From a virus (taxonomy: Duplodnaviria; Heunggongvirae; Uroviricota; Caudoviricetes), in the IMG/VR virus record IMGVR_UViG_3300042398_001452: a stretch of DNA of 64,000 nucleotides; one strand, 5' to 3'. Below are positions 1-64,000 of this stretch, piece by piece. How positions within the stretch are numbered: the stretch's first letter is position 1; each line of letters starts with the position of its first letter. The position numbers and the translations under genes are program-made. Below the pieces are notes generated by a model. That model saw only the letters and a program-made list of their open reading frames with translations, ran no database searches and was not told the DNA's origin.

Positions 1-2
1 GT

Positions 3-278
3 TGCGACGGTAATCCTTTAACTAGTCTTGTGGGAGCGCCACAGGTGGTTAGCGGGTATTTCTCCTGCACAAATACCAAGCTCACAAGTCTAGAGGGAGC
101 TCCGCTGGAATGGAAGGGAAATTATTCCAATTTTTATCGTAACCCAATTTCAGAGGATACAGTGAATCTAGTTTGGAAGACGATGAGAAAAAATAAGATC
201 GATTATCGTACTGCTTTAATTTCTCTTAAGGGTGAGATACCCGCTAAGGATTGGAAGAAGATGTCTAGTGCATTATAA
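3..278 (+). CDS. C-terminal fragment (5' truncated by window edge) of a LTSLxGAP-repeat protein, paralogous to 1508..2350
   Basis: Reading frame is open from position 3 and contains the same about 22-aa repeat (F-C-x-N-x-LTSL-GAP) as 1508..2350. The track ORF 30..278 is its in-frame tail. Confidence 0.5.
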   Translation, partial: CDGNPLTSLVGAPQVVSGYFSCTNTKLTSLEGAPLEWKGNYSNFYRNPISEDTVNLVWKTMRKNKIDYRTALISLKGEIPAKDWKKMSSAL

Positions 279-329
279 GGAGACATTTAAAAAAATTTCG
301 ATCTAGTTTTTTCTACAACAAGATTCATA

Positions 330-372
330 AATCATTTTTTTCTTTAAATAGAATTTTCTACATTAGCTAAAC
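330..372 (+). promoter_or_regulatory. EPM: conserved early-promoter-like motif (consensus AAATCATTTTTTTATTTGTAGAAAATTCTATATATTAGCTATG)
   Basis: Motif copy about 20 nt upstream of the 394 ORF. Confidence 0.55.
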
Positions 373-393
373 AAACCAATTAAATCAAATAAT

Positions 394-591
394 ATGTCTC
401 CTAAAACAAAAGAAGTGGAAGTAACACCACAAGAAGAATTGAACCAAAGGATCGCTACTGCAATAGCAAATTGCGAGGAGCTAATTCACAACCTAAGATT
501 AAGCTACGATCTTCGGGCTAACAAAAGGATATCTGATATCATCGTAGCTCAAGAGTTATCCTTGATGGAACTAAAAGCCCTCTTAAGATAA
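394..591 (+). CDS. hypothetical small protein (65 aa)
   Basis: Track ORF. The early-promoter-like motif (EPM) ends about 20 nt upstream of the ATG. Confidence 0.55.
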   Translation: MSPKTKEVEVTPQEELNQRIATAIANCEELIHNLRLSYDLRANKRISDIIVAQELSLMELKALLR

Positions 592-592
592 G

Positions 593-634
593 CGGGGTCC
601 CTCCCAGGAGGCCGCGCATGTACGTGCGTAGCAG
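593..634. repeat. GC-rich hairpin element (GCH), copy 1 of 6
   Basis: GCGGGGTCCCTCCCAGGAGGCCGCGCATGTACGTGCGTAGC contains two stacked short hairpins (CCTCC/GGAGG and CGCA/TGCG). Lies immediately 5' of an EPM. Confidence 0.55.
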
Positions 635-648
635 TAAATAATACCAGG

Positions 649-691
649 AATCATTTTTTTAATTAGCTAGATTTTTCTACATTAGAATTAA
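649..691 (+). promoter_or_regulatory. EPM copy
   Basis: GAATCATTTTTTTAATTAGCTAGATTTTTCTACATTAGAATTA upstream of the 707 ORF. Confidence 0.55.
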
Positions 692-706
692 CAAACACAT
701 AAACCT

Positions 707-1027
707 ATGAAATATTTTGGAATTGCAGATGCACACGGAATCGAAAGCTTCATTAAAGGTGATCCAAACGAGGAAGAGCACTCACGTCAAGCTATGATCC
801 TAAACCTTAGAGCAGGAGCTAACCGTCACAGACACGCAGTAGTATACGTTGTTGACATCCCTGAAGACACTGCAGAAGAGGTAGACGATCTTATCATTGC
901 TGGTAATTACATAGGTGCTTTAGAACACCTTAAAAGCTCGATAAAGGAGCTTCAACTAACTAGTCTACCCGGCGCAGAAAAGAGCTGGGGACTTATCCCG
1001 AATCCAGATTTGGATCCTTATAATTAG
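707..1027 (+). CDS. hypothetical protein (106 aa)
   Basis: Track ORF with an EPM copy upstream and a terminator hairpin downstream. Confidence 0.6.
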   Translation: MKYFGIADAHGIESFIKGDPNEEEHSRQAMILNLRAGANRHRHAVVYVVDIPEDTAEEVDDLIIAGNYIGALEHLKSSIKELQLTSLPGAEKSWGLIPNPDLDPYN

Positions 1028-1046
1028 GCGGAACCTGTCCGCTGCG

Positions 1047-1074
1047 GCCTGGGTGATTCACCCAGGCTTTTTTG
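1047..1074 (+). terminator. rho-independent terminator
   Basis: GCCTGGGTG-ATTC-ACCCAGGC hairpin plus TTTTTT. Confidence 0.7.
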
Positions 1075-1111
1075 TGAGCTAAGGTTTCCGAATGATTCTT
1101 TGAATCTCCCT

Positions 1112-1126
1112 CTGAGGAACCCCAGG
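1112..1126. repeat. CTGGGGAACCCCAGG-family palindrome (PAL)
   Basis: CTGAGGAACCCCAGG, between a terminator and an EPM. Confidence 0.6.
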
Positions 1127-1140
1127 TGATTTGATCAGGA

Positions 1141-1181
1141 AATCATTTTTTTCTTTGTAGAAAAATCCATATATTAGCTAT
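1141..1181 (+). promoter_or_regulatory. EPM copy
   Basis: AATCATTTTTTTCTTTGTAGAAAAATCCATATATTAGCTAT directly abutting ATG 1182. Confidence 0.6.
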
Positions 1182-1511
1182 ATGAAAGATAAGGATATAT
1201 TACAAAGAATCAAACAACTATCGGTTGAAGATTGGTTTAAGAATGGTGATGATGCACCTGAAGAGATCTACGATGAGCTTTATGAAATAGAAGCTGAGAA
1301 CGATGATCTTGTGTATCTTCTCGAGTTAACTATTACAGGTCCAGGTCTCACCGATGTTTGGCTTTCCCGTGGTGTACTTATTGGTGATGTTTTTGCGTGG
1401 GGAGATGGATTAGAGGAAGGTGAGGAAGTTACTGAGGATGAGATCTACGAAGATAATCAAATGTTCATAGCGGAGAGAAGAGCTAATTTAATAGAGGAGA
1501 TCGTTTTATGA
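1182..1511 (+). CDS. hypothetical acidic protein (109 aa)
   Basis: Track ORF. EPM copy immediately upstream. Stop overlaps the start of the next gene (ATGA). Confidence 0.6.
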   Translation: MKDKDILQRIKQLSVEDWFKNGDDAPEEIYDELYEIEAENDDLVYLLELTITGPGLTDVWLSRGVLIGDVFAWGDGLEEGEEVTEDEIYEDNQMFIAERRANLIEEIVL

Positions 1512-2350
1512 AGTTAACTAATGAACAAATAGAATGGTTAAATAGCTGCCAAGGATGGGCTTACTTAAAAGCTAAATGGACATTTAACGAAGAAACCGGA
1601 CTAGTAGACGTAGATGGAGATTTTAAAACCCCAAATTCCCATAATTCTTGTAAAGCTTTAGGGAGGAACGGAGGTAAAAGATATGGAGGTATTTCTGATT
1701 TTATGGGTATTAAATTCGGTACTGTTACTGGTGATTTTGATTGCTCATATAACAATCTAACAAATCTAGAGGGAGCGCCTATTTACGTGGGAAAGAATTT
1801 TGATTGCTCATATAATGATCTCACAAGCTTAGTGGGAGCACCACAAGAAGTTGGAGGTTCCTTCAGTTGTATAGATAATAATCTCACAAGTCTTATTGGA
1901 TCTCCTCGAAGGGTTAATCGTCACTTCCACTGTGCTTACAACAAACTACCAAATCTAGTAGGAGCTCCTATGTACGTGGGAGAGAATTTCTGGTGCAGTG
2001 ATTTACCCAATGATCGTCATATAGAAAGTCTGCAGGGAGCAGAAGAATGTATAATACGGGGAGATTTCGATTGTCATTACAACAAATTGAAAGATTTAAA
2101 AGGTGCTCCTAGATTAATTTACGGTCAATTTAGGGTCTATGGTAATTATGAAGGAAATTACAAACGGATTAAAAAAGATACATTCGGGATAATAACCAGG
2201 ATAATGGAAGAAAAAAATCTAGGCTATTTTGGCGCTTTGTGCTATCTAAAAGACACCTTGGATAAGAAGGAATGGAACAAGCTAGCAAAAGGATATGATA
2301 TAACAGCCGAAGCTTTAAGAGCATATTCTATTATTTCAAGATATTCATAG
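1508..2350 (+). CDS. LRR-like repeat protein (about 7 tandem 22-23-aa repeats, F-C-x-Y-N-x-LTSL-x-GAP-x-V-G)
   Basis: Internal periodicity is visible in the translation: FDCSYNNLTNLEGAP / FDCSYNDLTSLVGAP / FSCIDNNLTSLIGSP and so on. LxxNxLxxL cores resemble leucine-rich repeats. Confidence 0.7.
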   Translation: MKLTNEQIEWLNSCQGWAYLKAKWTFNEETGLVDVDGDFKTPNSHNSCKALGRNGGKRYGGISDFMGIKFGTVTGDFDCSYNNLTNLEGAPIYVGKNFDCSYNDLTSLVGAPQEVGGSFSCIDNNLTSLIGSPRRVNRHFHCAYNKLPNLVGAPMYVGENFWCSDLPNDRHIESLQGAEECIIRGDFDCHYNKLKDLKGAPRLIYGQFRVYGNYEGNYKRIKKDTFGIITRIMEEKNLGYFGALCYLKDTLDKKEWNKLAKGYDITAEALRAYSIISRYS

Positions 2351-2392
2351 AATCATTTTTTTCTTTAAGTAGAATTTTCTACATTAGCTAAG
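2351..2392 (+). promoter_or_regulatory. EPM copy
   Basis: Upstream of the 2411 ORF. Confidence 0.6.
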
Positions 2393-2410
2393 TAACCAAA
2401 ATAAAAAAAT

Positions 2411-2887
2411 ATGAGAGATCACAGAAACCCACACGGAGCAAACACTCAAGAACTAAAAGAGCAAAAATTAGCGGATAATTTATTGTTCGCTGAATTCCAA
2501 TGGAACGATGCTAAGACATTAGAAGATAAGAAACGAGCTTTAGATCAGGTCAACCTCGCTATGAAAGAGATTGAAAAATTCGAAGCTGGTAGAAAGGACA
2601 ACAAGAAACCGAACCTTTACTTCGATGTGGATCCTTCGCTTATTCCTATGATGATGCAGGAGATGGAAGCTCGTATTATACGTCACGAAAGATTACAAAA
2701 TTGGCAGAACCCCGAATGGATGGACAAGCAATTGGATGAGTTAAGCAACTTGAAAGAGATGGGCTACTCCGAAAGTGAAGCATTGAAATATGTAGGTATC
2801 CTTGGTAATTCCGTTAGAGAGGTAAGAGAGATCCTAGATCTTGGTGTCGAATGGGACAACCAATCATGGGAAGAACAAAGAGGTTAA
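2411..2887 (+). CDS. hypothetical protein (158 aa)
   Basis: Track ORF with EPM upstream. Confidence 0.6.
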   Translation: MRDHRNPHGANTQELKEQKLADNLLFAEFQWNDAKTLEDKKRALDQVNLAMKEIEKFEAGRKDNKKPNLYFDVDPSLIPMMMQEMEARIIRHERLQNWQNPEWMDKQLDELSNLKEMGYSESEALKYVGILGNSVREVREILDLGVEWDNQSWEEQRG

Positions 2888-2894
2888 TTTACAA

Positions 2895-2938
2895 AATCAT
2901 TTTTTTTATTAAATAGAATTTTCTATATTAGCTAAGTA
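2895..2938 (+). promoter_or_regulatory. EPM copy
   Basis: Upstream of the 2959 ORF. Confidence 0.6.
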
Positions 2939-2958
2939 ACTAATTAAAACTAAAACCA

Positions 2959-3330
2959 ATGGCAAAATGTAACAACTGCGGGGACGAAAGAAAAATAGTA
3001 AGAGTCCTTTCATCTTGTGGATTAACAGGAGCGCGTCAATATGTAGAAATGGGAGAATGTGATTGTGACGACATCTCAGGAAGAATGGTAGACTTTGGTG
3101 AGAATCCCCACTACGAAGAGATTGAGGCTAAAAAAAAGTCCTATCCGCCTCATATTCAAAGAAAGATCGATCAGCTTGAAGAGCTAGAAGAAATGAATAT
3201 GGCATTGGGCTTTCACGACAAGATAGCTTCTGTTAGACATTTGATTGCTAAAGAAATAGAAGAAGAGGCAAAGAAAGAAGCGAGGGTTGCTAATAAAAGA
3301 GTAGAATCCGGATGGTTCATGTATACATGA
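2959..3330 (+). CDS. hypothetical protein with N-terminal Cys cluster (123 aa)
   Basis: Track ORF with EPM upstream. Contains CNNCG...C.CDD cysteines. A terminator follows. Confidence 0.6.
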   Translation: MAKCNNCGDERKIVRVLSSCGLTGARQYVEMGECDCDDISGRMVDFGENPHYEEIEAKKKSYPPHIQRKIDQLEELEEMNMALGFHDKIASVRHLIAKEIEEEAKKEARVANKRVESGWFMYT

Positions 3331-3384
3331 ACGTAACTATATAGCCGCTGCAAAACCGAGGGGTTAAGAGATGGCAAAACCAAG

Positions 3385-3410
3385 AGAGGACTTTTAAGTC
3401 CTCTTTTTTT
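3385..3410 (+). terminator. rho-independent terminator
   Basis: AGAGGACTTTTAAGTCCTCT plus T7. Confidence 0.7.
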
Positions 3411-3442
3411 GTGAAGAAAAAAATGAAAGCAATGGAGATACT

Positions 3443-3457
3443 CTGGGGAACCCCAGG
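3443..3457. repeat. PAL copy
   Basis: CTGGGGAACCCCAGG (perfect 6+2+6 palindrome). Confidence 0.65.
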
Positions 3458-3494
3458 AATCCTGATCAGGCTAAACCTATAGGTTGATTTCTGA

Positions 3495-3537
3495 AATCAT
3501 TTTTTTATCTGTAGAAAATTCTCTATATTAGCATTGT
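3495..3537 (+). promoter_or_regulatory. EPM copy
   Basis: Upstream of the 33-aa ORF at 3555. Confidence 0.55.
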
Positions 3538-3554
3538 AACCAAAATAAAATAAT

Positions 3555-3656
3555 ATGATGTTTTTAGTAATGATCGGAGAAGCCATCGCCGCTTCAAAAA
3601 GAAATAAATCAATATCTTCCGAGAGAGTAAGATATTATTCTTGGGGATCGGAGTAA
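3555..3656 (+). CDS. possible 33-aa peptide
   Basis: Short ORF (MMFLVMIGEAIAASKRNKSISSERVRYYSWGSE) placed exactly where the EPM copy at 3495 predicts a start. Terminator at 3688. Confidence 0.3.
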   Translation: MMFLVMIGEAIAASKRNKSISSERVRYYSWGSE

Positions 3657-3687
3657 GGTAAATTCACATATCGTAATTTTATTATAA

Positions 3688-3710
3688 AGAGGCTATACGC
3701 CTCTTTTTTT
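3688..3710 (+). terminator. rho-independent terminator
   Basis: AGAGGC-TATAC-GCCTCT plus T7. Confidence 0.7.
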
Positions 3711-3714
3711 CAGA

Positions 3715-3760
3715 AATCATTTTTTTATTTATGTAGAATTTTCTATATTTGTATTGTAAC
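3715..3760 (+). promoter_or_regulatory. EPM copy
   Basis: Upstream of the 3778 ORF. Confidence 0.6.
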
Positions 3761-3777
3761 CAATTAAAATAATTAAA

Positions 3778-4278
3778 ATGAAAAAGGGGGAACTAGAAAG
3801 AGTCGAAGGCATTATAGGAAGATATGGGGGTGCAAAAGAATGCGAGATTTGGGTCACTGCGGTAGAGCCAGACGGTGACTGGGAAGCTCCAGGACATTGG
3901 CCAATGTACACTCCAACCATTAAACTATCCATAGTATTAATAAAAGAATCTGGAGAGATCGACCTAATTCTAGATAAGCTTAGAAGCGGTGATTTTACAG
4001 TTGACCTTGACGGAGCAGATTTCTGCGATGAATTGACTAACAATGTTTTGGATAAAGATAGTATAATTTACGAAGCTAGTAAAGCTAAGGATCTTGATGA
4101 ATTTATAGAAAATCTCCAGGACGAAGTATACTCTGCTACTTTAGATTGGTATCGTGAAAATTATGAGTTAGATGAGGATGATGAAGATGCGGAGGATGCT
4201 TGGAATGGCGACGGTATTAACGATGATGCTTTATCAGAGATAACATATTCGGGAGGTAAAGGATTTAAAGTCGGATAG
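3778..4278 (+). CDS. hypothetical protein (166 aa), tandem paralog of 4305..4793
   Basis: N-terminus MKKGELERVEGIIGRYG matches MKKKELERVTSIIERYA of the next gene. EPM upstream. Confidence 0.65.
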   Translation: MKKGELERVEGIIGRYGGAKECEIWVTAVEPDGDWEAPGHWPMYTPTIKLSIVLIKESGEIDLILDKLRSGDFTVDLDGADFCDELTNNVLDKDSIIYEASKAKDLDEFIENLQDEVYSATLDWYRENYELDEDDEDAEDAWNGDGINDDALSEITYSGGKGFKVG

Positions 4279-4304
4279 AAATAATTAAATTAAAAAAGAT
4301 TAAA

Positions 4305-4793
4305 ATGAAAAAGAAAGAACTGGAAAGGGTCACATCGATTATAGAAAGATACGCACCAATGATAAATTGTACTATAAATTTAATGGGCATCATAATAACG
4401 GATCCAGAAAGACTCGATTGTGCAGATAGCTTTGACGGATCAATAGATGTTCAAATAATGGACTCTCGAATAGAAGAAATAAACAAAGAAAGAGTTCTTG
4501 AAAAAATAGCTAAAGGCGATTTCAAAGTTACCTGTGAAAGAGGACCAGATGGATTTATACGCCGTTTGGATGCTCTTTTAAATAAAAAGAATATAGCTAG
4601 TAAAGCGAATATGTCTGATAATTTAGAAGAATTTGTTGAAGAATTACAAGATGAGATGAATGATATATCATGTGATTACGCAGATAAGTTATTTGGCGAC
4701 GAATGGCATCCTGATATGTTCTATGAGCAGATAAGTATTTCTTACAAGTACTTCAGTGAAGATGGTGTTATAGTATTTGATAAAGAAAAATAA
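4305..4793 (+). CDS. hypothetical protein (162 aa), tandem paralog of 3778..4278
   Basis: Shared N-terminal and mid-region similarity with the preceding gene. Terminator at 4815. Confidence 0.65.
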   Translation: MKKKELERVTSIIERYAPMINCTINLMGIIITDPERLDCADSFDGSIDVQIMDSRIEEINKERVLEKIAKGDFKVTCERGPDGFIRRLDALLNKKNIASKANMSDNLEEFVEELQDEMNDISCDYADKLFGDEWHPDMFYEQISISYKYFSEDGVIVFDKEK

Positions 4794-4814
4794 TAATATT
4801 AATACTTTAACAAG

Positions 4815-4837
4815 AAGACCCTTCGGGGTCTTTTTTT
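4815..4837 (+). terminator. rho-independent terminator
   Basis: AGACCC-TTCG-GGGTCT plus T7. Confidence 0.75.
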
Positions 4838-4868
4838 GTGGAGAAAAAACTTAGGATGTCTAGATTTA

Positions 4869-4883
4869 CTGGGGAACCCCAGG
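4869..4883. repeat. PAL copy
   Basis: CTGGGGAACCCCAGG. Confidence 0.65.
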
Positions 4884-4898
4884 TGAATTAATTTCAGA

Positions 4899-4940
4899 AA
4901 TCATTTTTTTATTTGTAGAAAATTCCATACATTAGCTAAG
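4899..4940 (+). promoter_or_regulatory. EPM copy
   Basis: Upstream of the 4954 ORF. Confidence 0.6.
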
Positions 4941-4953
4941 TAAATCAATCAGA

Positions 4954-5301
4954 ATGAAATGTCAAAGATGCGGTAACGAAGTTAAGGAACACACGATGTC
5001 TATGTTTAATATCCAAACTATTTGTTTACCTTGTAAGAAGATCGAAAAGAAGCATCCGAAATATGAAGAAGCTTGTAAAACCGATCTCGAATATATTAGG
5101 GCAGGCGACTATAACTTTCCTGGTATCGGTTGGGACGCTTTGACGTATGAGGAAAGAATAGCTTGGTTCGTTAGCAAGTATTACGAGAGTGGTATGGAAT
5201 ACCAGAGCTTACTAGTTACTATGAAGGACGAAGACCTTGACAATTTCAAATGGTACGATGAGGTGATTAAGTTTCCTAAATATAGATGCGAAATTAAATA
5301 A
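4954..5301 (+). CDS. hypothetical zinc-ribbon protein (115 aa)
   Basis: CQRCGNEV...CLPCKK gives two CxxC pairs. EPM upstream. Confidence 0.6.
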   Translation: MKCQRCGNEVKEHTMSMFNIQTICLPCKKIEKKHPKYEEACKTDLEYIRAGDYNFPGIGWDALTYEERIAWFVSKYYESGMEYQSLLVTMKDEDLDNFKWYDEVIKFPKYRCEIK

Positions 5302-5302
5302 C

Positions 5303-5638
5303 ATGGCAGAGAAAATAGACCCACTAAAAATTGCAAGGTCCTCCAGAGACATGGACGTGAAAGGACTCGTAGGATTCTTTTATGCGCACCAAAGTAAATT
5401 CTGGTCGTGGGGACCGCATAATTTTGTAGATGTCAAAGGTAGAGGCTTACGCTTTAATGTTCAAGGACACCACCACACTGGACATGTGTATCTGTTCGTT
5501 AATGGATTGGACTTGTTCGATATTTACCTTACCTCATCTCATGGTACGATAAAAGAAACTATAAACGATGTTTACTTAGACGATTTGTTTGATACTCTTG
5601 ATAAGAAGATCGAATGGATTGATATTTATGAAGATTAA
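5303..5638 (+). CDS. hypothetical protein (111 aa)
   Basis: Track ORF, translationally coupled to the upstream gene. Confidence 0.55.
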   Translation: MAEKIDPLKIARSSRDMDVKGLVGFFYAHQSKFWSWGPHNFVDVKGRGLRFNVQGHHHTGHVYLFVNGLDLFDIYLTSSHGTIKETINDVYLDDLFDTLDKKIEWIDIYED

Positions 5639-5660
5639 AATAATTTCAATTATTTTCAGA

Positions 5661-5705
5661 AATCATTTTTTTCTTTAAGTAGAAATTTCTATATTTGTAA
5701 TGTTA
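5661..5705 (+). promoter_or_regulatory. EPM copy
   Basis: Upstream of the sigma-factor gene at 5725. Confidence 0.6.
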
Positions 5706-5724
5706 ATCAATTAAACAAAAGCAA

Positions 5725-6597
5725 ATGACAAATTTAAAGCACCACGTTTTCCAACAGTCAGTTACAGGACGTAACGAAGTAGTAGACGCTTACCTAAGCG
5801 AAATCAACAAAATCTCTCCGATCACTGCGGAAGAGGAAAAAACATTATGCAGTCGAATTATCAATGGTGGAGACGAAAGAGCTCGTCAAAGATTTGTCGA
5901 GGGTAACTTAAAAATCGTTGTATCAATCGCAAAGCAGTATCAAGGTACGGGTCTAGAATTAATGGACTTGATAAACGAAGGTAATGTCGGTTTGGTTAAG
6001 GCGTCACAGTTCTACGACCCTAGTGTTAAAGAAAAATACACCGACAGTGGTAAAACTGTTCGTTTTGTATCCTTCGCAGTTTGGTGGGTTCGTCAGGCAA
6101 TCTTAGAGGCGGTAAAAGAAAAAGGTCGTATAGTTAAAGTACCACAAAATCAACTAAACGCTCAAAGAAAGATCGCTAAGGAAATGGACCAAATCATGAA
6201 GACCGAAGGATACACCTCAGTCGAAATGGCAGCGGAATCTTTAGGTTTCGAACCGGACAAATACCAAACACAATCATCGGTTTCGCTAAGCACACCAATC
6301 GGAGAAGAAGACTTCACCCTAGGCGATACAATGTCTGACGGAACAGTTTCAGATGCGGGATTAGAAAAACTAAGTTTCATTAAACAAATCTCCGCAGTAC
6401 TAAGCACCTTAGACGAAAGAGAAAACTTCGTTATCTCCAACTGGTTCGGTATCAACGGTCAATCTATAAAAAGAAAAGATGAGATCGCAAAAGAACTCGG
6501 AGTATCTCAAGAACGTATAGAACAAATCTACCACAAAGGAATTCGAAAACTTAAAGCTTCGAGCCGATCACGATTATTAAAGCCTTTCGTTTCATAG
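5725..6597 (+). CDS. sigma-70 family RNA polymerase sigma factor (phage-encoded), 290 aa
   Basis: Region 2 signature (LINEGNVGLVKA...FVSFAVWWVRQAI) and region 4.2 HTH (KDEIAKELGVSQERIEQIYHKGIRKLK). EPM upstream. Confidence 0.8.
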   Translation: MTNLKHHVFQQSVTGRNEVVDAYLSEINKISPITAEEEKTLCSRIINGGDERARQRFVEGNLKIVVSIAKQYQGTGLELMDLINEGNVGLVKASQFYDPSVKEKYTDSGKTVRFVSFAVWWVRQAILEAVKEKGRIVKVPQNQLNAQRKIAKEMDQIMKTEGYTSVEMAAESLGFEPDKYQTQSSVSLSTPIGEEDFTLGDTMSDGTVSDAGLEKLSFIKQISAVLSTLDERENFVISNWFGINGQSIKRKDEIAKELGVSQERIEQIYHKGIRKLKASSRSRLLKPFVS

Positions 6598-6620
6598 GTT
6601 TGATTGATTAACAAAAAAGA

Positions 6621-6646
6621 GAGGAGACTTCGGTCTCCTTTTTTTG
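6621..6646 (+). terminator. rho-independent terminator
   Basis: GAGGAGAC-TTCG-GTCTCC plus T7. Confidence 0.75.
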
Positions 6647-6674
6647 TGTGATATTATTCACTGAATGATAAATT

Positions 6675-6689
6675 CTGAGGTTCCCCAGG
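6675..6689. repeat. PAL copy
   Basis: CTGAGGTTCCCCAGG. Confidence 0.55.
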
Positions 6690-6764
6690 AGATTTAGTCA
6701 GGTTTAAAAAAGAAGAAAATGAAAGATTGTATTTATTATATCCCCACGAGATTAATAAGATCTA

Positions 6765-6800
6765 GGGGTCCCCACCCGGAGGCCGCGCACGCGTAGGAGG
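6765..6800. repeat. GCH copy 2
   Basis: GGGGTCCCCACCCGGAGGCCGCGCACGCGTAGGAGG, 5' of EPM 6819. Confidence 0.55.
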
Positions 6801-6818
6801 TTTTTAGAAAAAACCAGG

Positions 6819-6858
6819 AATCATTTTTTTAATTAAATAAGATTACTTATATTAGCTA
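6819..6858 (+). promoter_or_regulatory. EPM copy
   Basis: Upstream of the 6860 ORF. Confidence 0.55.
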
Positions 6859-6859
6859 T

Positions 6860-7183
6860 ATGGAAACAATCGATAGAAAGGTATTTGAATCCCATGATCT
6901 ATTTGCAGAGATCATGAAGAAGGAATCACACCACGATCATGAGATTGTTGACGAAGGACATGGTTCAAGATGGAAGGAAGATCCAGATGTAGTTAAGCTT
7001 GTTGATGACATGGGAGGTTTAAATAACATTGTAAGACTATTCTTCTCACTTGGTATCACAAAGAATTCTGAAGAATGGAGGAAACTCTACAGAGATATAG
7101 GTTATTCACTCTATGGATATTGGGAGATATTCTATTGGGATATGAATAACGAAGATGCTGCTGATTATCGTTCAGATTGTTAG
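6860..7183 (+). CDS. hypothetical protein (107 aa)
   Basis: Track ORF with EPM upstream and terminator downstream. Confidence 0.55.
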   Translation: METIDRKVFESHDLFAEIMKKESHHDHEIVDEGHGSRWKEDPDVVKLVDDMGGLNNIVRLFFSLGITKNSEEWRKLYRDIGYSLYGYWEIFYWDMNNEDAADYRSDC

Positions 7184-7204
7184 TGGTTTGATTGATTAAC
7201 AAGA

Positions 7205-7231
7205 AAAGGTCGGATTCGCATCCGGCCTTTT
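7205..7231 (+). terminator. rho-independent terminator
   Basis: GGTCGGAT-TCGC-ATCCGGCC plus TTTT. Confidence 0.6.
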
Positions 7232-7271
7232 CCGTGCTCGAAAGTTTCTGGATGTTAGCTGTGGAGATGCA

Positions 7272-7286
7272 CTGGGGAACCGCAGG
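7272..7286. repeat. PAL copy
   Basis: CTGGGGAACCGCAGG. Confidence 0.55.
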
Positions 7287-7309
7287 AACTTTAGGATGTA
7301 CCAATTAAA

Positions 7310-7350
7310 AATCATTTTTTTTATCAATGTTTTATTACTATCTTTGCATC
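7310..7350 (+). promoter_or_regulatory. EPM copy (degenerate 3' half)
   Basis: AATCATTTTTTTTATCAATGTTTTATTACTATCTTTGCATC before ATG 7351. Confidence 0.4.
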
Positions 7351-7902
7351 ATGGGATACACAACAGAATTTGAAGGTCGATTTGACCTGGATAGAGAATT
7401 AAGCGAGGAGATGTTTAATTTTCTAAAATCATTCAACGAGACAAGGAGAATGAAAAGAAAGATTAGTGACGAATTTGGTGTGGAGGGTGAATTTTTCGTA
7501 AAAGGAGGTAGCTATTTTGGTCAAGGTCGTGAGGATAATATAATTGAGTATAATGAACCTCCGAGTACACAACCCGGGCTATGGTGTCAATGGACACCTA
7601 CGGAAGACCGAAAAGGAATTGAATGGGATGGGGGAGAGAAATTTTATGACTATACCGAATGGCTAGTATATCTTGTTAATAAGATACTTGCCCCGAATGG
7701 ATATGTCTTAAACGGAGCCGTTCAATGGGAGGGTGAAGAAAGAGGTGACAGAGGAAAAATTATAGTCGAGAACAATAAAGTCTATACTAAGAAGGGAAGG
7801 TTAAAAGACGAGATAACCCCAGAAAATGCTAGGAAGTACATAGCAGGTGAAGGATGGAAATACGATTTTATGATGGCCGAGACTGTTTTAAAATTGTCTT
7901 AA
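7351..7902 (+). CDS. hypothetical protein (about 183 aa; the track ORF 7327..7902 probably starts at the internal ATG 7351)
   Basis: A degenerate EPM copy ends just before 7351. Terminator at 7921. Confidence 0.55.
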   Translation: MGYTTEFEGRFDLDRELSEEMFNFLKSFNETRRMKRKISDEFGVEGEFFVKGGSYFGQGREDNIIEYNEPPSTQPGLWCQWTPTEDRKGIEWDGGEKFYDYTEWLVYLVNKILAPNGYVLNGAVQWEGEERGDRGKIIVENNKVYTKKGRLKDEITPENARKYIAGEGWKYDFMMAETVLKLS

Positions 7903-7920
7903 TCTATAGTACGATTCTTA

Positions 7921-7946
7921 AAGGCCGATGTAGTTCGGCCTTTTTT
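7921..7946 (+). terminator. rho-independent terminator
   Basis: AGGCCGA-TGTAG-TTCGGCCT plus T6. Confidence 0.7.
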
Positions 7947-7990
7947 GTGTGCCGTAAATTATTTTTAGAAAATTCTACCTTTTTCTCAGA

Positions 7991-8032
7991 AATCATTTTT
8001 TTATTAGTAGAAAAATCCATATATTTGCTATG
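7991..8032 (+). promoter_or_regulatory. EPM copy
   Basis: Upstream of the 8054 ORF. Confidence 0.6.
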
Positions 8033-8053
8033 TAACCAATTAAAAACAACCCC

Positions 8054-8359
8054 ATGAAAAACCAAATGACAGCAGAACAGAAGGCGAAAAAAGCAGCAGC
8101 TAACAAAGCTTACCGTGAGCGTAAAAAAATGAAAGCTCAAAACTGGATGGAGCTCGACAAGTTCGAAATGAGCTTTGAACATAAAATTCGCCTTTTCAAA
8201 AACCTTAAACTGGAAATCACAAACTCCTACTGTGCGAGTCCAGGTACGGTCTTAAAGTTTGAAAGAATATCGAACGAAGACAACTTGATAGTTTTCCGAG
8301 TACGCCGCACCGGACGAAGAACTTTCTTCACCACCTCTGAAGAACTAACCGTTAGTTAG
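8054..8359 (+). CDS. member A of a 4-copy paralogous family of basic about 100-aa proteins (KAKKAAANKAYRERKK...RVRRTGRRTFFTT)
   Basis: Paralogs at 11083, 14929 and 16281 share NWMELDKFEMSFEHKIRLFKNLKLE and RVRRTGRRTFFTT. EPM upstream. Confidence 0.7.
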   Translation: MKNQMTAEQKAKKAAANKAYRERKKMKAQNWMELDKFEMSFEHKIRLFKNLKLEITNSYCASPGTVLKFERISNEDNLIVFRVRRTGRRTFFTTSEELTVS

Positions 8360-8378
8360 TTCTTTGGAAACCCCGCGA

Positions 8379-8400
8379 AGGAGCTTAGGCTCCTTTTTTT
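8379..8400 (+). terminator. rho-independent terminator
   Basis: GGAGC-TTAG-GCTCC plus T7. Confidence 0.7.
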
Positions 8401-8431
8401 GTGAACCAAGGTTTTATGGATGTTGTATTTT

Positions 8432-8446
8432 CTGGGGAACCCCAGG
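8432..8446. repeat. PAL copy
   Basis: CTGGGGAACCCCAGG. Confidence 0.65.
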
Positions 8447-8460
8447 AATCTGGATACCAA

Positions 8461-8502
8461 AATCATTTTTTTATCTCGCTGGAAAATACTATATTTACTA
8501 TA
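8461..8502 (+). promoter_or_regulatory. EPM copy
   Basis: Upstream of the small ORF at 8503. Confidence 0.55.
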
Positions 8503-8609
8503 TGAAAAACAGGGAGTTAAACAAACAAATACTAATTAAGCTAGCACCATATCTTTTCATTGCTACTATATTAGGTGTATCATTTTTATTACTACATTAT
8601 CTTGGCTAA
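8503..8609 (+). CDS. possible 35-aa membrane peptide
   Basis: EPM copy at 8461 ends right before this ATG. The sequence is hydrophobic. Confidence 0.35.
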
Positions 8610-8649
8610 AACAAAAGTAAGATTCAATCTAAGCAGGGGTAAGAACTAC

Positions 8650-8976
8650 ATGAAGTGGAAGATTGCATACCCCGACGGTTCTATCGAATACATAGATCCA
8701 AATAAAAGCGATTTAACGCTTAAAAAATGCAGACTCAAGAATAATCCTAAAGCCGCTAATAAAATCCTGCTAGGAGCAAATAAAACGGTGTGTGCATGGA
8801 TTCTTTGTGACGATGTTATAATCGTTGAAAGAAATCATAAAGATATAGAAGAAGTGCAAAGACTCCGGTACAACCCCCGGGTAGCTGCAAACTGGAACTT
8901 TAGAGATGTCAATGTTGACGGTAAAGATTTCCATCTCATAGAAAGCCGAGGTAGCAAGCTGTATATTATTTACTAG
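8650..8976 (+). CDS. hypothetical protein (about 108 aa, start chosen at MKWK)
   Basis: Track ORF 8575..8976. Internal ATG at 8650 was chosen to avoid overlap with the small upstream ORF. Confidence 0.5.
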   Translation: MKWKIAYPDGSIEYIDPNKSDLTLKKCRLKNNPKAANKILLGANKTVCAWILCDDVIIVERNHKDIEEVQRLRYNPRVAANWNFRDVNVDGKDFHLIESRGSKLYIIY

Positions 8977-9020
8977 AATCATTTTTTTCTTTTCATAGAT
9001 TTTTCTACATTTGTTGTGTA
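8977..9020 (+). promoter_or_regulatory. EPM copy
   Basis: Upstream of the 9030 ORF. Confidence 0.55.
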
Positions 9021-9029
9021 AACAAAAGA

Positions 9030-9500
9030 ATGCCATCGTTATATTATCTTTCAAATGCACCATCAAATCTAAGAGACCTTGTAGCGTATTTGCCTGAGGA
9101 CTCTCGCATTTATTTAGTTGGCCACGGGCAAATGAATGCTTCAAAACTTTTGACTGCCTTTAAGAAATCATTAAAATTAAAAGGCGTATATTTAGGCTGT
9201 GTAGGCACCGGAAATTACCCGGGTGTTCAAGCAGCCAAAACATCATTGCCCCCTGGAGTTTACTATGGACCAATTAAATTTGATACGTATAATACTAAAG
9301 AACACCGGCATCTTAAAATGGTCCCCGCTTTTCTTGATTCTTATCTAGAGAGTATTAAATTAAAAGATCCCACTAGATATTCTTCTGCAATCTACGCTTT
9401 AAAAGAATCGGGTATTTCCCCTGATATTATAAGAAAGCATGAAGAAGAAAATAGACATATAATACGTTCAGGATCAATCCTTAGCAGATTCAGATTCTAA
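9030..9500 (+). CDS. hypothetical protein (156 aa) carrying the shared C-terminal module ...SAIYALKESGISPDIIRKHEE..RSGSILSRFRF
   Basis: C-terminal about 40 aa align with C-termini of 25482..26555, 29417..29989 and 31305..32828. EPM upstream. Confidence 0.65.
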   Translation: MPSLYYLSNAPSNLRDLVAYLPEDSRIYLVGHGQMNASKLLTAFKKSLKLKGVYLGCVGTGNYPGVQAAKTSLPPGVYYGPIKFDTYNTKEHRHLKMVPAFLDSYLESIKLKDPTRYSSAIYALKESGISPDIIRKHEEENRHIIRSGSILSRFRF

Positions 9501-9533
9501 GCATACTGCTGATCCTCCGGGTAAATAATAAGG

Positions 9534-9577
9534 AATCATTTTTTTATCTATGTAGAATTTTCTATATTAGCTATGTA
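9534..9577 (+). promoter_or_regulatory. EPM copy
   Basis: Upstream of the 9594 ORF. Confidence 0.6.
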
Positions 9578-9593
9578 ACCAACCATAATAATC

Positions 9594-9959
9594 ATGGAAG
9601 ACAAAAAGAAAATTACACCAGAGGAGAGGGTAGAGGGAATACTTAAAAGATATTCTCCTATAGACCATGAATACGAGAAAAGATTAGATAGAGCTGTTAG
9701 TAAATACTTTGCGGGGAGAAGATCTAACGATTCAGCTTTTGATGATGTTTTTGAATTCTATTACAATAAAGGAGACCTTTCAGCCGCTGATATAACTATC
9801 GAGGAATACGATGAATTAGATTGGAATCCTAGTGTCAGAATTCAGGCAGAGGTTGTACAATCTGCAGATCTTGACGATGAATTATTTTATTATCTAAGAG
9901 GGATTGTAGATCCTGATTGGTACGATGATGACGATGATGACGATGATGACGAATGGTAG
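9594..9959 (+). CDS. hypothetical acidic protein with poly-Asp tail (121 aa)
   Basis: Track ORF with EPM upstream. Ends in DDDDDDDDDEW. Confidence 0.6.
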   Translation: MEDKKKITPEERVEGILKRYSPIDHEYEKRLDRAVSKYFAGRRSNDSAFDDVFEFYYNKGDLSAADITIEEYDELDWNPSVRIQAEVVQSADLDDELFYYLRGIVDPDWYDDDDDDDDDEW

Positions 9960-9982
9960 AAAAAGAATCAAAAAAGATTTAA

Positions 9983-10023
9983 AATCATTTTTTTATCTGT
10001 AGAAGAATCCATATATTAGCTTA
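9983..10023 (+). promoter_or_regulatory. EPM copy
   Basis: Upstream of the 10047 ORF. Confidence 0.6.
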
Positions 10024-10046
10024 GTTAATCAATTAAACAAAACCAA

Positions 10047-10226
10047 ATGGAAAAGCTAGCAGAAAGAATCAATCTTACAATCGTATCACTTCTTCTTTTA
10101 GTGACAGCGGGAATCTTCTTCATCTCCGTAATAGGAGGGCACGTACTAATGGGAATCATCTCAGGGTGCCTAACTTGGATAGCAACAAGAATCTTAAAAA
10201 TCACATTGGATGAAACCAGAGGATAA
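10047..10226 (+). CDS. possible 59-aa membrane peptide
   Basis: ATG lies just after EPM copy 9983. Two hydrophobic stretches. Below the ORF-track size cut-off. Confidence 0.4.
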   Translation: MEKLAERINLTIVSLLLLVTAGIFFISVIGGHVLMGIISGCLTWIATRILKITLDETRG

Positions 10227-10440
10227 AACACCCGCTACGAAAAAACAATGGTGGGCTTTAGTAAGAAAGGACCTAGATGAATGGAACTCTAAAGCTCACC
10301 CGGAGGATCGGATGGGAATACAAGACTGGATAGGTGAGGTTGGACCTAACATCCACGGATGGATTGCCTTCAGAGATAGGTACGGTGATTGGGATGCTTC
10401 ACTAAGTGGCTTCCCTGATGATGAAGATGACGATTATTAG
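10210..10440 (+). CDS. hypothetical protein (76 aa)
   Basis: Track ORF overlapping the end of the preceding peptide. Confidence 0.5.
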   Translation: MKPEDKTPATKKQWWALVRKDLDEWNSKAHPEDRMGIQDWIGEVGPNIHGWIAFRDRYGDWDASLSGFPDDEDDDY

Positions 10441-10480
10441 TGGGGTCCCCGGCAGGAGGCCGCGTGCCTACGTGCGTACG
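10441..10480. repeat. GCH copy 3
   Basis: TGGGGTCCCCGGCAGGAGGCCGCGTGCCTACGTGCGTACG, 5' of EPM 10507. Confidence 0.55.
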
Positions 10481-10506
10481 AGAGAGATAAATCAGAAAAA
10501 AACTGG

Positions 10507-10547
10507 AATCATTTTTTTAAACAAAGCATTTTAAATACATTTACCTC
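10507..10547 (+). promoter_or_regulatory. EPM copy (degenerate)
   Basis: Abuts ATG 10548. Confidence 0.4.
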
Positions 10548-10811
10548 ATGAACACTTACAAATTTAGAGCAGAATGCCTTATTGATGTGATACAATTCAT
10601 GGGTCATGCACCAGAACTAATACAAAACATAGAGGTAGACAAGGATGAAAGGTTTCCTGATTGCTATGTCACTCTTAAAACCCTCTCAGATATGTCAGAG
10701 GTACTAAATAAAATACTTGAAATGAAAGGAGACGTTCATGTTATGTTTGAAAGCCTTCAACCAGAAGGAGAATACACAGGGCAAAGAATAAGAAGCTTCT
10801 TTCATTCATAA
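10548..10811 (+). CDS. hypothetical protein (87 aa)
   Basis: Track ORF with a degenerate EPM copy upstream. Confidence 0.55.
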   Translation: MNTYKFRAECLIDVIQFMGHAPELIQNIEVDKDERFPDCYVTLKTLSDMSEVLNKILEMKGDVHVMFESLQPEGEYTGQRIRSFFHS

Positions 10812-10882
10812 AAAGACCACTTCATAAAGAAGTAAAAGAAACTATTCTGTGATATGTTTAGTTTGATTAACACCCCTAAAAG

Positions 10883-10912
10883 GGATTCGGCTTCGGCTCG
10901 GATCCTTTTTTT
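10883..10912 (+). terminator. rho-independent terminator
   Basis: GGATTCGGC-TTCG-GCTCGGATCC (imperfect) plus T7. Confidence 0.6.
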
Positions 10913-10948
10913 GCGAGCCGAGGTTTTGACCAGGCCAGCTTGATTCAC

Positions 10949-10963
10949 CTGGGGAACCCCAGG
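10949..10963. repeat. PAL copy within a longer conserved element (GGCCAGCTTGATTCACCTGGGGAACCCCAGG..GATCCAGCC)
   Basis: The extended element recurs at 12371-12425 and 12921-12953. Confidence 0.65.
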
Positions 10964-11016
10964 AATCTTGATCCAGCCCTAGAATTTTTTTTTAGAAATT
11001 TCCACTTTTTTCCAAG

Positions 11017-11060
11017 AATCATTTTTTTATGTAGAATATTCTACTTATATTTGTATTGTT
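11017..11060 (+). promoter_or_regulatory. EPM copy
   Basis: Upstream of the 11083 ORF. Confidence 0.55.
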
Positions 11061-11082
11061 AATCAATTAAACACTTATAATT

Positions 11083-11394
11083 ATGAAAAAGGAAATGACA
11101 GCAGAACAAAAAGCAAAAAAGGCGGAGGCGAACAAGGCGTACAGAGAGCGCAAAAAAATGAAATCCCAAAACTGGATGGAATTGGATAAGTTCGAAATGA
11201 GTTTTGAACATAAAATCCGACTTTTTAAAAATCTTAAACTTGAGGATAGCAATTCCTACTGCGCTTCCCCGAACACGGTTTTGAGATTTGAAAAACTAAC
11301 CAATAACGATAATATAATCGTTTATCGGGTTCGCCGCACAGGTCGTCGAACTTTCTTCACCACATCCAACCACCTAGTCGCACCGGTTCAATAA
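11083..11394 (+). CDS. member B of the 4-copy basic-protein paralog family
   Basis: MKKEMTAEQKAKKAEANKAYRERKK...RVRRTGRRTFFTT. EPM upstream. Confidence 0.7.
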   Translation: MKKEMTAEQKAKKAEANKAYRERKKMKSQNWMELDKFEMSFEHKIRLFKNLKLEDSNSYCASPNTVLRFEKLTNNDNIIVYRVRRTGRRTFFTTSNHLVAPVQ

Positions 11395-11410
11395 CCGGGC
11401 ACTAGCCGAA

Positions 11411-11436
11411 AGGAACCTTAGGGTTCCTTTTTTACA
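11411..11436 (+). terminator. rho-independent terminator
   Basis: AGGAACC-TTAG-GGTTCCT plus T6. Confidence 0.75.
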
Positions 11437-11446
11437 TCCCAACCCA

Positions 11447-11461
11447 CTGCGGTTCCCCAGG
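11447..11461. repeat. PAL copy
   Basis: CTGCGGTTCCCCAGG, preceded by ACATCCCAACCCA as in the copy at 15311. Confidence 0.6.
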
Positions 11462-11486
11462 AGTTTTGATCAGAAATGATTTAAGA

Positions 11487-11527
11487 AATCATTTTTTTAT
11501 TCTAGATAAATCTCTTATATTTACTAT
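11487..11527 (+). promoter_or_regulatory. EPM copy
   Basis: Abuts ATG 11528. Confidence 0.5.
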
Positions 11528-12307
11528 ATGATATACAACCAAATATATGACTTCTGTAAGGTAAGAAATCTAGGAAGTGTTTTTGAAAATACTGATGTGC
11601 CTACACCGAGGGTGGAATTCCTACTAGAGCTTCTTGAGAAAGAAGGAGTCTCTTATGAGATCGATCGGTACAAGAAAACATTTAACTTTCTAGAGGAGCA
11701 AACAGATGTTTGGTGTTACAACATTATACTAAGGGGTGACTCAGATAAGATGCTAGTTGCTCATCATGATGTTGCTAACCATGAAATCGATAATGCTAAT
11801 GACAACTCCGCTTCCGTTATCAACGCAATAGCTTTAAAGAAAATGTTACCTAACATTCACGTTGTGTTATTAGACGGTGAGGAATTCGGAGGCATCGGAG
11901 CACAAAGAGTATCCGAACAAATCAATAAGGGAGACTTCGGTGATATCTCTTTTGTACTTAACCTTGAACTATCAGGTAAGGGAGGTAAACAATTTTTCGT
12001 CGGAGACGTTGGGGAATTCCCGAGTATACTCCATGAAAAAATTAAATCACAATTTCCATGTCCCACTGTTAGCACTCCGTTTAATGACTCGGTGGTGTTC
12101 AGAAGAAATGGTATAGACTCTTGCGTGATAAATCCTTTACCTAGCACGGATAATATTAATCCTCTCTCCCGAGCTATCTTTGAAGGAAGACAACTAGATA
12201 TGTCAATGCTTTACCACTGCCACACCTCGAAGGACACAATCGATACTATCGACCCAAATGATATGAAAGAATTCACCGAAGAGGTTGTTTTTAAAATTCT
12301 TGAATAA
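11528..12307 (+). CDS. hypothetical protein, possibly an M28/M20-like zinc peptidase fold (259 aa)
   Basis: HHDVANHEIDNANDNSASV followed by LLDGEEFGGIGAQ resembles the H-x-D...D-N-x-S-G and E-E-x-G motifs of M28/M20 aminopeptidases. Weak, motif-level only. Confidence 0.45.
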   Translation: MIYNQIYDFCKVRNLGSVFENTDVPTPRVEFLLELLEKEGVSYEIDRYKKTFNFLEEQTDVWCYNIILRGDSDKMLVAHHDVANHEIDNANDNSASVINAIALKKMLPNIHVVLLDGEEFGGIGAQRVSEQINKGDFGDISFVLNLELSGKGGKQFFVGDVGEFPSILHEKIKSQFPCPTVSTPFNDSVVFRRNGIDSCVINPLPSTDNINPLSRAIFEGRQLDMSMLYHCHTSKDTIDTIDPNDMKEFTEEVVFKILE

Positions 12308-12331
12308 GTAATCCTTCCATCCATAGAAGAG

Positions 12332-12358
12332 TCAGCATTTTATATGCTGGCTTTTTTT
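12332..12358 (+). terminator. rho-independent terminator
   Basis: CAGCAT-TTTATAT-GCTGG plus T7. Confidence 0.65.
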
Positions 12359-12392
12359 GTGGTCCAAAAAACTTAGGCCAGCTTGATTCACC

Positions 12393-12407
12393 TGGGGAAC
12401 CACAGCA
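12393..12407. repeat. PAL copy (degenerate)
   Basis: CTGGGGAACCACAGC within the extended GGCCAGCTTGATTCACCTG element. Confidence 0.5.
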
Positions 12408-12440
12408 AACCTGATCCAGCCTGTGCAAACTTTTTTCAGA

Positions 12441-12482
12441 AATCATTTTTATTTCTGTAGAATAATCTATACTTTAGCCTAG
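12441..12482 (+). promoter_or_regulatory. EPM copy
   Basis: Upstream of the 12504 ORF. Confidence 0.55.
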
Positions 12483-12503
12483 TTAATCAATCAAATAAAA
12501 ACA

Positions 12504-12866
12504 ATGACAAAAGAAACTTTAAATGCAGATTTGATAAATCAAATCATCAAGATGGATGGGGAACTTGATAAGGACCCAACGTACAAGAAGTATGAAAAAA
12601 TATTTGCAACTCAAAAAATAAAAGAGAGTATAGCAAAGAACTTCGGTATCGAGGCTGACCTTGTACCACAAGAGATGGTAGATGATCTACTAGTTTTCGC
12701 TGAAGAAAATAGCAGTGGCAACGGGCTAACTCCAGAGCTCGTAGTAAGCAGGAAAGATGAAGTGATGGAACTAGTTGAAGCTATAATCGATGTAGCCAAC
12801 TGGGATGAGGAATATGAACTAAGTCATAAACTTAAAGTGTTCGTAGACCTTCTTAAACAACTATAA
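12504..12866 (+). CDS. hypothetical acidic protein (120 aa)
   Basis: Track ORF with EPM upstream and terminator downstream. Confidence 0.55.
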   Translation: MTKETLNADLINQIIKMDGELDKDPTYKKYEKIFATQKIKESIAKNFGIEADLVPQEMVDDLLVFAEENSSGNGLTPELVVSRKDEVMELVEAIIDVANWDEEYELSHKLKVFVDLLKQL

Positions 12867-12884
12867 GAACTCAACAAAAAACAG

Positions 12885-12908
12885 AAGCCAGCAATGCTGG
12901 CTTTTTTT
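12885..12908 (+). terminator. rho-independent terminator
   Basis: AGCCAGCA-ATGC-TGGCT plus T7. Confidence 0.7.
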
Positions 12909-12938
12909 GTGCAACAAACCTAGGCCAGCATGATTCAC

Positions 12939-12953
12939 CTGAGGCTCCCCAGG
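12939..12953. repeat. PAL copy
   Basis: CTGAGGCTCCCCAGG within the extended element. Confidence 0.55.
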
Positions 12954-12976
12954 CTAGGAATCAAGAAAGATTCAGA

Positions 12977-13018
12977 AATCATTTTTTTGTTTGTGGAAAA
13001 ATCTATATATTAGCTATG
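12977..13018 (+). promoter_or_regulatory. EPM copy
   Basis: Upstream of the 13042 ORF. Confidence 0.6.
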
Positions 13019-13041
13019 TTAATCAATTAAAACACTAGCTT

Positions 13042-13197
13042 ATGTACTCTTTAGATTGTGACTATTACACAAAACAATTTTCATCCATCGATGAACTTCT
13101 AACAGATATTGTATTATCTGGTATGGACCCGAACTATGTAATAACATATAATGGTGTTACTATAGGATATCAAGCTATTGAACTAATACAATTTTAA
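13042..13197 (+). CDS. possible 51-aa protein
   Basis: ATG placed after EPM copy 12977. Next EPM copy follows immediately at 13200. Confidence 0.35.
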   Translation: MYSLDCDYYTKQFSSIDELLTDIVLSGMDPNYVITYNGVTIGYQAIELIQF

Positions 13198-13199
13198 GA

Positions 13200-13240
13200 A
13201 ATCATTTTTTTAATCAAATAGAATTTTCTACATTTACATT
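13200..13240 (+). promoter_or_regulatory. EPM copy
   Basis: Upstream of the 13256 ORF. Confidence 0.55.
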
Positions 13241-13255
13241 ATAAAACAAAATCAC

Positions 13256-13483
13256 ATGATACTCTTTATAACAATTTTCATCTTAGCTCTCCTGGTCCCC
13301 GTAATCACACAGACAGTAGGAATTGACCAATCCACAAATCAATATAAGGAGAGCTACATCGCGGAGGTGGGTGCCACCAGTTACTTTACCCTACCTCGAG
13401 GACAGCCCAAGTCACGGGCTTCTATTATAACAAACAAATCACTCCCACGCAACAAGGGAGAGCCCAAAGAAAACTCAAGTTAA
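13256..13483 (+). CDS. hypothetical protein with N-terminal transmembrane segment (75 aa)
   Basis: Track ORF with EPM upstream. Confidence 0.45.
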   Translation: MILFITIFILALLVPVITQTVGIDQSTNQYKESYIAEVGATSYFTLPRGQPKSRASIITNKSLPRNKGEPKENSS

Positions 13484-13487
13484 AAAA

Positions 13488-13512
13488 AAGACTCCACAAG
13501 GGTCTTTTTTTG
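13488..13512 (+). terminator. rho-independent terminator
   Basis: AGACTC-CACAA-GGGTCT (imperfect) plus T7. Confidence 0.6.
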
Positions 13513-13548
13513 TGGACCAAGTTTTTCAAATAGCATATGCTAGATTCT

Positions 13549-13564
13549 CTGAGGAACCACAGAG
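13549..13564. repeat. PAL copy (degenerate)
   Basis: CTGAGGAACCACAGAG. Confidence 0.45.
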
Positions 13565-13606
13565 AATCATTTTTTTATTTGTGGAAAAATCTTTATATTT
13601 GGATAT
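13565..13606 (+). promoter_or_regulatory. EPM copy
   Basis: Upstream of the 13634 ORF. Confidence 0.55.
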
Positions 13607-13633
13607 ATAAGTATAAATAAATAAAAAATTAAA

Positions 13634-14137
13634 ATGAAACACATTAAATTATTTGAGGGATTCATGAAGAATCCAAATCCTTATAAGGACATAACAGAAA
13701 GAGGTGAGTCTGTTTTCTTATTCCACGAAGAAGATTCTATTTGGTTTGGAATATTTCCAGATAATGTTGCGGAGGATCTTAAATATGCTTCTGAAGATTA
13801 TATGAAACATGCAATATCTAAAGGTTTAGGAGAGGAATATTACGATGTTTTTGTTGACCGAAGAGAAGGACTAGCTTATGTTGAATGGGAAGGTAAAAAT
13901 GGATGGAATGCTTGTACCCCAGGAGAAATTGATGTAAACGATTATAATTATGTTATGATGCCAGATGGAACTGAAATAGAAATTAATCCATCTGCTAAAT
14001 ATTCATCTCTTCCTTTATTTGCTTTAGAAAGAGGAATGATAACACACTATCAAGGAAACCACGGTAATGAACCTATGACTGTTCGAGAATACATGGATCA
14101 TTTAGAAAGTGGAAAATCAGATTGGTATTCTATGTAA
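13634..14137 (+). CDS. leader-family protein (N-terminus MKHIKLFEGF), 167 aa
   Basis: Carries the conserved N-terminal decapeptide shared by 17 proteins in this window. EPM upstream. Confidence 0.65.
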   Translation: MKHIKLFEGFMKNPNPYKDITERGESVFLFHEEDSIWFGIFPDNVAEDLKYASEDYMKHAISKGLGEEYYDVFVDRREGLAYVEWEGKNGWNACTPGEIDVNDYNYVMMPDGTEIEINPSAKYSSLPLFALERGMITHYQGNHGNEPMTVREYMDHLESGKSDWYSM

Positions 14138-14157
14138 GAAATAAAATATATCTAAAA

Positions 14158-14182
14158 AAAGACCCTACAAGGGTCTTTTTTT
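14158..14182 (+). terminator. rho-independent terminator
   Basis: AGACCC-TACAA-GGGTCT plus T8. Confidence 0.75.
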
Positions 14183-14222
14183 ATGCTCCAAGGTTTACAG
14201 TAAACAGTCTACTGTAAACCAA

Positions 14223-14237
14223 CTGAGGAACCTCAGG
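14223..14237. repeat. PAL copy
   Basis: CTGAGGAACCTCAGG, where both arms changed (G to A with C to T) and the palindrome is preserved. Confidence 0.65.
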
Positions 14238-14287
14238 AAAATAGATGTAGAGAAGGATTACATCTATAACTACATCTATAACTATAG

Positions 14288-14333
14288 CGGGCTCCCCCGG
14301 GGGACGCGTGCGTACGTGTGCACGCGTAGGCAC
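14288..14333. repeat. GCH copy 4
   Basis: GGGCTCCCCCGGGGGACGCGTGCGTACGTGTGCACGCGTAGGCAC carries a perfect 8-bp hairpin ACGCGTGC-gtacgtgt-GCACGCGT. 5' of EPM 14345. Confidence 0.6.
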
Positions 14334-14344
14334 TTTTTTTCAGA

Positions 14345-14388
14345 AATCATTTTTTTATTTGTAGAAAATTCCATACATTAGCTATGTT
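14345..14388 (+). promoter_or_regulatory. EPM copy
   Basis: Upstream of the 14409 ORF. Confidence 0.6.
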
Positions 14389-14408
14389 AATCAATTAAAT
14401 ATATACAA

Positions 14409-14543
14409 ATGGAAAGAACAATCAATTTTATCGCTTGGAGCCTTATCACTGTTTTAGCTTCACTTACAATCTATGGTATACTTTACGCAGCTATACAGAT
14501 AGTTATAGGTAATGTACATTCAACAGCAAGCTTTGAATTTTAA
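14409..14543 (+). CDS. possible 44-aa membrane peptide
   Basis: ATG immediately after EPM copy 14345. Hydrophobic. Confidence 0.3.
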   Translation: MERTINFIAWSLITVLASLTIYGILYAAIQIVIGNVHSTASFEF

Positions 14544-14547
14544 AAAA

Positions 14548-14709
14548 AATGAAAACTGTAATAACAAAATCACAACTTCTTAAGATAGAATCCGGGAGAG
14601 TCAGAGAAGACCAGAAAGCCCAAGGTTTCTTCGATGGAAGATTTGTTACAAGAGCTCAAGATTCAAAAAAGAAATACTCCCGCAAGGAGAAGCACAAGGG
14701 CATCAACTA
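14548..14709 (+). CDS. possible 53-aa basic peptide
   Basis: Small ORF between the preceding peptide and the terminator at 14730. Confidence 0.3.
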
Positions 14710-14729
14710 AGAAACAAAACCCTATCTAC

Positions 14730-14757
14730 CCCTTGTCCGTTCGGACAGGGGTTTTTT
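14730..14757 (+). terminator. rho-independent terminator
   Basis: CCTTGTCCG-TTCG-GACAGGGG plus T6. Confidence 0.7.
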
Positions 14758-14786
14758 GTGCGAATCCAAAATCCCTCTTAATCATC

Positions 14787-14802
14787 CTGGGGTTCCGCCG
14801 AG
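14787..14802. repeat. PAL copy (degenerate)
   Basis: CTGGGGTTCCGCCGAG. Confidence 0.4.
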
Positions 14803-14872
14803 TGGATTCAAAGAATCAGACCTCCTGAGATACCCCGAAAACTTTTTTCAAAAAAAATCAGAAATCATTTTT

Positions 14873-14914
14873 TTATTTGTAGAAAATTCTATATTTTAGC
14901 TAAGTTAATCAATT
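14873..14914 (+). promoter_or_regulatory. EPM copy
   Basis: Upstream of the 14929 ORF. Confidence 0.6.
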
Positions 14915-14928
14915 AAACAATATCAATT

Positions 14929-15249
14929 ATGAAAAAGGAAATGACAATGGAACAAAAAGCAAAAAAAGCAGCAGCGAACAAAGCTTACCGTGAGCGTAAG
15001 AAAAACCAAGCGGCAACTCCGAATTGGATGGAATTGGATAAGTTCGAAATGAGTTTCACTCACAAAATTCGACTTTTCAAAAACCTCAAATTGGAAATCA
15101 CAAATTCCTACTGCGCTTCCCCTGGTACAGTTTTGAGATTTGAAAAAATTAAAAACGAAGATAATAAAATTATCTTTCGAGTACGCCGCACCGGTCGTCG
15201 CACCTTCTTCACCACCTCGACTAACCTACACGCACCAGTCGAGGCGTGA
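14929..15249 (+). CDS. member C of the 4-copy basic-protein paralog family
   Basis: MKKEMTMEQKAKKAAANKAYRERKK...RVRRTGRRTFFTT. EPM upstream. Confidence 0.7.
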   Translation: MKKEMTMEQKAKKAAANKAYRERKKNQAATPNWMELDKFEMSFTHKIRLFKNLKLEITNSYCASPGTVLRFEKIKNEDNKIIFRVRRTGRRTFFTTSTNLHAPVEA

Positions 15250-15273
15250 TCGGGGTGGATGTAAAAAACCCAC

Positions 15274-15297
15274 GGGAATCTTCGGATTCCCTTTTTT
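15274..15297 (+). terminator. rho-independent terminator (paralogous hairpin GGGAATC-TTCG-GATTCCC)
   Basis: Hairpin plus T6. Same hairpin family as those at 15576 and 16604. Confidence 0.7.
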
Positions 15298-15310
15298 ACA
15301 TCCAAGCCCA

Positions 15311-15325
15311 CTGCGGTTCCGCAGG
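15311..15325. repeat. PAL copy
   Basis: CTGCGGTTCCGCAGG, where both arms changed (G to C with C to G) and the palindrome is preserved. Confidence 0.65.
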
Positions 15326-15357
15326 GAGACAGAAATTATTTTAAATAAAAATTCGAA

Positions 15358-15401
15358 AATCATTTTTTTATTTGTAGAAAATTCTATATATTAGCTATGT
15401 T
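15358..15401 (+). promoter_or_regulatory. EPM copy (exact consensus)
   Basis: Upstream of the 15422 ORF. Confidence 0.6.
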
Positions 15402-15421
15402 AATCAATCAAATAAAAACAT

Positions 15422-15571
15422 ATGAAATCAGAAACAAAAAAGAAATTAGAATTTCTAAAATCATTAGGATTGTCAGAAAATGAAATTAGTGAATTATTAG
15501 ATTCCCAATTCATCCTCGACCAATCCCAAGAATTTAAAAGGGAGGAAATTGAAGAAGAAGAAGAGTTTTAA
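15422..15571 (+). CDS. possible 49-aa acidic peptide
   Basis: ATG right after EPM copy 15358. Terminator at 15576. Confidence 0.35.
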   Translation: MKSETKKKLEFLKSLGLSENEISELLDSQFILDQSQEFKREEIEEEEEF

Positions 15572-15575
15572 AATT

Positions 15576-15600
15576 GGGGAATCTCCGGATTCCCTTTTTA
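15576..15600 (+). terminator. rho-independent terminator (GGGGAATC-TCCG-GATTCCC)
   Basis: Hairpin plus T5. Confidence 0.65.
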
Positions 15601-15613
15601 ATTTATATACCCT

Positions 15614-15630
15614 CTGCGGAACCCCAGAGG
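15614..15630. repeat. PAL copy
   Basis: CTGCGGAACCCCAGAGG. Confidence 0.55.
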
Positions 15631-15673
15631 GGCTCCATGGGGGACGCGTGCGTACGTGCGCCCGCGTAGAGGG
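15631..15673. repeat. GCH copy 5
   Basis: GGCTCCATGGGGGACGCGTGCGTACGTGCGCCCGCGTAGAGGG, 5' of EPM 15684. Confidence 0.55.
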
Positions 15674-15683
15674 TTTTTTCAGA

Positions 15684-15724
15684 AATCATTTTTTTATCTT
15701 CCCTAGATTTATTATATTTACACT
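15684..15724 (+). promoter_or_regulatory. EPM copy (degenerate)
   Basis: Abuts ATG 15725. Confidence 0.45.
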
Positions 15725-15928
15725 ATGTCACTAACACCACAACAATTAAAAGCTAATGCAGACTTCTTTAATAATGTAGCTGCAATGACCAAGATGTATG
15801 TGTGGCCTGATACTGGCCACATTTATAAAATAGAAGAAGGGATCTTTATCTGTGACTCCCCGGAATCATTTAATGATTTAAAAGATAACACTCCAGAAAC
15901 TTTCCATTATAAAATCAAAATGAAATAA
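15725..15928 (+). CDS. hypothetical protein (67 aa)
   Basis: Track ORF with EPM upstream. Confidence 0.5.
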   Translation: MSLTPQQLKANADFFNNVAAMTKMYVWPDTGHIYKIEEGIFICDSPESFNDLKDNTPETFHYKIKMK

Positions 15929-15981
15929 AATAAATCCTTATATTTGTATTATACATTTAAATTTTATTCCCATAAAATTTG

Positions 15982-16010
15982 AACCCTAGAAGAAATTCTA
16001 GGGTTTTTTT
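15982..16010 (+). terminator. rho-independent terminator
   Basis: AACCCTAGA-AGAAAT-TCTAGGGTT plus T7. Confidence 0.75.
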
Positions 16011-16072
16011 GTGTAATCAAAATACAAGCATATAGTAAGACACCGGAGTTTCCTCGATAGATCTTATACCCC

Positions 16073-16090
16073 ATAGCGGAACCCCAGGGG
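16073..16090. repeat. PAL copy (first of a 3-copy cluster)
   Basis: ATAGCGGAACCCCAGGGG. Confidence 0.55.
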
Positions 16091-16119
16091 ATAAAAAAAA
16101 ATTAAATATATAAAACCCC

Positions 16120-16134
16120 CTGCGGAACCCCCAG
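16120..16134. repeat. PAL copy (cluster)
   Basis: CTGCGGAACCCCCAG. Confidence 0.55.
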
Positions 16135-16156
16135 TTAAAATTTTAAAAAATACCTT

Positions 16157-16176
16157 GGAAGGTTCCGCAGGGAACC
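16157..16176. repeat. PAL-related palindrome in shifted register (cluster)
   Basis: GGAAGGTTCCGCAGGGAACC contains GGTTCC-gcag-GGAACC. Confidence 0.5.
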
Positions 16177-16215
16177 ATTAAAATAAATTTTTAGAAATTT
16201 CCACTTTTTTCCAAG

Positions 16216-16258
16216 AATCATTTTTTTGTTTGTAGAAAAATCCATATATTAGCTATGT
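16216..16258 (+). promoter_or_regulatory. EPM copy
   Basis: Upstream of the 16281 ORF. Confidence 0.6.
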
Positions 16259-16280
16259 TAATCAATTAAACAAAAACAAA

Positions 16281-16583
16281 ATGAAAAAGGAAACAGTAAA
16301 AAAACCAGTTGCTAAAAAATCAGTTAAAAATTCTAACACTCCAGAATGGTTAAATCTGGAAAAGTTTGAAATGAGTTTTGAACATAAAATCAGACTTTTT
16401 AGAAATCTGAAACTTGAAACTACAAACTCCTACTGTGCAACTCCGGGTACTCCTCTTAAATTTGAAAAAATTAAAAATGAGGATAACAAGATTGTTTATC
16501 GAGTTCGCCGCAACGGTCGTAGAACTTTCTTTACAACTTGCGACCATTTGAAAAATCAAGTTGAAACAATACCCGCGGAATAA
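16281..16583 (+). CDS. member D of the 4-copy basic-protein paralog family
   Basis: ...WLNLEKFEMSFEHKIRLFRNLKLE...RVRRNGRRTFFTT. EPM upstream. Confidence 0.7.
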   Translation: MKKETVKKPVAKKSVKNSNTPEWLNLEKFEMSFEHKIRLFRNLKLETTNSYCATPGTPLKFEKIKNEDNKIVYRVRRNGRRTFFTTCDHLKNQVETIPAE

Positions 16584-16603
16584 TCGGGTTTACAAAAAAT
16601 AAA

Positions 16604-16628
16604 GGGGGAATCTCCGGATTCCCTTTTT
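16604..16628 (+). terminator. rho-independent terminator (GGGGGAATC-TCCG-GATTCCC)
   Basis: Hairpin plus T5. Confidence 0.65.
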
Positions 16629-16641
16629 AATAAAAATTTCT

Positions 16642-16656
16642 CTGCGGAACCCCAGG
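16642..16656. repeat. PAL copy
   Basis: CTGCGGAACCCCAGG. Confidence 0.6.
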
Positions 16657-16680
16657 AACACTGATCAGAAAAGATTCAGA

Positions 16681-16722
16681 AATCATTTTTTTTATTTGGA
16701 AAAATCTATTATATTAGCTATG
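16681..16722 (+). promoter_or_regulatory. EPM copy
   Basis: Upstream of the 16741 ORF. Confidence 0.55.
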
Positions 16723-16740
16723 TAATCAAACTAAGAACAA

Positions 16741-16947
16741 ATGGACATTTTAGAAGTTTTCAAATCTATAAAACAAAGTAGAAAAAATCTTAAAGATTTA
16801 GAAGCCCAAGTGATTCTTTTATGGGGAGATCTCTATTGGCTTAATAGTGATTTTCAAAGTAGTAATGAAGCTGCTATGATGGAAAAGATTAGTACAGATA
16901 TTCAATATGATTTACAAAAATATAATTCATTTATTTCATTAAACTAG
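16741..16947 (+). CDS. hypothetical protein (68 aa)
   Basis: Track ORF with EPM upstream. Confidence 0.5.
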   Translation: MDILEVFKSIKQSRKNLKDLEAQVILLWGDLYWLNSDFQSSNEAAMMEKISTDIQYDLQKYNSFISLN

Positions 16948-17003
16948 AAAATAAATTCTTATATTTGTAGTTCATAAAATATTTATTCTTGGAATAAACA
17001 CTA

Positions 17004-17032
17004 AACCCTAGATTGATCATCTAGGGTTTTTT
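17004..17032 (+). terminator. rho-independent terminator
   Basis: AACCCTAGAT-TGATC-ATCTAGGGTT plus T6. Confidence 0.75.
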
Positions 17033-17065
17033 GTGTGTAAAAAAAATCTATACTATATGATTCCC

Positions 17066-17080
17066 CTGCGGCACCCCAAC
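17066..17080. repeat. PAL copy (CTGCGGCACCCC subtype)
   Basis: CTGCGGCACCCCAAC. Confidence 0.5.
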
Positions 17081-17122
17081 GAGATTTTTTATGTATTTAA
17101 TTTTTATATACTATTTTTACAT

Positions 17123-17137
17123 TGGGGGAACCGCAGG
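17123..17137. repeat. PAL copy
   Basis: TGGGGGAACCGCAGG. Confidence 0.5.
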
Positions 17138-17161
17138 AAGACTAATAAGAAAAGATTTAGA

Positions 17162-17205
17162 AATCATTTTTTTATATGTAGAAAAATCCATATATTTATA
17201 TAATC
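17162..17205 (+). promoter_or_regulatory. EPM copy with no ORF downstream (ATG-TAA immediately, then a terminator)
   Basis: The motif is intact. The downstream 17222..17297 region ends in a hairpin plus T-run. Confidence 0.5.
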
Positions 17206-17266
17206 AATAAAACAAAAAGAAATGTAATATTATCATTTAAAAAATAAAATCCCCAATCCCCCAATG

Positions 17267-17296
17267 GAAGAGTTGTATAACTCTTCTTTTTTTTGT
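17267..17296 (+). terminator. rho-independent terminator closing the ORF-less transcript from EPM 17162
   Basis: GAAGAGTT-GTAT-AACTCTTC plus T8. Confidence 0.65.
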
Positions 17297-17323
17297 GGAA
17301 AATTTTAAAACTATTTAAGCTCC

Positions 17324-17337
17324 CTGAGGAACCCCAC
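17324..17337. repeat. PAL copy
   Basis: CTGAGGAACCCCAC. Confidence 0.5.
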
Positions 17338-17417
17338 ATAAAAATTGTAGAGTATAATAGTAAAGTAATAGTAAGAATAGTAAGTAATAGTAGTAAAAAT
17401 GTATTACCATAATTCCT

Positions 17418-17432
17418 CTGCGGCACCCCAGG
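17418..17432. repeat. PAL copy (CTGCGGCACCCCAGG subtype)
   Basis: CTGCGGCACCCCAGG. Confidence 0.6.
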
Positions 17433-17462
17433 GTGGTAAATATATAATTAACTATTTTCAGA

Positions 17463-17505
17463 AATCATTTTTTTATATGTAGTATAATCCATATATTTAC
17501 TTAAT
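17463..17505 (+). promoter_or_regulatory. EPM copy
   Basis: Upstream of the 17519 ORF. Confidence 0.55.
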
Positions 17506-17518
17506 CAATCATTCAAAC

Positions 17519-17755
17519 ATGGCATCATCTAAAACATCTTCAAGCATTAGTATCACAACAGTACTATTTCTGATATTCCTAACTCTTAAACTAACTAACC
17601 TCATAGCATGGTCTTGGTGGTGGGTCACAGCTCCTTTATGGATACCTGTATTACTAGCAATAGCTATTATAGTGATAGCTGCATCAGTAATCATTATTGC
17701 ATTTGCTCTAGGATTCTCCGGAGATGACATTAAAAGAAGAATAAGAAGAAATTAA
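17519..17755 (+). CDS. hypothetical membrane protein (78 aa)
   Basis: Track ORF with EPM upstream. Hydrophobic W-rich core. Confidence 0.5.
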   Translation: MASSKTSSSISITTVLFLIFLTLKLTNLIAWSWWWVTAPLWIPVLLAIAIIVIAASVIIIAFALGFSGDDIKRRIRRN

Positions 17756-17771
17756 CTTAACACACAATATA

Positions 17772-18008
17772 ATGGAAAATCAAACAAAAGTAGATTATCT
17801 AAAAACACTCTTTACTGTAACAGAAGTACAAGATGAAGGATGTAGCTTTGAAGCTCCCGACTGCTATGAAGCATATATCTTATTTGAAGACTTTCAAGTA
17901 GGGGACACCGCGAATGATATATGTAGTGCTTCAGAATACTACTCATGCTGTGGAGACGTATTAGACAAAGACTATATGATGTGTCCAACTTGCTACGAAC
18001 ATTGCTAA
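17772..18008 (+). CDS. hypothetical Cys-rich protein (78 aa)
   Basis: Track ORF. CxxC...CC...CPTC cysteines. Terminator at 18041. Confidence 0.5.
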   Translation: MENQTKVDYLKTLFTVTEVQDEGCSFEAPDCYEAYILFEDFQVGDTANDICSASEYYSCCGDVLDKDYMMCPTCYEHC

Positions 18009-18040
18009 TTTCATAGTTCATAGATTAACAAAAAAAGAGA

Positions 18041-18062
18041 GGAGCTTTATGCTCCTTTTTTT
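18041..18062 (+). terminator. rho-independent terminator
   Basis: GGAGC-TTTAT-GCTCC plus T7. Confidence 0.7.
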
Positions 18063-18081
18063 ATGCACATCTCTTTTCCCT

Positions 18082-18096
18082 CTGCGGCACCCCAGG
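18082..18096. repeat. PAL copy (CTGCGGCACCCCAGG subtype)
   Basis: CTGCGGCACCCCAGG. Confidence 0.6.
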
Positions 18097-18128
18097 GAAT
18101 ACAATTAATATAATTAATTATTTTCAGA

Positions 18129-18172
18129 AATCATTTTTTTATTCGTGGAAAAATCCATATATTTATATAGTT
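18129..18172 (+). promoter_or_regulatory. EPM copy
   Basis: Upstream of the 18193 ORF. Confidence 0.55.
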
Positions 18173-18192
18173 AATCAATTAAACATATAAAC

Positions 18193-18372
18193 ATGAAAAA
18201 ACTAAATCTCTTCATCACACTAACTATCCTAGTATTACCAATAGGAACTATCCTAATGCTAGGAGGTAATCACATAGGAGAATACCTAGTATCAATAGGC
18301 TCTATTATGGGTCTTTATACATGCTACCTTCTAGACCAAGAAGAACAGAAAAAACCCGAAAACCAACCCTAA
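18193..18372 (+). CDS. possible 59-aa membrane peptide
   Basis: ATG after EPM copy 18129. Hydrophobic N-terminal two-thirds. Confidence 0.4.
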   Translation: MKKLNLFITLTILVLPIGTILMLGGNHIGEYLVSIGSIMGLYTCYLLDQEEQKKPENQP

Positions 18373-18415
18373 AAAATAGCCCCCTAAAAAGGGCTATATT
18401 TATATGGTAAAACCC

Positions 18416-18430
18416 CTGCGGCACCCCCTA
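18416..18430. repeat. PAL copy (subtype)
   Basis: CTGCGGCACCCCCTA. Confidence 0.5.
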
Positions 18431-18461
18431 GTGAAAAATGATAAATCTTTCATTTATCACA

Positions 18462-18478
18462 CTGAGGCACCCCCACAT
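18462..18478. repeat. PAL copy (subtype)
   Basis: CTGAGGCACCCCCACAT. Confidence 0.5.
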
Positions 18479-18510
18479 AAATACCTTTAAACTTAAAAAC
18501 TATAGCACAT

Positions 18511-18545
18511 TAAAAAGGCCCTTATTTTAAGGGCCTCTTCTTTTA
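18511..18545 (+). terminator. terminator-like hairpin at the end of the early block
   Basis: AGGCCCTTA-TTTT-AAGGGCCT followed by a T-rich stretch. Confidence 0.5.
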
Positions 18546-18880
18546 GATATGTAACCAACTAAAAGATATATGGAGAATATACAGCTAATATAGATATAAT
18601 TCACTATATAAAAAAATGATTCCAGGCCCCAAATATCACTAAAATAAGGGGCCTAAAATGAGCTTTTTAAAGGGCCCAAAATCTCTTAAAAAAGGCCCTA
18701 AAAACCCCCCATTTTAAGCCTTTTTGGCCCCCTCTAAAAGTGTGCTAATGCCCCGGGGGGTAATTCTAATTTTGGCCCCCGGCTTCGGGCTAGCAAAATT
18801 TTATGAGCCTACCAAAAGGGTCCTTTCTAGGATTTATCCCGGACTATCCAGGAGGTCTAGGTGAGTTACCTTTAAACATT

Positions 18881-18925
18881 CCTATGCGTACGCGCACACG
18901 CGTATAGGGGTGGGCCCAGGCCCTG
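18881..18925. repeat. GCH-related copy 6 inside the gene-free GC-island region
   Basis: CCTATGCGTACGCGCACACGCGTATAGGGGTGGGCCCAGGCCC. Confidence 0.45.
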
Positions 18926-19050
18926 AATATGGTGTGTGTTCTCGAATCAAAATTTTTTTTTATAGGGAAACTATAGCCTCCTAGGGCTCGCCTCGATATA
19001 CTATCTAATAGGGTGGGGTTGGGACCTAAATATGATGTGTGTTCATTTTT
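18903..19050. repeat. about 45-nt imperfect direct repeat, 2 copies (TATAGGGGTGGGCCCAGGCCCTGAATATGGTGTGTGTTC / TAATAGGGTGGGGTTGGGACCTAAATATGATGTGTGTTC)
   Basis: Copies at about 18903-18945 and about 19006-19046, each followed by an A/T tract. Confidence 0.6.
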
Positions 19051-19100
19051 GAAAATTTTACGTGCGGGGTAGAACTTGTGTTTCTAGGGCTTCGTATTAA

Positions 19101-19571
19101 TCAATTACCTGTCCAGATAGGAATTATTTTAGCATCTGAAGGTATTATTCTCTTGTATTTATCTGAAATCTGTAGGATATCATATTTAGATATTAGTCTT
19201 TGAAGTGGTGTAGATTCGCCTGATTTATTTCTTCTAATCACATTAGAGAAAGCTTTCTCTGGATCATTTTCGAAGTACATTATTTCTAGTTCAGCCCCGG
19301 AATCTTTTATTTTTTTTATTGTTGAATATGGAATATCTGTATATAATCTATAATCAAACATTATAGGACCATCTGATATTATCTGATTTTCCATTCCTGA
19401 ATTTTCTAATGCTTTTCTAATCTGATTATCATCATAGATCTTATAATCCATATTAGGGTTTTCCATCTGTATTTTCTTAGCAAGATATGATTTACCAGAT
19501 CCAGGAAGACCTAGTATTAGTATAGTTTTCTTTTTGTTGGTGTATTCTTCAAAAAGTTTAATCCTTCTCAT
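19101..19571 (-). CDS. P-loop NTPase / nucleotide-kinase-like protein with N-terminal leader MRRIKLFEEY (156 aa)
   Basis: Walker A motif ILILGLPGSGKSYLAKK directly follows the leader. Confidence 0.7.
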   Translation of the reverse strand: MRRIKLFEEYTNKKKTILILGLPGSGKSYLAKKIQMENPNMDYKIYDDNQIRKALENSGMENQIISDGPIMFDYRLYTDIPYSTIKKIKDSGAELEIMYFENDPEKAFSNVIRRNKSGESTPLQRLISKYDILQISDKYKRIIPSDAKIIPIWTGN

Positions 19572-19603
19572 CTTATCTATATTTATCTTTGAATATATAT
19601 ATT

Positions 19604-19629
19604 AAGCCAGCTTCTAGCTGGCTTTTTTG
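19604..19629 (+). terminator. rho-independent terminator (plus-strand sense) upstream of the minus-strand kinase gene
   Basis: AAGCCAGC-TTCT-AGCTGGCTT plus T6. Confidence 0.65.
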
Positions 19630-19746
19630 TGACCAATGGTTTGCCCTCCGGGCCTTAGATTTTTCTACAGTTCTTGTATGAGGCCCTGGGGGCCTTTAAT
19701 CTTAGATGGCTTTGGATTCTCTTTGATTTATGTGAATATATAATGT

Positions 19747-20862
19747 ATGAAACACCTTAAGTTATTTGAAGATTTTAATCCTTATGAGTATGAGCTTCCT
19801 AATTTCAGGGTAAGCCTAGTAAGTTCGGGCATGACTAACGGTAAATACCTTTTTAGCCTAGTTGATGGAGACGCCAATTCTTATTGGGGGATTTTCGATT
19901 TGGAAGGTCTTAAAGTCCTAGAGGATGAGATGAACACCATATGTGTCTTAGAAGAATTATTCAATGCTATAGCATACAACAAAAAAAATGATCCTGTTGT
20001 GTGGGCTACGAAAAAATGGACTAAACTTGTTATCAATAAGGTTCCAGAAGATTCTAAGCTTATTGTTCTTCTGAATAAGCTTGTGGTTGATAAAGACATA
20101 ATGGCGGATTGGGGGATTAGAAAAAATCTTAATATCTTAGGTGCTTTTCACGAATACATTGCAGATGTTGTCTCTGACGAGAATGAAATTCCAGAAGTTG
20201 ATTTTGGATTTTCGAAGGACGAGGGCATAATAATCGTTCCCGCTGAGGTGAACACTTTATACCATGAAGGAAACCATCTAGGAAGCTTCGATGACACCAC
20301 AGGGAAAATCATTAAAGACAAGAGAGATGAAAATTACTTTGCCATTGATTATGAAAACCCTTTAATGGTTAAACACGATAATAATTACACAGATCCTAAA
20401 TTCTGGAATGCTCCTCCTGATAACAAAGAATGGATTACTACCCCTATAAATTTTGATGACATAGAGCCTTATATGCCATCCATCATAGAAGGAGGAGCTC
20501 CTAAAGCATTTTTAAAGGTCATAGAAAAGTATAAGGGCATAAGAGACAGAAAGCCAACCATAAGAAAAATACCAACATTCATCGAAGGGGTTGAGAAGGG
20601 ACTTCTTAGGGATTATGGAAATGATTTAGAATTTAAGAAATTCCTAGAAGAGACCGATTACATTCAATTGGTGGACCAGATAGAGAAAGAAGAGACTAAA
20701 TTACGAAGAGAAAGATCACCGGAGAAATTATTGATCCTCAAATCCATATTGGATAAAAAAGAGGTGCTTATTAATTCATGGGAAGATAGACTTCCTATTG
20801 ACTTTATTAAAATGGAGAGAAGCGGTCTGGGTATAACCAGATTTAATTACGGTCTTAAATAG
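19747..20862 (+). CDS. leader-family protein (MKHLKLFEDF), 371 aa
   Basis: Track ORF. Leader decapeptide at N-terminus. C-terminus ..GITRFNYGLK loosely resembles the shared ..RF tail. Confidence 0.7.
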   Translation: MKHLKLFEDFNPYEYELPNFRVSLVSSGMTNGKYLFSLVDGDANSYWGIFDLEGLKVLEDEMNTICVLEELFNAIAYNKKNDPVVWATKKWTKLVINKVPEDSKLIVLLNKLVVDKDIMADWGIRKNLNILGAFHEYIADVVSDENEIPEVDFGFSKDEGIIIVPAEVNTLYHEGNHLGSFDDTTGKIIKDKRDENYFAIDYENPLMVKHDNNYTDPKFWNAPPDNKEWITTPINFDDIEPYMPSIIEGGAPKAFLKVIEKYKGIRDRKPTIRKIPTFIEGVEKGLLRDYGNDLEFKKFLEETDYIQLVDQIEKEETKLRRERSPEKLLILKSILDKKEVLINSWEDRLPIDFIKMERSGLGITRFNYGLK

Positions 20863-20986
20863 ATTATTTTAATGACTATGCTGAAAAGAGTCCCTATGGA
20901 CCTTGAACACTGGATGCTTTGATTCTCTTTAGGATGTGCATATGGTTAGCCTAGATATAATGGATATATAATATAAAACAAAAGAG

Positions 20987-21487
20987 ATGGCATTATTTGA
21001 CACTTTTCAAGGAGGTACAATCGTATATTATCTTCAGCCGGGTGATCCTGGATTCACTGCACCAGATACTAATGGATTAATAGTTTATCCGCAATTATTA
21101 GGAACAGCAGAATGGGGTTGTTATGGTACACAGTTAGATGTTTTCGGTACTGCTTTAGGAACTGGGAGTGCTAACACTGCTAGTATAGTAGCTGGATGTA
21201 CTCAAGCTGGTACAGCTGCAAAGATATGTTCAGATTTAAATGTTGGTGGATATTCAGATTGGTATCTTCCTTCTAAGGATGAATTAAACAAAGTTTATCT
21301 TGTTCAGTCTAGTCTTTCTTTCTTAAACATCACTGCTGGTTATTGGAGTTCTTCTGAGACTGCAGTTGATGTAAACTTTACTGTTCTGAACACTGCTTAT
21401 GCTCAGTTATTTGCTCAGACTTCAAATTCACAGGTTTCCACTAGTAAGTCGAATCCTTATTATGTTATTGCAATGAGATCGTTCTAA
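20987..21487 (+). CDS. hypothetical protein, DUF1566-like (W-x-LP-x-x-x-EL) motif
   Basis: GYSDWYLPSKDELNKVY resembles the conserved core of DUF1566-type domains. Ends ..NPYYVIAMRSF, similar to the tails of 21490 and 47622. Confidence 0.5.
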   Translation: MALFDTFQGGTIVYYLQPGDPGFTAPDTNGLIVYPQLLGTAEWGCYGTQLDVFGTALGTGSANTASIVAGCTQAGTAAKICSDLNVGGYSDWYLPSKDELNKVYLVQSSLSFLNITAGYWSSSETAVDVNFTVLNTAYAQLFAQTSNSQVSTSKSNPYYVIAMRSF

Positions 21488-21489
21488 TA

Positions 21490-21864
21490 ATGAAGAGTTT
21501 CAAGTGTGGGTTTATTGAGGTGATGGATCACGATTACTATAAGAATCAGAGGCAACGTGGAAGTATTCATATGAATTGGAATGATTATATTCATAATGGA
21601 TGGGATCCTTTTTTAAAATCTTTGAAAGAGGACGGATGGAGAGCTCCTTACATACAGGAGATCAAATATCTTTATAGTCTACACCTTATGAACATTGGAG
21701 CTTTTAGTTACGAGCTTCCTCCTTATAGTTATTATATAACAGAGCCTTATAGGAGAACTACTTGGAATGACAAATGTAGTTTTTTCGATTTTCATAATGG
21801 TAGGCTTTCTAATGATGTTGGTGATAAGTCGCTAGGTCATCTCAGATTAGTTAGAAATATATAG
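21490..21864 (+). CDS. hypothetical protein (124 aa), paralog of 47622..47948
   Basis: GWRAPYIQEIKYLY and terminal HLRLVRNI match GWRLPYESEFLTIY and YYVRLVRNI of the 47622 ORF. Confidence 0.55.
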   Translation: MKSFKCGFIEVMDHDYYKNQRQRGSIHMNWNDYIHNGWDPFLKSLKEDGWRAPYIQEIKYLYSLHLMNIGAFSYELPPYSYYITEPYRRTTWNDKCSFFDFHNGRLSNDVGDKSLGHLRLVRNI

Positions 21865-21867
21865 ATA

Positions 21868-22380
21868 ATGACTTACTTTGTTAATCTATTACAAACATCT
21901 TACGGACAGGCTGGAAGATACTACTCATATCGTTTATATTCAGGAGAATCTGTTGAGGATATAAAAATGAATATACTTAATGGTATAAAAGATGAGTGGG
22001 GTGATTATATAGATGGATTTGAAAGAAATCTTGATATTATAAGTGATAAGCCTTTGAAAGATTTAGTTACCAGAATCAATGATTTAATACAGGATTATAT
22101 GGATGAGGACTATGGAGATATAACAGATTATGATTTGATTTTAGATGATCCTTATACAGATCTTGGTAAGTCTTTTGATTTTTATAGTGACTATCTTGAA
22201 TTATTGGAGGGGGATATTGAAGACTACGAAGATGCTAGCTTTTATTTCTATGGAGATTATGCTATAAAAATACAGGATGTATTTCCCATTCTTTCAGATA
22301 TTAGAGATGAGTATAACGTGAGTATTCCTACTGGATATGCTGAGAAGATGTCTAGATATTTATTTGGGGCATATAATTAA
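21868..22380 (+). CDS. hypothetical acidic protein (170 aa), paralog of 26573..27094
   Basis: YSGESVEDIKMNILNGIKDEWGDY and DDPYTDLGKSFDFYSDYLELL match YSGEDIERIKSEIVEDIKDEWENEF and SDEPYTDIRQAIDFYFEYLSI. Confidence 0.6.
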   Translation: MTYFVNLLQTSYGQAGRYYSYRLYSGESVEDIKMNILNGIKDEWGDYIDGFERNLDIISDKPLKDLVTRINDLIQDYMDEDYGDITDYDLILDDPYTDLGKSFDFYSDYLELLEGDIEDYEDASFYFYGDYAIKIQDVFPILSDIRDEYNVSIPTGYAEKMSRYLFGAYN

Positions 22381-22381
22381 G

Positions 22382-22420
22382 AATCATTTTTTTTATCTCT
22401 TTGAATTTTCTATCTTTGGT
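22382..22420 (+). promoter_or_regulatory. EPM copy outside the early block
   Basis: AATCATTTTTTTTATCTCTTTGAATTTTCTATCTTTGG before ATG 22433. Confidence 0.45.
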
Positions 22421-22432
22421 AAAAACAGAGAT

Positions 22433-22780
22433 ATGGCTTTAAATTATGATCTTAATGAGATAAAGGGGTTTAAAAGACTTTACGAGAAATCTATTGAAAC
22501 TAGCGGATTTAAAATCAAAGATATCCCTCAGACTATTATACTTAGCACTATGAGTGTGGGTATGAGGGAAATCACCAAAGACAATTACATTAAATTCTAC
22601 AATCGTCTCAGTCTACTTGAGAATGTTTATGGACCTATCTTCTATGTGAGAAAGAGAGGTAAGATGATTCCTCGCCCTATTAAATTAGAAGAAGTCGAGC
22701 GTATGATTGGGTTGAAGACTAATGCTTCAGAGATTTCAAGAACTAAATTTATGTCGAGAATCGATAAGGATAAATTTTAA
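22433..22780 (+). CDS. hypothetical protein (about 115 aa; track ORF 22337..22780 trimmed to the ATG after the EPM copy)
   Basis: EPM copy 22382 ends just before ATG 22433. Confidence 0.5.
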   Translation: MALNYDLNEIKGFKRLYEKSIETSGFKIKDIPQTIILSTMSVGMREITKDNYIKFYNRLSLLENVYGPIFYVRKRGKMIPRPIKLEEVERMIGLKTNASEISRTKFMSRIDKDKF

Positions 22781-22830
22781 AATCCTTTTTTTAATCAGAA
22801 ATAGGTTTCTAACTTAGCAAAAAAATCAAG

Positions 22831-23172
22831 ATGAAAAATAAACAAGCACGGGTGCTTAACGCAATCCCAGAGAACATGACACTAACTGAATATTTTGACT
22901 CATTAGATGTCTTCGAAAAAAGAGAGTTGATTGACGAGCTAAAATACATGGGGGATGTTTATTCTAAGAATTTCACTAGAAATATCATTCTTGCAGTGGT
23001 ATCTTGGTTGTGTTCATTCTTGTGTTACTTCGGAGTTCAAGAAACTTGGTTCATTTACTACTTAATTTTGATCAATGTGCCTTTAACTATTTTCTTATGG
23101 TTGAATATTCGAAACTACACCAATTATAGTGGGGTTGCTAAGCATTTAGAAAAACGAATGAGAGAACAATAA
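22831..23172 (+). CDS. hypothetical membrane protein (113 aa)
   Basis: Track ORF with two hydrophobic segments. Confidence 0.55.
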   Translation: MKNKQARVLNAIPENMTLTEYFDSLDVFEKRELIDELKYMGDVYSKNFTRNIILAVVSWLCSFLCYFGVQETWFIYYLILINVPLTIFLWLNIRNYTNYSGVAKHLEKRMREQ

Positions 23173-23182
23173 AAATAGCATA

Positions 23183-23401
23183 ATGGTAAAAAGAGGATTA
23201 TCTGGAATTTACTTCCGAGCAAAAAACGAAGAGACTGGAAAATTTGAGAATTTTGTATTTGAGGACTTGTCCGAAGAGAAACAAGATGAAATGATGAATG
23301 GAAGGTCTGAAGAGTGGCTAAAGAGCTTAGCTAAGCAATTAGCAAGCACACTACGGGCTATTGGTGATCAATTTGATATTGCAGTTGGATCAGATGAGTA
23401 A
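23183..23401 (+). CDS. hypothetical protein (72 aa)
   Basis: Track ORF. Confidence 0.5.
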   Translation: MVKRGLSGIYFRAKNEETGKFENFVFEDLSEEKQDEMMNGRSEEWLKSLAKQLASTLRAIGDQFDIAVGSDE

Positions 23402-23445
23402 TTTAACGGAACTTTTGGTTACTTTTGTATATATAATAAAATAAT

Positions 23446-23866
23446 GGGCCCGCTTTGGATTTGACAGGCGGAGGTAGTTCTTTGAAATGATGCAGGCAGG
23501 GTTAGATTGGAAATCCTTAATCACCTATCGAACAATAAACGCAAACGTTTACAACACCGAGGATATCATGAGTATCCCAACTTCTCTTACTCGCGTAGCG
23601 GTAGCAGAGGAGGCTGAGTTGCTAATGGCAGCTTAACCGGCGGGCCGCACCGGCCTAGGAACAGAAAGGTGATGGTGGAGTCTGGTCTTACCTTAAAGAC
23701 CGAAACGGAAATTCGGCTCATACCGAAGAGTACACAGACTGAGCATTAAGTTTGTAATAAAAGAAATGCAAAAAAGTTTGTCCGTGTCGAACAACGGACT
23801 AAGCCTGTGAATGAGTTTCCTGAGCATTCGATCTGGACGAGGGTTCGACTCCCTCCGGGTCCACCA
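23446..23866 (+). ncRNA. ssrA: tmRNA (transfer-messenger RNA), about 421 nt, with encoded CCA
   Basis: 5' end GGGCCCGCUUUGGAUUUGACAGG resembles the canonical tmRNA 5' end GGGGCUGAUUCUGGAUUCGACGGG. The 3' end has T-arm GAGGGUUCGACUCCCUC and acceptor CGGGUCC-ACCA pairing with the 5' GGGCCCG. An internal reading frame ends with TAA at 23634-23636 (..AEEAELLMAA) followed by a GC hairpin, as in tmRNA tag regions. A terminator follows the CCA. Confidence 0.75.
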
Positions 23867-23870
23867 AAAA

Positions 23871-23900
23871 TAAATCCCACTCTTATAGGGTGGGATTTTT
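23871..23900. terminator. bidirectional terminator between tmRNA and the convergent GGCT gene
   Basis: AAATCCCAC-TCTTATAG-GGTGGGATTT with an A-run on the left and a T-run on the right. Confidence 0.7.
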
Positions 23901-24335
23901 ATTGATTATTGATGTCAACATCTTTTGGTAATCTGGTGAAAGTAATGATGATCCTTCTATCAAGAATTTCATGTAATCGTCAGTGGGTTTAAGACCTTCT
24001 ACTATGTAATCGTTCTGAGCTATGTACGTTATACATTCTATTTTATTACCACATGAGCTCACATTAATTTTTTCTCTTCTATAATGTACAGGAGCTCCCT
24101 CGAATTTATCTAGTTTTTCAAGGTGTGACTCTCTTATTTCAAAGATTATTCCTTCTACTGCATCTCCTTCGCTTTCTTCTATGTTTGCAAAAGACCAATC
24201 ACCTTTAGAAGATTTTTTATTGAATTTTAATACATAATTATTAAGAATTCCTTGAGTTCTAGAAAGTGGTGTTACTCCCCTTTTTATCATTCTAGTAACA
24301 CTCATATTAGATCCATATGCAAAATATTTTATCAT
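23883..24335 (-). CDS. gamma-glutamyl cyclotransferase (GGCT/AIG2)-like protein, 150 aa
   Basis: N-terminal YFAYGSNM and downstream GxxxEGxxVxGxxFE..LDxxEG pattern typical of the GGCT/AIG2 fold. Confidence 0.65.
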   Translation of the reverse strand: MIKYFAYGSNMSVTRMIKRGVTPLSRTQGILNNYVLKFNKKSSKGDWSFANIEESEGDAVEGIIFEIRESHLEKLDKFEGAPVHYRREKINVSSCGNKIECITYIAQNDYIVEGLKPTDDYMKFLIEGSSLLSPDYQKMLTSIINKNPTL

Positions 24336-24388
24336 TCTAATTATTAATCTTATAAAATATATATAATAAAGAAAATTAATAGATTAAA

Positions 24389-24898
24389 TTGGAAGATAAG
24401 GTTTATGCTATATTAAAATTAGAGGTAGAGAGTTCGTATCAAATGGTATATCTTTATTTCTATTGTTATGTTGCTAATAGTGAGGAAGATATAGTTAAGA
24501 ATTTCAGAGACGATCTTTATTCCTATTTTGACAGGATACCTAGGGGATTAAGTAAAATATCAGATTTTAAGGAAAAGCTTGGCTCCTATAATTATGATCT
24601 TAATGAAGAGACAGGAGATGTAGAGTTAATTGATTTTAAAATATATTCAGATCCTTTGGAGTTTTACATAGATATGAAGGGGTGCTGGACGATTGAGAAA
24701 AATCCAGAAGAAACAAAAAATGAAAGGGACCTTGAGGATATAAATTTCATCTATAGAGATCTAACAGTTAATGATGATTATAATACAGCTAGAGTTATTA
24801 TGGTTAGGGATTTAGCCGATAATATATTCCAGTATAATATGGATTTTATGACCGAGTATCGTGTATCTTACGATCCTTATAAAATCCCCTCTAAATAG
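24389..24898 (+). CDS. hypothetical protein (169 aa)
   Basis: Track ORF. Confidence 0.55.
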   Translation: MEDKVYAILKLEVESSYQMVYLYFYCYVANSEEDIVKNFRDDLYSYFDRIPRGLSKISDFKEKLGSYNYDLNEETGDVELIDFKIYSDPLEFYIDMKGCWTIEKNPEETKNERDLEDINFIYRDLTVNDDYNTARVIMVRDLADNIFQYNMDFMTEYRVSYDPYKIPSK

Positions 24899-25490
24899 AT
24901 TTCAATCTATCTATTGGAAATTTATCAACAGAATATTTAGTTATAATAGCATTAGAGATATTTAGTCCTAATTCGTTATATATGTCTGTGATGTCTGTGG
25001 TTTTTGTGATAATCATTCCAGATTCTTGTGCTTTCTTCATTATGAAGTGATTGTATATTCTAGATCTTCTATCATCGCCTAGTGATTCTGATTTTGCAAC
25101 CACTATAATAGATATTAAGTTTCCGCCTTTACTTCTCTCTTTAGCCCATTCCTTTACCGCCCACCACACACTGCCCATAACATCTTGCATATTGTTTCTT
25201 CCTGTGAGCGAGTCTGAGTATTCTGTATCGGACGGATCAGCTTTAGACGAGAAATGTATTTCTAGAGTTACTGTGTTGTCTTCCCATCTTCTTACCAGAA
25301 TAAAAACTTTATATGGAGCTCCGTCTATTTCAAATTCATAGGTCATATCTTCATCCCTTGCTGGAATTTTGTTTATAACCTTGATGTCTGGGATTGTGTC
25401 CCACATCTCATTAAGAAACTGGTAGTATTTAAGAATTGATCTCATTCTTTTTATATATCGTTGTTTTTGATATATAGATATATGAAACAT
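24891..25490 (-). CDS. hypothetical protein (199 aa; alternative start at 25445 gives 184 aa)
   Basis: Track ORF on the minus strand, convergent with 24389..24898. Confidence 0.55.
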   Translation of the reverse strand: MFHISIYQKQRYIKRMRSILKYYQFLNEMWDTIPDIKVINKIPARDEDMTYEFEIDGAPYKVFILVRRWEDNTVTLEIHFSSKADPSDTEYSDSLTGRNNMQDVMGSVWWAVKEWAKERSKGGNLISIIVVAKSESLGDDRRSRIYNHFIMKKAQESGMIITKTTDITDIYNELGLNISNAIITKYSVDKFPIDRLKSI

Positions 25491-26555
25491 ATTAAATATT
25501 TCTCTGAGATCAATGAATCTAAAGAAGAATCAACAGAGATATTAGATTTTATAAAATCTTCACCAGAGGGTATTGATCTTTCTAGAATAAACGACAGGGG
25601 TACAGATATAAACAATATGTTTGAATTAGTAAGAACAGGGAGGGTATATTGTATTGGATTTGGCTCTAAAACTTATATAGATAAAAATCACAATGGAAAT
25701 TATTGCTGGCAAAGCCTATCTAACGGTAAGATATTTGCTCAAGAGTGCTATTCCACACTAAAAGAATGTATTAGAGAATTTTTTGTTACTGTGGTAAGTA
25801 GACAAATATCAGGAATGTATGGGGTTAAAAAGGAGGAAATGAGAAACTGGGTTTCTTCTAATATTCCTGTCGGTATGGGATTAACTATGTCTGATATAAT
25901 AGAAAAATATAAGGAATTAGAGGGAAAGAAAAAAGTGGATTTCTTAGAACTTTCTAAGGATAGTAGGGCTTTAAATATTATTGTTAATGCTTTTGGTGGA
26001 ATATTTGAAAAGCAACCTTATGATTATGACAGATATGACGAATACACATTAACTTTTAATATTTTTAAACCATTTGGGTTAGATATATGCGAATATGGTG
26101 ATAGAGCAAGACCTATTAGTGTCGTTATTAGAGCTGGTATGAAGGGAAAAAATAGCATTAAATCAGATTGGCACGGTGAGATTGTAAGTTTAGGAGATCA
26201 TGATACCGCTTTAAAATATTTCGATACTTCCTTACCTAAACTTCTAATTAATAAGTTATCAGGTAATAATAATAATGGGTATGGTTATTATATTCAGGGA
26301 GTAGATAATCTTTGTCCAGAATTATTGGAGTTGGTAAAATATATTTTTAGGGGAGATTATGATGTTAATAATAATCTTTCAGATATACTGGATTCATATC
26401 TTTCTAAAATTAAAACAAAAAATCCTATAATTTTTTCATCAGCAATACAATCATTAGAATCTAGTGGTAAATTCCCGGAATTGGTTGATAAGTATATTAA
26501 AAGCGATAAAGCTACTATCAAAGCAGGATCTATTTTAAAAAGATTTGAGCTTTAA
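25482..26555 (+). CDS. leader-family protein (MKHIKYFSEI) with shared C-terminal module (..SAIQSLESSGKFPELVDKYIK..KAGSILKRFEL), 358 aa
   Basis: Track ORF 25461..26555 trimmed to the ATG that begins the leader. The C-terminal about 40 aa align with 9030, 29417 and 31305 ORFs. Confidence 0.7.
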   Translation: MKHIKYFSEINESKEESTEILDFIKSSPEGIDLSRINDRGTDINNMFELVRTGRVYCIGFGSKTYIDKNHNGNYCWQSLSNGKIFAQECYSTLKECIREFFVTVVSRQISGMYGVKKEEMRNWVSSNIPVGMGLTMSDIIEKYKELEGKKKVDFLELSKDSRALNIIVNAFGGIFEKQPYDYDRYDEYTLTFNIFKPFGLDICEYGDRARPISVVIRAGMKGKNSIKSDWHGEIVSLGDHDTALKYFDTSLPKLLINKLSGNNNNGYGYYIQGVDNLCPELLELVKYIFRGDYDVNNNLSDILDSYLSKIKTKNPIIFSSAIQSLESSGKFPELVDKYIKSDKATIKAGSILKRFEL

Positions 26556-26572
26556 TATAGGATATATAATGA

Positions 26573-27094
26573 ATGATGAATTTTATTAATTTTAATCAGG
26601 AATATACTGTAGGTAACCTAACATATAAAAAATATATTCTATATTCTGGAGAAGATATAGAAAGAATAAAATCTGAAATAGTAGAAGACATAAAAGACGA
26701 GTGGGAGAATGAATTTGATGACATATCTGACATTTACTCAAGTTTTGATTTAGATAGTATTTCTTACGATACCAATGATATTATTAATGAGTATATAAAA
26801 AGCCGTAATACTGAACTTACTAGTTATAGATTACTTTTGAGTGACGAACCTTATACAGATATAAGACAAGCAATAGATTTTTATTTTGAATACCTTTCTA
26901 TAAGGCAGGAGGATTTAAATGATATCATTTATAATACTAAATTCTTTTTTGCTGGTTATTATGAGGATGTTAATCAGCTAATAGGTATAGTAAATAAGAA
27001 TGCTTTAAGCTATCTAATGGGATTTAAGGAAGACTATAAGATTTCATTGTCTAATCATTATATCGATAAGATAACTAAAATCCTAGCATATTAA
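26573..27094 (+). CDS. hypothetical acidic protein (173 aa), paralog of 21868..22380
   Basis: See the paralog alignment described for 21868..22380. Confidence 0.6.
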   Translation: MMNFINFNQEYTVGNLTYKKYILYSGEDIERIKSEIVEDIKDEWENEFDDISDIYSSFDLDSISYDTNDIINEYIKSRNTELTSYRLLLSDEPYTDIRQAIDFYFEYLSIRQEDLNDIIYNTKFFFAGYYEDVNQLIGIVNKNALSYLMGFKEDYKISLSNHYIDKITKILAY

Positions 27095-27100
27095 AAAAAT

Positions 27101-27913
27101 ATGAAATACATTAAACTATTTGAAGCTTTTTTAGCTAGTGATAATAAATCAACTATAATTTTATTTGGACCTCAAGGAGTGGGAAAAAGCACACTGGCTA
27201 AACAGTTAGGGAACGAGTTAAACATGGGAGTTATTGGCTCAGATGATTTTATAGATCAAGGGAATTGGTCAGCAGAGGAAATATGGAGTAAAGGATGGCA
27301 AGTTAGAAAACAAAATGAATATAAAGGAATGGTTAATTATCTTAATGATAATTTAGGTAAGCCTGTTATATTGGATGTTGGCGGTAGTCATGGAGTATGG
27401 GATGGAAAAATGCTAGAAGATATTATTGGTATGCTAGAGTCATATCCTAATAGATTCTTAATAATACCTTCTGAGAACGAAATAGAAAATCAGGAGTTTT
27501 TAAGAGGAAGATTATTAAAAAGGGAATTAGATATGCACCCTTCCAATATTAAATACTGGGAGGCTATTTTGAAGGGGGATACAAGCTTTGCAAAAGATTT
27601 TGATCACGAAAAAAGAAGTGAATTTTTAGAGAGAATAGAATTAGTAAAAAAAGAAGAAAAATATAGAACTATGGCTATGAATATGCTTAAATCTAGCCAG
27701 AATAGATATAACTCTCTAAAGAGAGGGGTTGAATGGATGGTGTATGATGATTCACCTGAACAAAAATTCGATTTTGAAATGAATAAGATGGAAGATTATT
27801 CAAAGTTCTTTATAGACACAATGAAAAATTCAGGGATAGCTAATCATATAATTTACAATAAAGAAAAGTCCTCTGATTTATTAGTTGGTGAAATAACAAA
27901 ATTATTAAAATGA
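27101..27913 (+). CDS. P-loop kinase-like protein with leader MKYIKLFEAF (270 aa)
   Basis: Walker A IILFGPQGVGKSTLAKQ after the leader. First 39 nt of this gene are identical to those of 27915..28637. Confidence 0.7.
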   Translation: MKYIKLFEAFLASDNKSTIILFGPQGVGKSTLAKQLGNELNMGVIGSDDFIDQGNWSAEEIWSKGWQVRKQNEYKGMVNYLNDNLGKPVILDVGGSHGVWDGKMLEDIIGMLESYPNRFLIIPSENEIENQEFLRGRLLKRELDMHPSNIKYWEAILKGDTSFAKDFDHEKRSEFLERIELVKKEEKYRTMAMNMLKSSQNRYNSLKRGVEWMVYDDSPEQKFDFEMNKMEDYSKFFIDTMKNSGIANHIIYNKEKSSDLLVGEITKLLK

Positions 27914-27914
27914 T

Positions 27915-28637
27915 ATGAAATACATTAAACTATTTGAAGCTTTTTTAGCTAAAAAAAATCCAAGGTATAAAAAACCGGAATATGAATTTAAGGAGTTCTA
28001 TAGGGTTTTTAAGGGTTATCCCGAGTTAAGAGCTCTTCTCCCTTCTGATATTGATCAGGATGTATTTTCTATTAAATCAGACGGATTTGGTGGGGAACCT
28101 AAATGGTTAGATAAACACTTAGATCCACCTAGTAAGTCTGACGAGATCACTACTGATGCTCTTTTAAGAATAGCAGAAGAGATGGATCCAAGATTTGTTC
28201 CTCTTATTCTTTGGTGTTGTGATTTATTTGAAAAGGGTGAGATGGAGAAGATGACTTTAGATTATATACGTCCAAGATTAAGATCTGATTTTAAGAATCA
28301 CGATTGGGCGGAGTTAGAAAAAAATCCGGATCTTTTAGACCAATGCGAGAAAGAATACAATAAAGCAATTGATGTAGGATTAGATGATGATATTCTTAAT
28401 AATACAGAAGGACTTGTACAAGAGTATCCTGATATCACTATATGGAAGGCTCAATTCTGGACTTATGTTAAGGGATCAATAGCACATTTTAATCGTGTCG
28501 AAGCCAGCGGAGGTGAATTACCTTGTACTCAGTTTATATTGTATAGAGGTAAATATTACACTGTGGGTGGTAGAAGAAGAATGTTCTGGCACTTCTATAA
28601 TCATGTGGATCCTACTGTATGGATAATGGAATTATAA
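27915..28637 (+). CDS. leader-family protein (MKYIKLFEAF), 240 aa
   Basis: Leader is identical at DNA level to the preceding gene. Rest of the protein is unrelated. Confidence 0.65.
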   Translation: MKYIKLFEAFLAKKNPRYKKPEYEFKEFYRVFKGYPELRALLPSDIDQDVFSIKSDGFGGEPKWLDKHLDPPSKSDEITTDALLRIAEEMDPRFVPLILWCCDLFEKGEMEKMTLDYIRPRLRSDFKNHDWAELEKNPDLLDQCEKEYNKAIDVGLDDDILNNTEGLVQEYPDITIWKAQFWTYVKGSIAHFNRVEASGGELPCTQFILYRGKYYTVGGRRRMFWHFYNHVDPTVWIMEL

Positions 28638-28685
28638 GGAAATACCAATACACTAGAATATATACAACAAATAGAAATTAAATAG

Positions 28686-29414
28686 ATGAAACATCTTAGA
28701 CCATTTAACGAAATAAACGAGCATTTAGGCGGAAAAGATATTAGTAGTATCGATAGAATGAAAAATAAATACCCTAAAGGTATAGAGATTCCTAAAGAAA
28801 TAAAAGCTACAGGATCTGGTAATTTCTCTATTGGCGTTGATTCGTTAGATCCTGAGTCTAAAAAATTCATGGAAATTGTCGAGATTATTAATGATCTATT
28901 ACAAAACTCAAAAGGAGATGTTAAAGTAAAAGTTAGCGCTGGTGCTTCTGCTGTAGGGCAGGGAAGATATGATAATCAGGGTCTTGCTGAAAGAAGAAGA
29001 GATAACACAATAGAGGCTCTTAAAAAATATCCTTTTATAGATCCTAAGAGAATTGTTTTTATACCAGGAAAAGCAACAGTCGGAAAATCAACAGTTAAAG
29101 GATCTAAAGAAGCTGAGGGTGAACAATATGTTATCGTTGAAGTTTCAGGAACTGGTAGTTTAAATGTTCCTATTACCGGTGTTCAGGGTGATAATACTAA
29201 TGTATATAGACCTGAGTTATTTAAATTTGACGGGAAGAAAAATAACAGCGATGACGACGACTTTGATTTTACTAAAACAAAGATAAAAAGAATATGTTTA
29301 CAGCTTCCTGAGCCTTATGTAGATAAATTTATCGAGATGCTAGGAAAATTCAGAAGGGATAATGGATTTGAAAAGATCCCTTATGGAATCTATGATATAG
29401 AGCCTAAGAAATAA
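28686..29414 (+). CDS. leader-family protein (MKHLRPFNEI) with OmpA-like peptidoglycan-binding-type motif, 242 aa
   Basis: VKVSAGASAVGQGRYDNQGLAERRRDNTIEAL resembles the OmpA_C core (G-x-T/A-D..G...YN..LS..RA..V). Confidence 0.55.
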   Translation: MKHLRPFNEINEHLGGKDISSIDRMKNKYPKGIEIPKEIKATGSGNFSIGVDSLDPESKKFMEIVEIINDLLQNSKGDVKVKVSAGASAVGQGRYDNQGLAERRRDNTIEALKKYPFIDPKRIVFIPGKATVGKSTVKGSKEAEGEQYVIVEVSGTGSLNVPITGVQGDNTNVYRPELFKFDGKKNNSDDDDFDFTKTKIKRICLQLPEPYVDKFIEMLGKFRRDNGFEKIPYGIYDIEPKK

Positions 29415-29416
29415 TA

Positions 29417-29989
29417 ATGAAATATATTAAGATTTTTGAATATTTCCCGCCTGATACAAAATTTGAGGTGGTTGAAAAATATCCAATGAATATTGAGAAG
29501 TTTTTTATCGATGCACCTTTTCAGGATTTTATTTCATTTATAAGTAAAAATTACCCAAAGAGTAGTTTTCTACATGCTTTTGTTAATTCTACCTGGGATT
29601 CCTACAATAAGGAAAAAATATTTATTTTATTGAGTCAATCTACACTTTGGTCTAAAAACGGTGTAATAGAATCTGAGCCAGTTGAAAGACTATTAGGTAT
29701 TACTATGTCTTACGATGGTAATATAAAAGCATCCGGATGGGACAATAATAAATTAGCAACAGACGAAGAACTAAATCAGGCTTCATCCGTTATATCTAAT
29801 AGTGGTTTAATGGATGAAAAACTTAAAGAGTATTTAGAAGAAGTAAGATCTAAAGATGCAGTATTATTTTCCCGTACTATTAACAAATTAGATACCAATG
29901 GAATTTTTCAAAATATTTCTAAATATTTTAAAGAGAAATATCCAGCTTTTTTTAAAGCAGGAAGTATACTGTCAAGATTTTCGAACTAA
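29417..29989 (+). CDS. leader-family protein (MKYIKIFEYF) with shared C-terminal module (..RTINKLDTNGIFQNISKYFKEKYPAFFKAGSILSRFSN), 190 aa
   Basis: Conserved at both termini. Overlapping start/stop with the upstream gene. Confidence 0.65.
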   Translation: MKYIKIFEYFPPDTKFEVVEKYPMNIEKFFIDAPFQDFISFISKNYPKSSFLHAFVNSTWDSYNKEKIFILLSQSTLWSKNGVIESEPVERLLGITMSYDGNIKASGWDNNKLATDEELNQASSVISNSGLMDEKLKEYLEEVRSKDAVLFSRTINKLDTNGIFQNISKYFKEKYPAFFKAGSILSRFSN

Positions 29990-30534
29990 TTTTTAAAAAA
30001 TTCTATGGTTGCCCATCTAGAGGGGGATTCTGCTAAAATCATTCTTCTTGATTTCCAATGATTTATATTCCCTAATTTTTTATCAGCAACTCCCCATATG
30101 TAATCATAGTTTAAATTGCTAACCCAATCTTTTAGCATGTTGCCAAATCCCATGTTTCTGTATTCAGGGTATACTGAAAGTGCTATCCCTTGTAATCCTT
30201 TCCCGTATAGATTCTCCATATATATTTTGGTTTCATCTGGCGGAAAATCTTTTATTTCGTCCATTTTTATTTGTTCTATAAAAGTGGTTGCAGATTTTTC
30301 GTTTAATAAATAACAACCCACTATTTTTTCATTTATAGAAAGGTATATCGATAACCCGTTTGAAAGTCTTGGCTGTATTCTTTTTCTTAATGATTCTTTG
30401 CTATCTTCTAAAAATCCAAAGGATGAATATAAAACATCTATAACATCTTCTTCCTTATCTGGTGTAATCACATCTATTAGGACATCATTTTTTGATTCAG
30501 AAATAAATGAATAGAAAGAATTTAGGTATTTCAT
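29986..30534 (-). CDS. GNAT-family acetyltransferase-like protein (about 183 aa from ATG at 30534; track ORF extends to 30645)
   Basis: IVGCYLL...GIALSVYPEYRNMGFGNMLKD resembles GNAT motif A (Q/R-x-x-G-x-G/A). Only minus-strand gene in this plus-strand run. Confidence 0.5.
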   Translation of the reverse strand: MKYLNSFYSFISESKNDVLIDVITPDKEEDVIDVLYSSFGFLEDSKESLRKRIQPRLSNGLSIYLSINEKIVGCYLLNEKSATTFIEQIKMDEIKDFPPDETKIYMENLYGKGLQGIALSVYPEYRNMGFGNMLKDWVSNLNYDYIWGVADKKLGNINHWKSRRMILAESPSRWATIEFFKN

Positions 30535-30573
30535 ATATCTTATATATTCCCAATTATTTAAGATATATAAAGG

Positions 30574-31308
30574 ATGAATCATATTAAGTCTATAGAGGAA
30601 TTCATATTTGAAAAAAAGAATCCTTGTTGGCCGGGATACAAGCAAATAGGAATGAAAAATAAGAACGGTAAAAAAGTTCCTAATTGTGTAAAGGTTAACG
30701 AGCAGCTTTTTTCCGATGCTAGAAAGTTTTCACAAATGTTAGGTGTGGGAAATCAAGATTCTCAGCAAGCCCCGTATGTTAACACTCCTACTGGACCTAT
30801 ACAAACATCAAGAAACGATGAAGCATCCTGTCCTAATAATGATTGTTGGTCACACTTTGGTAAGGAAGCTTTTTGGAATGGCGACAGTAAAATAAATAAT
30901 ATAACAGTACCTAAAATTACAATACAAAAATCACCCACTCTTTTTAAAATAACATACAGTGGACAGGTATCGGGATTTTTATTAAAACATGCTAAAGGAG
31001 GAAAGGGTGATACTATACATCAATTATTAAATGTATTAACTCTAGAATTAAATGAATACCTGAAAGGAGTTTCTGCAAAACCAGATGTAAATAGAATAAA
31101 AATGACAAAATCTGGTAATGTATTGGAGATTGAAGTACCATTGGTTAGTGGGAATGGTAAAAAATATATGATAGCTAGAAGAGGAGGATTAGGTCACGGT
31201 GGTGATTTTACTGGACTTAGAAAATATAAAAAAATGGAGGGTTACGAAGAAGCTGTACATAAAAGCGAGAATCTAACTGAAAAGTTTGTAACTGTGGTTG
31301 TATCATGA
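30574..31308 (+). CDS. leader-family protein (MNHIKSIEEF), 244 aa
   Basis: Track ORF with leader at N-terminus. Confidence 0.65.
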   Translation: MNHIKSIEEFIFEKKNPCWPGYKQIGMKNKNGKKVPNCVKVNEQLFSDARKFSQMLGVGNQDSQQAPYVNTPTGPIQTSRNDEASCPNNDCWSHFGKEAFWNGDSKINNITVPKITIQKSPTLFKITYSGQVSGFLLKHAKGGKGDTIHQLLNVLTLELNEYLKGVSAKPDVNRIKMTKSGNVLEIEVPLVSGNGKKYMIARRGGLGHGGDFTGLRKYKKMEGYEEAVHKSENLTEKFVTVVVS

Positions 31309-32828
31309 GTAGGATAAAAGGATTTAGCAATTTTATGGATGAAGGGATATATTGGGAAACATTAAAAGAATCCTATAGACGTGTTAAAGGTGTAGCTGTT
31401 AAGGTTTTCAATGCTTTTAAGAATGAGGGGAAAGAAACTTCGGAGATGATGAGAGTTTTTAATTACCAGCTGAGAAAGAAATTAAAACTTGATACAAGAG
31501 GAGACAATCCAACACAAGAGGAAATTAATATGGCCTTAGAGCAATTAAAAGATATTCCAAGATTAGCTCCTTATGCAATTATTCTACTTTCATCACCTAT
31601 ACCTTTTTCGAGTGTTATGTATACTGCTTTAGGAGTATATCTAAAGAGGATAAGCGGGGGATATATAAATCTTCTACCAGGATCTTTCAATAATATATTT
31701 AATGATCCTATTAAGGACGAAAAAATAGATGAAAAAAATATGAAATTTTTAAAATACTTCCATTTATTTGAATCGAGTAATTGGAAATTTACTTTTCCTA
31801 AAACAGATTCTGAATTGAACTCTATGCTAGAAGGACCCGCTGGAAAAAGCCTAAGGGAAATAAAGCAATTTCCTGATGAAATGAGATATGGTACTCCTTC
31901 AATTAGTCAAGGAAAAAGTATACAAATTTGGTCAGGAGCGGGTTACAATCTTATAGCTTCACTTCAAGGAAATATAGTATATGGAACAATGAGAGTATAT
32001 CCTTCAGTGATGCCAGTTCACCAAAGCTTAGAGATACTTATTGACTTTCTAACAATTTATCTTTTCTGTATATCTAAAAGAATTACTTATCATTCAGTGG
32101 AGGAATTTGTTTATTTAGGTAAGCCTCTTAGTTTATCAATATACAATAAGTGTATTCCTAGACCTAAACAATTCGAGGTAATAATTGGAATTGCTAAAAA
32201 ATATAACGGGAATTCTAATATTGAATCCATTATATCTAAAATAAAATCTGATTCTGATAGCAATGTACCATTTAGCCAGGAAACCTTAAATAAGAGTAGG
32301 GCCTATAGATTTTTCGATGAGGTATTTAAATTTAGTATAGGAGATGATAATTCAGATTTTTATCAGATAAATGGCGAGTATTTTGTTCCCTTCGGTATAA
32401 AGGGGACAGGTCGCGATTATAACAGGGGTATGGTTATATACATTCCTAAGAATAAATTTAATTATAAAAAGGAAGATAATGCTATAAAATTTATAGATAA
32501 ACAAATAATAGATAAGGTAAGAGAAAATTTAAGATATAACTATCGGACTCTTAATTCAGATGAAAATGGAGAACTTATTAAAAATCTGACCGAAGCTTTA
32601 TTAGAAGTTTATAATAGTGGAACGGAATTATTATATAGTGGTGGTGATTTATATAGTAGAATAAGAGATATATTAGATTCTGTAAGATTAAAAAATCCGG
32701 TATTATTCTCTGAATTTTTACAAGGACTATCCAATATAGCTGAATTTAAAGAACTAGCAGATGAATATATCGAAAAATATCAATCTTCTTTCAGAAGTGG
32801 TAATATATTAAGTAGATTTAGAAAGTAA
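31305..32828 (+). CDS. large leader-family protein (MSRIKGFSNF) with shared C-terminal module (..FRSGNILSRFRK), 507 aa
   Basis: Conserved at both termini. C-terminal ..SEFLQGLSNIAEFKELADEYIEKYQSSFRSGNILSRFRK aligns with the other tails. Confidence 0.7.
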   Translation: MSRIKGFSNFMDEGIYWETLKESYRRVKGVAVKVFNAFKNEGKETSEMMRVFNYQLRKKLKLDTRGDNPTQEEINMALEQLKDIPRLAPYAIILLSSPIPFSSVMYTALGVYLKRISGGYINLLPGSFNNIFNDPIKDEKIDEKNMKFLKYFHLFESSNWKFTFPKTDSELNSMLEGPAGKSLREIKQFPDEMRYGTPSISQGKSIQIWSGAGYNLIASLQGNIVYGTMRVYPSVMPVHQSLEILIDFLTIYLFCISKRITYHSVEEFVYLGKPLSLSIYNKCIPRPKQFEVIIGIAKKYNGNSNIESIISKIKSDSDSNVPFSQETLNKSRAYRFFDEVFKFSIGDDNSDFYQINGEYFVPFGIKGTGRDYNRGMVIYIPKNKFNYKKEDNAIKFIDKQIIDKVRENLRYNYRTLNSDENGELIKNLTEALLEVYNSGTELLYSGGDLYSRIRDILDSVRLKNPVLFSEFLQGLSNIAEFKELADEYIEKYQSSFRSGNILSRFRK

Positions 32829-32837
32829 TTTTAAAAA

Positions 32838-33410
32838 ATGGTAAGATTATTAAAATTTGAATCTTTTCTAAATGAATCATCAAATTCTGTGATAGATCTA
32901 GTTAAGGATTTAGCTATAAGATTACATGGAGATCAGAAGAGAAAATATAGCGGTGATCCTTATTACACACATCTCTTTAGAGTTTCCGATACTGTTAGAG
33001 AATACGGAGGCGATGATTCTATGATTATGGCAGCCTTGTTACACGATGTTATAGAAGATACACCAACAACAGACGAGGAGCTTATCTTAGAATTAGAAAC
33101 AATAGTAGATCCACAAATGGCTAGGGACATTGTTAATTTAGTTGTTGAATTAACTGATGTGTATACGAAGGAAAATTTTCCAGATTTAAACAGAAGAGCT
33201 AGAAAAGAAATGGAAGCCAAAAGACTTGGAGAGATTTCTTCTAGAGCACAAACTATAAAATATGCAGATCTTTTAGATAACGGTGAGGATATAATGAAGA
33301 ATGATCCCTCGTTTGGTAGGGTTTATATCAAGGAGAAAGAAAGAATACTTAATTATATGAACTTTGGCGATAGGACATTATATAATAAGTGCTTGGATTC
33401 AATATATTAG
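32838..33410 (+). CDS. HD-domain (p)ppGpp-hydrolase-like protein (small alarmone hydrolase-like) with leader MVRLLKFESF, 190 aa
   Basis: LHGDQKRKYSGDPYYTHLFRVSDTV...MIMAALLHDVIEDT matches the Rel/SpoT HD hydrolase core (H..Q.R.SG.PY..H...VA......D....AALLHDv.EDT). Confidence 0.75.
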   Translation: MVRLLKFESFLNESSNSVIDLVKDLAIRLHGDQKRKYSGDPYYTHLFRVSDTVREYGGDDSMIMAALLHDVIEDTPTTDEELILELETIVDPQMARDIVNLVVELTDVYTKENFPDLNRRARKEMEAKRLGEISSRAQTIKYADLLDNGEDIMKNDPSFGRVYIKEKERILNYMNFGDRTLYNKCLDSIY

Positions 33411-33416
33411 AAATAT

Positions 33417-33839
33417 ATGAAGAAATTAAATATAGGTTCATTTGAAGTCTTACCTAAAGATAAAGAATATTCAAGTCCCTCGGAATTTCTTAATAATTAC
33501 TCTAGAAAAACACCCAATAGTGAGGGTATAATAATAGCGGATAGTAGATTGGCAAATTATCTAATATCGCAATTTAAACAATTAAAAGTTGGAGATTATC
33601 TTAAAAACTATTACTATACATTCACTACTGAAATAACTATAGTCTATGATCCTTTTGGAACAGGTAATTATAAGGAAGCTATTATAGATGATCCTGAGGA
33701 GGTTATAAATTTTCAAAATGGAGAGCCAGCAATGGGATACGACGAGGATGGGGATAATGAAGAATTTTTCAAAGGTGCTGGTAAGATAGAGGATTGGAGA
33801 GAGGAGAAATCAATATTTTTCTTAGTTAGAGTGATATGA
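33417..33839 (+). CDS. hypothetical protein (140 aa)
   Basis: Track ORF in the same-strand run. Confidence 0.55.
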   Translation: MKKLNIGSFEVLPKDKEYSSPSEFLNNYSRKTPNSEGIIIADSRLANYLISQFKQLKVGDYLKNYYYTFTTEITIVYDPFGTGNYKEAIIDDPEEVINFQNGEPAMGYDEDGDNEEFFKGAGKIEDWREEKSIFFLVRVI

Positions 33840-34267
33840 ATTTAGAGGAGTCGCTATATAAGTGGATAGTAAAAATAGCTTCTAAAGATTTTGGTCCTGC
33901 TTGTCCCTATGCTTTAAAAGCGCTAACCAATAATCAGGTTATTCTTACCGATGATGGGGTTCCTATTCCAGATGTATTACCCCTTAAAGATGGAGTATCT
34001 GTTTGCGTTGTTCCTAGATTAGGTATCGATTATGATGATCTGGTAATGGTTTGCTATTACTACAATAAAATATTTTCTGATTATATATTTTTAGATACAC
34101 ACCCAGATGAGACTCTAAGACTTAATGGAAAAAAGACCGTATGGGAATATCCCGCTATAATTATACAAAATAAAGTGGAGCTATTAGAAGCAAGATCCCA
34201 GCTGAATAAGATCGGATTCTATAAAAACTGGGATAAGGATCTTTTAGACGATTTAGGCATACCATGA
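33836..34267 (+). CDS. hypothetical protein (143 aa)
   Basis: Track ORF with ATGA overlap with the upstream gene. Confidence 0.55.
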   Translation: MNLEESLYKWIVKIASKDFGPACPYALKALTNNQVILTDDGVPIPDVLPLKDGVSVCVVPRLGIDYDDLVMVCYYYNKIFSDYIFLDTHPDETLRLNGKKTVWEYPAIIIQNKVELLEARSQLNKIGFYKNWDKDLLDDLGIP

Positions 34268-34602
34268 AGGATATTGTTATGTTCAAAACAGAATCGGACG
34301 ACTATTCAAAATTCATAGTAAACTTTGGCATCGTCCCAACATTGGTTTTGTTAGAAAAATTTGAAAAATTAGAGCTATATGAGGAATGTCAAAAGATTCT
34401 TAAGGGAATATCAAAATTAAACGCAAAAGCTAACATCTATAAGGAAACAAAGCTCACTGAGGAGCTAATAAATGACGTTATAGACGATTATAAGAAAATG
34501 GGAATGGTAGATATGGACAGGGAGAAATTAATGCAGCGTGCGGAAAGATACGCATCTTCTTTTATAACTAATAATTCCTTCCTAATTTATAGAACCAAAT
34601 AG
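34264..34602 (+). CDS. hypothetical protein (112 aa)
   Basis: Track ORF with ATGA overlap. Confidence 0.55.
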   Translation: MKDIVMFKTESDDYSKFIVNFGIVPTLVLLEKFEKLELYEECQKILKGISKLNAKANIYKETKLTEELINDVIDDYKKMGMVDMDREKLMQRAERYASSFITNNSFLIYRTK

Positions 34603-34621
34603 GATATATATTTAATCCTAC

Positions 34622-34828
34622 GTGAATAAAATTATGGGTTTTAACGAAGATTTTTTTTATCATGTGTATAATGAAGTTCATGAGAAAGATATTTCTAATG
34701 AGTTTTATAAACAGCTGGACAAAATGAAGTATCAGGATAAGCATAAACATAAAACTGTAAAAGAACAATGGGAATATGCTTATTTAAAAATTATCAATAA
34801 TAAAAATGAAGCACATAAAACTATTTGA
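34622..34828 (+). CDS. hypothetical protein (68 aa)
   Basis: Track ORF. End overlaps the start of the next gene. Confidence 0.4.
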   Translation: MNKIMGFNEDFFYHVYNEVHEKDISNEFYKQLDKMKYQDKHKHKTVKEQWEYAYLKIINNKNEAHKTI

Positions 34829-35309
34829 AAACTTTGATTCGATTAACGAGTCAGAATTTATTGCGGGAGACTATAAGATGTCAGCAACAAAGGACGGAGA
34901 AATACAAGTTGTTGACTCTGCTAATAATAAAACTTATATCTACCTTGTTAGCGCAGGTATGGTTGGTATAAAGGTTAAGGATTTCCCCGAAGGAAATTCT
35001 ATATTAGTTACCGCTTTAGGTAAAAGTATAAAAAGCCCTTTGTCTAAGGACGGATCAACTATAAAAGCAATTAAGGATAATATAGGAAAATCAAAAATAA
35101 AATTTGAACTTCCTGCTGCTTCACTTACTTTAAGCTGTAAATCAGGTTGTGATAAAGGAGCAGAGAACGTTGCAAATATTAAAATATCTAAAGAGGAATT
35201 TGATATCGATTTAGATGATATTATAGATACAGCAAAAGATGCAGGTCACAATATTATTAAAGCAGTTGAAGGCGGTGCAGAGAAACTTAAATCGCTCCTT
35301 AAGTGGTAA
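34806..35309 (+). CDS. leader-family protein (MKHIKLFENF), 167 aa
   Basis: Track ORF with leader at N-terminus. Confidence 0.65.
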   Translation: MKHIKLFENFDSINESEFIAGDYKMSATKDGEIQVVDSANNKTYIYLVSAGMVGIKVKDFPEGNSILVTALGKSIKSPLSKDGSTIKAIKDNIGKSKIKFELPAASLTLSCKSGCDKGAENVANIKISKEEFDIDLDDIIDTAKDAGHNIIKAVEGGAEKLKSLLKW

Positions 35310-35361
35310 ATCTTTTTTTTTAATAATTCTTTATTTCTACATTTGTTTTAAATAAAAACAG

Positions 35362-35523
35362 ATGTATATTAAGCAAATCCTAATTTTAATTTTTACCGCT
35401 GGAATAATCCTAGGTATATTATCGATTGTTAATAATCTATCCTATGGGTATGGAATTACTATAACATCGTTTATTTTCTTTATATTAGTAATAATTATAT
35501 TAAACGAAAAAAACAACAAATGA
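35362..35523 (+). CDS. possible 53-aa membrane peptide
   Basis: Hydrophobic small ORF after a T-run motif variant. Overlaps the next small membrane ORF (ATGA). Confidence 0.35.
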   Translation: MYIKQILILIFTAGIILGILSIVNNLSYGYGITITSFIFFILVIIILNEKNNK

Positions 35524-35708
35524 GACTACACTTAATTGCTTTTCTAATTTTTTTGTTAATAACCAGTACTATTTGGTATTTTTTAACAAGCCCAGAAATA
35601 ATTACATGGATTTTGGGTATGGCGATATTATTTTTCACAATTCTTGGAATGATAGAGCTATACAAATTTATTTATAGATCTGTTAAAAATATATTTGGAA
35701 ATGAGTAA
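35520..35708 (+). CDS. small membrane protein (62 aa)
   Basis: Track ORF with two hydrophobic segments. Confidence 0.45.
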   Translation: MRLHLIAFLIFLLITSTIWYFLTSPEIITWILGMAILFFTILGMIELYKFIYRSVKNIFGNE

Positions 35709-35979
35709 AGCTAAAGGAACATGGATTAAATCCAGCGGGAAGGTTATAGAAATGGAGTTTTCTAAAAAAATGATAACTCTAAAAGAACTTCAGGATTGCG
35801 TAGATGGATATATTGAATTTATCTGGCTTAGAGAGGGTAAGATCCTAGTAGTTAATGAGGATGGCAAAATTAACGGGATGGAGACGAATTCTTTTGCAAG
35901 TGCTCTTATACAAAATGAAGGTATAAATGACTATATAGTCGGAAATGCACTTTTAATAGATTCAAAATACGTAGACTAA
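35695..35979 (+). CDS. hypothetical protein (94 aa)
   Basis: Track ORF. Confidence 0.5.
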   Translation: MEMSKAKGTWIKSSGKVIEMEFSKKMITLKELQDCVDGYIEFIWLREGKILVVNEDGKINGMETNSFASALIQNEGINDYIVGNALLIDSKYVD

Positions 35980-35985
35980 ATTAAA

Positions 35986-36153
35986 TGGATAAGAAAGAAA
36001 AACCTAAACAACCTAATTCTTTTTACGCTTACAATTCTTTAAGAAAGAAAGTTATGAAAAATCCTAACCCAGAAGAAAAAGACTGGATAAGATTAAAGTA
36101 TGAAGATAAAATGGATTGGATAAACAAATACGGAAAAATTTTAGAATTTTAAT
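35986..36153 (+). CDS. possible 55-aa basic protein
   Basis: MDKKEKPKQPNSFYAYNSLRKKVMKNPNPEEKDWIRLKYEDKMDWINKYGKILEF. Loose HMG-box-like composition. Low confidence. Confidence 0.3.
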
Positions 36154-36232
36154 AAATCTTTTTTTTATAAAAATTTTAATATCTACCTTTGTTTCTGTAT
36201 AATTAATTTATTAATAATTTAAATTTTAGCTT

Positions 36233-36574
36233 ATGGCTGTTAAAATGACATCATCAGATTTGATGAAAGAGTACTTCAATGGGGTTCTAAGTAGAGCCGA
36301 TCATCACGCACAAGGGGTTCAAGAAATATCTTTAGCTCTAATGGGTGCAGTAATTTGGAAGAGTGAAGGGGATATAGAGGTTAAGTCCGTAAAAGACGGA
36401 GGAATGGGAAACATCTTATGGTTTAATACAGGGAGTGAAAGATACGCAATGTATTACAATCACGAGACCATTAGTATTGAAATGAGAGCTAGAACAATGA
36501 ATGGTGATACACTACACGTGTTTAATAACGAAACACCAATCTCTGAGGTTTTTGAAATCTTTAAAAATCTTTAG
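36233..36574 (+). CDS. hypothetical protein (113 aa)
   Basis: Track ORF. Confidence 0.55.
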   Translation: MAVKMTSSDLMKEYFNGVLSRADHHAQGVQEISLALMGAVIWKSEGDIEVKSVKDGGMGNILWFNTGSERYAMYYNHETISIEMRARTMNGDTLHVFNNETPISEVFEIFKNL

Positions 36575-36596
36575 TCTAGAAAAAAATAAAAAATGT

Positions 36597-36827
36597 ATGA
36601 AGATTCAACTTAGAAATCTTGGACTGTGGACTATTATCGGGATGATAATGGTATACATCCTATCAATGAATTTATTCTTTGAATATGTTATCAATAGAGA
36701 GGTGCCTCAAATTATTCAAGCAGCCGGACTATTGATATCAATGGCTTACACCGTGTTCATGATAAGGATAATCGTTTGGAACGTATCCAGATTAATAAAC
36801 ATAAAAAAAGAAAAACAAAATGATTAG
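36597..36827 (+). CDS. small membrane protein (76 aa; track ORF 36501..36827 trimmed to ATG 36597)
   Basis: MKIQLRNLGLWTIIGMIMVYIL... is hydrophobic. Confidence 0.5.
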   Translation: MKIQLRNLGLWTIIGMIMVYILSMNLFFEYVINREVPQIIQAAGLLISMAYTVFMIRIIVWNVSRLINIKKEKQND

Positions 36828-37722
36828 TTTAGTTATAATAGTAATATCCCTAATAGTAGCAGGGATTAAATTTTTAAATGCTTTTAGAAATGATGATTCA
36901 AAAGGCAAAACTTTTGCAATCGTTATAGCGGTTGTTGGTATTTTAGTAGGATTAGTACAGCCTTTCTCATTCGAAAGAATTGATGCGGGGAACAAGGGAC
37001 TAAAAGTTAATTTAACGGGATCTGAAAGAGGAGTATCTTCATACCAATATAAAACAGGTTGGGTATTTTATAATGTTTGGACAGAGCAGGTAAAAGAATT
37101 CCCTTTATTCCAACAACACATCGAATACGATGCTCAAACTGTAATTACAAAAGGAGGATTTGCAGCTACCATTAAACCCTCGTTTAATTATTCATTACGT
37201 GAAGATGCTATTGGTGAGATGTTTGTCAACTTGAGATTAGACATTAAGGAAGTTGAACAAGGATGGTTAAAGAATGCTATCGTTTCATCTGTTAATGATG
37301 TTGCTAACCGATGGGAAGTTGATGCTATCTTTAATAAAAGGGAAGAGTTTGAATCTGCAATTATTTTAGAATGTAACAAAAGAGTTTCTAAATGGTTTAC
37401 AGTATCTCAGTTAAGAACTAACATTATTCCACCGAAGTCATTACAACAAGCAATTGAAGGTAAAACAAAGGCTGTACAAGAAGCACAAGCTGCACAACAA
37501 AGAACGTTGGTTGCTCAGGCTGAGGCTTTAGAAAAAATGGCAATTGCAAGAGGTGACTCAGCAAAGACTATTATCAACGCAAATGCAGCTGCACTTGCAA
37601 TGAAGATCAAGCAAAAGGAATTAACTCCTTTATATGTAGAGTTTATTAAAGCTTCGGCTTGGGACGGAAAACTTCCTACAACTGTAGCAGGAGGATCCGG
37701 AACATTTTTGAATATTAAATAA
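36820..37722 (+). CDS. SPFH/band-7 (stomatin/HflK-C/prohibitin-like) membrane protein, 300 aa
   Basis: N-terminal TM helix, then a long region with a coiled-coil (QEAQAAQQRTLVAQAEALEKMAIARGDSAKTIINANAAALAM) typical of SPFH proteins. Confidence 0.6.
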   Translation: MISLVIIVISLIVAGIKFLNAFRNDDSKGKTFAIVIAVVGILVGLVQPFSFERIDAGNKGLKVNLTGSERGVSSYQYKTGWVFYNVWTEQVKEFPLFQQHIEYDAQTVITKGGFAATIKPSFNYSLREDAIGEMFVNLRLDIKEVEQGWLKNAIVSSVNDVANRWEVDAIFNKREEFESAIILECNKRVSKWFTVSQLRTNIIPPKSLQQAIEGKTKAVQEAQAAQQRTLVAQAEALEKMAIARGDSAKTIINANAAALAMKIKQKELTPLYVEFIKASAWDGKLPTTVAGGSGTFLNIK

Positions 37723-37805
37723 TATTAAGGTGCCGGTATAATAGGCAAGGCTTAATTGAGATAAGCCCTTCCCATCTCGAAGGATAAAATCTCAGCCTTA
37801 ATTTT

Positions 37806-37946
37806 AGTCAGGTGGCGGAATGATGGTACAAAGAGTAATTGTATGTACTTGATACGGAAGACGCTCATTAGAAGGTTCCTATAAAGCAATGGTTAATATC
37901 GTGGAGCTTTGGTATTAACATACAGGTTCGAATCCTGTCCTGACTA
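37806..37946 (+). tRNA. tRNA-like element: 7-bp acceptor stem (AGTCAGG/CCTGACT) plus canonical T-arm (ACAGG-TTCGAAT-CCTGT), but 141 nt long (about 65 nt more than a tRNA)
   Basis: Perfect acceptor pairing and GGTTCGAATCC T-loop seen directly. No clean D/anticodon arms could be drawn by eye, so it may be an interrupted or insertion-bearing tRNA or another tRNA-like RNA. Confidence 0.3.
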
Positions 37947-37960
37947 CTTAAAAAAATAAG

Positions 37961-38275
37961 ATGCCATACAAGACAGAAAAATTGAAGCTTGATTCGCCAT
38001 TCTTAGATAAGAGAGTAAAGCTATTACCTTGTCAGAAAGAAATGATTTTGTACTGGACTAAAGAAGGATTAAGCCAAAGAAAGATTGCAGCTATGTTTAA
38101 AGTTTCAAGAAGACTTATAACCTTTATACAAGATCCAAAGAAGAAAGAAAGGGATTTGGAAAATAGAGCAGCTCGTGGAGGTAGTATGGCTTATTATAAA
38201 GGCGGCGAAGAATGGAATGAAACTATGAAGAAACATAGAAGAAGAAAGAATGAACTATTAAAACATTTAGTATGA
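37961..38275 (+). CDS. small basic protein with helix-turn-helix (GLSQRKIAAMFKVSRRLI), 104 aa
   Basis: HTH-like segment. Lies directly downstream of the tRNA-like element. Confidence 0.5.
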   Translation: MPYKTEKLKLDSPFLDKRVKLLPCQKEMILYWTKEGLSQRKIAAMFKVSRRLITFIQDPKKKERDLENRAARGGSMAYYKGGEEWNETMKKHRRRKNELLKHLV

Positions 38276-38829
38276 AAGGTAAGCTGTATAAAACTAATAA
38301 TGATACTTATATTCTCGTAGACCCAACCAAAGAAACTTACGATAAAGGACATCTTCTCGGAACATCAAGAGAAAGTGATGTAAATAAACTATTCATTAAA
38401 AACTGTCAAGCAATTGAAAATGGCTATGACTTGGATAATTTGGCTGACAGTTGGGTCTTTGAAAAAAACGGACACAAGTGGTCAAATAACGATGGAACTG
38501 CGGGGGATAACTATGGATCTTTCAAAGCTGGTTTTGAAAGAGCACTTGAGTTGATGGAAGAAAGGTATTACACTAAGGATCAAATGATGATGTTAGCTGG
38601 ATATGTAGCAGGAATGTTATCAAGAAATAAAGAAATCCCTGCCCTTGATATAAAAAAAGAGTCTTTAGATTTTATCGACTCTATGGAACAAAAAGAATGG
38701 GACGTTGAGATTGAGATGGAGCCTTATCACGATGGTGAATTTGTAGATGATGGTAAAACACATATTTTTGAACCAAAATGGAAACCATTATTAGATGAAA
38801 ATGGATGTTTAATTCTTAAAAGATTATGA
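38272..38829 (+). CDS. hypothetical protein (185 aa)
   Basis: Track ORF with ATGA overlap. Confidence 0.55.
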   Translation: MKGKLYKTNNDTYILVDPTKETYDKGHLLGTSRESDVNKLFIKNCQAIENGYDLDNLADSWVFEKNGHKWSNNDGTAGDNYGSFKAGFERALELMEERYYTKDQMMMLAGYVAGMLSRNKEIPALDIKKESLDFIDSMEQKEWDVEIEMEPYHDGEFVDDGKTHIFEPKWKPLLDENGCLILKRL

Positions 38830-39152
38830 AACAAGAGAAATGGGATAAACTCCACAAAGAACTTGATGATGCTTTAGATTCAGAATTTGGAAAAGCTAAA
38901 TTAGCACTTAGAAAATATATTTCCGATAATAAAGAAAAAGTTACTAGCGATTTAGAACAAATGAGGGAACTGTCAAATAGAGATAAACAAGGATCATTAG
39001 AAGAAATTGCAGCTAATCTTGCTGATCCTAATATATGTAAAACTGATAATTGGATAGCAGGCGCTAAATGGATGCAGGAACAGATGGAAAAGTTAAAATA
39101 CTTTGATACTTGGAAAGAATGGAAAAGCAGCGGTATAATTAAATCTGAATAG
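38826..39152 (+). CDS. hypothetical protein (108 aa)
   Basis: Track ORF. Confidence 0.55.
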   Translation: MKQEKWDKLHKELDDALDSEFGKAKLALRKYISDNKEKVTSDLEQMRELSNRDKQGSLEEIAANLADPNICKTDNWIAGAKWMQEQMEKLKYFDTWKEWKSSGIIKSE

Positions 39153-39153
39153 A

Positions 39154-39492
39154 ATGAGAGCAAGAGTCGAATACATTTTTCATAGAGAATTTAAAAATGA
39201 TACATCTTTTACAGAAAAGCCTACATTATTGCAGGCAATGTTCCCTAGGAAATATTCTGATACTGAGATGAGAGAAACATTTCATAGGGGTGCTAGAATT
39301 GGTATTGAAATAGGATTAAACGAATCATCTCCACAGGGACAGAGAATACAATTGGATAGAAATACCGATTCTAAACATAAAGAGTTTCTTGAAAAAATGT
39401 ATGCACTTTGTGACGAATATAAATGCTCAATCGAATATCACCCGGAAGTGGGAATGATTGTTTTAGATAAAATGAATAGTTATGAAAGATAA
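39154..39492 (+). CDS. hypothetical protein (112 aa)
   Basis: Track ORF. Confidence 0.55.
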   Translation: MRARVEYIFHREFKNDTSFTEKPTLLQAMFPRKYSDTEMRETFHRGARIGIEIGLNESSPQGQRIQLDRNTDSKHKEFLEKMYALCDEYKCSIEYHPEVGMIVLDKMNSYER

Positions 39493-39685
39493 TAAACAAA
39501 CACCAGTGGAAAGAATATTTGAACAATTTAATCTGCTATCGGATGCTGAGTTTAAATCGTGGATGCTAAATCAGCATGATAATTTACACGAAGCAGAAAG
39601 AAGAATTCTTATAGAAGAATATACGAAAGGAAAAAGGGAGGGTAAAAGATTAACAACAACAAGCACTTTAGTAAGAGGAAAATGA
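39482..39685 (+). CDS. hypothetical protein (67 aa)
   Basis: Track ORF. Confidence 0.45.
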   Translation: MKDNKQTPVERIFEQFNLLSDAEFKSWMLNQHDNLHEAERRILIEEYTKGKREGKRLTTTSTLVRGK

Positions 39686-39927
39686 ATAGATTAATTTTAA
39701 TTGTAATTTCATCGGTATCGATTTTAACATCTTGCTCTGAGAGAAGAGGAAATAAAGCTCCTGAGTCAAAAAGAATGGAACTAGATTCTACATCACAATA
39801 CTACGATCAAAACTATGAAGTTTATAATCTTGAAGGCTGTGAGTATGTTGTATTTGGGTATGGTAATACTAGATGGGGATCTCACAAAGGAAACTGTAAA
39901 AATCCGATTCATAATGGAAACAAATAG
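39682..39927 (+). CDS. putative lipoprotein (81 aa)
   Basis: MNRLILIVISSVSILTSCSE is a signal peptide plus lipobox-like LTSC. Confidence 0.5.
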   Translation: MNRLILIVISSVSILTSCSERRGNKAPESKRMELDSTSQYYDQNYEVYNLEGCEYVVFGYGNTRWGSHKGNCKNPIHNGNK

Positions 39928-40120
39928 AATAGTAACTTTTAGCTGTAGTAATAAGATACACATCTATGAAAAAGGATGTGGAAAAATACCAAATCCACCT
40001 TATAAAAGACACGAGAATATAGATTCCGCTGTTTTTTATATGTCTCAAATATTAGGTGTTAATGATATAGAAATAGTTCTAGAGGAAAAAATTAAGAAAG
40101 AAGATTATGGAATTAACTAA
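39914..40120 (+). CDS. hypothetical protein (about 68 aa; track ORF 39815..40120 trimmed to avoid a 110-nt overlap)
   Basis: Internal ATG (METNRIV..) gives a coupled start. Confidence 0.4.
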   Translation: METNRIVTFSCSNKIHIYEKGCGKIPNPPYKRHENIDSAVFYMSQILGVNDIEIVLEEKIKKEDYGIN

Positions 40121-40328
40121 AGATCAGAAGGATTTTATTGTAAAAAAATACAAATCCGTAGACATGGAGAATTTTCCATTTGAAGAGAAAGTAGAGATCA
40201 TTGTTGATTATATGCTAGATGATAATATAGAAGACCTCTCTGATGACGAAAATGGTGACGCGCACGAAGATCTATATAATGCAGTTTGGGAATATTTAGA
40301 AGAAAATATGGTAGGGCCTATTAATTAG
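40107..40328 (+). CDS. hypothetical acidic protein (73 aa)
   Basis: Track ORF. Confidence 0.5.
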   Translation: MELTKDQKDFIVKKYKSVDMENFPFEEKVEIIVDYMLDDNIEDLSDDENGDAHEDLYNAVWEYLEENMVGPIN

Positions 40329-40381
40329 AAATAGGTGTTCTCGAAATAAAGAACCTCAAATTTATTGTTGATATCAATCAG

Positions 40382-40420
40382 AATCGTTTTTTATAAAGAT
40401 CTGATATCCCTACATTAGCT
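40382..40420 (+). promoter_or_regulatory. EPM variant
   Basis: AATCGTTTTTTATAAAGATCTGATATCCCTACATTAGCT upstream of the 40435 ORF. Confidence 0.4.
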
Positions 40421-40434
40421 TAAAATAAGAAAAT

Positions 40435-40734
40435 ATGGATCTAAAAAAATATTTAAAAACTCAAGGATATTACGAGATAAAAGAAATATCAGGGAGGGGA
40501 ATATGTGGTCTTAATGATTTCGTTTTTACTACTGGTCTTATAATAGGAATGAATGAGATAGGATACTTTGGAAGATACTGTTATAAAACTAGACAAGAGG
40601 CATTGGATGCTATTAACTCTTGGAACGGGAAAAAAGATCCTCCTGGAAATTGGATAAAGTATAAAGGAGAAGGAGGAGAGAGAGAAAATCCCAATAATAT
40701 TAACGGATGTTTAAATTGTTCTAAAAATGGATAA
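40435..40734 (+). CDS. hypothetical protein (99 aa)
   Basis: Track ORF with an EPM-variant upstream. Confidence 0.55.
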   Translation: MDLKKYLKTQGYYEIKEISGRGICGLNDFVFTTGLIIGMNEIGYFGRYCYKTRQEALDAINSWNGKKDPPGNWIKYKGEGGERENPNNINGCLNCSKNG

Positions 40735-41332
40735 GATTTTTTTACCTGAGAATTTAGTAGGAATGGTTTCAAAAGGAAGAGATTCTTTGTCTCATCTTAT
40801 GATGCTTAGAGAATCAGCTCCTGATATTGTTGAAAGATATGATTCTAGAGAGAAATTCAGAACCGGAGTGTCGTGGCATGTTCCTACACAATCTCTTATA
40901 GACTTATTGAAGACACATTCACCGCTAGTCTCTGTCGGAAGTGGATTTGCTTATACAGAAAGTATTGCTAAAGAACAAGGGGCTGATATAATACCAACTG
41001 ATTTAAAACCTAATTCTAGCAATGGGTGGTGTAGAGATGGCCAATTTTTTTGTGATGTAGAAGAGATAGAATCTGTTGATGCTGTTAAAAAATATAAAGA
41101 CAGGAACGTTTTTATGGCTTGGCCTCCTTATGATACATCTATGGCTTATGATGTAGCTTTAGCTATGACTCCAGGAACACATTTAATATATGTTGGAGAA
41201 GGATGGGGAGGATGTAACGGGGATGATGAATTTTTTCAATGTTTACGAGACCAATTTGAAGAGATTGATGATTTAGAAATACCAAAATGGTTTGGACTGA
41301 ATGATGCTTGTTCGGTTTATCGAAAAAAATAA
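40727..41332 (+). CDS. hypothetical protein (201 aa)
   Basis: Track ORF. Confidence 0.6.
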   Translation: MDKIFLPENLVGMVSKGRDSLSHLMMLRESAPDIVERYDSREKFRTGVSWHVPTQSLIDLLKTHSPLVSVGSGFAYTESIAKEQGADIIPTDLKPNSSNGWCRDGQFFCDVEEIESVDAVKKYKDRNVFMAWPPYDTSMAYDVALAMTPGTHLIYVGEGWGGCNGDDEFFQCLRDQFEEIDDLEIPKWFGLNDACSVYRKK

Positions 41333-41415
41333 AAAAATAAAATAATCCTTTTTTTATAAGGATTTAATAAACTACCTTAGAGGACAATTTTAAAACTAAT
41401 AAGAATTAAGAAAAA

Positions 41416-42279
41416 ATGAGGCAACTTAAAATTACAACATCGATTACAAATAGATCTGATAGATCCCTAGAGAAATATCTTCAAGATATTTCAAAGGAGG
41501 AAATGATTACCGCAGACGAAGAGACAAGATTGACTAGATTAATTAGAGAGGGTGATACACGGGCTCTAGATAAGATGGTTAAAGCAAATCTAAGATTCGT
41601 TGTTTCTGTAGCTAAACAATATCAACACCAAGGACTTACTCTTACAGATCTTATTAACGAGGGTAATCTTGGTCTGATAAAAGCTGCAAAGAAGTTCGAC
41701 GAAACAAGGGGGTTCAAATTTATATCATATGCTGTTTGGTGGATCAGACAAGCTATATTAGAAGCTCTTTCCGATAAAGCAAGAGTTATTCGTATACCAC
41801 TCAATCAAGTAGGTGTTCTTGGAAAAATAAACAAGGCTTATTCTAAATTAGAACAAGATCTTGGGAGAGCTCCTACAACAGAAGAGATATCAGAAGAAAT
41901 TGACATTGCAGATCATAAGATAAAAGAAACCTTAATGACCTCAAGAAATCATGTTTCTTATGATGCTCCTATGGGTGGTGACGATGAAAATTCATCGATG
42001 ATAGATCTATTGACCAATAAGGATTTCCCGTCAACAGATTCAGTTGTAATTGAAGAGTCACTAAGAATTGATATAGAAAGAACATTAGACACTTTAGATC
42101 CTAAATGCCGTGAGATTATAAAATTAAATTATGGTATAGGATATACACACCCAAGGTCTCTTGATGAAATAGGTGAAAAATATTCATTGACTAGAGAAAG
42201 GGTTAGACAAATAAAAGAAAAAGGATTAAAAAAATTAAGAGCACAAGCTCGTACTAAGATATTAAAACAATATCTATAG
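41416..42279 (+). CDS. sigma-70 family sigma factor (RpoD/RpoS-like, with regions 1.2, 2, 3 and 4), 287 aa
   Basis: YLQDISKEEMITADEE (region 1.2), LINEGNLGLIKAAKKFD..FISYAVWWIRQAI (region 2), EIGEKYSLTRERVRQIKEKGLKKLR (region 4.2). Confidence 0.85.
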   Translation: MRQLKITTSITNRSDRSLEKYLQDISKEEMITADEETRLTRLIREGDTRALDKMVKANLRFVVSVAKQYQHQGLTLTDLINEGNLGLIKAAKKFDETRGFKFISYAVWWIRQAILEALSDKARVIRIPLNQVGVLGKINKAYSKLEQDLGRAPTTEEISEEIDIADHKIKETLMTSRNHVSYDAPMGGDDENSSMIDLLTNKDFPSTDSVVIEESLRIDIERTLDTLDPKCREIIKLNYGIGYTHPRSLDEIGEKYSLTRERVRQIKEKGLKKLRAQARTKILKQYL

Positions 42280-42291
42280 GATAAATAATAT

Positions 42292-42492
42292 GTGAAAGAT
42301 TTTTTAAAATACCTTGTTGTTTGGATAAGTGAAAACTTATCCATTCCTTTTTGGATAGTTGGACATATACACCTTACTATGAATATCTACGAGGATCTCT
42401 ATGAGATCCTCGCTTCTTTTTCTATGAACATTATTGTATTTGTTGGTTTTTTTATTTCCTATAAGGAATGGAAAAAGAATAAGGATATATAA
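42292..42492 (+). CDS. small membrane protein (66 aa)
   Basis: Track ORF. Hydrophobic. Confidence 0.4.
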   Translation: MKDFLKYLVVWISENLSIPFWIVGHIHLTMNIYEDLYEILASFSMNIIVFVGFFISYKEWKKNKDI

Positions 42493-42507
42493 GAAGAACA
42501 ATAAAAT

Positions 42508-44184
42508 ATGAATATGAATTACGTTGACTCTTTTTATAACTTTACTCCTAATGACGGATCAATAAATTTTGAGGAGCTATTTACTTTTAACGAGAATAGA
42601 ACATCTGCTAAATATTCTAAAGATGAATTTAAGGATCTTTTTAGAGATTCTTTAATGGAATCTGATGGATATGCAGACGAGGAAATTCTAGAAAATGCAC
42701 ACGCTCATTATGAGCTTGGTATGTTATATGAAGCAAAATCACATTGGTTTGAATCTAACGTAAATTTTAAATATTTAGATTGTGAATCCCATATCATACT
42801 TATTAAAGAGGGTGAGGGCTATATAATAGATAAAAGCACATTTACGAGATCTAAATCTATTAATGAGGGAGAGGGATTTTGGAGTGACCCTATGGGTTCT
42901 ATATCTGCAGGATGGCAAAAAGTAAAAAGTGTTGCTAAGGCGGTGGTTAAAAAAACAGTAAGTACTGTTAAAGACGGATGGGATAAACTAAGTTACGGAG
43001 CTAAAAAAGCTTGGGAATTTGTTAAAACATGTGGTAAAGTAATTGTTGAATTTGTTAAAGGAATGACTATGATAGAATGGGCAGCTTTAACGATGAGTGT
43101 TTTATCAGCAATATTAGGTATATTAGGTGGAATTGCAGCAGGAAGCGTAGCTTTTTCTGTAGCAGCTCCTTTTCTTACTGGTGCTGCTGGAGTATTTCAG
43201 GGAGTTGGTGGAATCTTACATATATACGAGGGATTTATGAAATATAAGCACTCGGTAGAACTTATAAACAAAGCAAATGTAACATTAACACCAATGTCTA
43301 AAGTAGCTACTGTAGCTATTAAAGTCCTACCGGAATTTACTGTTGGAGGATGTATGCTTCTTCTTGGAATAAATGACATAGTTAAAGGTGCTACAACTAC
43401 GATAAATCCTGCGGGTGGAGCAGAGAGTGTTGCTACAAACACAGCAGCAAAATCCGGTGCAAAAAATGCAGTAAAAGAATTTAAACCTGGTGCTGCTATA
43501 GAGCATAAGATAGAAGAAGTTGGAGTGAAGGTTATAAAATCTATGGGAATAGATATAGCCAAAAAAGAGTCTAAAGAAGCTGTTGGTAAGGTTCTTACAA
43601 GTATAGTCACTACCGTATCTTCCGCAATTCTTTCAGGAGTACTTGGATGGGTATGGGAAGGGATTCTTAAAATAGGACAGGGAATAACTAAAGGTATTGA
43701 TTTTATGATAAATATACCTAAAAAAATATCCTCCATGATAGATTCATTTAATAAGAAAGCGGAGGGTACTTTTTTGAAAATGATAGCAAAGGGGTTAAAT
43801 ACATTGGTTAAACCAATGACTGATGCAGCTGCTAAAGTTATATCTAAATATATACAGCCTATTGTAGACTCTGTTAAGAGATTTTTTACAAGGGAGCTTG
43901 AATCTTATAAACAAGCAGATAAATTACTAGGAGCATTAAAAAAAGAATTACATGGACATGGATCTAAACATGCTCCGCCTAAACCGAGTGGAAAAACTGA
44001 AATGCCTAATGCACCTAAACATAAAATAGACCCGGATAAAGTAAAAAAGAGCGACGTAAAGGTTATTAAAAAAGCGGTTGCTAAATCTAAGGGTAAAGAG
44101 GTTGACAAAAAGAAAAAAGTTAAGGAATCTTTAGTATGGGAGAGAAAGCACGTTCAATCTTTTAACGATCTAAATTTTATTTAA
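42508..44184 (+). CDS. large hypothetical protein with Gly/Ala-rich hydrophobic segments and Lys-rich C-terminal tail (558 aa)
   Basis: Track ORF. Segments AAGSVAFSVAAPFLTGAAGVFQGVGGIL and a C-terminal KHAPPKPSGK...KKKKVKE tail. Function not recognisable from sequence. Confidence 0.65.
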   Translation: MNMNYVDSFYNFTPNDGSINFEELFTFNENRTSAKYSKDEFKDLFRDSLMESDGYADEEILENAHAHYELGMLYEAKSHWFESNVNFKYLDCESHIILIKEGEGYIIDKSTFTRSKSINEGEGFWSDPMGSISAGWQKVKSVAKAVVKKTVSTVKDGWDKLSYGAKKAWEFVKTCGKVIVEFVKGMTMIEWAALTMSVLSAILGILGGIAAGSVAFSVAAPFLTGAAGVFQGVGGILHIYEGFMKYKHSVELINKANVTLTPMSKVATVAIKVLPEFTVGGCMLLLGINDIVKGATTTINPAGGAESVATNTAAKSGAKNAVKEFKPGAAIEHKIEEVGVKVIKSMGIDIAKKESKEAVGKVLTSIVTTVSSAILSGVLGWVWEGILKIGQGITKGIDFMINIPKKISSMIDSFNKKAEGTFLKMIAKGLNTLVKPMTDAAAKVISKYIQPIVDSVKRFFTRELESYKQADKLLGALKKELHGHGSKHAPPKPSGKTEMPNAPKHKIDPDKVKKSDVKVIKKAVAKSKGKEVDKKKKVKESLVWERKHVQSFNDLNFI

Positions 44185-44267
44185 TCAAATCTATCTATTA
44201 ACCATATTCCAATCCACATTAGGATAGACAGGAATAATAAAATAGCTAAAGACTCCATATATTATAT

Positions 44268-44474
44268 ATGATATCGTATACAATTATTATTATCTTAACT
44301 ACTTTGATGTTTTCATCAGGTACTTTATTTTGGATAATATCTATGTTTACTGGTAAAATGGAAAGACCCATATTATCACTATTCGGATATTTATTTTGGC
44401 CTGTTAGTATTTTACTAATTATTTTTTATGTTTATTTATTAAATAGATATAATTCTAGAAAATCTATTTTTTAA
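44268..44474 (+). CDS. small membrane protein (68 aa)
   Basis: Track ORF with two hydrophobic helices. Confidence 0.4.
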   Translation: MISYTIIIILTTLMFSSGTLFWIISMFTGKMERPILSLFGYLFWPVSILLIIFYVYLLNRYNSRKSIF

Positions 44475-44516
44475 TTGAATAATATTTTCTACCTTTATAA
44501 AAGAATATATAATAGT

Positions 44517-45179
44517 ATGAGAGCTATTAAGACATTTGAGAATTTTTCTCCTGATAATTATTTATGGAACGATGCTTCTTTTTGGATAGAGGAACTATAT
44601 CCAGAGGAGATATGCTTCCTTTCGATCTATTCAAAATATATAGATGATTTAAAAACAAAAAAAAATAACGAGTCACCTTTATTTAAGGTAAAACTTGAAT
44701 CGCCTTCTGAGGTAGATTTAGAACTGAATCATGATGATGGAGACGAAGCTTCAACTGGTTTTGAAATGTTTTATAGTATTCCTGCTAAAAAAGGCGAGGC
44801 CACTCTATCATTTGAAGTGACAGCTTCTGGTCATTTTACTCCAGTAAGAAGTTATGGATATTATGATCCAGAGGAGGGTGGAGAACCTATATTAGATGAT
44901 ATAAATATAGAATCCATATATTATCTAGATTCGGAAGAGAATTTAGAGATTGATTTTTCTTATACTTATAATTTTAGCTCAGAATTTATAACAGAAAAGA
45001 TGCTAATGGATATCATGGTTTTTGTTGCAGAAGATCGAATGGTATACGAGGAATCAAGGGTACAAGCTGATCTCCCTTCAATTCCACAAGGTCTTTTAGA
45101 TAAATGCGAAAAAATTAGAAAAAAAAATCCTTCTATATCAAAGGGATATGATATAATTAATAGATTTAATCTTAAATAG
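44517..45179 (+). CDS. leader-family protein (MRAIKTFENF), C-terminus ..GYDIINRFNLK, about 220 aa
   Basis: Track ORF 44475..45179 trimmed to the ATG that begins the leader. Confidence 0.6.
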   Translation: MRAIKTFENFSPDNYLWNDASFWIEELYPEEICFLSIYSKYIDDLKTKKNNESPLFKVKLESPSEVDLELNHDDGDEASTGFEMFYSIPAKKGEATLSFEVTASGHFTPVRSYGYYDPEEGGEPILDDINIESIYYLDSEENLEIDFSYTYNFSSEFITEKMLMDIMVFVAEDRMVYEESRVQADLPSIPQGLLDKCEKIRKKNPSISKGYDIINRFNLK

Positions 45180-45225
45180 ATAAGGAACAAAATATATTTT
45201 TTAATCTATAAAAGTTAAAAAAAAT

Positions 45226-45471
45226 ATGAGAATTTTATTTGCTTTTTTTCTATCTTTTCAAATTAGTATAGGATATTCACAGATGGAAAAAGTTTCGGTA
45301 GTATCAACAAATAGAGATACTTTATGGTTAAGAAATAATGATATAGGACTATTAATAGCTAGATCTTGGGAGATGGGAAATTTACCACCGGAGGAAAAAG
45401 TACCAGTAATATTAATAGTAGATGCACTTCCGGATAATACTAGAAATGGAAAAAGAAAATCTGGAGAATAA
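45226..45471 (+). CDS. secreted small protein with signal peptide (81 aa)
   Basis: MRILFAFFLSFQISIGYSQ is signal-peptide-like. Confidence 0.5.
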   Translation: MRILFAFFLSFQISIGYSQMEKVSVVSTNRDTLWLRNNDIGLLIARSWEMGNLPPEEKVPVILIVDALPDNTRNGKRKSGE

Positions 45472-45615
45472 TAATTTTTGTCACTATTGTGGAGAATCCC
45501 ATTGCAGATCAGGATGTAAACCGGTAGGTAGACTATTAGAAACTATAATTTTTATTCTGTCATTGGCTTTATTTTTTTCCGTAGGATTTTTGATATATAT
45601 AGTAAATAGATAATA

Positions 45616-46017
45616 ATGATGAGATATATAAAACTTTTTGAATCGTTTGATCAAGTAAATGAAGCCGAAGGAATTTCGGAAGATTTAATATTCGATTGGC
45701 TACCTTTTGATGATCAGATAAATAATCCAGTAAATTCTAGAGTACCTATTGAAGTTAAATATTCTGAACTTGCTCAAGTTTGTAATGAGATGGGAAAAGA
45801 CTTTAATGGTGTTGGTCTTTATATAGCTCACCAGAAACTAAGTGATGGCGGATTTGTTAGATTCGTAGTAGGAAACCCTTCACCAGTACTTTTTGACGTA
45901 GCAGTATTTGACAGAGAATTTAAGAAGTCTTCAGAACAAAAAGGCATATCAGCTGATAAATTTAATTTCAAATCATATTTAAGAGGAACAGAAATTCTTA
46001 ATAGATTCAAATTTTAA
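45616..46017 (+). CDS. leader-family protein (MMRYIKLFESF), C-terminus ..GTEILNRFKF, 133 aa
   Basis: Leader and an ..NRF tail. Terminator at 46039. Confidence 0.65.
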   Translation: MMRYIKLFESFDQVNEAEGISEDLIFDWLPFDDQINNPVNSRVPIEVKYSELAQVCNEMGKDFNGVGLYIAHQKLSDGGFVRFVVGNPSPVLFDVAVFDREFKKSSEQKGISADKFNFKSYLRGTEILNRFKF

Positions 46018-46038
46018 TAAAACCCGCATTTTTAAAAA

Positions 46039-46070
46039 GTCCGAAAAATATTTCGGACTTTTTTTTTGAT
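46039..46070 (+). terminator. rho-independent terminator
   Basis: AGTCCGAAA-AATA-TTTCGGACT plus T9. Confidence 0.75.
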
Positions 46071-46152
46071 TTTTTTTCCAAAATCGTAAACTTTTTTAAA
46101 ACCCTCGCATATAAACTATGTATAATATAAAAAACAATTAAATTTAAAAATT

Positions 46153-46644
46153 ATGGAAAAACAAGAAACAATGGAGAGAAGAGAAGCTACTATCGAGGCA
46201 GTTTTAGCTTTAAAAAACGACAAATCAGTAAAAGCTTGGATTGGACCAAATCACTTATTATTTGGTAAAAGCTTAGAGAACAGGGATATGTTTTTGACAA
46301 CATATCGTATAAGAAATTCATACGAGGAGCTGTTATTAAAACTTGATGTTAACGAGGAGGTTACTGATGAGAGAGATCTTATTCTAATTAAAAGATTTTT
46401 TGATATGATGTTTTATCCCCCAAGAAAAATGAGTATTAGCGATTGGAAAAATCAGAGAGACCCTATTGTGAAAATAGTTAAAGCTTATAAGGATGTAAGA
46501 TGGAAAGGTAACAGAAGAAGAAAGCACGAAATAACTTTATTGTTAGATGACGGGAAAAAGATCCAGATTAATCCTGGAGATGTATTAAACCGATTTTTTC
46601 ATATATGGGGTAATTTTGATTCCCTTATAAATTCCAAGTTATAA
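46153..46644 (+). CDS. hypothetical protein (163 aa)
   Basis: Track ORF with terminator at 46669. Confidence 0.6.
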   Translation: MEKQETMERREATIEAVLALKNDKSVKAWIGPNHLLFGKSLENRDMFLTTYRIRNSYEELLLKLDVNEEVTDERDLILIKRFFDMMFYPPRKMSISDWKNQRDPIVKIVKAYKDVRWKGNRRRKHEITLLLDDGKKIQINPGDVLNRFFHIWGNFDSLINSKL

Positions 46645-46668
46645 GGCTCCCTTTGTTAATAAATTATT

Positions 46669-46697
46669 AGCCGGCTTTTCCCAAAGCCGGCTTTTTT
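46669..46697 (+). terminator. rho-independent terminator
   Basis: AGCCGGCTTT-TCCC-AAAGCCGGCT plus T6. Confidence 0.75.
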
Positions 46698-46754
46698 GTG
46701 GTTTTTTTTAAGGGAAGGGGGATATATAATCCATAAATAAATAATTAGAAAGAA

Positions 46755-47126
46755 ATGGAAGAATTCGGCCCTCACATCACAATAGATCTAAAAGGATGCC
46801 CTAAAGAAACACTATCGAATTACGATTTACATTTTAATTACTTAAAGTCTCTTCCTGAACTAATTAATATGACCCCGATAACACAACCCTATGTTTTTCC
46901 TTATTCTGGATTAGTACCAGAGGATAAAGGAATAACAGGAATAGTTATAATAGCAGAAAGTCATATATCAATACATTCTTTTGAAGAAAAGGGATATTCT
47001 TTTATTGATATATTTTCTTGTAAGGATATGGACGTTGAAAGAGCTATACAGATAACTCTAGATATGTTTAAGCCTGCTGACTACGAAATAAATATAGTTA
47101 AAAGAGGTAAAGATTTTCCTAGATAA
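46755..47126 (+). CDS. speH: S-adenosylmethionine decarboxylase proenzyme, small class-1 (SpeH-like, pyruvoyl-dependent), 123 aa
   Basis: Full-length resemblance to Bacillus-type SpeH, including HITIDLKGC near the N-terminus and the self-processing site ESHISIHSF followed by GYSFIDIFSC. Confidence 0.75.
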   Translation: MEEFGPHITIDLKGCPKETLSNYDLHFNYLKSLPELINMTPITQPYVFPYSGLVPEDKGITGIVIIAESHISIHSFEEKGYSFIDIFSCKDMDVERAIQITLDMFKPADYEINIVKRGKDFPR

Positions 47127-47600
47127 TTAGTGTTTTATCTTCTTCTTTAAGTTATCTATTTCGTTTATAATATTACCCATATCATTTTTAACTATAATAG
47201 TTGATTGAGTCGGAGGTTCTGGTGAATATAATAAAGAATCACTAACTGATATTACTGGGAAAAATTCCATATTTGTTTGACTTATTATCTTATTGTTATC
47301 TTTTTTAGCTTTATTCTGCAAATAATCTAGCATTGCTACAAACTCTTTTTCCCTTTCTAATATTTGATTTGTACAGCTTTTTTGCTCCGATCTTATCTTA
47401 GTATCTTTTTCGTTTAATTCGCTCTCTAAAGCCTTTATTTTAATAGTTTTAGCATCTATTTCTTCCTTTAATTCGTCGTTGCTTTCTATCATAGAAGGAC
47501 CTATAGTTATTATCACTATGGACAATAAAATTAAAGAAAGAGCTATTACTTTCTGTGGTGTAGAAAATTGTGCTATGATTTCTGAAATATATCTAAACAT
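47127..47600 (-). CDS. membrane-anchored coiled-coil protein (157 aa)
   Basis: Track ORF on the minus strand. N-terminal TM (IALSLILLSIVIITIG), then Glu/Lys-rich helical region. Confidence 0.55.
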   Translation of the reverse strand: MFRYISEIIAQFSTPQKVIALSLILLSIVIITIGPSMIESNDELKEEIDAKTIKIKALESELNEKDTKIRSEQKSCTNQILEREKEFVAMLDYLQNKAKKDNNKIISQTNMEFFPVISVSDSLLYSPEPPTQSTIIVKNDMGNIINEIDNLKKKIKH

Positions 47601-47621
47601 ATTTTATACCTTATTTGGACT

Positions 47622-47948
47622 TTGTTAATATATACTCATATGATCAATATAATCAAAGGAAATTTAGAAATAATGTCCCAGGATTTACCAGGAAAAATGA
47701 CTTGGACTTCTGTTCCTTCGCAGATAGAATCATTTGGTGGATTCGGATGGAGATTACCTTATGAATCCGAATTTCTTACTATTTATGAGCTTTATAATTT
47801 GGGGATAGGGGGATTTAAGCCATCAAGATATTGGTCTTATTCATCCTATATTAATAAAGCTTGGTACTACGATCTTAGTGTTGGGTATTCACCACACATA
47901 GCAGATCAATCTAATCTTTACTATGTCAGACTTGTTAGAAATATCTAA
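47622..47948 (+). CDS. hypothetical protein (108 aa), paralog of 21490..21864 (DUF1566-like WRLPY core; tail YYVRLVRNI)
   Basis: See the paralog alignment described for 21490..21864. Confidence 0.5.
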   Translation: MLIYTHMINIIKGNLEIMSQDLPGKMTWTSVPSQIESFGGFGWRLPYESEFLTIYELYNLGIGGFKPSRYWSYSSYINKAWYYDLSVGYSPHIADQSNLYYVRLVRNI

Positions 47949-48144
47949 TTATCCAGATAAGGATGAGGAGAAAGCAGATATAATTTTTTGTGATCTTGTT
48001 AAAATAAAGAGAGCATTAGATTATTCGATCGAAAGAGAAATGGAACATGAATTTATTTATAGCATGATAAAATTTGCTAGAAATAATCCAGATTCTAAGG
48101 TAGAAGAAATTATAGACCTTGCTTTATCTGATTGGAAATATTAA
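47923..48144 (+). CDS. hypothetical protein (73 aa)
   Basis: Track ORF. Confidence 0.45.
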   Translation: MSDLLEISNYPDKDEEKADIIFCDLVKIKRALDYSIEREMEHEFIYSMIKFARNNPDSKVEEIIDLALSDWKY

Positions 48145-48147
48145 ATT

Positions 48148-49410
48148 CTATTTCTTTTTAAAAAAATCCTTCCAATCAACTTCCACTGGGGAATATCCAG
48201 AAGCTACTAATTTTCTAACTTCCTGTAGAGCTTTATCTGTAGAGCTTCCTTTTTTGTAAAGTCTATCCCAAGATCCGTCTTTTTTCCTACTCTGATTGTT
48301 CATTAGATCTATAGCAGTTACAGCTCCCTGTGCATTTGGATTTTTACCAACTAATTTTTTAATAGATTCCTTTTGCTTCCATAATGTTTCCTGTATAATA
48401 ACCGTCCACTTATTAGCAACAATAGTTTCTGCATTTTTTATAACATATTTAGGATCTTTATATTCTTCAGGTACTGCTATATCAAGTCTGTCGCCTATGT
48501 TCATTATTTTTACTCCGGTTTTTCTTTCTTCGTATCTTCCAGAATAATATGACTTTATTTTTTTAAATCCTAATGTTGGTAATACTCCAGTAATAGCACG
48601 CATATCGAAAAGGGTAGATCTAACCGTATGTTGTGTACAGTTAGAAAAAAGAAGATTGTAACTTTTATTGCTAGCTCCTATTACTGCAGTTGGTACATCC
48701 TTAACCTTTTTTTTCGCCCAATCACCAACTATTTTTTTAAAGTTGTCGTATTCTTTTTTGTTCATTTTTATTACGACTGATTGTTTTTTGAGATGATTTA
48801 ATTCGGAGCATACTTGATTATACATTGTTTGAGAATACTCTGGGTATATCTTTTCCCCTGTTTTAGTATCACCAACACCACCTAAAAGAACTTTATCTAT
48901 ATCAGCTTTCTCGGGCATTGCATTTATTTGATATTTAGGCTCTTTTAAAGACCAAGCTTGTAGGTGACCGAATCCTCCTCCTGCATCTTTTTGGCCCATC
49001 TCGAAGTAATCAACTACTACCGGATACTGGAACTCTTTTTTAGCATACGCCTTAATTTCTTGTTCCATTGGCATATCAGTTTCTGTGTTGTACCAATTAC
49101 CTCCCCAAACAAAATAATTACATCCTTGTTTTTTAGCTGCTAAGAAAGCTTCCTTTCTAGTTTTTTTGGATGACATATTACAAGATTTCCCTTGCTTTAT
49201 TGAATTGTAATAGAAATCTTTTAATATTCCTTTTCCCCAATTAAAAGAATCGTCGCCTTTCTTTTTTAAATTGGAGACGGTTTTTTTCCCTGTATCCAAA
49301 AGCTTATTTGCAAAATCTTTATAATCATCAAAATTCCAATATTCATTTATATCTTCACTAGATGATTCACTGATATTATTCCAATCTTTAAAAGATTTAA
49401 GATGCTTCAT
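48148..49410 (-). CDS. leader-family protein (MKHLKSFKDW), 420 aa
   Basis: Track ORF on the minus strand with leader at N-terminus. Confidence 0.7.
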   Translation of the reverse strand: MKHLKSFKDWNNISESSSEDINEYWNFDDYKDFANKLLDTGKKTVSNLKKKGDDSFNWGKGILKDFYYNSIKQGKSCNMSSKKTRKEAFLAAKKQGCNYFVWGGNWYNTETDMPMEQEIKAYAKKEFQYPVVVDYFEMGQKDAGGGFGHLQAWSLKEPKYQINAMPEKADIDKVLLGGVGDTKTGEKIYPEYSQTMYNQVCSELNHLKKQSVVIKMNKKEYDNFKKIVGDWAKKKVKDVPTAVIGASNKSYNLLFSNCTQHTVRSTLFDMRAITGVLPTLGFKKIKSYYSGRYEERKTGVKIMNIGDRLDIAVPEEYKDPKYVIKNAETIVANKWTVIIQETLWKQKESIKKLVGKNPNAQGAVTAIDLMNNQSRKKDGSWDRLYKKGSSTDKALQEVRKLVASGYSPVEVDWKDFFKKK

Positions 49411-49415
49411 TTATT

Positions 49416-49631
49416 TTAATCATTTCTTCTCATTTTAGCTAGGTTTTTTCTAACAGAAGAATCTAGATCGTCGAATGTTCTTTTTAGGCCCTTATCATAA
49501 ATATTAGATAATGATCTAGCAACACTGTTTTGCTCCAGTATTATTTCCCATTTAGGATCTTTCTCTTTGTTAATAATCTCCTCTGCTATCTCTCTCCCCA
49601 TTTCCTCAATTTTCTTTTCGTATGTTTTCAT
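49416..49631 (-). CDS. hypothetical protein (71 aa)
   Basis: Track ORF. Confidence 0.5.
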   Translation of the reverse strand: MKTYEKKIEEMGREIAEEIINKEKDPKWEIILEQNSVARSLSNIYDKGLKRTFDDLDSSVRKNLAKMRRND

Positions 49632-49656
49632 AATATTTCTATCAATAAAATGCTTT

Positions 49657-49971
49657 TTATTTCATTTGATTATATATTTTTTCCAGTTCATCAAATATTA
49701 ATTCCTCTGGATATCCATCATCTATTGATGTTTCTATAGCATCACTTATAAGGGATATGTATTTATATTCATCGCTTTGTCTATGAAATTTAGATTGATC
49801 AGCCCATCCTTTGTAGTGATTTAATATTTCTTTTATCATATTTTTTATAGCATATGGATCTGCTCCCATAGCTAAAGCATTGTTTATCTTATTAGAAATA
49901 GTAGTATAAGGGTCTTCTGATCCTGGATGAAATTCGTATAATCTCAAGAAATCTGTATATTTTTTTATCAC
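49657..49971 (-). CDS. hypothetical protein (104 aa)
   Basis: Track ORF. Confidence 0.55.
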   Translation of the reverse strand: MIKKYTDFLRLYEFHPGSEDPYTTISNKINNALAMGADPYAIKNMIKEILNHYKGWADQSKFHRQSDEYKYISLISDAIETSIDDGYPEELIFDELEKIYNQMK

Positions 49972-50026
49972 TTCTTATATATCTGGAAATAAATACTGTT
50001 TTATTACTATAATTAATAAAAATAAA

Positions 50027-51007
50027 ATGGTAAAGAAAAAAGGACCCATATGTATGTTTATAGAGAGAAACTATAAACACTTTAATGCAGCTGCCTTAAA
50101 AGATGCAGCTATAGGATACGAAAAACATATAGATAGCGGAGGAAAGATGCTCGTGTCTCTAGCAGGTGCAATGAGTACAGCAGAGCTTGGTATTTCACTT
50201 GCTGAAATGATAAGAGAAGGAAAAATTGATATAATATCTTGTACAGGAGCAAACTTAGAGGAGGATTTAATGAACCTAGTAGCTCACTCTCACTACAAGA
50301 GAATACCTAACTACCGCGATTTAACTCCTCAGCAAGAAAGGGATCTTTTAGATAAGGGACTGAATAGAGTTACAGATACATGTATACCCGAGGAAGAAGC
50401 TTTTAGAAGACTACAGACCCACATATATGATATTTGGAAAGAAGCTGAAGATAAAGGAGAAAGATATTTTCCGCATGAATACATGTACAAATTAATCAAT
50501 AGTGGAATACTAGCTCAATATTATGAGATAGATCCTAAGGATTCTTGGATGATTGAAGCAGCTAAAAGAAATCTACCGATGGTTGTTCCTGGATGGGAGG
50601 ATTCAACAATGGGAAATATATTTGCTTCTTATGTTATTAAAGGTGAACTAAAAGCTGAAACAGTTAAAAGTGGTATAGAGTATATGGTAGATCTTAGCCA
50701 TTGGTACAGAAATAATTGTTCACCGATGGGTGTCGGTTTCTTTCAAATAGGAGGGGGAATTGCTGGGGATTTTCCTATATGTGTTGTTCCTATGATGTAT
50801 CAGGATCTTGAATGGGAGGATGTTCCTTTCTGGTCTTATTTCTGTCAGATCTCTGATTCGACTACATCATACGGTTCTTATTCAGGAGCAGTACCAAACG
50901 AGAAGATTACATGGGGAAAATTGGATGCAGATACACCAAAATTTGTTATTGAGTCCGATGCAACAATAGTTGCTCCTCTAATGTTCGCTTGGATATTAAA
51001 TAAGTGA
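50027..51007 (+). CDS. deoxyhypusine synthase-like / homospermidine synthase-like NAD-dependent aminobutyl transferase, 326 aa
   Basis: KIDIISCTGANLEEDL (cf. DHS V-D-V-L-V-T-T-A-G-G-V-E-E-D-L), FFQIGGGIAGD, and C-terminal GAVPNEKITWGKLDADTPKFVIESDATIVAPLMFAWIL (cf. DHS [35 protein letters not shown]). Confidence 0.75.
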   Translation: MVKKKGPICMFIERNYKHFNAAALKDAAIGYEKHIDSGGKMLVSLAGAMSTAELGISLAEMIREGKIDIISCTGANLEEDLMNLVAHSHYKRIPNYRDLTPQQERDLLDKGLNRVTDTCIPEEEAFRRLQTHIYDIWKEAEDKGERYFPHEYMYKLINSGILAQYYEIDPKDSWMIEAAKRNLPMVVPGWEDSTMGNIFASYVIKGELKAETVKSGIEYMVDLSHWYRNNCSPMGVGFFQIGGGIAGDFPICVVPMMYQDLEWEDVPFWSYFCQISDSTTSYGSYSGAVPNEKITWGKLDADTPKFVIESDATIVAPLMFAWILNK

Positions 51008-51102
51008 TTTAGGATATATAAACAGTGAAATGTATCTTAGTATTATGTGTTGTAACCATATTAACAATACCTATGGGATACATACATCTAAATAAACAAA
51101 AA

Positions 51103-51840
51103 ATGAGGCATCTAAAAAGTATAGAAGAATTTAAAAAAGTAAATGAGCAGTTATTTAAAAGCGAAGGATCTTTTTTTAATAAGATGTTAAATCTAGGAGA
51201 CACAAAGAATGATAATACAGCATCCGCGGGTGGTACAGGTTCTTCTTCAGGTTCTTCTTCAGGTTCTACTGGAACTATAGACAATAAAGTCGATATATCA
51301 GATTATGGAAAATTCAGTGAGGCTAAGGACAAAAAAGCTCCTTTAGTAGTTGTATATGGTGGAATAGATGTTGGTGGTAAGAAAAGTGGCGTATATATGT
51401 ATGACTATTTAAATACCCTAGGAAATTCAGTAAATTTGTTTGTAGCTAAAGATGCTAGTATTAACGGAAAATCTGCATATACATCTTTAAAAAATAAATT
51501 ATCAGATCTATCAATAACACCATCTAAAAAGATATTATATCTTTTCTCCGGAGGATGGAGTCCAGGTAAAGATCTATTGAGCTCTGTTTCTGCATCTGAA
51601 TTTGATACAATATACCTAGTAGATATATGGATGGGTAAAGATGCTTCTTCTAGTTTTTATAAAAAATTAGCAGCAGACAACAGAAGCAAAGTTAAGTATT
51701 TCTACACTAGCTTTGGTGCTAATGATAAATCTGCTAGCGATGCAATTATTAAGACAGTAAACACTTCTAAATTAAATGGAAATAACGATCATATGTCTAC
51801 TAACACAGATGCAGTTTCAGATTTAAAAGGAATAATATAA
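51103..51840 (+). CDS. leader-family protein (MRHLKSIEEFKKVNEQLF) with Gly/Ser linker, about 245 aa
   Basis: Track ORF 51025..51840 trimmed to the leader ATG. Shares EQLF after the leader with the next gene. Confidence 0.6.
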   Translation: MRHLKSIEEFKKVNEQLFKSEGSFFNKMLNLGDTKNDNTASAGGTGSSSGSSSGSTGTIDNKVDISDYGKFSEAKDKKAPLVVVYGGIDVGGKKSGVYMYDYLNTLGNSVNLFVAKDASINGKSAYTSLKNKLSDLSITPSKKILYLFSGGWSPGKDLLSSVSASEFDTIYLVDIWMGKDASSSFYKKLAADNRSKVKYFYTSFGANDKSASDAIIKTVNTSKLNGNNDHMSTNTDAVSDLKGII

Positions 51841-51849
51841 TATAAAAAA

Positions 51850-52626
51850 ATGAAGCATTTAAAAAATATAAAGGAGTTCGGATTGGTTTACGAGCAGCTA
51901 TTTAGTCAAGAGCTTGCAGCATTTAATAAACTTATGGGTATATCTGTTGAAGAAACAGGAATGGCTGAGCCAAATATGATTTCAGCTGAGAACCCTTCCG
52001 GATTAGGAACTGCTCCAGTATCTGTTGTTAAACTGAACACTAATCAATTAGATAATTACGGATCTACTGTTGGGATAACAGAGAAGGGAGACTCTTCCAG
52101 CTTAAACCAGCCATCAAGGGGTCCTTTAGGAAATATAGTAAACTCAGCTTATGCAAATTTAAATGTTTCAACAAGAAGAATCCCTGGAACAATGGGGGGA
52201 AATCTTGGATGTGCAGCTGCTGTTTCTATTATATTTTACAGAGCTACTGGATATGCAATAGCAGGATCAGGAGCTATAACTTTGGGAACTTCAAGTATGT
52301 GGAGCCACATGGATGCAGAAAGCAAAAAATCCGATGGAGTTTGGCAAAAAATAACTAATTGGAAAACAGATTCTCAGCCTGGTGATATAATATTAACATC
52401 TAGAGCAACTAAAGCAGGACACGTGGGAGTTGTAGTAGAGGGAGGAAATATTATATCTAATTCTTCTGGAGGGTTTCAAGGAGACAGAAAAGGTCAAATA
52501 GAATTAAATTATAATCTAAATACTTGGCAAAGCGTAGCAAACAGAAATCCTACACAAACAGCATCTTTTAGATATAGAGGTCCTTACAAATCAACATGGG
52601 GTAAAGAACAAGCTCCGATAGCATAA
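51850..52626 (+). CDS. CHAP-domain (cysteine/histidine amidohydrolase-peptidase) protein with leader MKHLKNIKEF, 258 aa
   Basis: GNLGCAAAVSIIFYRATG (catalytic Cys context) followed by GDIILTSRATKAGHVGVVVEG (catalytic His context), matching the CHAP/NlpC-P60 topology. Confidence 0.7.
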   Translation: MKHLKNIKEFGLVYEQLFSQELAAFNKLMGISVEETGMAEPNMISAENPSGLGTAPVSVVKLNTNQLDNYGSTVGITEKGDSSSLNQPSRGPLGNIVNSAYANLNVSTRRIPGTMGGNLGCAAAVSIIFYRATGYAIAGSGAITLGTSSMWSHMDAESKKSDGVWQKITNWKTDSQPGDIILTSRATKAGHVGVVVEGGNIISNSSGGFQGDRKGQIELNYNLNTWQSVANRNPTQTASFRYRGPYKSTWGKEQAPIA

Positions 52627-52668
52627 ATCGTTTTTTTATCCAAATAATAATATCTAATTTTACACTGT
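52626..52668 (+). promoter_or_regulatory. EPM variant
   Basis: AAATCGTTTTTTTATCCAAATAATAATATCTAATTTTACAC upstream of 52729. Confidence 0.35.
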
Positions 52669-52728
52669 TATGAAAACGTATCTACTAAATAAATCTCTAA
52701 AGCTCTGCTAACTATAAGTTAGTAGTAT

Positions 52729-53433
52729 ATGAAAAAGAGAAACAAAAAGTGGGCTAAGAAAAAAGATTACCTTAGACTCAGAAGAGAACTTGATAAAAAT
52801 CACGATTCTCAAAAAAACCTAGGATGGATCGAACTAGAAGAACCAATATTCATTGGTTGGAAAGCAAAAATAGAACCTCGTAAGGATATACAAAACAGGG
52901 ACGATTCTTGGGTCTTTTGGAAAATTTGTGAAAGTTTTTCAACTGATGTTTTTGCAAAAAGGATCAAAGATTTCGATTGGAATAGAAAAAAACCAATAAA
53001 TAATTGGTGTGTACATCGACCCCCACATGTAAAGTGTATAAATGATTTAGTCTATAATAGTCTTCATCCACAGGTACAAAAATATTTTACAGAAGATCCT
53101 TTTTTATCTAAAGATTACAAATATAGATTTGGTACTTGGTATTCTTGTAACATCCCAGATTTTTTCTGGGATATTGTTTATGTAAAAGAATACAAGAATA
53201 AAGTCAGAGTTCTAGACGAGATTATTTTACAAGAGGAAGATGATATTGAGAAGGAAATATATCAGAATCACTACTGGTCATATAAATGGTTTAAAGGAGC
53301 GCCTAAGCACTTTCGAAACACATTGAATAGAATACAAAGGGCTAGGTCAAAAGAGGACCTTAGAAATCAAATAAATGGGGAAGATCCTTATTGGACGCCT
53401 AATTATAAAAATGCAAAATGGCTTTGGTGGTAG
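52729..53433 (+). CDS. hypothetical basic Trp-rich protein (234 aa)
   Basis: Track ORF with an EPM-variant upstream. Confidence 0.6.
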   Translation: MKKRNKKWAKKKDYLRLRRELDKNHDSQKNLGWIELEEPIFIGWKAKIEPRKDIQNRDDSWVFWKICESFSTDVFAKRIKDFDWNRKKPINNWCVHRPPHVKCINDLVYNSLHPQVQKYFTEDPFLSKDYKYRFGTWYSCNIPDFFWDIVYVKEYKNKVRVLDEIILQEEDDIEKEIYQNHYWSYKWFKGAPKHFRNTLNRIQRARSKEDLRNQINGEDPYWTPNYKNAKWLWW

Positions 53434-53475
53434 AATCATTTTTTTATTGTGAATGTAATCTCTACATTTGAAAAA
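53434..53475 (+). promoter_or_regulatory. EPM copy
   Basis: AATCATTTTTTTATTGTGAATGTAATCTCTACATTTG upstream of 53487. Confidence 0.5.
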
Positions 53476-53486
53476 AATTTTAATTT

Positions 53487-53711
53487 ATGACAGAAAAAGT
53501 AATTAAGGTAAAGGACAATTATCGAACAAATCCTGAAAGCCACATTCCTGGTGGCTCCGTAGTAGAGACCTTTAATGATAAAGGTATAAGACTCGTTTAT
53601 GATAAGATTAAAAATCCGGGGGCTTATATCCGGAGAATAACCAAGGATGAGTCCATAATTAGGGTTTATGTAGATGGTGAGCTTAAATTCGATAGGAATG
53701 GAGAGCAGTAA
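53487..53711 (+). CDS. hypothetical protein (74 aa)
   Basis: Track ORF with a good EPM copy upstream. Confidence 0.5.
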   Translation: MTEKVIKVKDNYRTNPESHIPGGSVVETFNDKGIRLVYDKIKNPGAYIRRITKDESIIRVYVDGELKFDRNGEQ

Positions 53712-54057
53712 ATTTACGGATCTAGTTTATTTTGGCTACGATCATTATGGAGAGGAAGCAGACAATGCCCAAAAAGACGAAAAGGAATTTATAGAAACCC
53801 TCAGTAAAAGGTTTCCTTCCGTAGAGTTTAAGGATGCTTACGATCAAATTAAAGGATTTAGACGAGAGGTTATCCTAGATGGGTCATTACAGGACCAATA
53901 TTATTCTTGGATATTTGCTTTTGGTTGGCACAATTACTCCTTGAGCGTATCTCTAATGATGGCTAGCATAGACGGAAAAGATGATGCTATAAAATATATC
54001 GATTTAGCAAAAACAGAATATCCACAAAATTTTAAAAACGAAGAAAATGGAAAATAA
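53698..54057 (+). CDS. hypothetical protein (about 119 aa; track ORF 53674..54057 trimmed to ATG 53698)
   Basis: Coupled with the upstream stop. Confidence 0.5.
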   Translation: MESSKFTDLVYFGYDHYGEEADNAQKDEKEFIETLSKRFPSVEFKDAYDQIKGFRREVILDGSLQDQYYSWIFAFGWHNYSLSVSLMMASIDGKDDAIKYIDLAKTEYPQNFKNEENGK

Positions 54058-54463
54058 AGAAATTAAAAACGAAAGAAATCCGGAATCAAACTCTTTTTTA
54101 TTGGATATACAAATGCACAATAGCATAGAACCAGAAATTGCAAGCTCTCTTGCAAAAGATATAGCCAAATATGTATCAGATAGAGAAAAAGTAGAATCGT
54201 GCCTTATTAGTTACATGAATCATAAAAAAGGGGAGGTTTCGTTTGTTATATGTAATAACGAAATTAGAAGAATGATAGATTTTAGCTGGGATGATGATAG
54301 GATAACGGAAGGATCCATTCTTTATACCGATGGAGAACATTTTCCATTAAATAAAAAAGATATCTCTAGAATTAATAAGGAAATATATTCAATACCTGGA
54401 TCTTTTATAGAGTCAGCAATGGATACAGTAACATTAAATTTTATTGACCATCTAATAAAATAA
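54047..54463 (+). CDS. hypothetical protein (138 aa)
   Basis: Track ORF. Confidence 0.55.
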   Translation: MENKEIKNERNPESNSFLLDIQMHNSIEPEIASSLAKDIAKYVSDREKVESCLISYMNHKKGEVSFVICNNEIRRMIDFSWDDDRITEGSILYTDGEHFPLNKKDISRINKEIYSIPGSFIESAMDTVTLNFIDHLIK

Positions 54464-54481
54464 TATCTCTAAGAATTTAAA

Positions 54482-55078
54482 ATGAAAGATCCAATAGAGA
54501 TATGGAAAGATGTTAATCATCCAATATTTTGGAAGTATTATCAAGTAAGTAATTTAGGTAGAATAAAGACCAAAGGAAGATATGTAACCAGGGGAGGCCC
54601 AGAGAATGAATACACTTTCTGGTTAGATGAAAGAATAGTTTCTTGTAGAAGATCTAAAGAAAACCCACACCTTTTTTGTTCACTTTACGCTACTAAAGTT
54701 CTTCTTAAGAATAAAACATCATATTTACATAAGTTGGTTGCTGAGGCCTTTATAAAAAAACCAAGCAAAGATCATGTTTATGTTACTCACATAGACGGAG
54801 ATTATGATAATAATATGGCTATAAATCTTAAGTGGATAACTGCATCAGAGAATTCAAAAAGAAATCTAGAAAAATATCCAGAGAACAGAAATAAATTAAA
54901 AGACCACAACGATAAAGTGGGATATTACGAAAAACTAAGACATCCAATATGGGAGGATAAGAATATTAAAAAGGTTGATAAGATGATTTCTTGGGGGGTT
55001 TCGTATAAGGAGATACAAAGGATATATGGATGCTCAGAAGCAACACTTTATAAAGTAATTAAAAAATTAAAAAAATGA
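54482..55078 (+). CDS. HNH homing endonuclease (NUMOD4 + HNH_3 type, with C-terminal HTH), 198 aa
   Basis: IWKDVNHPIFWKYYQVSNLGRIKT (NUMOD4-like) followed by LHKLVAEAFI..P....VTHIDGDYDNNMAINLKWITASEN (HNH_3), then GVSYKEIQRIYGCSEATLYKVIKK (HTH). Confidence 0.8.
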   Translation: MKDPIEIWKDVNHPIFWKYYQVSNLGRIKTKGRYVTRGGPENEYTFWLDERIVSCRRSKENPHLFCSLYATKVLLKNKTSYLHKLVAEAFIKKPSKDHVYVTHIDGDYDNNMAINLKWITASENSKRNLEKYPENRNKLKDHNDKVGYYEKLRHPIWEDKNIKKVDKMISWGVSYKEIQRIYGCSEATLYKVIKKLKK

Positions 55079-55581
55079 AGTATTTAGATTATGAAGTTAC
55101 TAAACTTCCAGACAGTGTAGAAAATTTGTTCTGCAAACCTTTAGACGAAAATGGGGAGATACAAAGGGCTAGCGATGACCAGATGAGAATTATATTATTT
55201 TCTATGACCTCCGGTAGCCAAGAGATAGATGAAATGTATGATAAGCTAAAGAAAGAATATATGATTCTTCCTATATTGGATGATAGGCTTAGATCTTTTG
55301 GGTGTAAATTAGATAAAGCTTCAAGGATACTAATTTCCCTTTCATGTAAAACCCCAGGGGAGGCTGTTATGTATTCTTGTTATCTAGCTTATAAAATGAA
55401 AAAATTAGGGATTGACTTTTTAGATATTGAAAAAATTTGCACAGATATATTTCCCACTGGTTTTTTTACAGAAAAATCCCTTCATGACCACTGGGATATA
55501 CAAAAAGTAAAAACTGAAGGTAATTATGGATCTGATAATTTATTGGATTATAGATCAGCATCAGAAAGTTTAATGAAATAA
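55075..55581 (+). CDS. hypothetical protein (168 aa)
   Basis: Track ORF. Confidence 0.55.
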   Translation: MKYLDYEVTKLPDSVENLFCKPLDENGEIQRASDDQMRIILFSMTSGSQEIDEMYDKLKKEYMILPILDDRLRSFGCKLDKASRILISLSCKTPGEAVMYSCYLAYKMKKLGIDFLDIEKICTDIFPTGFFTEKSLHDHWDIQKVKTEGNYGSDNLLDYRSASESLMK

Positions 55582-55737
55582 ATTTATAATACCTTTCTAT
55601 AATAATTAAAAGAAACATGGAAAGTAATGAATATATCATTAAGGAAATTGTAAATCTTATAAAGGATTATCCTAATGATTACGAACTAGGTAAAAAAGTT
55701 AGAGAAATATTTAGAGACAAAGTAAAGGAGGAGAAAG

Positions 55738-56142
55738 ATGATAATGGGGATTGATTTTGACGGAACTTGTGTATCTCACGAATTTCCACTGGTAGGAAAC
55801 GATATAGGAGCGGTTTCTGTTCTTAAAGATATTGTAGAAAGTGGAAATAGTCTTATTTTATGGACAATGAGATCTGATAATAATAAAGGTCTTTTCTTAG
55901 CTGCCGCTGTAAAATGGTTTTCTGATAATGATATACCACTATGGGGAATACAAAGAAATCCCTTACAAGATAGTTGGACTAGTTCTCCTAAAGCTTATTG
56001 TGAGATGTATATAGATGACGCAGCTTTAGGATGTCCACTAAAAACAGATTTAGTAATATCTTCTAGACCTTTTGTAGATTGGGAAGAAGTTAGAAAAATC
56101 CTAACAAATCAGGGGGTTATTAAAATAAAGGGAGCTCAATGA
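55738..56142 (+). CDS. HAD-superfamily hydrolase-like (nucleotidase-like) protein, 134 aa
   Basis: N-terminal GIDFDGTCV is a DxDGT motif I. Confidence 0.45.
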   Translation: MIMGIDFDGTCVSHEFPLVGNDIGAVSVLKDIVESGNSLILWTMRSDNNKGLFLAAAVKWFSDNDIPLWGIQRNPLQDSWTSSPKAYCEMYIDDAALGCPLKTDLVISSRPFVDWEEVRKILTNQGVIKIKGAQ

Positions 56143-56654
56143 TCAAGTATTATGCTGGTATAGGTTCTAGAGAAACTCCTCCCGGTATAGAACCAATGAT
56201 AGAGGAGATATCCAAGATTCTTAATAAGTTCGGATATGTTCTTAGATCAGGAGGGGCAGATGGATCTGACTATATGTTTGAAAAATATTTTGATGGCGAA
56301 AAAGAAATATATCTTCCTTGGAAAGGATTTAACAAAAATGATTCAGATTTATATCTAGATAATATAGATCTGGATTTAATAGAAAAATCTAAAGAAATAG
56401 CTAAAAAATTCCATCCATCATGGAATTTTTTATCTGATGGGGGTAGAAAGCTTATGATTCGAAACACTTTTCAAATTCTAGGTAAAGATTTAGAGACTCC
56501 TTCTTCTTTCGTTGTCTGTTGGACCCCAGGAGGTAAAATAACAGGAGGGACTGGGCAGGCTTTAAGAATAGCTAAGAGTTTATCTATACCAATATTTAAT
56601 CTCTACGATAAAGATTGCTTACATAAAATAAAATTACACATAACAAATAATTAA
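56139..56654 (+). CDS. DprA/SLOG-superfamily Rossmann-like protein, 171 aa
   Basis: YAGIGSRETPP...GYVLRSGGADGSDYMFEK resembles the GSR...SGGA.G.D core of DprA/Smf-like proteins. Confidence 0.5.
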   Translation: MIKYYAGIGSRETPPGIEPMIEEISKILNKFGYVLRSGGADGSDYMFEKYFDGEKEIYLPWKGFNKNDSDLYLDNIDLDLIEKSKEIAKKFHPSWNFLSDGGRKLMIRNTFQILGKDLETPSSFVVCWTPGGKITGGTGQALRIAKSLSIPIFNLYDKDCLHKIKLHITNN

Positions 56655-56658
56655 AAAA

Positions 56659-57231
56659 ATGGCAGAAACAGTTAATTTACCCAATCCAAAAGACCGGAAT
56701 CTTTTCTTCAATAGACAAGTAAACCAAAGCTCGGTAAATGATCTTTGTAAGAATCTAGTAGATATTTCAGAGCATGACCAGTATATCAAAAAGATATATG
56801 AAGCACATGATCTTATATACGTACCAAAGCCTATTAAAATATATGTAGATTCTTATGGTGGATACGTATATCAATGTCTAGGTCTTATAGGGATAATGGA
56901 AACATGTAAAACCGAGATTCATACAATTGTAACTGGATGTGCTATATCTTGCGGATTTTTAATAGCCATATCAGGACACAAAAGATTCGGATATGATAGA
57001 TCAACTTATTTATATCATCAGGTAGCAGGAGGAGCTTTTGGAAAGGTTAAGGATATAGAAGAGGAACTTTTAGAGATCTTAAGATTACAAGAAACTACAG
57101 AGGATATAACCCTAAGAAAAACTTCAATAAGTAAAAAAATGCTAGAGAAAGTTTATAAAGGCAAAAAAGACTGGTATATGGATAGTAGAGAGGCATTAAA
57201 ATTAGGTGTAATAGACGAAATAATAAAATAA
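56659..57231 (+). CDS. ClpP-family serine protease, 190 aa
   Basis: IYVDSYGGYVYQCLGLIGIME...IVTGCAISCGFLIAISG...YLYHQVAGGAFG follows the ClpP pattern (nSpGG....aIyD.m......T...G.AaSmg..ll..G.....p.s.imiHQp.gg). Confidence 0.75.
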   Translation: MAETVNLPNPKDRNLFFNRQVNQSSVNDLCKNLVDISEHDQYIKKIYEAHDLIYVPKPIKIYVDSYGGYVYQCLGLIGIMETCKTEIHTIVTGCAISCGFLIAISGHKRFGYDRSTYLYHQVAGGAFGKVKDIEEELLEILRLQETTEDITLRKTSISKKMLEKVYKGKKDWYMDSREALKLGVIDEIIK

Positions 57232-58658
57232 TGTCCGAGGATAAAATTATATCTAAGTCTATAGTAGATCTTTCAACTCTAAACGAGGATCAGAGAAAAT
57301 CATTTGATTTAATGAAAGATTTCATTTATGACAGGAATGATGACGATATTTATGTTTTAAAGGGATGGGCAGGTACTGGTAAAACATATTGTGTAAGCAT
57401 ACTTGTTAGATATGTTCTTGATGTAATATATCCAGACAAAAATTGGTACAAAATAGCTGTTACTGGTCCAACGAATAAATCGGTTAGGGTTATTAAAAAA
57501 AGTACAGGTATAAAAAATCCTAGGGTTGTTTTTCAGACTATACATAAAATGTTAGGTCTAACAGAGAGAATAACACAGGACGGGCAACAGGAATTTGTTA
57601 ATCAGGGTGATTTTGTTCCACCTATTGAGAAAACAAAATTGCTTATAATAGATGAGGTTTCTATGCTCAATGATGATCTATTCCACGAGATATTGAGATA
57701 TAGGGATAAGGTTAAAATTATATGTATGGGAGATCCTGCTCAGATCCCACCAGTCGGTAAGCCTGATTGCATACCATTCAGAGATGAATTTTCTGAAATG
57801 TATGGTATAAAAACAATAGAGCTTAAAACTATAATGAGACAGAAGGGAGATAATCCAATTATAAGCACTTCTGTTACTATAAGAAATGATCTAGAAAATC
57901 CTTACGTTGATACAGGAAATGATTCTAGATTAAATGATAGAGGCGAAGGGATAGAAATAATAAATCTAAATTCCAGCGACAAAAGAGTTACCTTCTCTGA
58001 TATATTATCCAGCTATTTTAAAACTGAAGAATTTAAAGAAGATTCAGAATATTCTAAGATTATAGCTTGGAGAAATAAAACGGTTGAAACTATGAATAAT
58101 CTTGTTAGAAAGGTTATTTATGGAGAGGAGAATATAGGATCTAAAATATTGATAGGAGAGAAGCTTATAGCTAATAATCCAATAATGGATATGAATCAAA
58201 TACTTTTTAATACTAACGACGAATTCAGTGTTGAGGAGTTTGAGATAAAAAAAGAAAAGGTTAGAGTTGGAGATGATGAGGGTATACTAAAATATTATGA
58301 AGCAAGGGTCAGTTACTTAAATGATGACGACAAAAAGATTTATTATTATATAGATATACTACACGAGGATAGCGAATCCTATTTTAATGTTCTAGCAGGG
58401 AAACTTAAAAAAATAGCTATAGAGAAAAGAGGAAAAGAAAAATCCTGGATAAAGTACTACGAATTTATTAGAAGATTTGCAGATGTTAGTTATGCTTATG
58501 CAATAACAGCTCATAAATCTCAAGGGAGTACATATAATACAGCTTTTGTTCTCGAAGACGATATAGATGTTAATACTAATATAGTTGAGAGAAATAGAAT
58601 AAAATACACAGCATACACAAGATCAAGTAAAAAATTATATGTACTTAAACGATTTTAA
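57231..58658 (+). CDS. Dda/RecD-like superfamily-1 DNA helicase, 475 aa
   Basis: Walker A GWAGTGKT, Walker B LLIIDEVSM, GDPAQIPPV, and C-terminal AITAHKSQGST motif. Confidence 0.85.
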   Translation: MSEDKIISKSIVDLSTLNEDQRKSFDLMKDFIYDRNDDDIYVLKGWAGTGKTYCVSILVRYVLDVIYPDKNWYKIAVTGPTNKSVRVIKKSTGIKNPRVVFQTIHKMLGLTERITQDGQQEFVNQGDFVPPIEKTKLLIIDEVSMLNDDLFHEILRYRDKVKIICMGDPAQIPPVGKPDCIPFRDEFSEMYGIKTIELKTIMRQKGDNPIISTSVTIRNDLENPYVDTGNDSRLNDRGEGIEIINLNSSDKRVTFSDILSSYFKTEEFKEDSEYSKIIAWRNKTVETMNNLVRKVIYGEENIGSKILIGEKLIANNPIMDMNQILFNTNDEFSVEEFEIKKEKVRVGDDEGILKYYEARVSYLNDDDKKIYYYIDILHEDSESYFNVLAGKLKKIAIEKRGKEKSWIKYYEFIRRFADVSYAYAITAHKSQGSTYNTAFVLEDDIDVNTNIVERNRIKYTAYTRSSKKLYVLKRF

Positions 58659-59013
58659 TCTAAGACACCTATTAGCAATATTTTTTGCTATTGGTATAGC
58701 ACACGAGGCTAATATTTTATTAGGATTATCATTTCCTATTTTGTCCCTAATTTATACAGTTGGGCTACTATTAATAATATTTAATTTTACACAGCTAAAA
58801 AACTATGTTTGGCCTCCTGGATTAGGTATAATTGGTATTTTTTCACTGATCTATTTTATATTTCTTTTAATTGGATATGGTGAGAAATTTTTTAGAGATC
58901 TTTCTTCCGTCATATCCATATTGGTTTGGTTTAAATGTATATCATATCTAACAGATAATAATAGCGAGGAGGATCAAGATGACGGGTGGGAAATAAACGA
59001 AGAAAATGAATAA
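58639..59013 (+). CDS. hypothetical membrane protein (124 aa)
   Basis: Track ORF with three hydrophobic segments and an acidic tail. Confidence 0.5.
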   Translation: MYLNDFNLRHLLAIFFAIGIAHEANILLGLSFPILSLIYTVGLLLIIFNFTQLKNYVWPPGLGIIGIFSLIYFIFLLIGYGEKFFRDLSSVISILVWFKCISYLTDNNSEEDQDDGWEINEENE

Positions 59014-59446
59014 AAAAATGAAGACATCAGAAAAGTATAGACATATAGGATATTCATACCCAGGGGTACCAAATCCATGGAAACCTATAGTTGAAAAAGC
59101 AATAGTAGAGATAGAAAAAGAAATGTGGCCTAGATGGATACCTCTTTTTATAAAAAGATTGATACATTACTTAGCAACTGGAAATAGTGTGGTTAGAGTT
59201 AGAAGTTGGTTCTGGTATAGAATAAGAACAAAATTAACCAAAGGACAAATTATAACCGATATTAAAGATAAGTTTGCTACTCTAAGAATTTATGGGCATT
59301 TTGGAGAGGAGATAGAAAAAATAATAGAGCAAGCTGAAGACGAATGTTACAAAACATGTGAAAGGTGTGGTGGTAAAGAAAAAGTTAGAAGCGTCGGTAA
59401 AGGATGGATATACAATCTATGCAAAACGTGTAGAAAACCAAAATAA
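59006..59446 (+). CDS. hypothetical protein with C-terminal zinc ribbon (146 aa)
   Basis: CERCGG...CKTCRK. Confidence 0.55.
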   Translation: MNKKMKTSEKYRHIGYSYPGVPNPWKPIVEKAIVEIEKEMWPRWIPLFIKRLIHYLATGNSVVRVRSWFWYRIRTKLTKGQIITDIKDKFATLRIYGHFGEEIEKIIEQAEDECYKTCERCGGKEKVRSVGKGWIYNLCKTCRKPK

Positions 59447-59485
59447 TCATTTTTTATATCAATAAAAAATTCCTATCTTTATAAT
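59445..59485 (+). promoter_or_regulatory. EPM variant
   Basis: AATCATTTTTTATATCAATAAAAAATTCCTATCTTTATAAT abutting ATG 59486. Confidence 0.45.
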
Positions 59486-60304
59486 ATGAAAGTACTAACA
59501 TTAGGAGATGTACATGGTCGTGATAGGTGGATGTTTCATACACACGGAAGCCCTTACGAGTTCAATCACTGGATGACATTGGTTGAGAATGGAGTACCTG
59601 CGGACGAAGCCGAATTTTGGAAAGAAATGCCTTATATGCAATACGATAAGATTGTATTCGTTGGCGATTATGTTGATAGCTTCGATATTAGCAATGCCGT
59701 TATATTAGACAATCTTAAAAAAATACTTTTCTTTAAAAAAGCATTACCTGATAAGGTTGTACTTTTACTTGGAAATCATGATATTCAATATTTCGTTCCT
59801 AACGAAGTATGTAGCGGATATAGAGCAGAAATGAAACCAGATCTTTATCAGTTATTTACGGAGAATAAAGAATGTTTTAAAGTGGCTCACTTAGAGAAGG
59901 ATAATACGGGGGTTAAGTATTTATGGACACATGCAGGTGTTACCAATGGATGGCTAAAAGATGTTTGTAAAGATATTAATAATCCAAGATATAGACATTA
60001 CGAAATAGCTAAGGATTTTGATCCAAATGACCTAGATAAATTTATAAACGATCTATTTGAGCTTCGGGTTGACAATATATTTAACGTTGATGCTCACAGT
60101 GGTGGATATAACTTATGGGCAGGACCATTTTGGATTAGACCCACAATATTAAATGATTATCCTCTAGAAGGTGTTAATCAAATAGTAGGACACACACCAC
60201 AAAAAACGGTTAAAGATATCATCTGTGGAAAAGTTACTCATTATTTAGTAGATTGCCTTTTCGATGACTGTGACGAAGTTCTAGTTTTAGATATAGAAAA
60301 ATGA
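59486..60304 (+). CDS. calcineurin-like metallophosphoesterase (Ser/Thr phosphatase-like), 272 aa
   Basis: GDVHG, GDYVD and GNHD motifs in canonical order. EPM-like motif upstream. Confidence 0.8.
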   Translation: MKVLTLGDVHGRDRWMFHTHGSPYEFNHWMTLVENGVPADEAEFWKEMPYMQYDKIVFVGDYVDSFDISNAVILDNLKKILFFKKALPDKVVLLLGNHDIQYFVPNEVCSGYRAEMKPDLYQLFTENKECFKVAHLEKDNTGVKYLWTHAGVTNGWLKDVCKDINNPRYRHYEIAKDFDPNDLDKFINDLFELRVDNIFNVDAHSGGYNLWAGPFWIRPTILNDYPLEGVNQIVGHTPQKTVKDIICGKVTHYLVDCLFDDCDEVLVLDIEK

Positions 60305-60624
60305 CAAGAAAATTTAAATTTTATAAGGAAGATGATAATAGATGGTTTGTAGATCTACCTGAATGGGAAGGTGAAAAAGACGATCTTGAAATGGTTCTAG
60401 GAGCAGATACTCTTTTAGAGATATTATCCGGAGAATCTGACTATTGCTTTGTCACTTTTTCTGATGAACCATTTGAAGATTCTAAGATACTTTCTTATGA
60501 TCATAATGAATCTACACAAGGATATTATAACAATGACGCATGGCACGGACCATCTACAATCTGGCTCTGTTACGTTACAGAATTTGTATTTGGTAAATAT
60601 CCAGAAAAGATCTACTATAAATAG
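60301..60624 (+). CDS. hypothetical protein (107 aa)
   Basis: Track ORF with ATGA overlap. Confidence 0.55.
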   Translation: MTRKFKFYKEDDNRWFVDLPEWEGEKDDLEMVLGADTLLEILSGESDYCFVTFSDEPFEDSKILSYDHNESTQGYYNNDAWHGPSTIWLCYVTEFVFGKYPEKIYYK

Positions 60625-60679
60625 ATAATTCCATATCAATTTTTCATCACAGGGGGATATATAAAAGAAAATATTCTCA

Positions 60680-62305
60680 GTGAAATATAGTTTAAGAATA
60701 AAAATCACACTAGCCATTGCTTCTATCCTAATGATTTGTTATATGTGTGTTAAAATTGCGGTTCTTGCTGAATTACGAGAATCTACAGAAACTACTAGAT
60801 GGATAGAATTTTTTGGCGTTATTTCGTTAATTCCTATATCAATCCTGTTAATCAAAGACTTTATTAATTCTACTAAAGATTCAGTATCTAAAGATTCTGT
60901 GAATAAGATGATTGAACTTGAGAATTTTTTAGATTCATCTGCTATTATTTCTAAAGCTGATAAAAACGGAAAGATAACTTATGTGAATAATAAATTTACG
61001 GAAGTCTCTGGTTATTCATTAGAAGATGTAATTGGTAAAGATCATAATATCGTAAACAGTGGAACACATCCGAAAGAATTCTGGACAGACATGTATCGTA
61101 CTGTTGTTAAAGAAAGAAAGATCTGGAACTCTGTATGTACTAATCGCACAAAAGATGGTTCTTTATACTATGTAGATACATTCATTAAATGTGAGTTTGA
61201 CGAAAAAGGCAATCTTCAGGGGTTTATGTCAATACGTCAAGACGTAACAGAGATAAAAAGAAAAGAGATAGAGATATCTAATAGAATGAATGCTATTAAC
61301 AGATCAAATGCTGTTATTGAATTTGATTTAGAGGGCAATATAAGATTTGCAAACGATTCATTTCTAAATGTATTAGGATATTCGCAGGAAGAAATCGTAG
61401 GGAAGCATCATAGTATATTTATTGAAGATGATGTAAAAGCGACTGATGAATATCATAATTTTTGGAAAACTTTAGGTAAAGGCGAATTCTTCAGTGGTGA
61501 AATCACAAGAAAGAAAAAAGACGGTACGTTAATTTATCTACAAGCAACATATAACCCTATCATAGGACCCGATGGAAAACCATATCGAGTAATGAAAATT
61601 GCTACTGATATTACTGAAAGTTATAATCAACAGAAAGAGATAGAAAAGAAAAATACATATCTTGAGCATGCTGCTAAAATACTTAGACACGATATGCACA
61701 GTGGAATTAACACATATATGCCTAGAGGTCTAAGCTCTTTAGATAGAAGATTATCAGAAGAACAAATAAAGGAACTTAAAATTGAAGCTCCTATTAAAAT
61801 GATTAAGGAAGGCCTTCGACACACACAAAAAGTTTATAAAGGGGTTTATGAGTTTACAAATCTTGTAAAGAAAGACGTAGTTCTCAATAGAGAAAAATGT
61901 AATCTAAAAAATATTCTTGAAGACTACTTATCAGCAACTGCATATAGACCGCAGGTTGATTTAGGAGATTTGGGAGAATTAAGCGTTAATGAGGCTCTTT
62001 TTTGTACTGCATTAGATAATTTAATAAGAAACGGATTAAAATACAATGACAGTAATAATAAGATAGTAAAAATATACAGAATAGATGATATATTATATGT
62101 AGAAGATAACGGTAGAGGATTAAGCTCTGAGGAGTTTAAATTACTTTCCCAACCATATACTCGTAAGGAAGGGCAGAAAGAATCTGGTACTGGATTAGGA
62201 TTAAATATATGTATAGCAATATTAGAGGAACACGGATTTAGTGTCTCATGTGATAGACTTCCTGAAATTGGAAGCCAAATAAAAATAAATTTAAAAAATG
62301 ATTGA
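60680..62305 (+). CDS. sensor histidine kinase with N-terminal TM anchor, two PAS domains, HisKA and HATPase_c, 541 aa
   Basis: Two PAS-like segments (GKITYVNNKFTEVSGYSLEDVIGKDHNIV...; GNIRFANDSFLNVLGYSQEEIVGKHHSIF...), H-box LRHDMHSGIN, and ATPase motifs LIRNGLKYN / VEDNGRGL / GTGLGLNI. Confidence 0.8.
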   Translation: MKYSLRIKITLAIASILMICYMCVKIAVLAELRESTETTRWIEFFGVISLIPISILLIKDFINSTKDSVSKDSVNKMIELENFLDSSAIISKADKNGKITYVNNKFTEVSGYSLEDVIGKDHNIVNSGTHPKEFWTDMYRTVVKERKIWNSVCTNRTKDGSLYYVDTFIKCEFDEKGNLQGFMSIRQDVTEIKRKEIEISNRMNAINRSNAVIEFDLEGNIRFANDSFLNVLGYSQEEIVGKHHSIFIEDDVKATDEYHNFWKTLGKGEFFSGEITRKKKDGTLIYLQATYNPIIGPDGKPYRVMKIATDITESYNQQKEIEKKNTYLEHAAKILRHDMHSGINTYMPRGLSSLDRRLSEEQIKELKIEAPIKMIKEGLRHTQKVYKGVYEFTNLVKKDVVLNREKCNLKNILEDYLSATAYRPQVDLGDLGELSVNEALFCTALDNLIRNGLKYNDSNNKIVKIYRIDDILYVEDNGRGLSSEEFKLLSQPYTRKEGQKESGTGLGLNICIAILEEHGFSVSCDRLPEIGSQIKINLKND

Positions 62306-62729
62306 TTCGATTTTATTAGTGGATGATGAGAGTTTATTTCATCTTGTATTTGAAGACGCTTGTAGTCTTTTAGATATCTCGCTTTCTTTAGAAAGTCTTG
62401 ATAGCTCAGACCAAGCTGCTAAACTTTTTGAGGGGTTTCAAAAAGATCCTGACGGTAAGCCAGAGTGTGTATTCGTAGATCTAAATATAATTGGTTCTTC
62501 TTATGATGGTATTGAATTAATACGTAAGATCAATTTTGAATATGGTAATAATGTTGTAATCGGTATAATATCCTCATCTAATGAACCAGAAGAACAAGCT
62601 AAAGCGGTTAAAGCTGGTGCTCAATTTTGGATTATAAAATCTGATGATATCGAGCCAAGATTGGAGGATTTTAAAAATGATTTTCCAGGATACAAAAATA
62701 GAACAAATCCTTTTAAGATCTATAAATAA
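62298..62729 (+). CDS. stand-alone response-regulator receiver (REC) domain protein, 143 aa
   Basis: LLVDDE, phospho-acceptor context VFVDLNI, and conserved K in AVKAGA. Overlaps the kinase stop and is co-oriented. Confidence 0.65.
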   Translation: MIDSILLVDDESLFHLVFEDACSLLDISLSLESLDSSDQAAKLFEGFQKDPDGKPECVFVDLNIIGSSYDGIELIRKINFEYGNNVVIGIISSSNEPEEQAKAVKAGAQFWIIKSDDIEPRLEDFKNDFPGYKNRTNPFKIYK

Positions 62730-63301
62730 TGAAGATAGAAAAATCAGTTAGGGATTGCTTATTAGAAATTCAAAAAACGAAGAGAATAAGCTTAGAGGGT
62801 AATATACTGAAGATAATTGAGGCTGATGAGGAGGATACTGAATTTAAAAATTATCTCACTAGCTCCATAGAAAAAGATAAAGAAGGTAGAAGGAAAAGAC
62901 TTGAGATAACTAAGCAAGTACAGGAAAGAAATAAAGAATTGCAAGCTTCAGAAGAGGAAAATATAAGAATAAACGAAGAACTAAAGATTGCATTAGAGGA
63001 AGCTGAAATCGCTAAAAATGAAGCACTAGAAGCAAAAGATATTGCATTGAATGATTTAGATGTAATACAAAAAAAATCTCAAACTGAACTTATAGGAACT
63101 ATAGTAAAGGTTGCTCTTCTTGTTATTATCAGTGTTGGTGTTATCACTACTATTATGTATGCAATTGCAATGATGACAGGGAAAGATACTCAGATAATAG
63201 GATCTACGTGGAGTAATATGTTCGGGATACTCCTAACCAACGCATTCTCTATAGTTGGTACTATCATGGGGGTTAAATACGCTAGCGAAAAAAAGGAATG
63301 A
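62729..63301 (+). CDS. coiled-coil protein with C-terminal transmembrane anchor (190 aa)
   Basis: Track ORF with Glu/Lys-rich heptads, then IGTIVKVALLVIISVGVITTIMYAIAMM. Confidence 0.55.
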   Translation: MKIEKSVRDCLLEIQKTKRISLEGNILKIIEADEEDTEFKNYLTSSIEKDKEGRRKRLEITKQVQERNKELQASEEENIRINEELKIALEEAEIAKNEALEAKDIALNDLDVIQKKSQTELIGTIVKVALLVIISVGVITTIMYAIAMMTGKDTQIIGSTWSNMFGILLTNAFSIVGTIMGVKYASEKKE

Positions 63302-63369
63302 CAAAAAAAGAGAGCCAGGATGGTTGCGATTCTCCTGACTCTCGATGATACTTGCGTAACATCACGGTC

Positions 63370-63855
63370 CTAAGCCGTGTAAGATCTTAATTTTCTTTGT
63401 TTCTGTATTCTATTATATCTTAATAATTCATGTAAATGAAACAAACAAAGAATAGTTATTGCAAATATTTCAGCATATAATATACTATGGAATAAAAATA
63501 ATATAGAAGCGGAATAAGGTACTATCGCCCAGTTTATTTTTTTGTTTAATAAAATTGGATAAAAATTAAACAAAAAGAAACCTATAGCAAATATATTATG
63601 TAGGTTTTCGTTGGTATTAAAAGAGAATGCAGTCAAAAGCAATAGCATTACTGCAGGAATTCTCCATCTATTTAGAGAGAATAGAAAATATGATGTTGAA
63701 GCATTTACTATTATAAACATTGGTTGCATAGATGTAATCCAATAAGAAGATATAGATGGAAGTTCTCCTATTGATCCTATGTATATAAAAGGAGCTATAG
63801 CTGCCATTAAAATTACAAGAAACCTTAGAATGAAATCTTTCCGATTATTGAACAT
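63370..63855 (-). CDS. polytopic membrane protein (161 aa)
   Basis: Track ORF on the minus strand with 4-5 hydrophobic helices. Confidence 0.55.
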   Translation of the reverse strand: MFNNRKDFILRFLVILMAAIAPFIYIGSIGELPSISSYWITSMQPMFIIVNASTSYFLFSLNRWRIPAVMLLLLTAFSFNTNENLHNIFAIGFFLFNFYPILLNKKINWAIVPYSASILFLFHSILYAEIFAITILCLFHLHELLRYNRIQKQRKLRSYTA

Positions 63856-63882
63856 ATAATATGTATTCGATATGGCTAGAAA

Positions 63883-64000
63883 AAAAATAGAAATCGTCGG
63901 GGAATATGAGGAAGATATTTCTACTTTAACGGGTAAAAGAAAAATTCTATTTAATAATATGAGAAAACTACACCCTAAAGGAAATGAAAAAGCACAAATG
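63883..64000 (+). CDS. 5' part of an ORF running off the window end (MARKKIEIVGEYEEDIS...)
   Basis: Open frame from ATG 63883 to the window edge. Confidence 0.3.

Follow-up and report, generated by a model that had tools for sequence, protein, structure and literature searches.

A palindromic 14-base motif recurs in the early region of the 64,000-nucleotide virus sequence analysed here (the window), and it is both genuine and under selection. The dyad is the middle part of a three-part module, composed of an intrinsic terminator, the dyad and an early promoter, a repeated arrangement with which each transcription unit of an early, host-takeover-like region opens. The consensus is yyyCTGRGG-AA-CCYCAGgaa, with CTGRGG as the half-site and a 6-2-6 geometry, and we give roughly even chances to the proposal that it is a dyad-symmetric double-stranded DNA site at which a candidate dimeric DNA-binding protein is predicted to bind. 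The source looks like a large uncultured freshwater jumbo phage with expression signals of the Bacteroidota type; no close relative was found among deposited phages. Its promoters carry a T-run at about -33 and TAnnTT(T/A)G at about -7, as is typical of Bacteroidota, and a scan for the E. coli sigma-70 consensus showed no enrichment.

The pattern CTGNGGNNCCNCAG has 17 exact matches and three one-mismatch copies between 1112 and 18095 (0.29 expected), and the strict form CTGVGGWWCCBCAG has 12 matches, all within 1112-16655 (0 expected); shuffles predict ~0. At two mismatches, degenerate intergenic copies also appear at 16074, 16120, 17123, 18416 and 18462, and one further degenerate copy lies near 16166, giving about six on top of the 20-copy set and a span of 1112-18475. 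An earlier note on this DNA had counted 26 copies, a total that is approximately reached, but only when relaxed and degenerate copies are included. It was right that there are no copies after 19 kb and that the CTGCGGCACCCC subtype predominates in 17-18.5 kb. One further one-mismatch match to CTGNGGNNCCNCAG, at 56516, lies inside coding sequence and looks like a chance occurrence.

The modules and their palindromes are all on the + strand. The first (approximately 1047-1177) consists of a terminator hairpin with its T-run, the palindrome CTGAGGAACCCCAG (1112-1125; A/C at positions 4/11, mismatched) and, 15 nt on, a promoter block at 1141 of the form AATCATTTTTTT..TAnnTTAG. The same succession of terminator, palindrome and promoter is seen at 3372-3531, where the canonical CTGGGGAACCCCAG (3443-3456) is 38 nt from the promoter block at 3495. 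The canonical form is also present in the modules at 4817-4935 (4869-4882, 16 nt from the block at 4899), 8377-8497 (8432-8445, 15 nt from the block at 8461) and 10885-11053 (10949-10962). Copies mismatched at positions 4/11 are CTGAGGTTCCCCAG (6675-6688, A/C, 130 nt from the block at 6819; module 6623-6855, with a GC-rich alternating purine/pyrimidine element at ~6762-6800), CTGGGGAACCGCAG (7272-7285, G/G, 24 nt from the block at 7310; module 7208-7346), CTGCGGTTCCCCAG (11447-11460, C/C; module 11398-11523), CTGGGGAACCACAG (12392-12405, G/A; module 12331-12477), CTGAGGCTCCCCAG (12939-12952, A/C; module 12887-13013), CTGAGGAACCACAG (13549-13562, A/A, 2 nt from its promoter block; module 13493-13601) and CTGCGGAACCCCAG, which occurs twice with C/C (15614-15627, in module 15577-15720 with a GC-rich element at ~15628-15672, and 16642-16655, in module 16606-16717). 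Three longer copies had been reported to have common flanks; both flanks, GGCCAGCTTGATTCAC and GATCCAGCC, are found at 10949 and 12392, but the copy at 12939 has the left one only.

Two variants are compensated, namely CTGAGGAACCTCAG with A-T (14223-14236; module 14161-14381, with a GC-rich element at ~14285-14335) and CTGCGGTTCCGCAG with C-G (15311-15324; module 15274-15394). One mismatch to the core is present in CTGGGGTTCCGCCG (14787-14800; module 14730-14899), and CTGCGGCACCCCAA (17066-17079) and CTGAGGAACCCCAC (17324-17337) also have one mismatch. The module at 15984-16252 contains three degenerate copies at 46-nt intervals: TAGCGGAACCCCAG (16074-16087), CTGCGGAACCCCCAG (16120-16134, with one extra C) and GGAAGGTTCCGCAG (approximately 16159-16172, read from the sequence). 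Two copies each are found in the modules at 17006-17198 (CTGCGGCACCCCAA and the degenerate TGGGGGAACCGCAG, 17123-17136) and 17267-17499 (CTGAGGAACCCCAC and CTGCGGCACCCCAG, 17418-17431), and CTGCGGCACCCCAG recurs at 18082-18095 in the module at 18041-18165. The last terminator (18376-18397) is followed by two degenerate copies with two mismatches each, CTGCGGCACCCCCT (18416-18429) and CTGAGGCACCCCCA (18462-18475), with no + strand promoter downstream.

The earlier note held that joint changes in the two arms leave the dyad symmetry of the variants perfect, and took this covariation as a sign of selection on a hairpin or on a symmetric site for a protein rather than on primary sequence. Alignment of the copies contradicts the premise: pairing between positions 4 and 11 is seen in 6 of the 20 window copies, where independence predicts 6.25, and in 80 copies of a dereplicated set of 255 from ~115 related contigs, below the 98.9 expected by chance. 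The pair is mismatched in 14 of the 20 window copies, just as independent assortment predicts, and of the 16 in this set that depart from G/C at these positions only those at 14223 and 15311 are compensated. No compensatory change was found at any symmetric pair, flanks included, and a formal pair-count covariation score is 0.085 versus 0.088 in shuffles. The asymmetric CTGAGGAACCCCAG is in fact the second commonest variant (56/323). A hairpin maintained by compensating mutations is therefore disfavoured, and of the two readings offered by the note it is the symmetric protein site that fits.

These results bear directly on the possibility that the element acts as an RNA hairpin or DNA cruciform with compensatory substitutions, for example as a processing site (e.g. 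for RNase III) or a stabiliser. The canonical 14-mer could, as RNA, fold into a stem of 5 bp capped by a GAAC loop (-6.7 kcal/mol), and fortuitous stem extensions occur in a few copies (13549, 15614). However, copy-specific extension of the stem by the flanks was not found, and most copies are incapable of a stable hairpin: the folding energy is -2.5 kcal/mol or weaker as RNA, and about zero (0 to -1.1) as DNA, for 14 of the 20 in the window. The stem bases are kept by identity and not merely by pairing. The element matches no Rfam family, and as it lies past the terminator and ahead of the next promoter it would be transcribed by read-through only. The hairpin or cruciform is thus largely refuted by the present data, and we hold it to be very improbable.

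What is conserved is the primary sequence, contrary to the note's contention. In a logo of the 255 dereplicated copies, the information content is 1.6-2.0 bits at positions 1-3, 5-6, 9-10 and 12-14, 0.4-0.9 bits at positions 4, 7, 8 and 11 and ~0.1 bit in the flanks. The ten fixed positions hardly vary and show no covariation at all, and variation is greatest in the central dinucleotide (AA, TT, CA, CT, AT, TA, CG). BLAST-aligned junctions, a comparison free of ascertainment, differ at 17 of 410 fixed sites (4.1%) versus 14-16% in the flanks and at 30 of 164 variable core sites (18%), with zero changes at G5, G6, C9 and C10. The fixed positions thus evolve ~3.5 times slower than adjacent bases in the same junctions. 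Among 220 terminator-to-promoter junctions of the window and related contigs, the core is perfect (10/10) at 156 (71%) and has one mismatch at 31 more; the distribution of mismatches is strongly bimodal with very few intermediates, whereas shuffled junctions peak at 4-5. Together with retention of the motif in ~115 divergent contigs, these observations establish purifying selection on its primary sequence. They also leave little room for a functionless relic, i.e. a remnant of an ancestral junction that was duplicated together with the terminator-promoter module and has yet to decay. All copies are indeed kin by descent within the repeated module, and degenerate ones exist (16074-16172, 17123, 18416, 18462), but the slow fixed positions, the bimodality and the persistence of the core across contigs whose flanks carry ~0.1 bit make such a relic scarcely credible.

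All palindrome copies follow an intrinsic terminator and, except for the two after the last terminator, precede the next conserved promoter block. The claim that they occupy a fixed place in every cassette is overstated: the motif is found at only 20 of 32 promoter junctions in the window, namely those also bearing a terminator, and at 2 to 130 nt from the promoter. It goes with the terminator (20 of 22 junctions with one versus 0 of 10 without), which counts against a role at the promoter. Moreover, of 610 such promoters, 379 lack any palindrome within 120 nt and have -7 boxes of equal quality, so the site is not needed for promoter function. Copies near promoters tend to be better preserved, but this trend is only marginal when ascertainment is removed (75% vs 61%, P=0.055).

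The distance between palindrome and promoter block falls in clusters of 14-15 (the top peak), 24-26, 33-36, 44-46 and 53-56 nt. Each class contains spacers of diverse sequence, and Fourier power is highest at 9.5-10 bp. Against a jitter null this periodicity has P<2e-4, or P ~0.002 after dereplication at 60% identity, and it also holds for spacings >32 nt, beyond the retrieval pattern. It is gone at the harshest dereplication (50% identity), and part of it could come from common descent of spacer types. The ~10-bp spacing represents helical phasing with the promoter. In contrast, the distance from terminator to palindrome has its strongest period at ~16 nt and a weaker 10-11-bp component.

This difference bears on a possible boundary or insulator role, in which a protein bound to the dyad would serve as a roadblock just past the terminator that halts read-through RNA polymerase, and, by partnering the terminator rather than the promoter, would shield the next promoter from occlusion. 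The confinement of the palindrome to terminator junctions, its location 13-40 nt downstream of the T-run, the two copies beyond the last terminator and the promoters that work equally well without it are all consistent with such a role. However, the phasing is with the promoter, and a roadblock requires no fixed face relative to it. Furthermore, where a junction lacks a terminator, the interval from -56 to -69 offers no non-coding space, so the terminator association could be trivial, and both promoter-less copies are degenerate. We accordingly consider the roadblock unlikely, and the shielding of the next promoter equally so.

The invariant contact-like positions, the freedom at positions 4, 7, 8 and 11 and the ~10-bp promoter phasing favour a symmetric protein site, and base-specific recognition of the dyad by a putative dimer, either phage- or host-encoded, is the most likely reading. 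The bound dimer would lie on the same helix face as the downstream promoter. The TAnnTTTG box is positioned at -12 to -5 (PMC9723704); with TAnnTT(T/A)G at these positions the dyad centre would fall near -62, and alternative positions would each lie about one helical turn further upstream. Such a protein might control the first promoter of each unit, by either activation or repression, and we propose that ~20 early units could thereby be switched together. No matches to HTH, RHH or ParB domains were found among the early genes of the window.

The early region is modular and shuffled, and relative to L138, a collinear 206-kb relative, it differs by insertions, deletions and replacements of whole cassettes, one insertion beginning ~10 nt past the palindrome at 7272. 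This raises the possibility of a site-specific recombination or cassette-capture site (attC- or crossover-like), with promoter-gene-terminator cassettes being inserted or excised at the dyad. The 6-2-6 geometry with an asymmetric central dinucleotide bears a superficial likeness to the crossover sites of serine recombinases. Nevertheless, the breakpoints fall variously in promoter blocks, in terminator tails and inside genes and are not centred on the dyad, and the central dinucleotide is its most variable part although a crossover overlap must match between partner sites. With no recombinase family found in the 64-kb window, and the shuffling explained by homologous recombination of one repeated module with another, as suggested for PeSLs (promoter-early stem-loops), a recombination site appears very improbable.

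Comparable elements are known from several systems. REPs are imperfect hairpins of 20-40 nt that act in RNA or as targets of gyrase, IHF or RAYT. Like bacterial REP/BIME elements, the dyad is an intergenic palindrome repeated downstream of genes, but it is 14 bp long, is not preserved in hairpin form and is located past the terminator. The KorB operators (OB) are 13-bp palindromes (TTTAGCSGCTAAA) present in 12 copies on plasmid RK2. These and ParB-type sites resemble the dyad in being short intergenic palindromes with 10-25 copies per replicon, placed at varying distances ahead of promoters, an arrangement permitting global co-ordinated control; they differ from it in sequence, the copies here are restricted to 18 kb of early region and go with terminators, and no ParB/KorB-like gene was detected in the available 64 kb. 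CRP class I sites are centred at -61.5, -72.5, -82.5 and -92.5, and the late promoters of P2/P4 have a TGT-N12-ACA dyad near -55 bound by Ogr/Delta. In both cases, as here, a dyad-symmetric site lies upstream of the core promoter, comparable to our predicted centre near -62 with alternatives about one helical turn apart, and a single motif is common to a whole temporal class of phage promoters. The sequence of the dyad (CTGRGG-N2-CCYCAG) is unrelated, most promoters of its class are without the site and look equally good, and an activator role is putative. A close parallel in organisation is offered by the PeSLs of T4-type phages, described as bipartite modules in which a stem-loop is combined with a sigma-70-type promoter (Arbiol et al. 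2010, PMC2839356; Comeau et al. 2014, PMC4122927). As in PeSLs, many short composite terminator/early-promoter modules are scattered among small, variable, mostly ORFan genes, and near genomes differ at the modules by gain, loss or exchange of whole cassettes. Unlike PeSLs, the modules described here have a Bacteroidota-type promoter, belong to a phage without a close deposited relative, and include a third, independently conserved 14-bp dyad between terminator and promoter. The dyad is thus a new cis-element of an ordinary kind, the third part of PeSL-like terminator-promoter cassettes.

The early cassette region (1–18.3 kb) carries ~40 small genes on the + strand, 32 conserved promoter blocks of ~55 nt and 22 terminators. 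The promoter block consists of AATCATTTTTTT and TAnnTT(T/A)G, in that order and 17 nt apart. At 22 junctions it is accompanied by a GC-rich hairpin with a T-run behind it, TTTTTTTGTG being the usual end. Of these 22 terminator junctions, 20 contain a palindrome of the form CTGRGG-N2-CCYCAG, versus none of the 10 terminator-less junctions; the palindrome lies 2–130 nt ahead of the promoter block. It can be rejected as an intrinsic terminator in its own right because no T-run follows it, and the real terminator is located upstream, with 13–40 nt separating its T-run from the palindrome. In the window, which has a G+C content of ~33%, matches to the strict pattern CTGVGGWWCCBCAG number 12, against 0 expected. 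Between 1112 and 18095, CTGNGGNNCCNCAG has 17 perfect copies and 3 with a single mismatch, against 0.29 expected; a lone extra one-mismatch match, at 56516, falls in coding sequence. Degenerate intergenic copies with two mismatches occur at 16074, 16120, 17123, 18416 and 18462, with another near 16166. The 26 copies counted in the earlier note are approached (total ~26) if these degenerate copies are included, and are not reached without them.

A pattern scan recovered the same module in three IMG/VR contigs (86, 206 and 248 kb), in at least 120 metagenome stretches and in two contigs of a single metagenome-assembled genome (MAG); the non-redundant copies number at least 323, from at least 116 loci. 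The 206-kb contig (L138) is ~84% identical to 320–3555 of the window. Among deposited phages there is no near match to the window, and a megablast search with 1–20 kb returned none; the helicase and sigma factor of the window have phage relatives that are 30–43% identical, and the best phage protein matches stand at ~30%. Distant phages sharing only the sigma factor (L139–L144) possess neither the promoter nor the dyad. A literature search for the 14-mer found no paper containing the sequence. Of 220 terminator-to-promoter junctions, 156 match the core at all ten positions (10/10), 31 deviate once, 22 twice and 11 at three or more positions; the distribution for shuffled junctions has its maximum at 4–5 mismatches. 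In junctions aligned by BLAST, where no motif was required of the subject and the comparisons are partly non-independent, the ten fixed positions differ by 4.1%, the flanks by 14–16% and positions 4, 7, 8 and 11 by 18%, and G5, G6, C9 and C10 show no change at all. The repeat is thus real, selected and clade-wide. Its logo, yyyCTGRGGAACCYCAGgaa, has a purine at position 4 and a pyrimidine at position 11 that vary separately. The combination of core conservation, flank divergence and logo is the signature that base-specific recognition of two half-sites would be expected to leave.

The central argument of the earlier note, that both arms change together through compensatory substitutions, does not hold. 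Positions 4 and 11 are Watson–Crick paired in 6 of the 20 window copies, against 6.25 expected under independence (P=0.67), and only 2 of the 16 non-G/C window copies are compensated. A covariation check on 24 aligned copies, 18 of which have the pair 4/11 unpaired, gave a score of 0.085, compared with 0.088 in shuffled sets; 276 of the 500 shuffles scored that high or higher. In 255 dereplicated copies (window and relatives, among the matches listed) these positions pair 80 times against 98.9 expected, and there is no excess pairing at any symmetric pair or across 10 flank positions on each side. The apparent "compensatory" variants are a selection effect and disappear on an objective count. 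The central pair is AA in ~70% of copies and is rarely self-complementary, and the runner-up variant CTGAGGAACCCCAG, seen in 56 of the 323 copies listed, is asymmetric. Upon folding, 14 of the 20 window copies reach -2.5 kcal/mol or weaker as RNA and lie near 0 as DNA, the DNA-parameter values of the window copies ranging from 0 to -3.8. The palindrome lies between a terminator and the promoter that follows, so that only read-through would bring it into a transcript. An Rfam scan detected no family in 1–19 kb; its sole match in the window is the tmRNA at 23446, a full-length gene (23446–23866, +; RF00023, 92.7 bits) also found by ARAGORN and with an unusually long predicted tag. An RNA or DNA hairpin maintained by covariation was accordingly rejected, given that there is no covariation signal, pairing excess or, in most copies, stable fold. 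An extended outer stem formed by the GGCCAGC...CCAGCC flanks likewise fails, as the flanks are not complementary and their comparison yields no copy-specific pairing signal. The repeat is not a covarying hairpin.

The spacing between the palindrome and the promoter block peaks at 14–15 nt (71 copies), 24–26, 33–36, 44–46 and 53–56 nt, and an off-phase group at 38–40 nt mainly represents one common insert. With spacers dereplicated at 70% identity the Fourier power maximum falls at 9.5–10 bp, which none of 5000 jittered sets reaches. The ~10-bp periodicity survives dereplication at 60% (P about 0.002) and is also present among spacings of more than 32 nt, to which the retrieval pattern does not extend (P about 0.01). 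Dereplication at 50% removes it, a procedure that by itself flattens the peaks because only items of similar length are merged. Distances to the terminator have their strongest periodicity at ~16 nt, with a weaker 10–11-bp component (P about 0.004–0.04). The main spacing class would place the centre of the dyad near -62 or -63 if the -7 box occupies -12 to -5, as the TAnnTTTG box does for flavobacterial sigma-A (PMC9723704). The notion that the dyad rescues weak promoters was discarded, since the -7 box is of equal quality in promoters with and without the dyad, and copies near promoters are better preserved only as a trend once retrieval bias is removed. The same equality of -7 boxes, along with the tendency of the dyad to track terminators, keeps an insulator role, in which a protein bound at the dyad acts as a roadblock, a serious rival. 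This role is also favored by two degenerate copies that lie past the last terminator with no promoter after them.

E. coli-type sigma-70 promoters were excluded, as a consensus scan gave 58 matches against 66 expected, without enrichment. The TAnnTTTG-like box, the scarcity of Shine-Dalgarno-like motifs (ahead of only 5 of 117 genes) and two sigma-70 family genes of RpoD type, both with regions 1.2, 2, 3 and 4, instead suggest an expression system of the Bacteroidota type. One of these genes (5725–6597; 290 aa) is inside the early cassette region and the second is at 41416–42279 (287 aa). On sequence features, the type of promoter and the SD-less starts of translation both indicate Bacteroidota hosts for these phages. 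The only real matches among genome contigs that bear a host label are the two short MAG contigs (L135 and L136; JBEIFG010000127.1 and JBEIFG010000090.1), which carry typical junction modules in a MAG labelled Chlamydiales. Given the Bacteroidota-type signals in the phage, this label is probably a binning artefact.

The window ORFs were searched against Pfam, PHROGs and NCBIfam. The early region yielded no HTH, RHH or ParB protein and no recombinase, and ParB and recombinases were likewise missing from the remainder of the window. Specifically, no ParB/KorB-family gene, such as a KorB/ParB-type operator set would call for, is present among the 106 window ORFs scanned against Pfam, which cover 64 kb of a ~200-kb genome. 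Early ORFs that could be identified are the sigma factor (5725–6597), an M28 peptidase and a zeta/AAA_33 kinase, the others being unknowns. Three conserved early proteins were compared with PDB sequences, and the one outcome was a TraR-like zinc-ribbon match below threshold, for the gene at 4954–5301. The zinc ribbon of its product has the form CxxC-N17-CxxC, and the product resembles TraR/DksA and the anti-sigma protein Fin at sub-threshold level. This gene and its neighbor at 5303–5638 share 96% nucleotide identity with the 206-kb relative, versus ~80% for the surrounding genes. The auxiliary genes encountered in 19.7–64 kb (50027–51007, 60731–62305 and elsewhere) are an unusual set: deoxyhypusine synthase, S-adenosylmethionine decarboxylase, ClpP, a PAS histidine kinase, a response-regulator receiver, a match to the VCH_CASS14 integron-cassette-protein family and a NUMOD4/HNH endonuclease.

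One subclass of early promoters (2351, 2895, 3715, 5661, 9534, 11017, 13200, 14863 and 15358) contains a 6-2-6 dyad, GTAGAA-WW-TTCTAC, between the T-run and the -7 box, which could be a second operator overlapping the core promoter. A second repeated intergenic element, GC-rich and ~45 nt long (GGGGTCCC..GGAGGCCGCG..), is located at ~585–635, 6762–6800, 10440–10485, 14285–14335, 15628–15672 and 18883–18906, directly upstream of some early promoters, and is kept in relatives (L002 at ~9320, and L003). It ends in a perfectly alternating purine/pyrimidine run (e.g. ACGCGTGCGTACGTGTGCACGCGTA) that could adopt Z-DNA. A single minus-strand promoter block (~18621) is followed ~60–70 nt later by a terminator hairpin (18536–18516), and the stretch 18515–18635 (-) resembles a very short transcription unit without coding sequence, closing the cassette region. 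Beyond it, 18640–19100 is non-coding and abundant in GGGCC/GGCCC repeats.

Comparison of 1–17 kb of the window with L138 reveals collinear sequences that differ by insertion, deletion and replacement of whole cassettes. The breakpoints fall in promoter blocks (3555/4900 and 12972), terminator tails (7957 and 11433), ~10 nt past the palindrome at 7272, and gene interiors, and HSP ends do not centre on the dyad. For the promoter-early stem-loop (PeSL) modules of T4-type phages, recombination from one repeated regulatory module to another has been proposed (PMC4122927), and the shuffling matches recombination of this type rather than crossover at the dyad. An alternative is integron-like cassette capture, in which promoter-gene-terminator units are inserted beside the dyad by a site-specific enzyme. 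This reading is disfavoured, and an attC-like or other site-specific recombination site was rejected, by scattered breakpoints, variable central bases and the lack of a recombinase in the window, evidence drawn from 64 kb and one close genome pair. That the dyad serves as the attachment or crossover site of such capture in a jumbo phage, with the enzyme encoded elsewhere in the ~200-kb genome, is highly improbable. Paralogous cassette genes (8054–8359, 11083–11394, 14929–15249 and 16281–16583) have a common C-terminal ...RVRRTGRRTFFTT-like tail, visible as conserved DNA right before the terminators, so families of genes were duplicated inside the array of cassettes.

To our knowledge, transcription control in Bacteroidota-infecting phages has been little studied. 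The motif marks ~20 early transcription units in a widespread uncultured freshwater jumbo-phage clade, with related sequences on at least ~115 metagenomic contigs. A promoter-phased, sequence-specific dyad offers a cheap and concrete handle for finding the regulator of host-takeover genes. The regulator could be a hijacked host protein, in which case CTGRGGNNCCYCAG would be enriched near promoters in Bacteroidota genomes.

Taken together, the sequence patterns make a protein-binding site with dyad symmetry the most likely identity of the repeat, which would form the third element of the PeSL-like junction modules. As in the PeSL, a composite of stem-loop terminator and early promoter is repeated in a plastic small-gene region, and close relatives (the window and L138) differ by cassette changes at promoter blocks and terminator tails. 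In contrast to the PeSL, the phage is not T4-type, and a TAnnTT(T/A)G box takes the place of a TTGACA/TATAAT-like promoter. PeSL-like modular cassettes are thus not confined to T4-type phages, and those found here have a conserved third element. Class I (CRP-like) sites have their dyad centred near -61.5 or helical-turn steps further upstream. The repeat has a ~10-bp spacing periodicity, and its centre would lie near -62 only with the -7 box placed at -12 to -5. The CRP/FNR consensus TGTGA-N6-TCACA differs from CTGRGG-N2-CCYCAG. The kind of site is ordinary, and this member of it is new.

Follow-up and report, generated by a model that had tools for sequence, protein, structure and literature searches.

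Four short open reading frames (ORFs) encoding basic proteins are dispersed over one arm of a tailed-phage DNA stretch of 64,000 nucleotides (the window). Two questions arise from this locus: what the encoded proteins do, and whether the genes spread as whole cassettes, flanks included, as originally predicted. The coding sequences are the following.

Copy A, 8054-8359, plus strand: 101 aa; basic N-terminal helix, then a predicted SH3-like barrel (ORF list and alignment).
Copy B, 11083-11394, plus strand: 103 aa (ORF list and alignment).
Copy C, 14929-15249, plus strand: 106 aa; the sequence modeled with AlphaFold.
Copy D, 16281-16583, plus strand: 100 aa; divergent Lys/Pro-rich N terminus, barrel as in A to C (ORF list and alignment).

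Paralogy, selection, and distribution of the family

The four basic ORFs of about 100 codons are present exactly as predicted, and their alignment (65 to 83% identity, 54 invariant columns) bears out a four-member paralogous family. BLASTP comparisons among them within the window yielded E values of 1e-27 to 1e-34, and a family HMM run on the six frames of the window matched A to D only. Antisense ORFs also look "paralogous," mirroring the conserved sense frames. Three motifs thought to be common to all copies turned out to be shared unevenly. A and C contain KAKKAAANKAYRERKK unchanged and B departs from it at one position, whereas D lacks it, its N terminus reading MKKETVKKPVAKKSVKNSNTPE instead. 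NWMELDKFEMSFEHKIRLFKNLKLE is fully preserved in A and B but altered at one position in C and at five in D, and RVRRTGRRTFFTT is identical in A to C, with RVRRNGRRTFFTT in D. The C-terminal tails and the N terminus of D do differ as described, but A to C have conserved N termini.

The proposed dN/dS comparison revealed purifying selection (∼0.09 to 0.22 where computable, with saturated synonymous sites; pS of 0.62 to 0.80 versus pN of 0.13 to 0.24), indicating functional paralogues free of pseudogene-like decay. A protein identical to copy A (P0002) occurs on 15 metagenome contigs, and the related phage L009 encodes an orthologue with 86% identity. Orthologues of copy B share 99% (P0001) and 88% (L009:9989-10309) identity, and a D-type orthologue (L009:12759-13094; 77%) has an N terminus of the D kind. 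Orthologues of the A, B, D, and E types are present in a related 206-kb contig, and others at 96 to 99% identity were found on further contigs. The copies are ancient and individually conserved, and therefore probably subfunctionalized. The same phage contig carries additional members, including a fifth paralogue outside the window. Among 1.84 billion representatives, we found 352 close and 310 distant relatives, falling into just 25 clusters at 50% identity; the family comprises ∼660 clusters at 90% identity (two full-length subfamilies) plus ∼100 barrel-only relatives. The longest contigs carrying relatives span 158 to 344 kb, and a lineage-restricted family from uncultured large or jumbo phages is the best explanation.

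Regulatory units flanking the genes

The arm holding A to D (1-18700, plus strand; ∼28 single-gene units by motif counts) reaches beyond the upstream end of the window by at least 21.9 kb on contig Ga0453663_0000397. Each of its units joins a terminator to a palindrome or a GC-rich variant thereof, followed by a strongly conserved promoter, in which the −7-like region reads TAnnTT(A/T)G, and an A-rich leader lacking a Shine-Dalgarno sequence. The combination of terminator, CTGNGGAACCNCAG palindrome, and promoter precedes ∼28 genes in 1-18.7 kb. The 16-mer promoter core matched 32 times in this arm of the window versus 0.9 expected, the 14-bp palindrome (consensus CTGNGG-AA-CCNCAG) 30 times versus 0.3, and terminator-like sites numbered 32 versus 7.2 expected in 7000-18500. 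Almost every small gene of the arm is predicted to form its own transcription unit. Among the scanned or preannotated genes of 1-18.7 kb, only those for a sigma factor and an M28 peptidase matched Pfam; the arm is probably early in timing. The units downstream of the four copies are as follows.

Unit 3′ of A, 8377-8445, plus strand: terminator hairpin at 8377-8396 with T-run; palindrome CTGGGGAACCCCAG at 8432-8445.
Unit 3′ of B, 11410-11460, plus strand: hairpin AAGGAACC-TTAG-GGTTCCTT with T-run at 11410-11433; palindrome CTGCGGTTCCCCAG at 11447-11460.
Unit 3′ of C, 15274-15324, plus strand: hairpin GGGAATCTTCGGATTCCC at 15274-15291 with T-run; palindrome CTGCGGTTCCGCAG at 15311-15324.
Unit 3′ of D, 16604-16655, plus strand: hairpin GGGAATCTCCGGATTCCC at 16606-16623 with T-run; palindrome CTGCGGAACCCCAG at 16642-16655.

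Past the unit of A, the promoter of the following gene starts at 8459. The likeness between the 3′ flanks of B and C is real (TTTTTTACATCC.A.CCCACTGCGGTTCC.CAGG at 11428-11461 and 15292-15325), and so are the related GGGAATCT(C/T)CGGATTCCC hairpins at 15274, 15576, and 16604-16606. However, the hairpin at 15576 lies 3′ of an unrelated 49-aa ORF (15422-15571), and the unit to which it belongs (15576-15627) is near-identical to that downstream of D. Units belonging to unrelated genes resemble one another as closely as those of B and C do: similarity scores, against a median of 10, were 41 (12441 versus 12977), 40 (B upstream versus 12441), 39 (B versus C downstream), and 39 (15684 versus D downstream). 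Because nearly every gene of the arm is flanked by the same unit, 3′ likeness is no proof of cassette duplication: most of the flank similarity of A to D comes from the generic terminator/palindrome/promoter unit. At a dS above 1, flanks evolving neutrally would no longer be alike; flank identity therefore reflects constraint or recombination between units. Such recombination would be a likely route of copy dispersal and would explain the "paralogous" 3′ flanks. In tblastx comparisons with L009, colinearity was broken by gene-sized gaps at 7327-7902, 11528-12866, 13634-14137, and 14929-15928, the breakpoints being located at gene scale rather than to the base, and one gene was transposed.

The idea of whole-cassette duplication, which fails to set the 3′ flanks of the family apart from those of unrelated genes, retains support at the 5′ side, where one element is family specific.

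Promoter region of A, 7966-8040, plus strand: extra upstream TAGAAAATTCTA at 7966-7977; core GAAATCATTTTTTTAT at 7989-8004; spacer element TAGAAAAATCCA at 8008-8019; then TATATTTG.
Promoter region of B, 10991-11070, plus strand: 24-mer TTTAGAAATTTCCACTTTTTTCCA at 10991-11014 (identical in D); core at 11015-11030; spacer element at 11032-11043.
Promoter region of C, 14861-14915, plus strand: generic core at 14861-14876; spacer element at 14880-14891; no extra upstream copy.
Promoter region of D, 16190-16265, plus strand: 24-mer identical to that of B at 16190-16213; core AATCATTTTTTT at 16216; spacer element at 16233-16244.

In six of nine family promoters versus 2 of 141 others (Fisher P = 1.6e-7), the near-palindromic promoter-spacer element TAGAAAWTTCYA has an additional copy upstream; the promoters of A, B, D, and their orthologues in the related phage share this feature. 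Copy C lacks it, and the more distant phages compared did not show it. The second copy lies 41 bp (approximately four helical turns) upstream of the first. B and D are the most divergent pair, yet their upstream 24 nt are 100% identical. The 5′ regulatory region therefore travels or is coselected with the gene, and the doubled element points to family-specific, possibly autogenous, regulation.

A predicted SH3-like barrel with interchangeable basic N termini

From a shallow alignment, AlphaFold initially gave a weak prediction; for copy C, all five of five models reached pLDDT values of 76 to 80 (85 to 91 in the core). As for the suggested fold search, the models predict a detectable SH3b-like barrel, i.e., a small five- to seven-stranded barrel that superposes on solved SH3b domains and takes up ∼70 conserved residues in each copy. 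Its Arg-rich hairpin is invariant, reading RVRR(T/N)GRR in A to D and YRVRRGKRNFF in distant relatives. The basic module ahead of the barrel is interchangeable: A to C carry an Ala/Lys helix, D has a Lys/Pro tail, and at other loci of this phage a treble-clef-like zinc ribbon takes this place, leading into the AYRxRKK helix shared with A to C. The family also includes a barrel-only subfamily (hhalign probability, 95.8%; E = 7e-9). The ribbon, carried by the fifth paralogue and a neighboring gene (CxxC...YCSKKCxDxAYRxRKK), resembles DUF2116 (PF09889, "probable treble clef"), with E values of 2.6e-4 to 9e-3 and scores of 16 to 21 bits, below the Pfam gathering score of 26.8. The AYRERKK helix of A, B, and C corresponds to the tail of this module, and the alignment shows all four zinc-liganding cysteines to be lost in A to D.

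Sequence searches with A to D returned no Pfam match at E values up to 1 (SH3_3 and SH3_5 included), no PDB match at E values up to 10 with two family profiles, and no Pfam, NCBIfam, or PHROG match to HU/IHF, H-NS, Dps, or Alba-type families. PADLOC antiphage defense profiles gave a single chance-level match (E = 0.024). Known nucleic acid-binding proteins provided neither a sequence match nor a significant Foldseek match to the barrel, the best structural neighbors of which are SH3b domains binding cell wall or teichoic acid, not DNA-binding SH3-like proteins. These bacterial domains (the 2evr NlpC/P60 N-terminal domain, AtlE R2ab, Listeria phage endolysin cell wall-binding domains, and InlB GW domains) have no sequence-profile relationship to A to D. 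Unlike them, A to D are stand-alone, cytoplasmic-looking, and very basic, with an Arg-rich hairpin and without a catalytic partner domain or secretion signal.

Candidate functions and comparison with known systems

Binding of a polyanion (DNA or RNA) is the most likely function of A to D. The nucleic acid-binding role suggested from the Lys/Arg-rich sequences is plausible in view of the pI (9.9 to 10.3), six arginines conserved across subfamilies, and the basic nature of all interchangeable N-terminal modules. The arginine hairpin of the barrel would supply the specific contact with DNA or RNA and the N-terminal module additional affinity, with regulation or remodeling of nucleic acid during the infection program as the likely role. 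Sso7d/Cren7 chromatin proteins, the HIV integrase C-terminal domain, and Tudor/KOW domains are likewise small, basic SH3-like barrels; these nucleic acid binders offer a functional analogy, by which the family barrel could contact nucleic acid through its β-sheet or hairpin surface. The proteins may also be histone-like, the host may belong to the Bacteroidetes, and the upstream elements hint at autoregulation. The explanation as a whole, a lineage-restricted basic SH3-like family that binds polyanion and is encoded within cassettes analogous to those of T4-type phages, is the one we tentatively prefer, with a probability slightly below even.

SH3-like barrels mediate protein-protein contacts just as often, and SH3, Tudor, and KOW-type barrels commonly bind proteins. 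The barrel might therefore dock on a host protein (RNA polymerase, the ribosome, or a defense protein), with the basic helix on an acidic surface and paralogues serving different targets or alleles. Small multicopy genes in an ORFan arm with strong predicted promoters would suit such a host-takeover adaptor, as would the lack of matches to nucleic acid-binding families. However, strong basicity in all three unrelated N-terminal modules is a pattern seen more often with polyanion binding than at a specific protein interface, and dN/dS near 0.1 with 96 to 99% identical orthologues on other contigs gives no sign of an arms race, which makes this alternative possible but rather doubtful.

We consider it unlikely that A to D are sequence-specific regulators that read TAGAAAWTTCYA or CTGNGGAACCNCAG in every unit, shutting off or tuning the arm and regulating themselves via the doubled site. 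A second TAGAAAWTTCYA copy nearly exclusive to family promoters and kept in the related phage, the 24 nt shared by B and D, and basic proteins with a possibly dimerizing helix are consistent with this role. Nonetheless, binding is purely conjectural, the extra element is absent in C and distant relatives, and the spacer element may simply belong to an optimized promoter, the doubled one being a partial promoter duplication. Equally improbable is a new class of transcription regulator in which the barrel with its arginine hairpin and a treble-clef-derived basic helix would read TAGAAA-TTTCTA in every cassette promoter, switch the whole (early) arm, and autoregulate at the doubled sites, with paralogues reading variant sites.

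Large phages, e.g., T4, have multicopy small basic internal proteins, and the high positive charge of A to D would fit proteins that neutralize capsid DNA or are injected with it. This is quite improbable given their location among monocistronic ORFan units with an arm-specific promoter, adjoining a sigma factor gene and far from any recognizable structural module in the window; no propeptide or cleavage motif is apparent on reading the sequences. True SH3b cell wall-binding modules, as in endolysins and NlpC/P60 enzymes, are very unlikely: A to D have charged N termini and no signal peptide, hydrophobic segment, fused catalytic domain, or SH3_3/SH3_5 match, and they lie in a probable early arm of a phage whose promoter-suggested host type would have no teichoic acids. 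Recent neutral duplicates or noncoding repeats with chance open frames, suggested by the repeat-rich region and the antisense ORFs, are hardly credible, being refuted by the pS and pN values and contradicted by hundreds of intact homologues across contigs and by orthologous copy types kept in the related phage.

If polyanion binding by this family holds, A to D represent an uncharacterized family, abundant within its lineage, in which a basic SH3-like barrel of a new kind is combined with exchangeable basic heads and several distinct copies are maintained per genome in uncultured giant phages. The doubled promoter element is a concrete handle on one family regulated unlike its ∼30 neighbors. 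Existing views are not overturned; the finding is less a surprise than a solid lead.

The arm units are reminiscent of the regulatory cassettes known from T4-type phages as PeSLs (promoter-early stem-loops), which combine a stem-loop terminator, often poly-G/poly-C, with a strong conserved early-type promoter bearing an A/T-rich upstream tract and have been credited with driving gene shuffling (Arbiol et al. 2010, PMC2839356; Comeau et al. 2014, PMC4122927). As in PeSLs, short composites of stem-loop terminator and conserved promoter, recognizable here from the sequence itself, are repeated between genes, among small ORFans of a hyperplastic region in which related phages differ by gene-sized indels or swaps that, at gene scale, are delimited by the units. 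Unlike in PeSLs, the 14-bp GC palindrome is an element distinct from the T-run terminator, and the promoter consensus differs from the Escherichia coli sigma-70 early promoter, for which a TTGACA/TATAAT scan revealed no enrichment (44 sites versus 42.2 expected). The sequences are unrelated, and the phage lineage is different and uncultured. With promoter and terminator roles predicted, the arm units would be a functional analogue of PeSLs, not a homologue. That PeSL-like terminator/promoter cassettes occur in a phage lineage unrelated to the T4 type, and with another type of promoter, supports the idea that they offer a general way to express and exchange accessory genes.

Four old paralogues

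The four paralogous plus-strand ORFs of the original prediction, whose observation proved largely right, are all present in the ORF list:

8054-8359, + strand, copy A, 101 aa
11083-11394, + strand, copy B, 103 aa
14929-15249, + strand, copy C, 106 aa
16281-16583, + strand, copy D, 100 aa

The proteins are 65 to 83% identical across their whole length, with 54 invariant columns in the alignment. BLASTP within the window matched them to each other with E values of 1e-27 to 1e-34, and family HMMs run on a six-frame translation of the window returned exactly A, B, C, and D. The N termini, described as different, are so in D, where this region is distinct and Lys/Pro rich, but are conserved in A, B, and C; A and C have the N-terminal motif KAKKAAANKAYRERKK unaltered, B has it with a single change, and D lacks it. 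Apparently paralogous antisense ORFs on the minus strand (7904-8182, 11059-11211, and 14923-15063) were discarded, since they mirror the conserved frames of the sense strand.

Nei-Gojobori analysis of the codon alignment of A to D yielded saturated pS values (0.62 to 0.80), dS values that were at least 1.3 or not computable, and pN values of 0.13 to 0.24. Where computable, dN/dS among the copies was ∼0.09 to 0.22. Recent neutral duplicates in decay, the outcome that would have spoken against the original prediction, do not fit this ratio and the saturated pS, and the codon comparison points to four copies that are old and functional. The related 206-kb IMG/VR contig (loci L009 and L012) carries an A-like (86% identity), a B-like (88%), and a D-like copy (77%), the last with a Lys/Pro N terminus of D's kind, as well as a copy with a zinc ribbon. 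The duplications are therefore older than the split of the two phages, and each type has been retained. Other metagenome contigs carry near-identical orthologues of A (96 to 100%), B (99%), and C (95%).

Modular architecture of the family

Searches with A to D yielded nothing meaningful in Pfam, PHROGs, NCBIfam, or PADLOC. No match was obtained in the PDB by sequence with the family profiles A2 and A4 at E values up to 10, nor by Foldseek against PDB and BFVD at E values up to 0.1. Close relatives number 352, and the family makes up only 25 clusters at 50% identity among 1.84 billion representatives; a distant subfamily of 310 members has the core consensus FGFPVRLYWNxRxExxNSSCAKxGTxLxFE...YRVRRGKRNFFT. 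The family is thus narrow, lineage restricted, and new, built on a known fold. A first AlphaFold run, with close homologues only (one model at pLDDT 72, the others near 50), was superseded by a second with a 68-sequence alignment covering both subfamilies, which gave five concordant models with pLDDT values of 76 to 80 (83 to 91 in the core blocks). The predicted structure consists of a helix (residues 7 to 26), a low-confidence linker, and six strands forming an SH3b-like barrel. What stays invariant from one subfamily to the next is the hairpin R-V-R-R-x-G-R-R/K, the N-S-x-C-A turn, and, in the region of the first strand, a single Arg. The N-terminal module comes in interchangeable versions, all of them basic:

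Ala/Lys helix, in copies A, B, and C
Lys/Pro tail, in copy D and members such as the database protein P0221
zinc ribbon, CxxC...YCSKKCxDAAYRxRKK

The C-terminal helix of the zinc ribbon evidently survives as the helix of A, B, and C. The zinc-ribbon module has subthreshold similarity to DUF2116, a "probable treble clef," on which a literature search found nothing relevant. A barrel-only subfamily of ∼70 aa (103 members) aligns with the main family at a probability of 95.8% and an E value of 7e-9 (hhalign). Both forms are represented in the same phage ∼7 to 14 kb before the window start, on contig Ga0453663_0000397, together with a third gene:

L006:6134-6483, zinc-ribbon paralogue P0253
L019:4001-4216, barrel-only relative P0278, 71 aa
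L019:4567-4977, ribbon-plus-other gene, adjoining P0278

The database start of P0253 is probably too far upstream, the true one being MKSHCTHCG (∼116 aa). The ribbon-plus-other gene joins a zinc-ribbon/AYRERKK head to a different tail that holds a second zinc ribbon, and the order barrel-only to ribbon-plus-other recurs in three further loci (L012, L014, and L016). With A to D, P0253, and P0278, the barrel genes of this phage number at least six.

Intergenic units and family promoters

Small plus-strand genes follow one another throughout the left arm (window positions 1 to ∼18.7 kb), and the row runs at least 21.9 kb further upstream on contig Ga0453663_0000397, which is identical to the window (100% over 601 nt). 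A composite unit of one kind precedes each arm gene, with the following parts:

first, a hairpin of the intrinsic-terminator type that has a T-run and in many cases ends in TTTTTTTGTG
second, a 14-bp palindrome, CTGGGGAACCCCAG, consensus CTGNGG-AA-CCNCAG
third, a conserved predicted promoter 16 to 144 nt past the palindrome, made of GAAATCATTTTTTTAT, the near-palindromic spacer element TAGAAAWTTCYA, and TATATT(A/T)GCTATG
fourth, a leader such as TTAATCAATTAAAC

Compared with shuffled controls, the 16-mer promoter core (32 found versus 0.9 expected) and the palindrome (30 versus 0.3) are strongly enriched in the window, as are terminator-like sites between 7000 and 18500 (32 versus 7.2), a region where E. 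coli-type promoters are not (44 versus 42). Strict copies of the palindrome number 17 (0 in shuffles) and relaxed ones ∼28, all within 1112-18096 (e.g., at 3443, 4869, 8432, 10949, and 16642), and in most units they lie between terminator and promoter. Of the central dinucleotides, 11 are AA and 3 are TT. An RNA or single-stranded DNA hairpin was considered and rejected: only 7 of the 17 copies could form a Watson-Crick pair between positions 4 and 11, and the loop would have only 2 nt. The palindrome is more likely a candidate double-stranded DNA site. In some units it is replaced or accompanied by another intergenic motif, rich in GC (GGGGTCCCC..GGAGGCCGCG..GTACGTGCG; ∼600-630, ∼6780-6800, 10445-10480, 14290-14330, and 15630-15670), which tends to stand before a variant promoter, GGAATCATTTTTTTAA.

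Duplication of whole cassettes had been proposed from related 3′ flanks. The similarity downstream of B and C and the hairpins GGGAATCT(C/T)CGGATTCCC at 15274, 15576, and 16604 were both recovered, but the hairpin at 15576 follows an unrelated 49-aa ORF. When the 120-nt stretches that precede each promoter core were compared all against all, the units downstream of B and C scored 39, against a median of 10 for all pairs. However, units of unrelated genes reached equal or higher scores (41 for 12441 versus 12977, and 40 for the unit upstream of B versus 12441), so the flanks do not bear out the proposal; unit 15684 likewise scored 39 with the unit downstream of D. Moreover, at dS values above 1, neutral flanks duplicated with the genes would be unrecognizable by now, and the 3′ similarity is thus a property of the arm rather than a sign of cassette duplication. 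It would reflect constraint, recombination among units, or both.

The promoters are an unexpected counterpart to this failed argument. In every promoter, one spacer element lies at +17 or +19 relative to the core. An additional copy, placed at −24 or −25, sets apart three promoters of the window, those of A (copy at 7966), B (10993), and D (16192). No pair among the four proteins is more divergent than B and D, yet the same 24-mer, TTTAGAAATTTCCACTTTTTTCCA, stands before both genes and at no other place in the window. Across the window and related loci, the extra copy is found in 6 of 9 family promoters and in 2 of 141 others (Fisher p = 1.6e-7). In the zinc-ribbon paralogue it is present in shortened form, and it is absent from copy C and from more distant phages. 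It is therefore the 5′ rather than the 3′ regulatory region that is co-inherited or co-selected with the gene, which suggests family-specific control.

The phage, a putative function, and known cassettes

Further features of the window include the following:

5725-6597, + strand, sigma-70-family gene (regions 1.2, 2, 3, and 4), inside the cassette arm
23446-23866, + strand, tmRNA gene (ARAGORN call; Rfam RF00023, 92.7 bits, full length)
36820-37722, SPFH/Band 7 protein
41416-42279, + strand, second sigma-70-family gene
50027-51007, deoxyhypusine synthase homologue (Pfam DS, E value of 1.5e-41)
60680-62305, PAS-PAS-HATPase sensor (histidine) kinase
within the window, Dda-like helicase

The two sigma-70-family proteins, with 35% mutual identity, may drive later transcription classes; the gene at 5725-6597 has a promoter of the arm type upstream. 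The tag peptide predicted for the tmRNA is unusually long (ANVYNTEDIMSIPTSLTRVAVAEEAELLMAA), and the deoxyhypusine synthase homologue, the sensor kinase, and the SPFH/Band 7 protein are accessory genes unusual in a phage. Other paralogous sets, namely, a tandem pair (3778-4278/4305-4793) and a dispersed one (21868-22380/26573-27094), each with 32% identity, and a domain of ∼50 to 85 aa common to four genes (9030-9500, 25461-26555, 29417-29989, and 31305-32828), indicate that gene-family expansion is common in this genome.

The source is an uncultured large or jumbo phage, and contigs bearing family proteins reach 158 to 344 kb. Neither window positions 7000-18000 (megablast) nor copy C (tblastn) matched any of ∼50,700 phage records. 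In the same records, the closest cultured-phage matches of the helicase and sigma factor fall below 40% identity, so no isolate can stand in for this phage. A Bacteroidota-type host fits the −7-like motif TAnnTT(A/T)G of the promoters and the A-rich leaders, which have no Shine-Dalgarno sequence. Bacteroidetes promoter elements are spaced by ∼19 nt. The TTTG just 5′ of the spacer element was rejected as a −33 element, since at ∼12 nt it is too close to the −7-like motif; this misfit keeps the host assignment from the promoters tentative. Profile A2 found only two matches in 185,579 species genomes, both on 5- to 6-kb contigs (JBEIFG010000127.1, L017; JBEIFG010000110.1, L018) of a MAG labeled Chlamydiales. 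If real, these would bear on the host; they probably represent phage DNA assigned to the wrong bin and do not count as evidence on the host.

The family proteins have two modules, conserved and under selection, with an Arg-rich hairpin on a small barrel and heads of three unrelated kinds, all basic; A to D are very basic (pI 9.9 to 10.3) and look cytoplasmic in sequence. Their genes form predicted single-gene transcription units with strong conserved promoters, next to a phage sigma-factor gene. We tentatively favor a protein that binds a polyanion, most likely DNA or RNA, with a role in the infection program. The barrel would offer a conserved recognition surface for the polyanion, and the basic head would boost affinity. 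Nucleic acid binding is plausible on these features, and the predicted early timing of expression is also plausible. A takeover factor working through protein-protein contacts is the next candidate, though an unlikely one. A sequence-specific regulator, weighed as a separate rival, is improbable. A packaged DNA-condensing protein is slightly more doubtful still, and a true cell-wall-binding SH3b is highly improbable. Nonfunctional repeats are refuted by the selection on the copies.

The closest known system for the intergenic units is the promoter-early stem-loop (PeSL) cassette of T4-type phages, a small composite in which a stem-loop terminator, often poly-G/poly-C, is combined with a strong early promoter that has an A/T-rich tract upstream of it (PMC2839356, PMC4122927). 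PeSLs concentrate around ORFans in hyperplastic regions, and recombination from one PeSL to another gives rise to indels, swaps, and mini-circles (PMC2839356, PMC4122927). The arm is colinear with L009 of the 206-kb phage, broken by gene-sized gaps. At the corresponding position, L009 lacks counterparts of these window blocks:

7327-7902
11528-12866
13634-14137
14929-15928, containing copy C

The 49-aa ORF at 15422-15571, beside C, is transposed, its homologue (L009:9570-9758) lying upstream of the B-like copy, and the 51-aa ORF at 13042-13197 has a tandem duplicate in L009. Gaps, transposed gene, and tandem duplicate are putative signs of cassette-bounded shuffling. Like PeSL regions, the arm thus shows gene-sized indels and gene transposition relative to a related phage, whereas its unit sequences and promoter type are unrelated to those of T4. 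The units, with their predicted promoter and terminator roles, are therefore an analogue of PeSL and not a homologue: the type of cassette is already known in phages, and the form found here is new.
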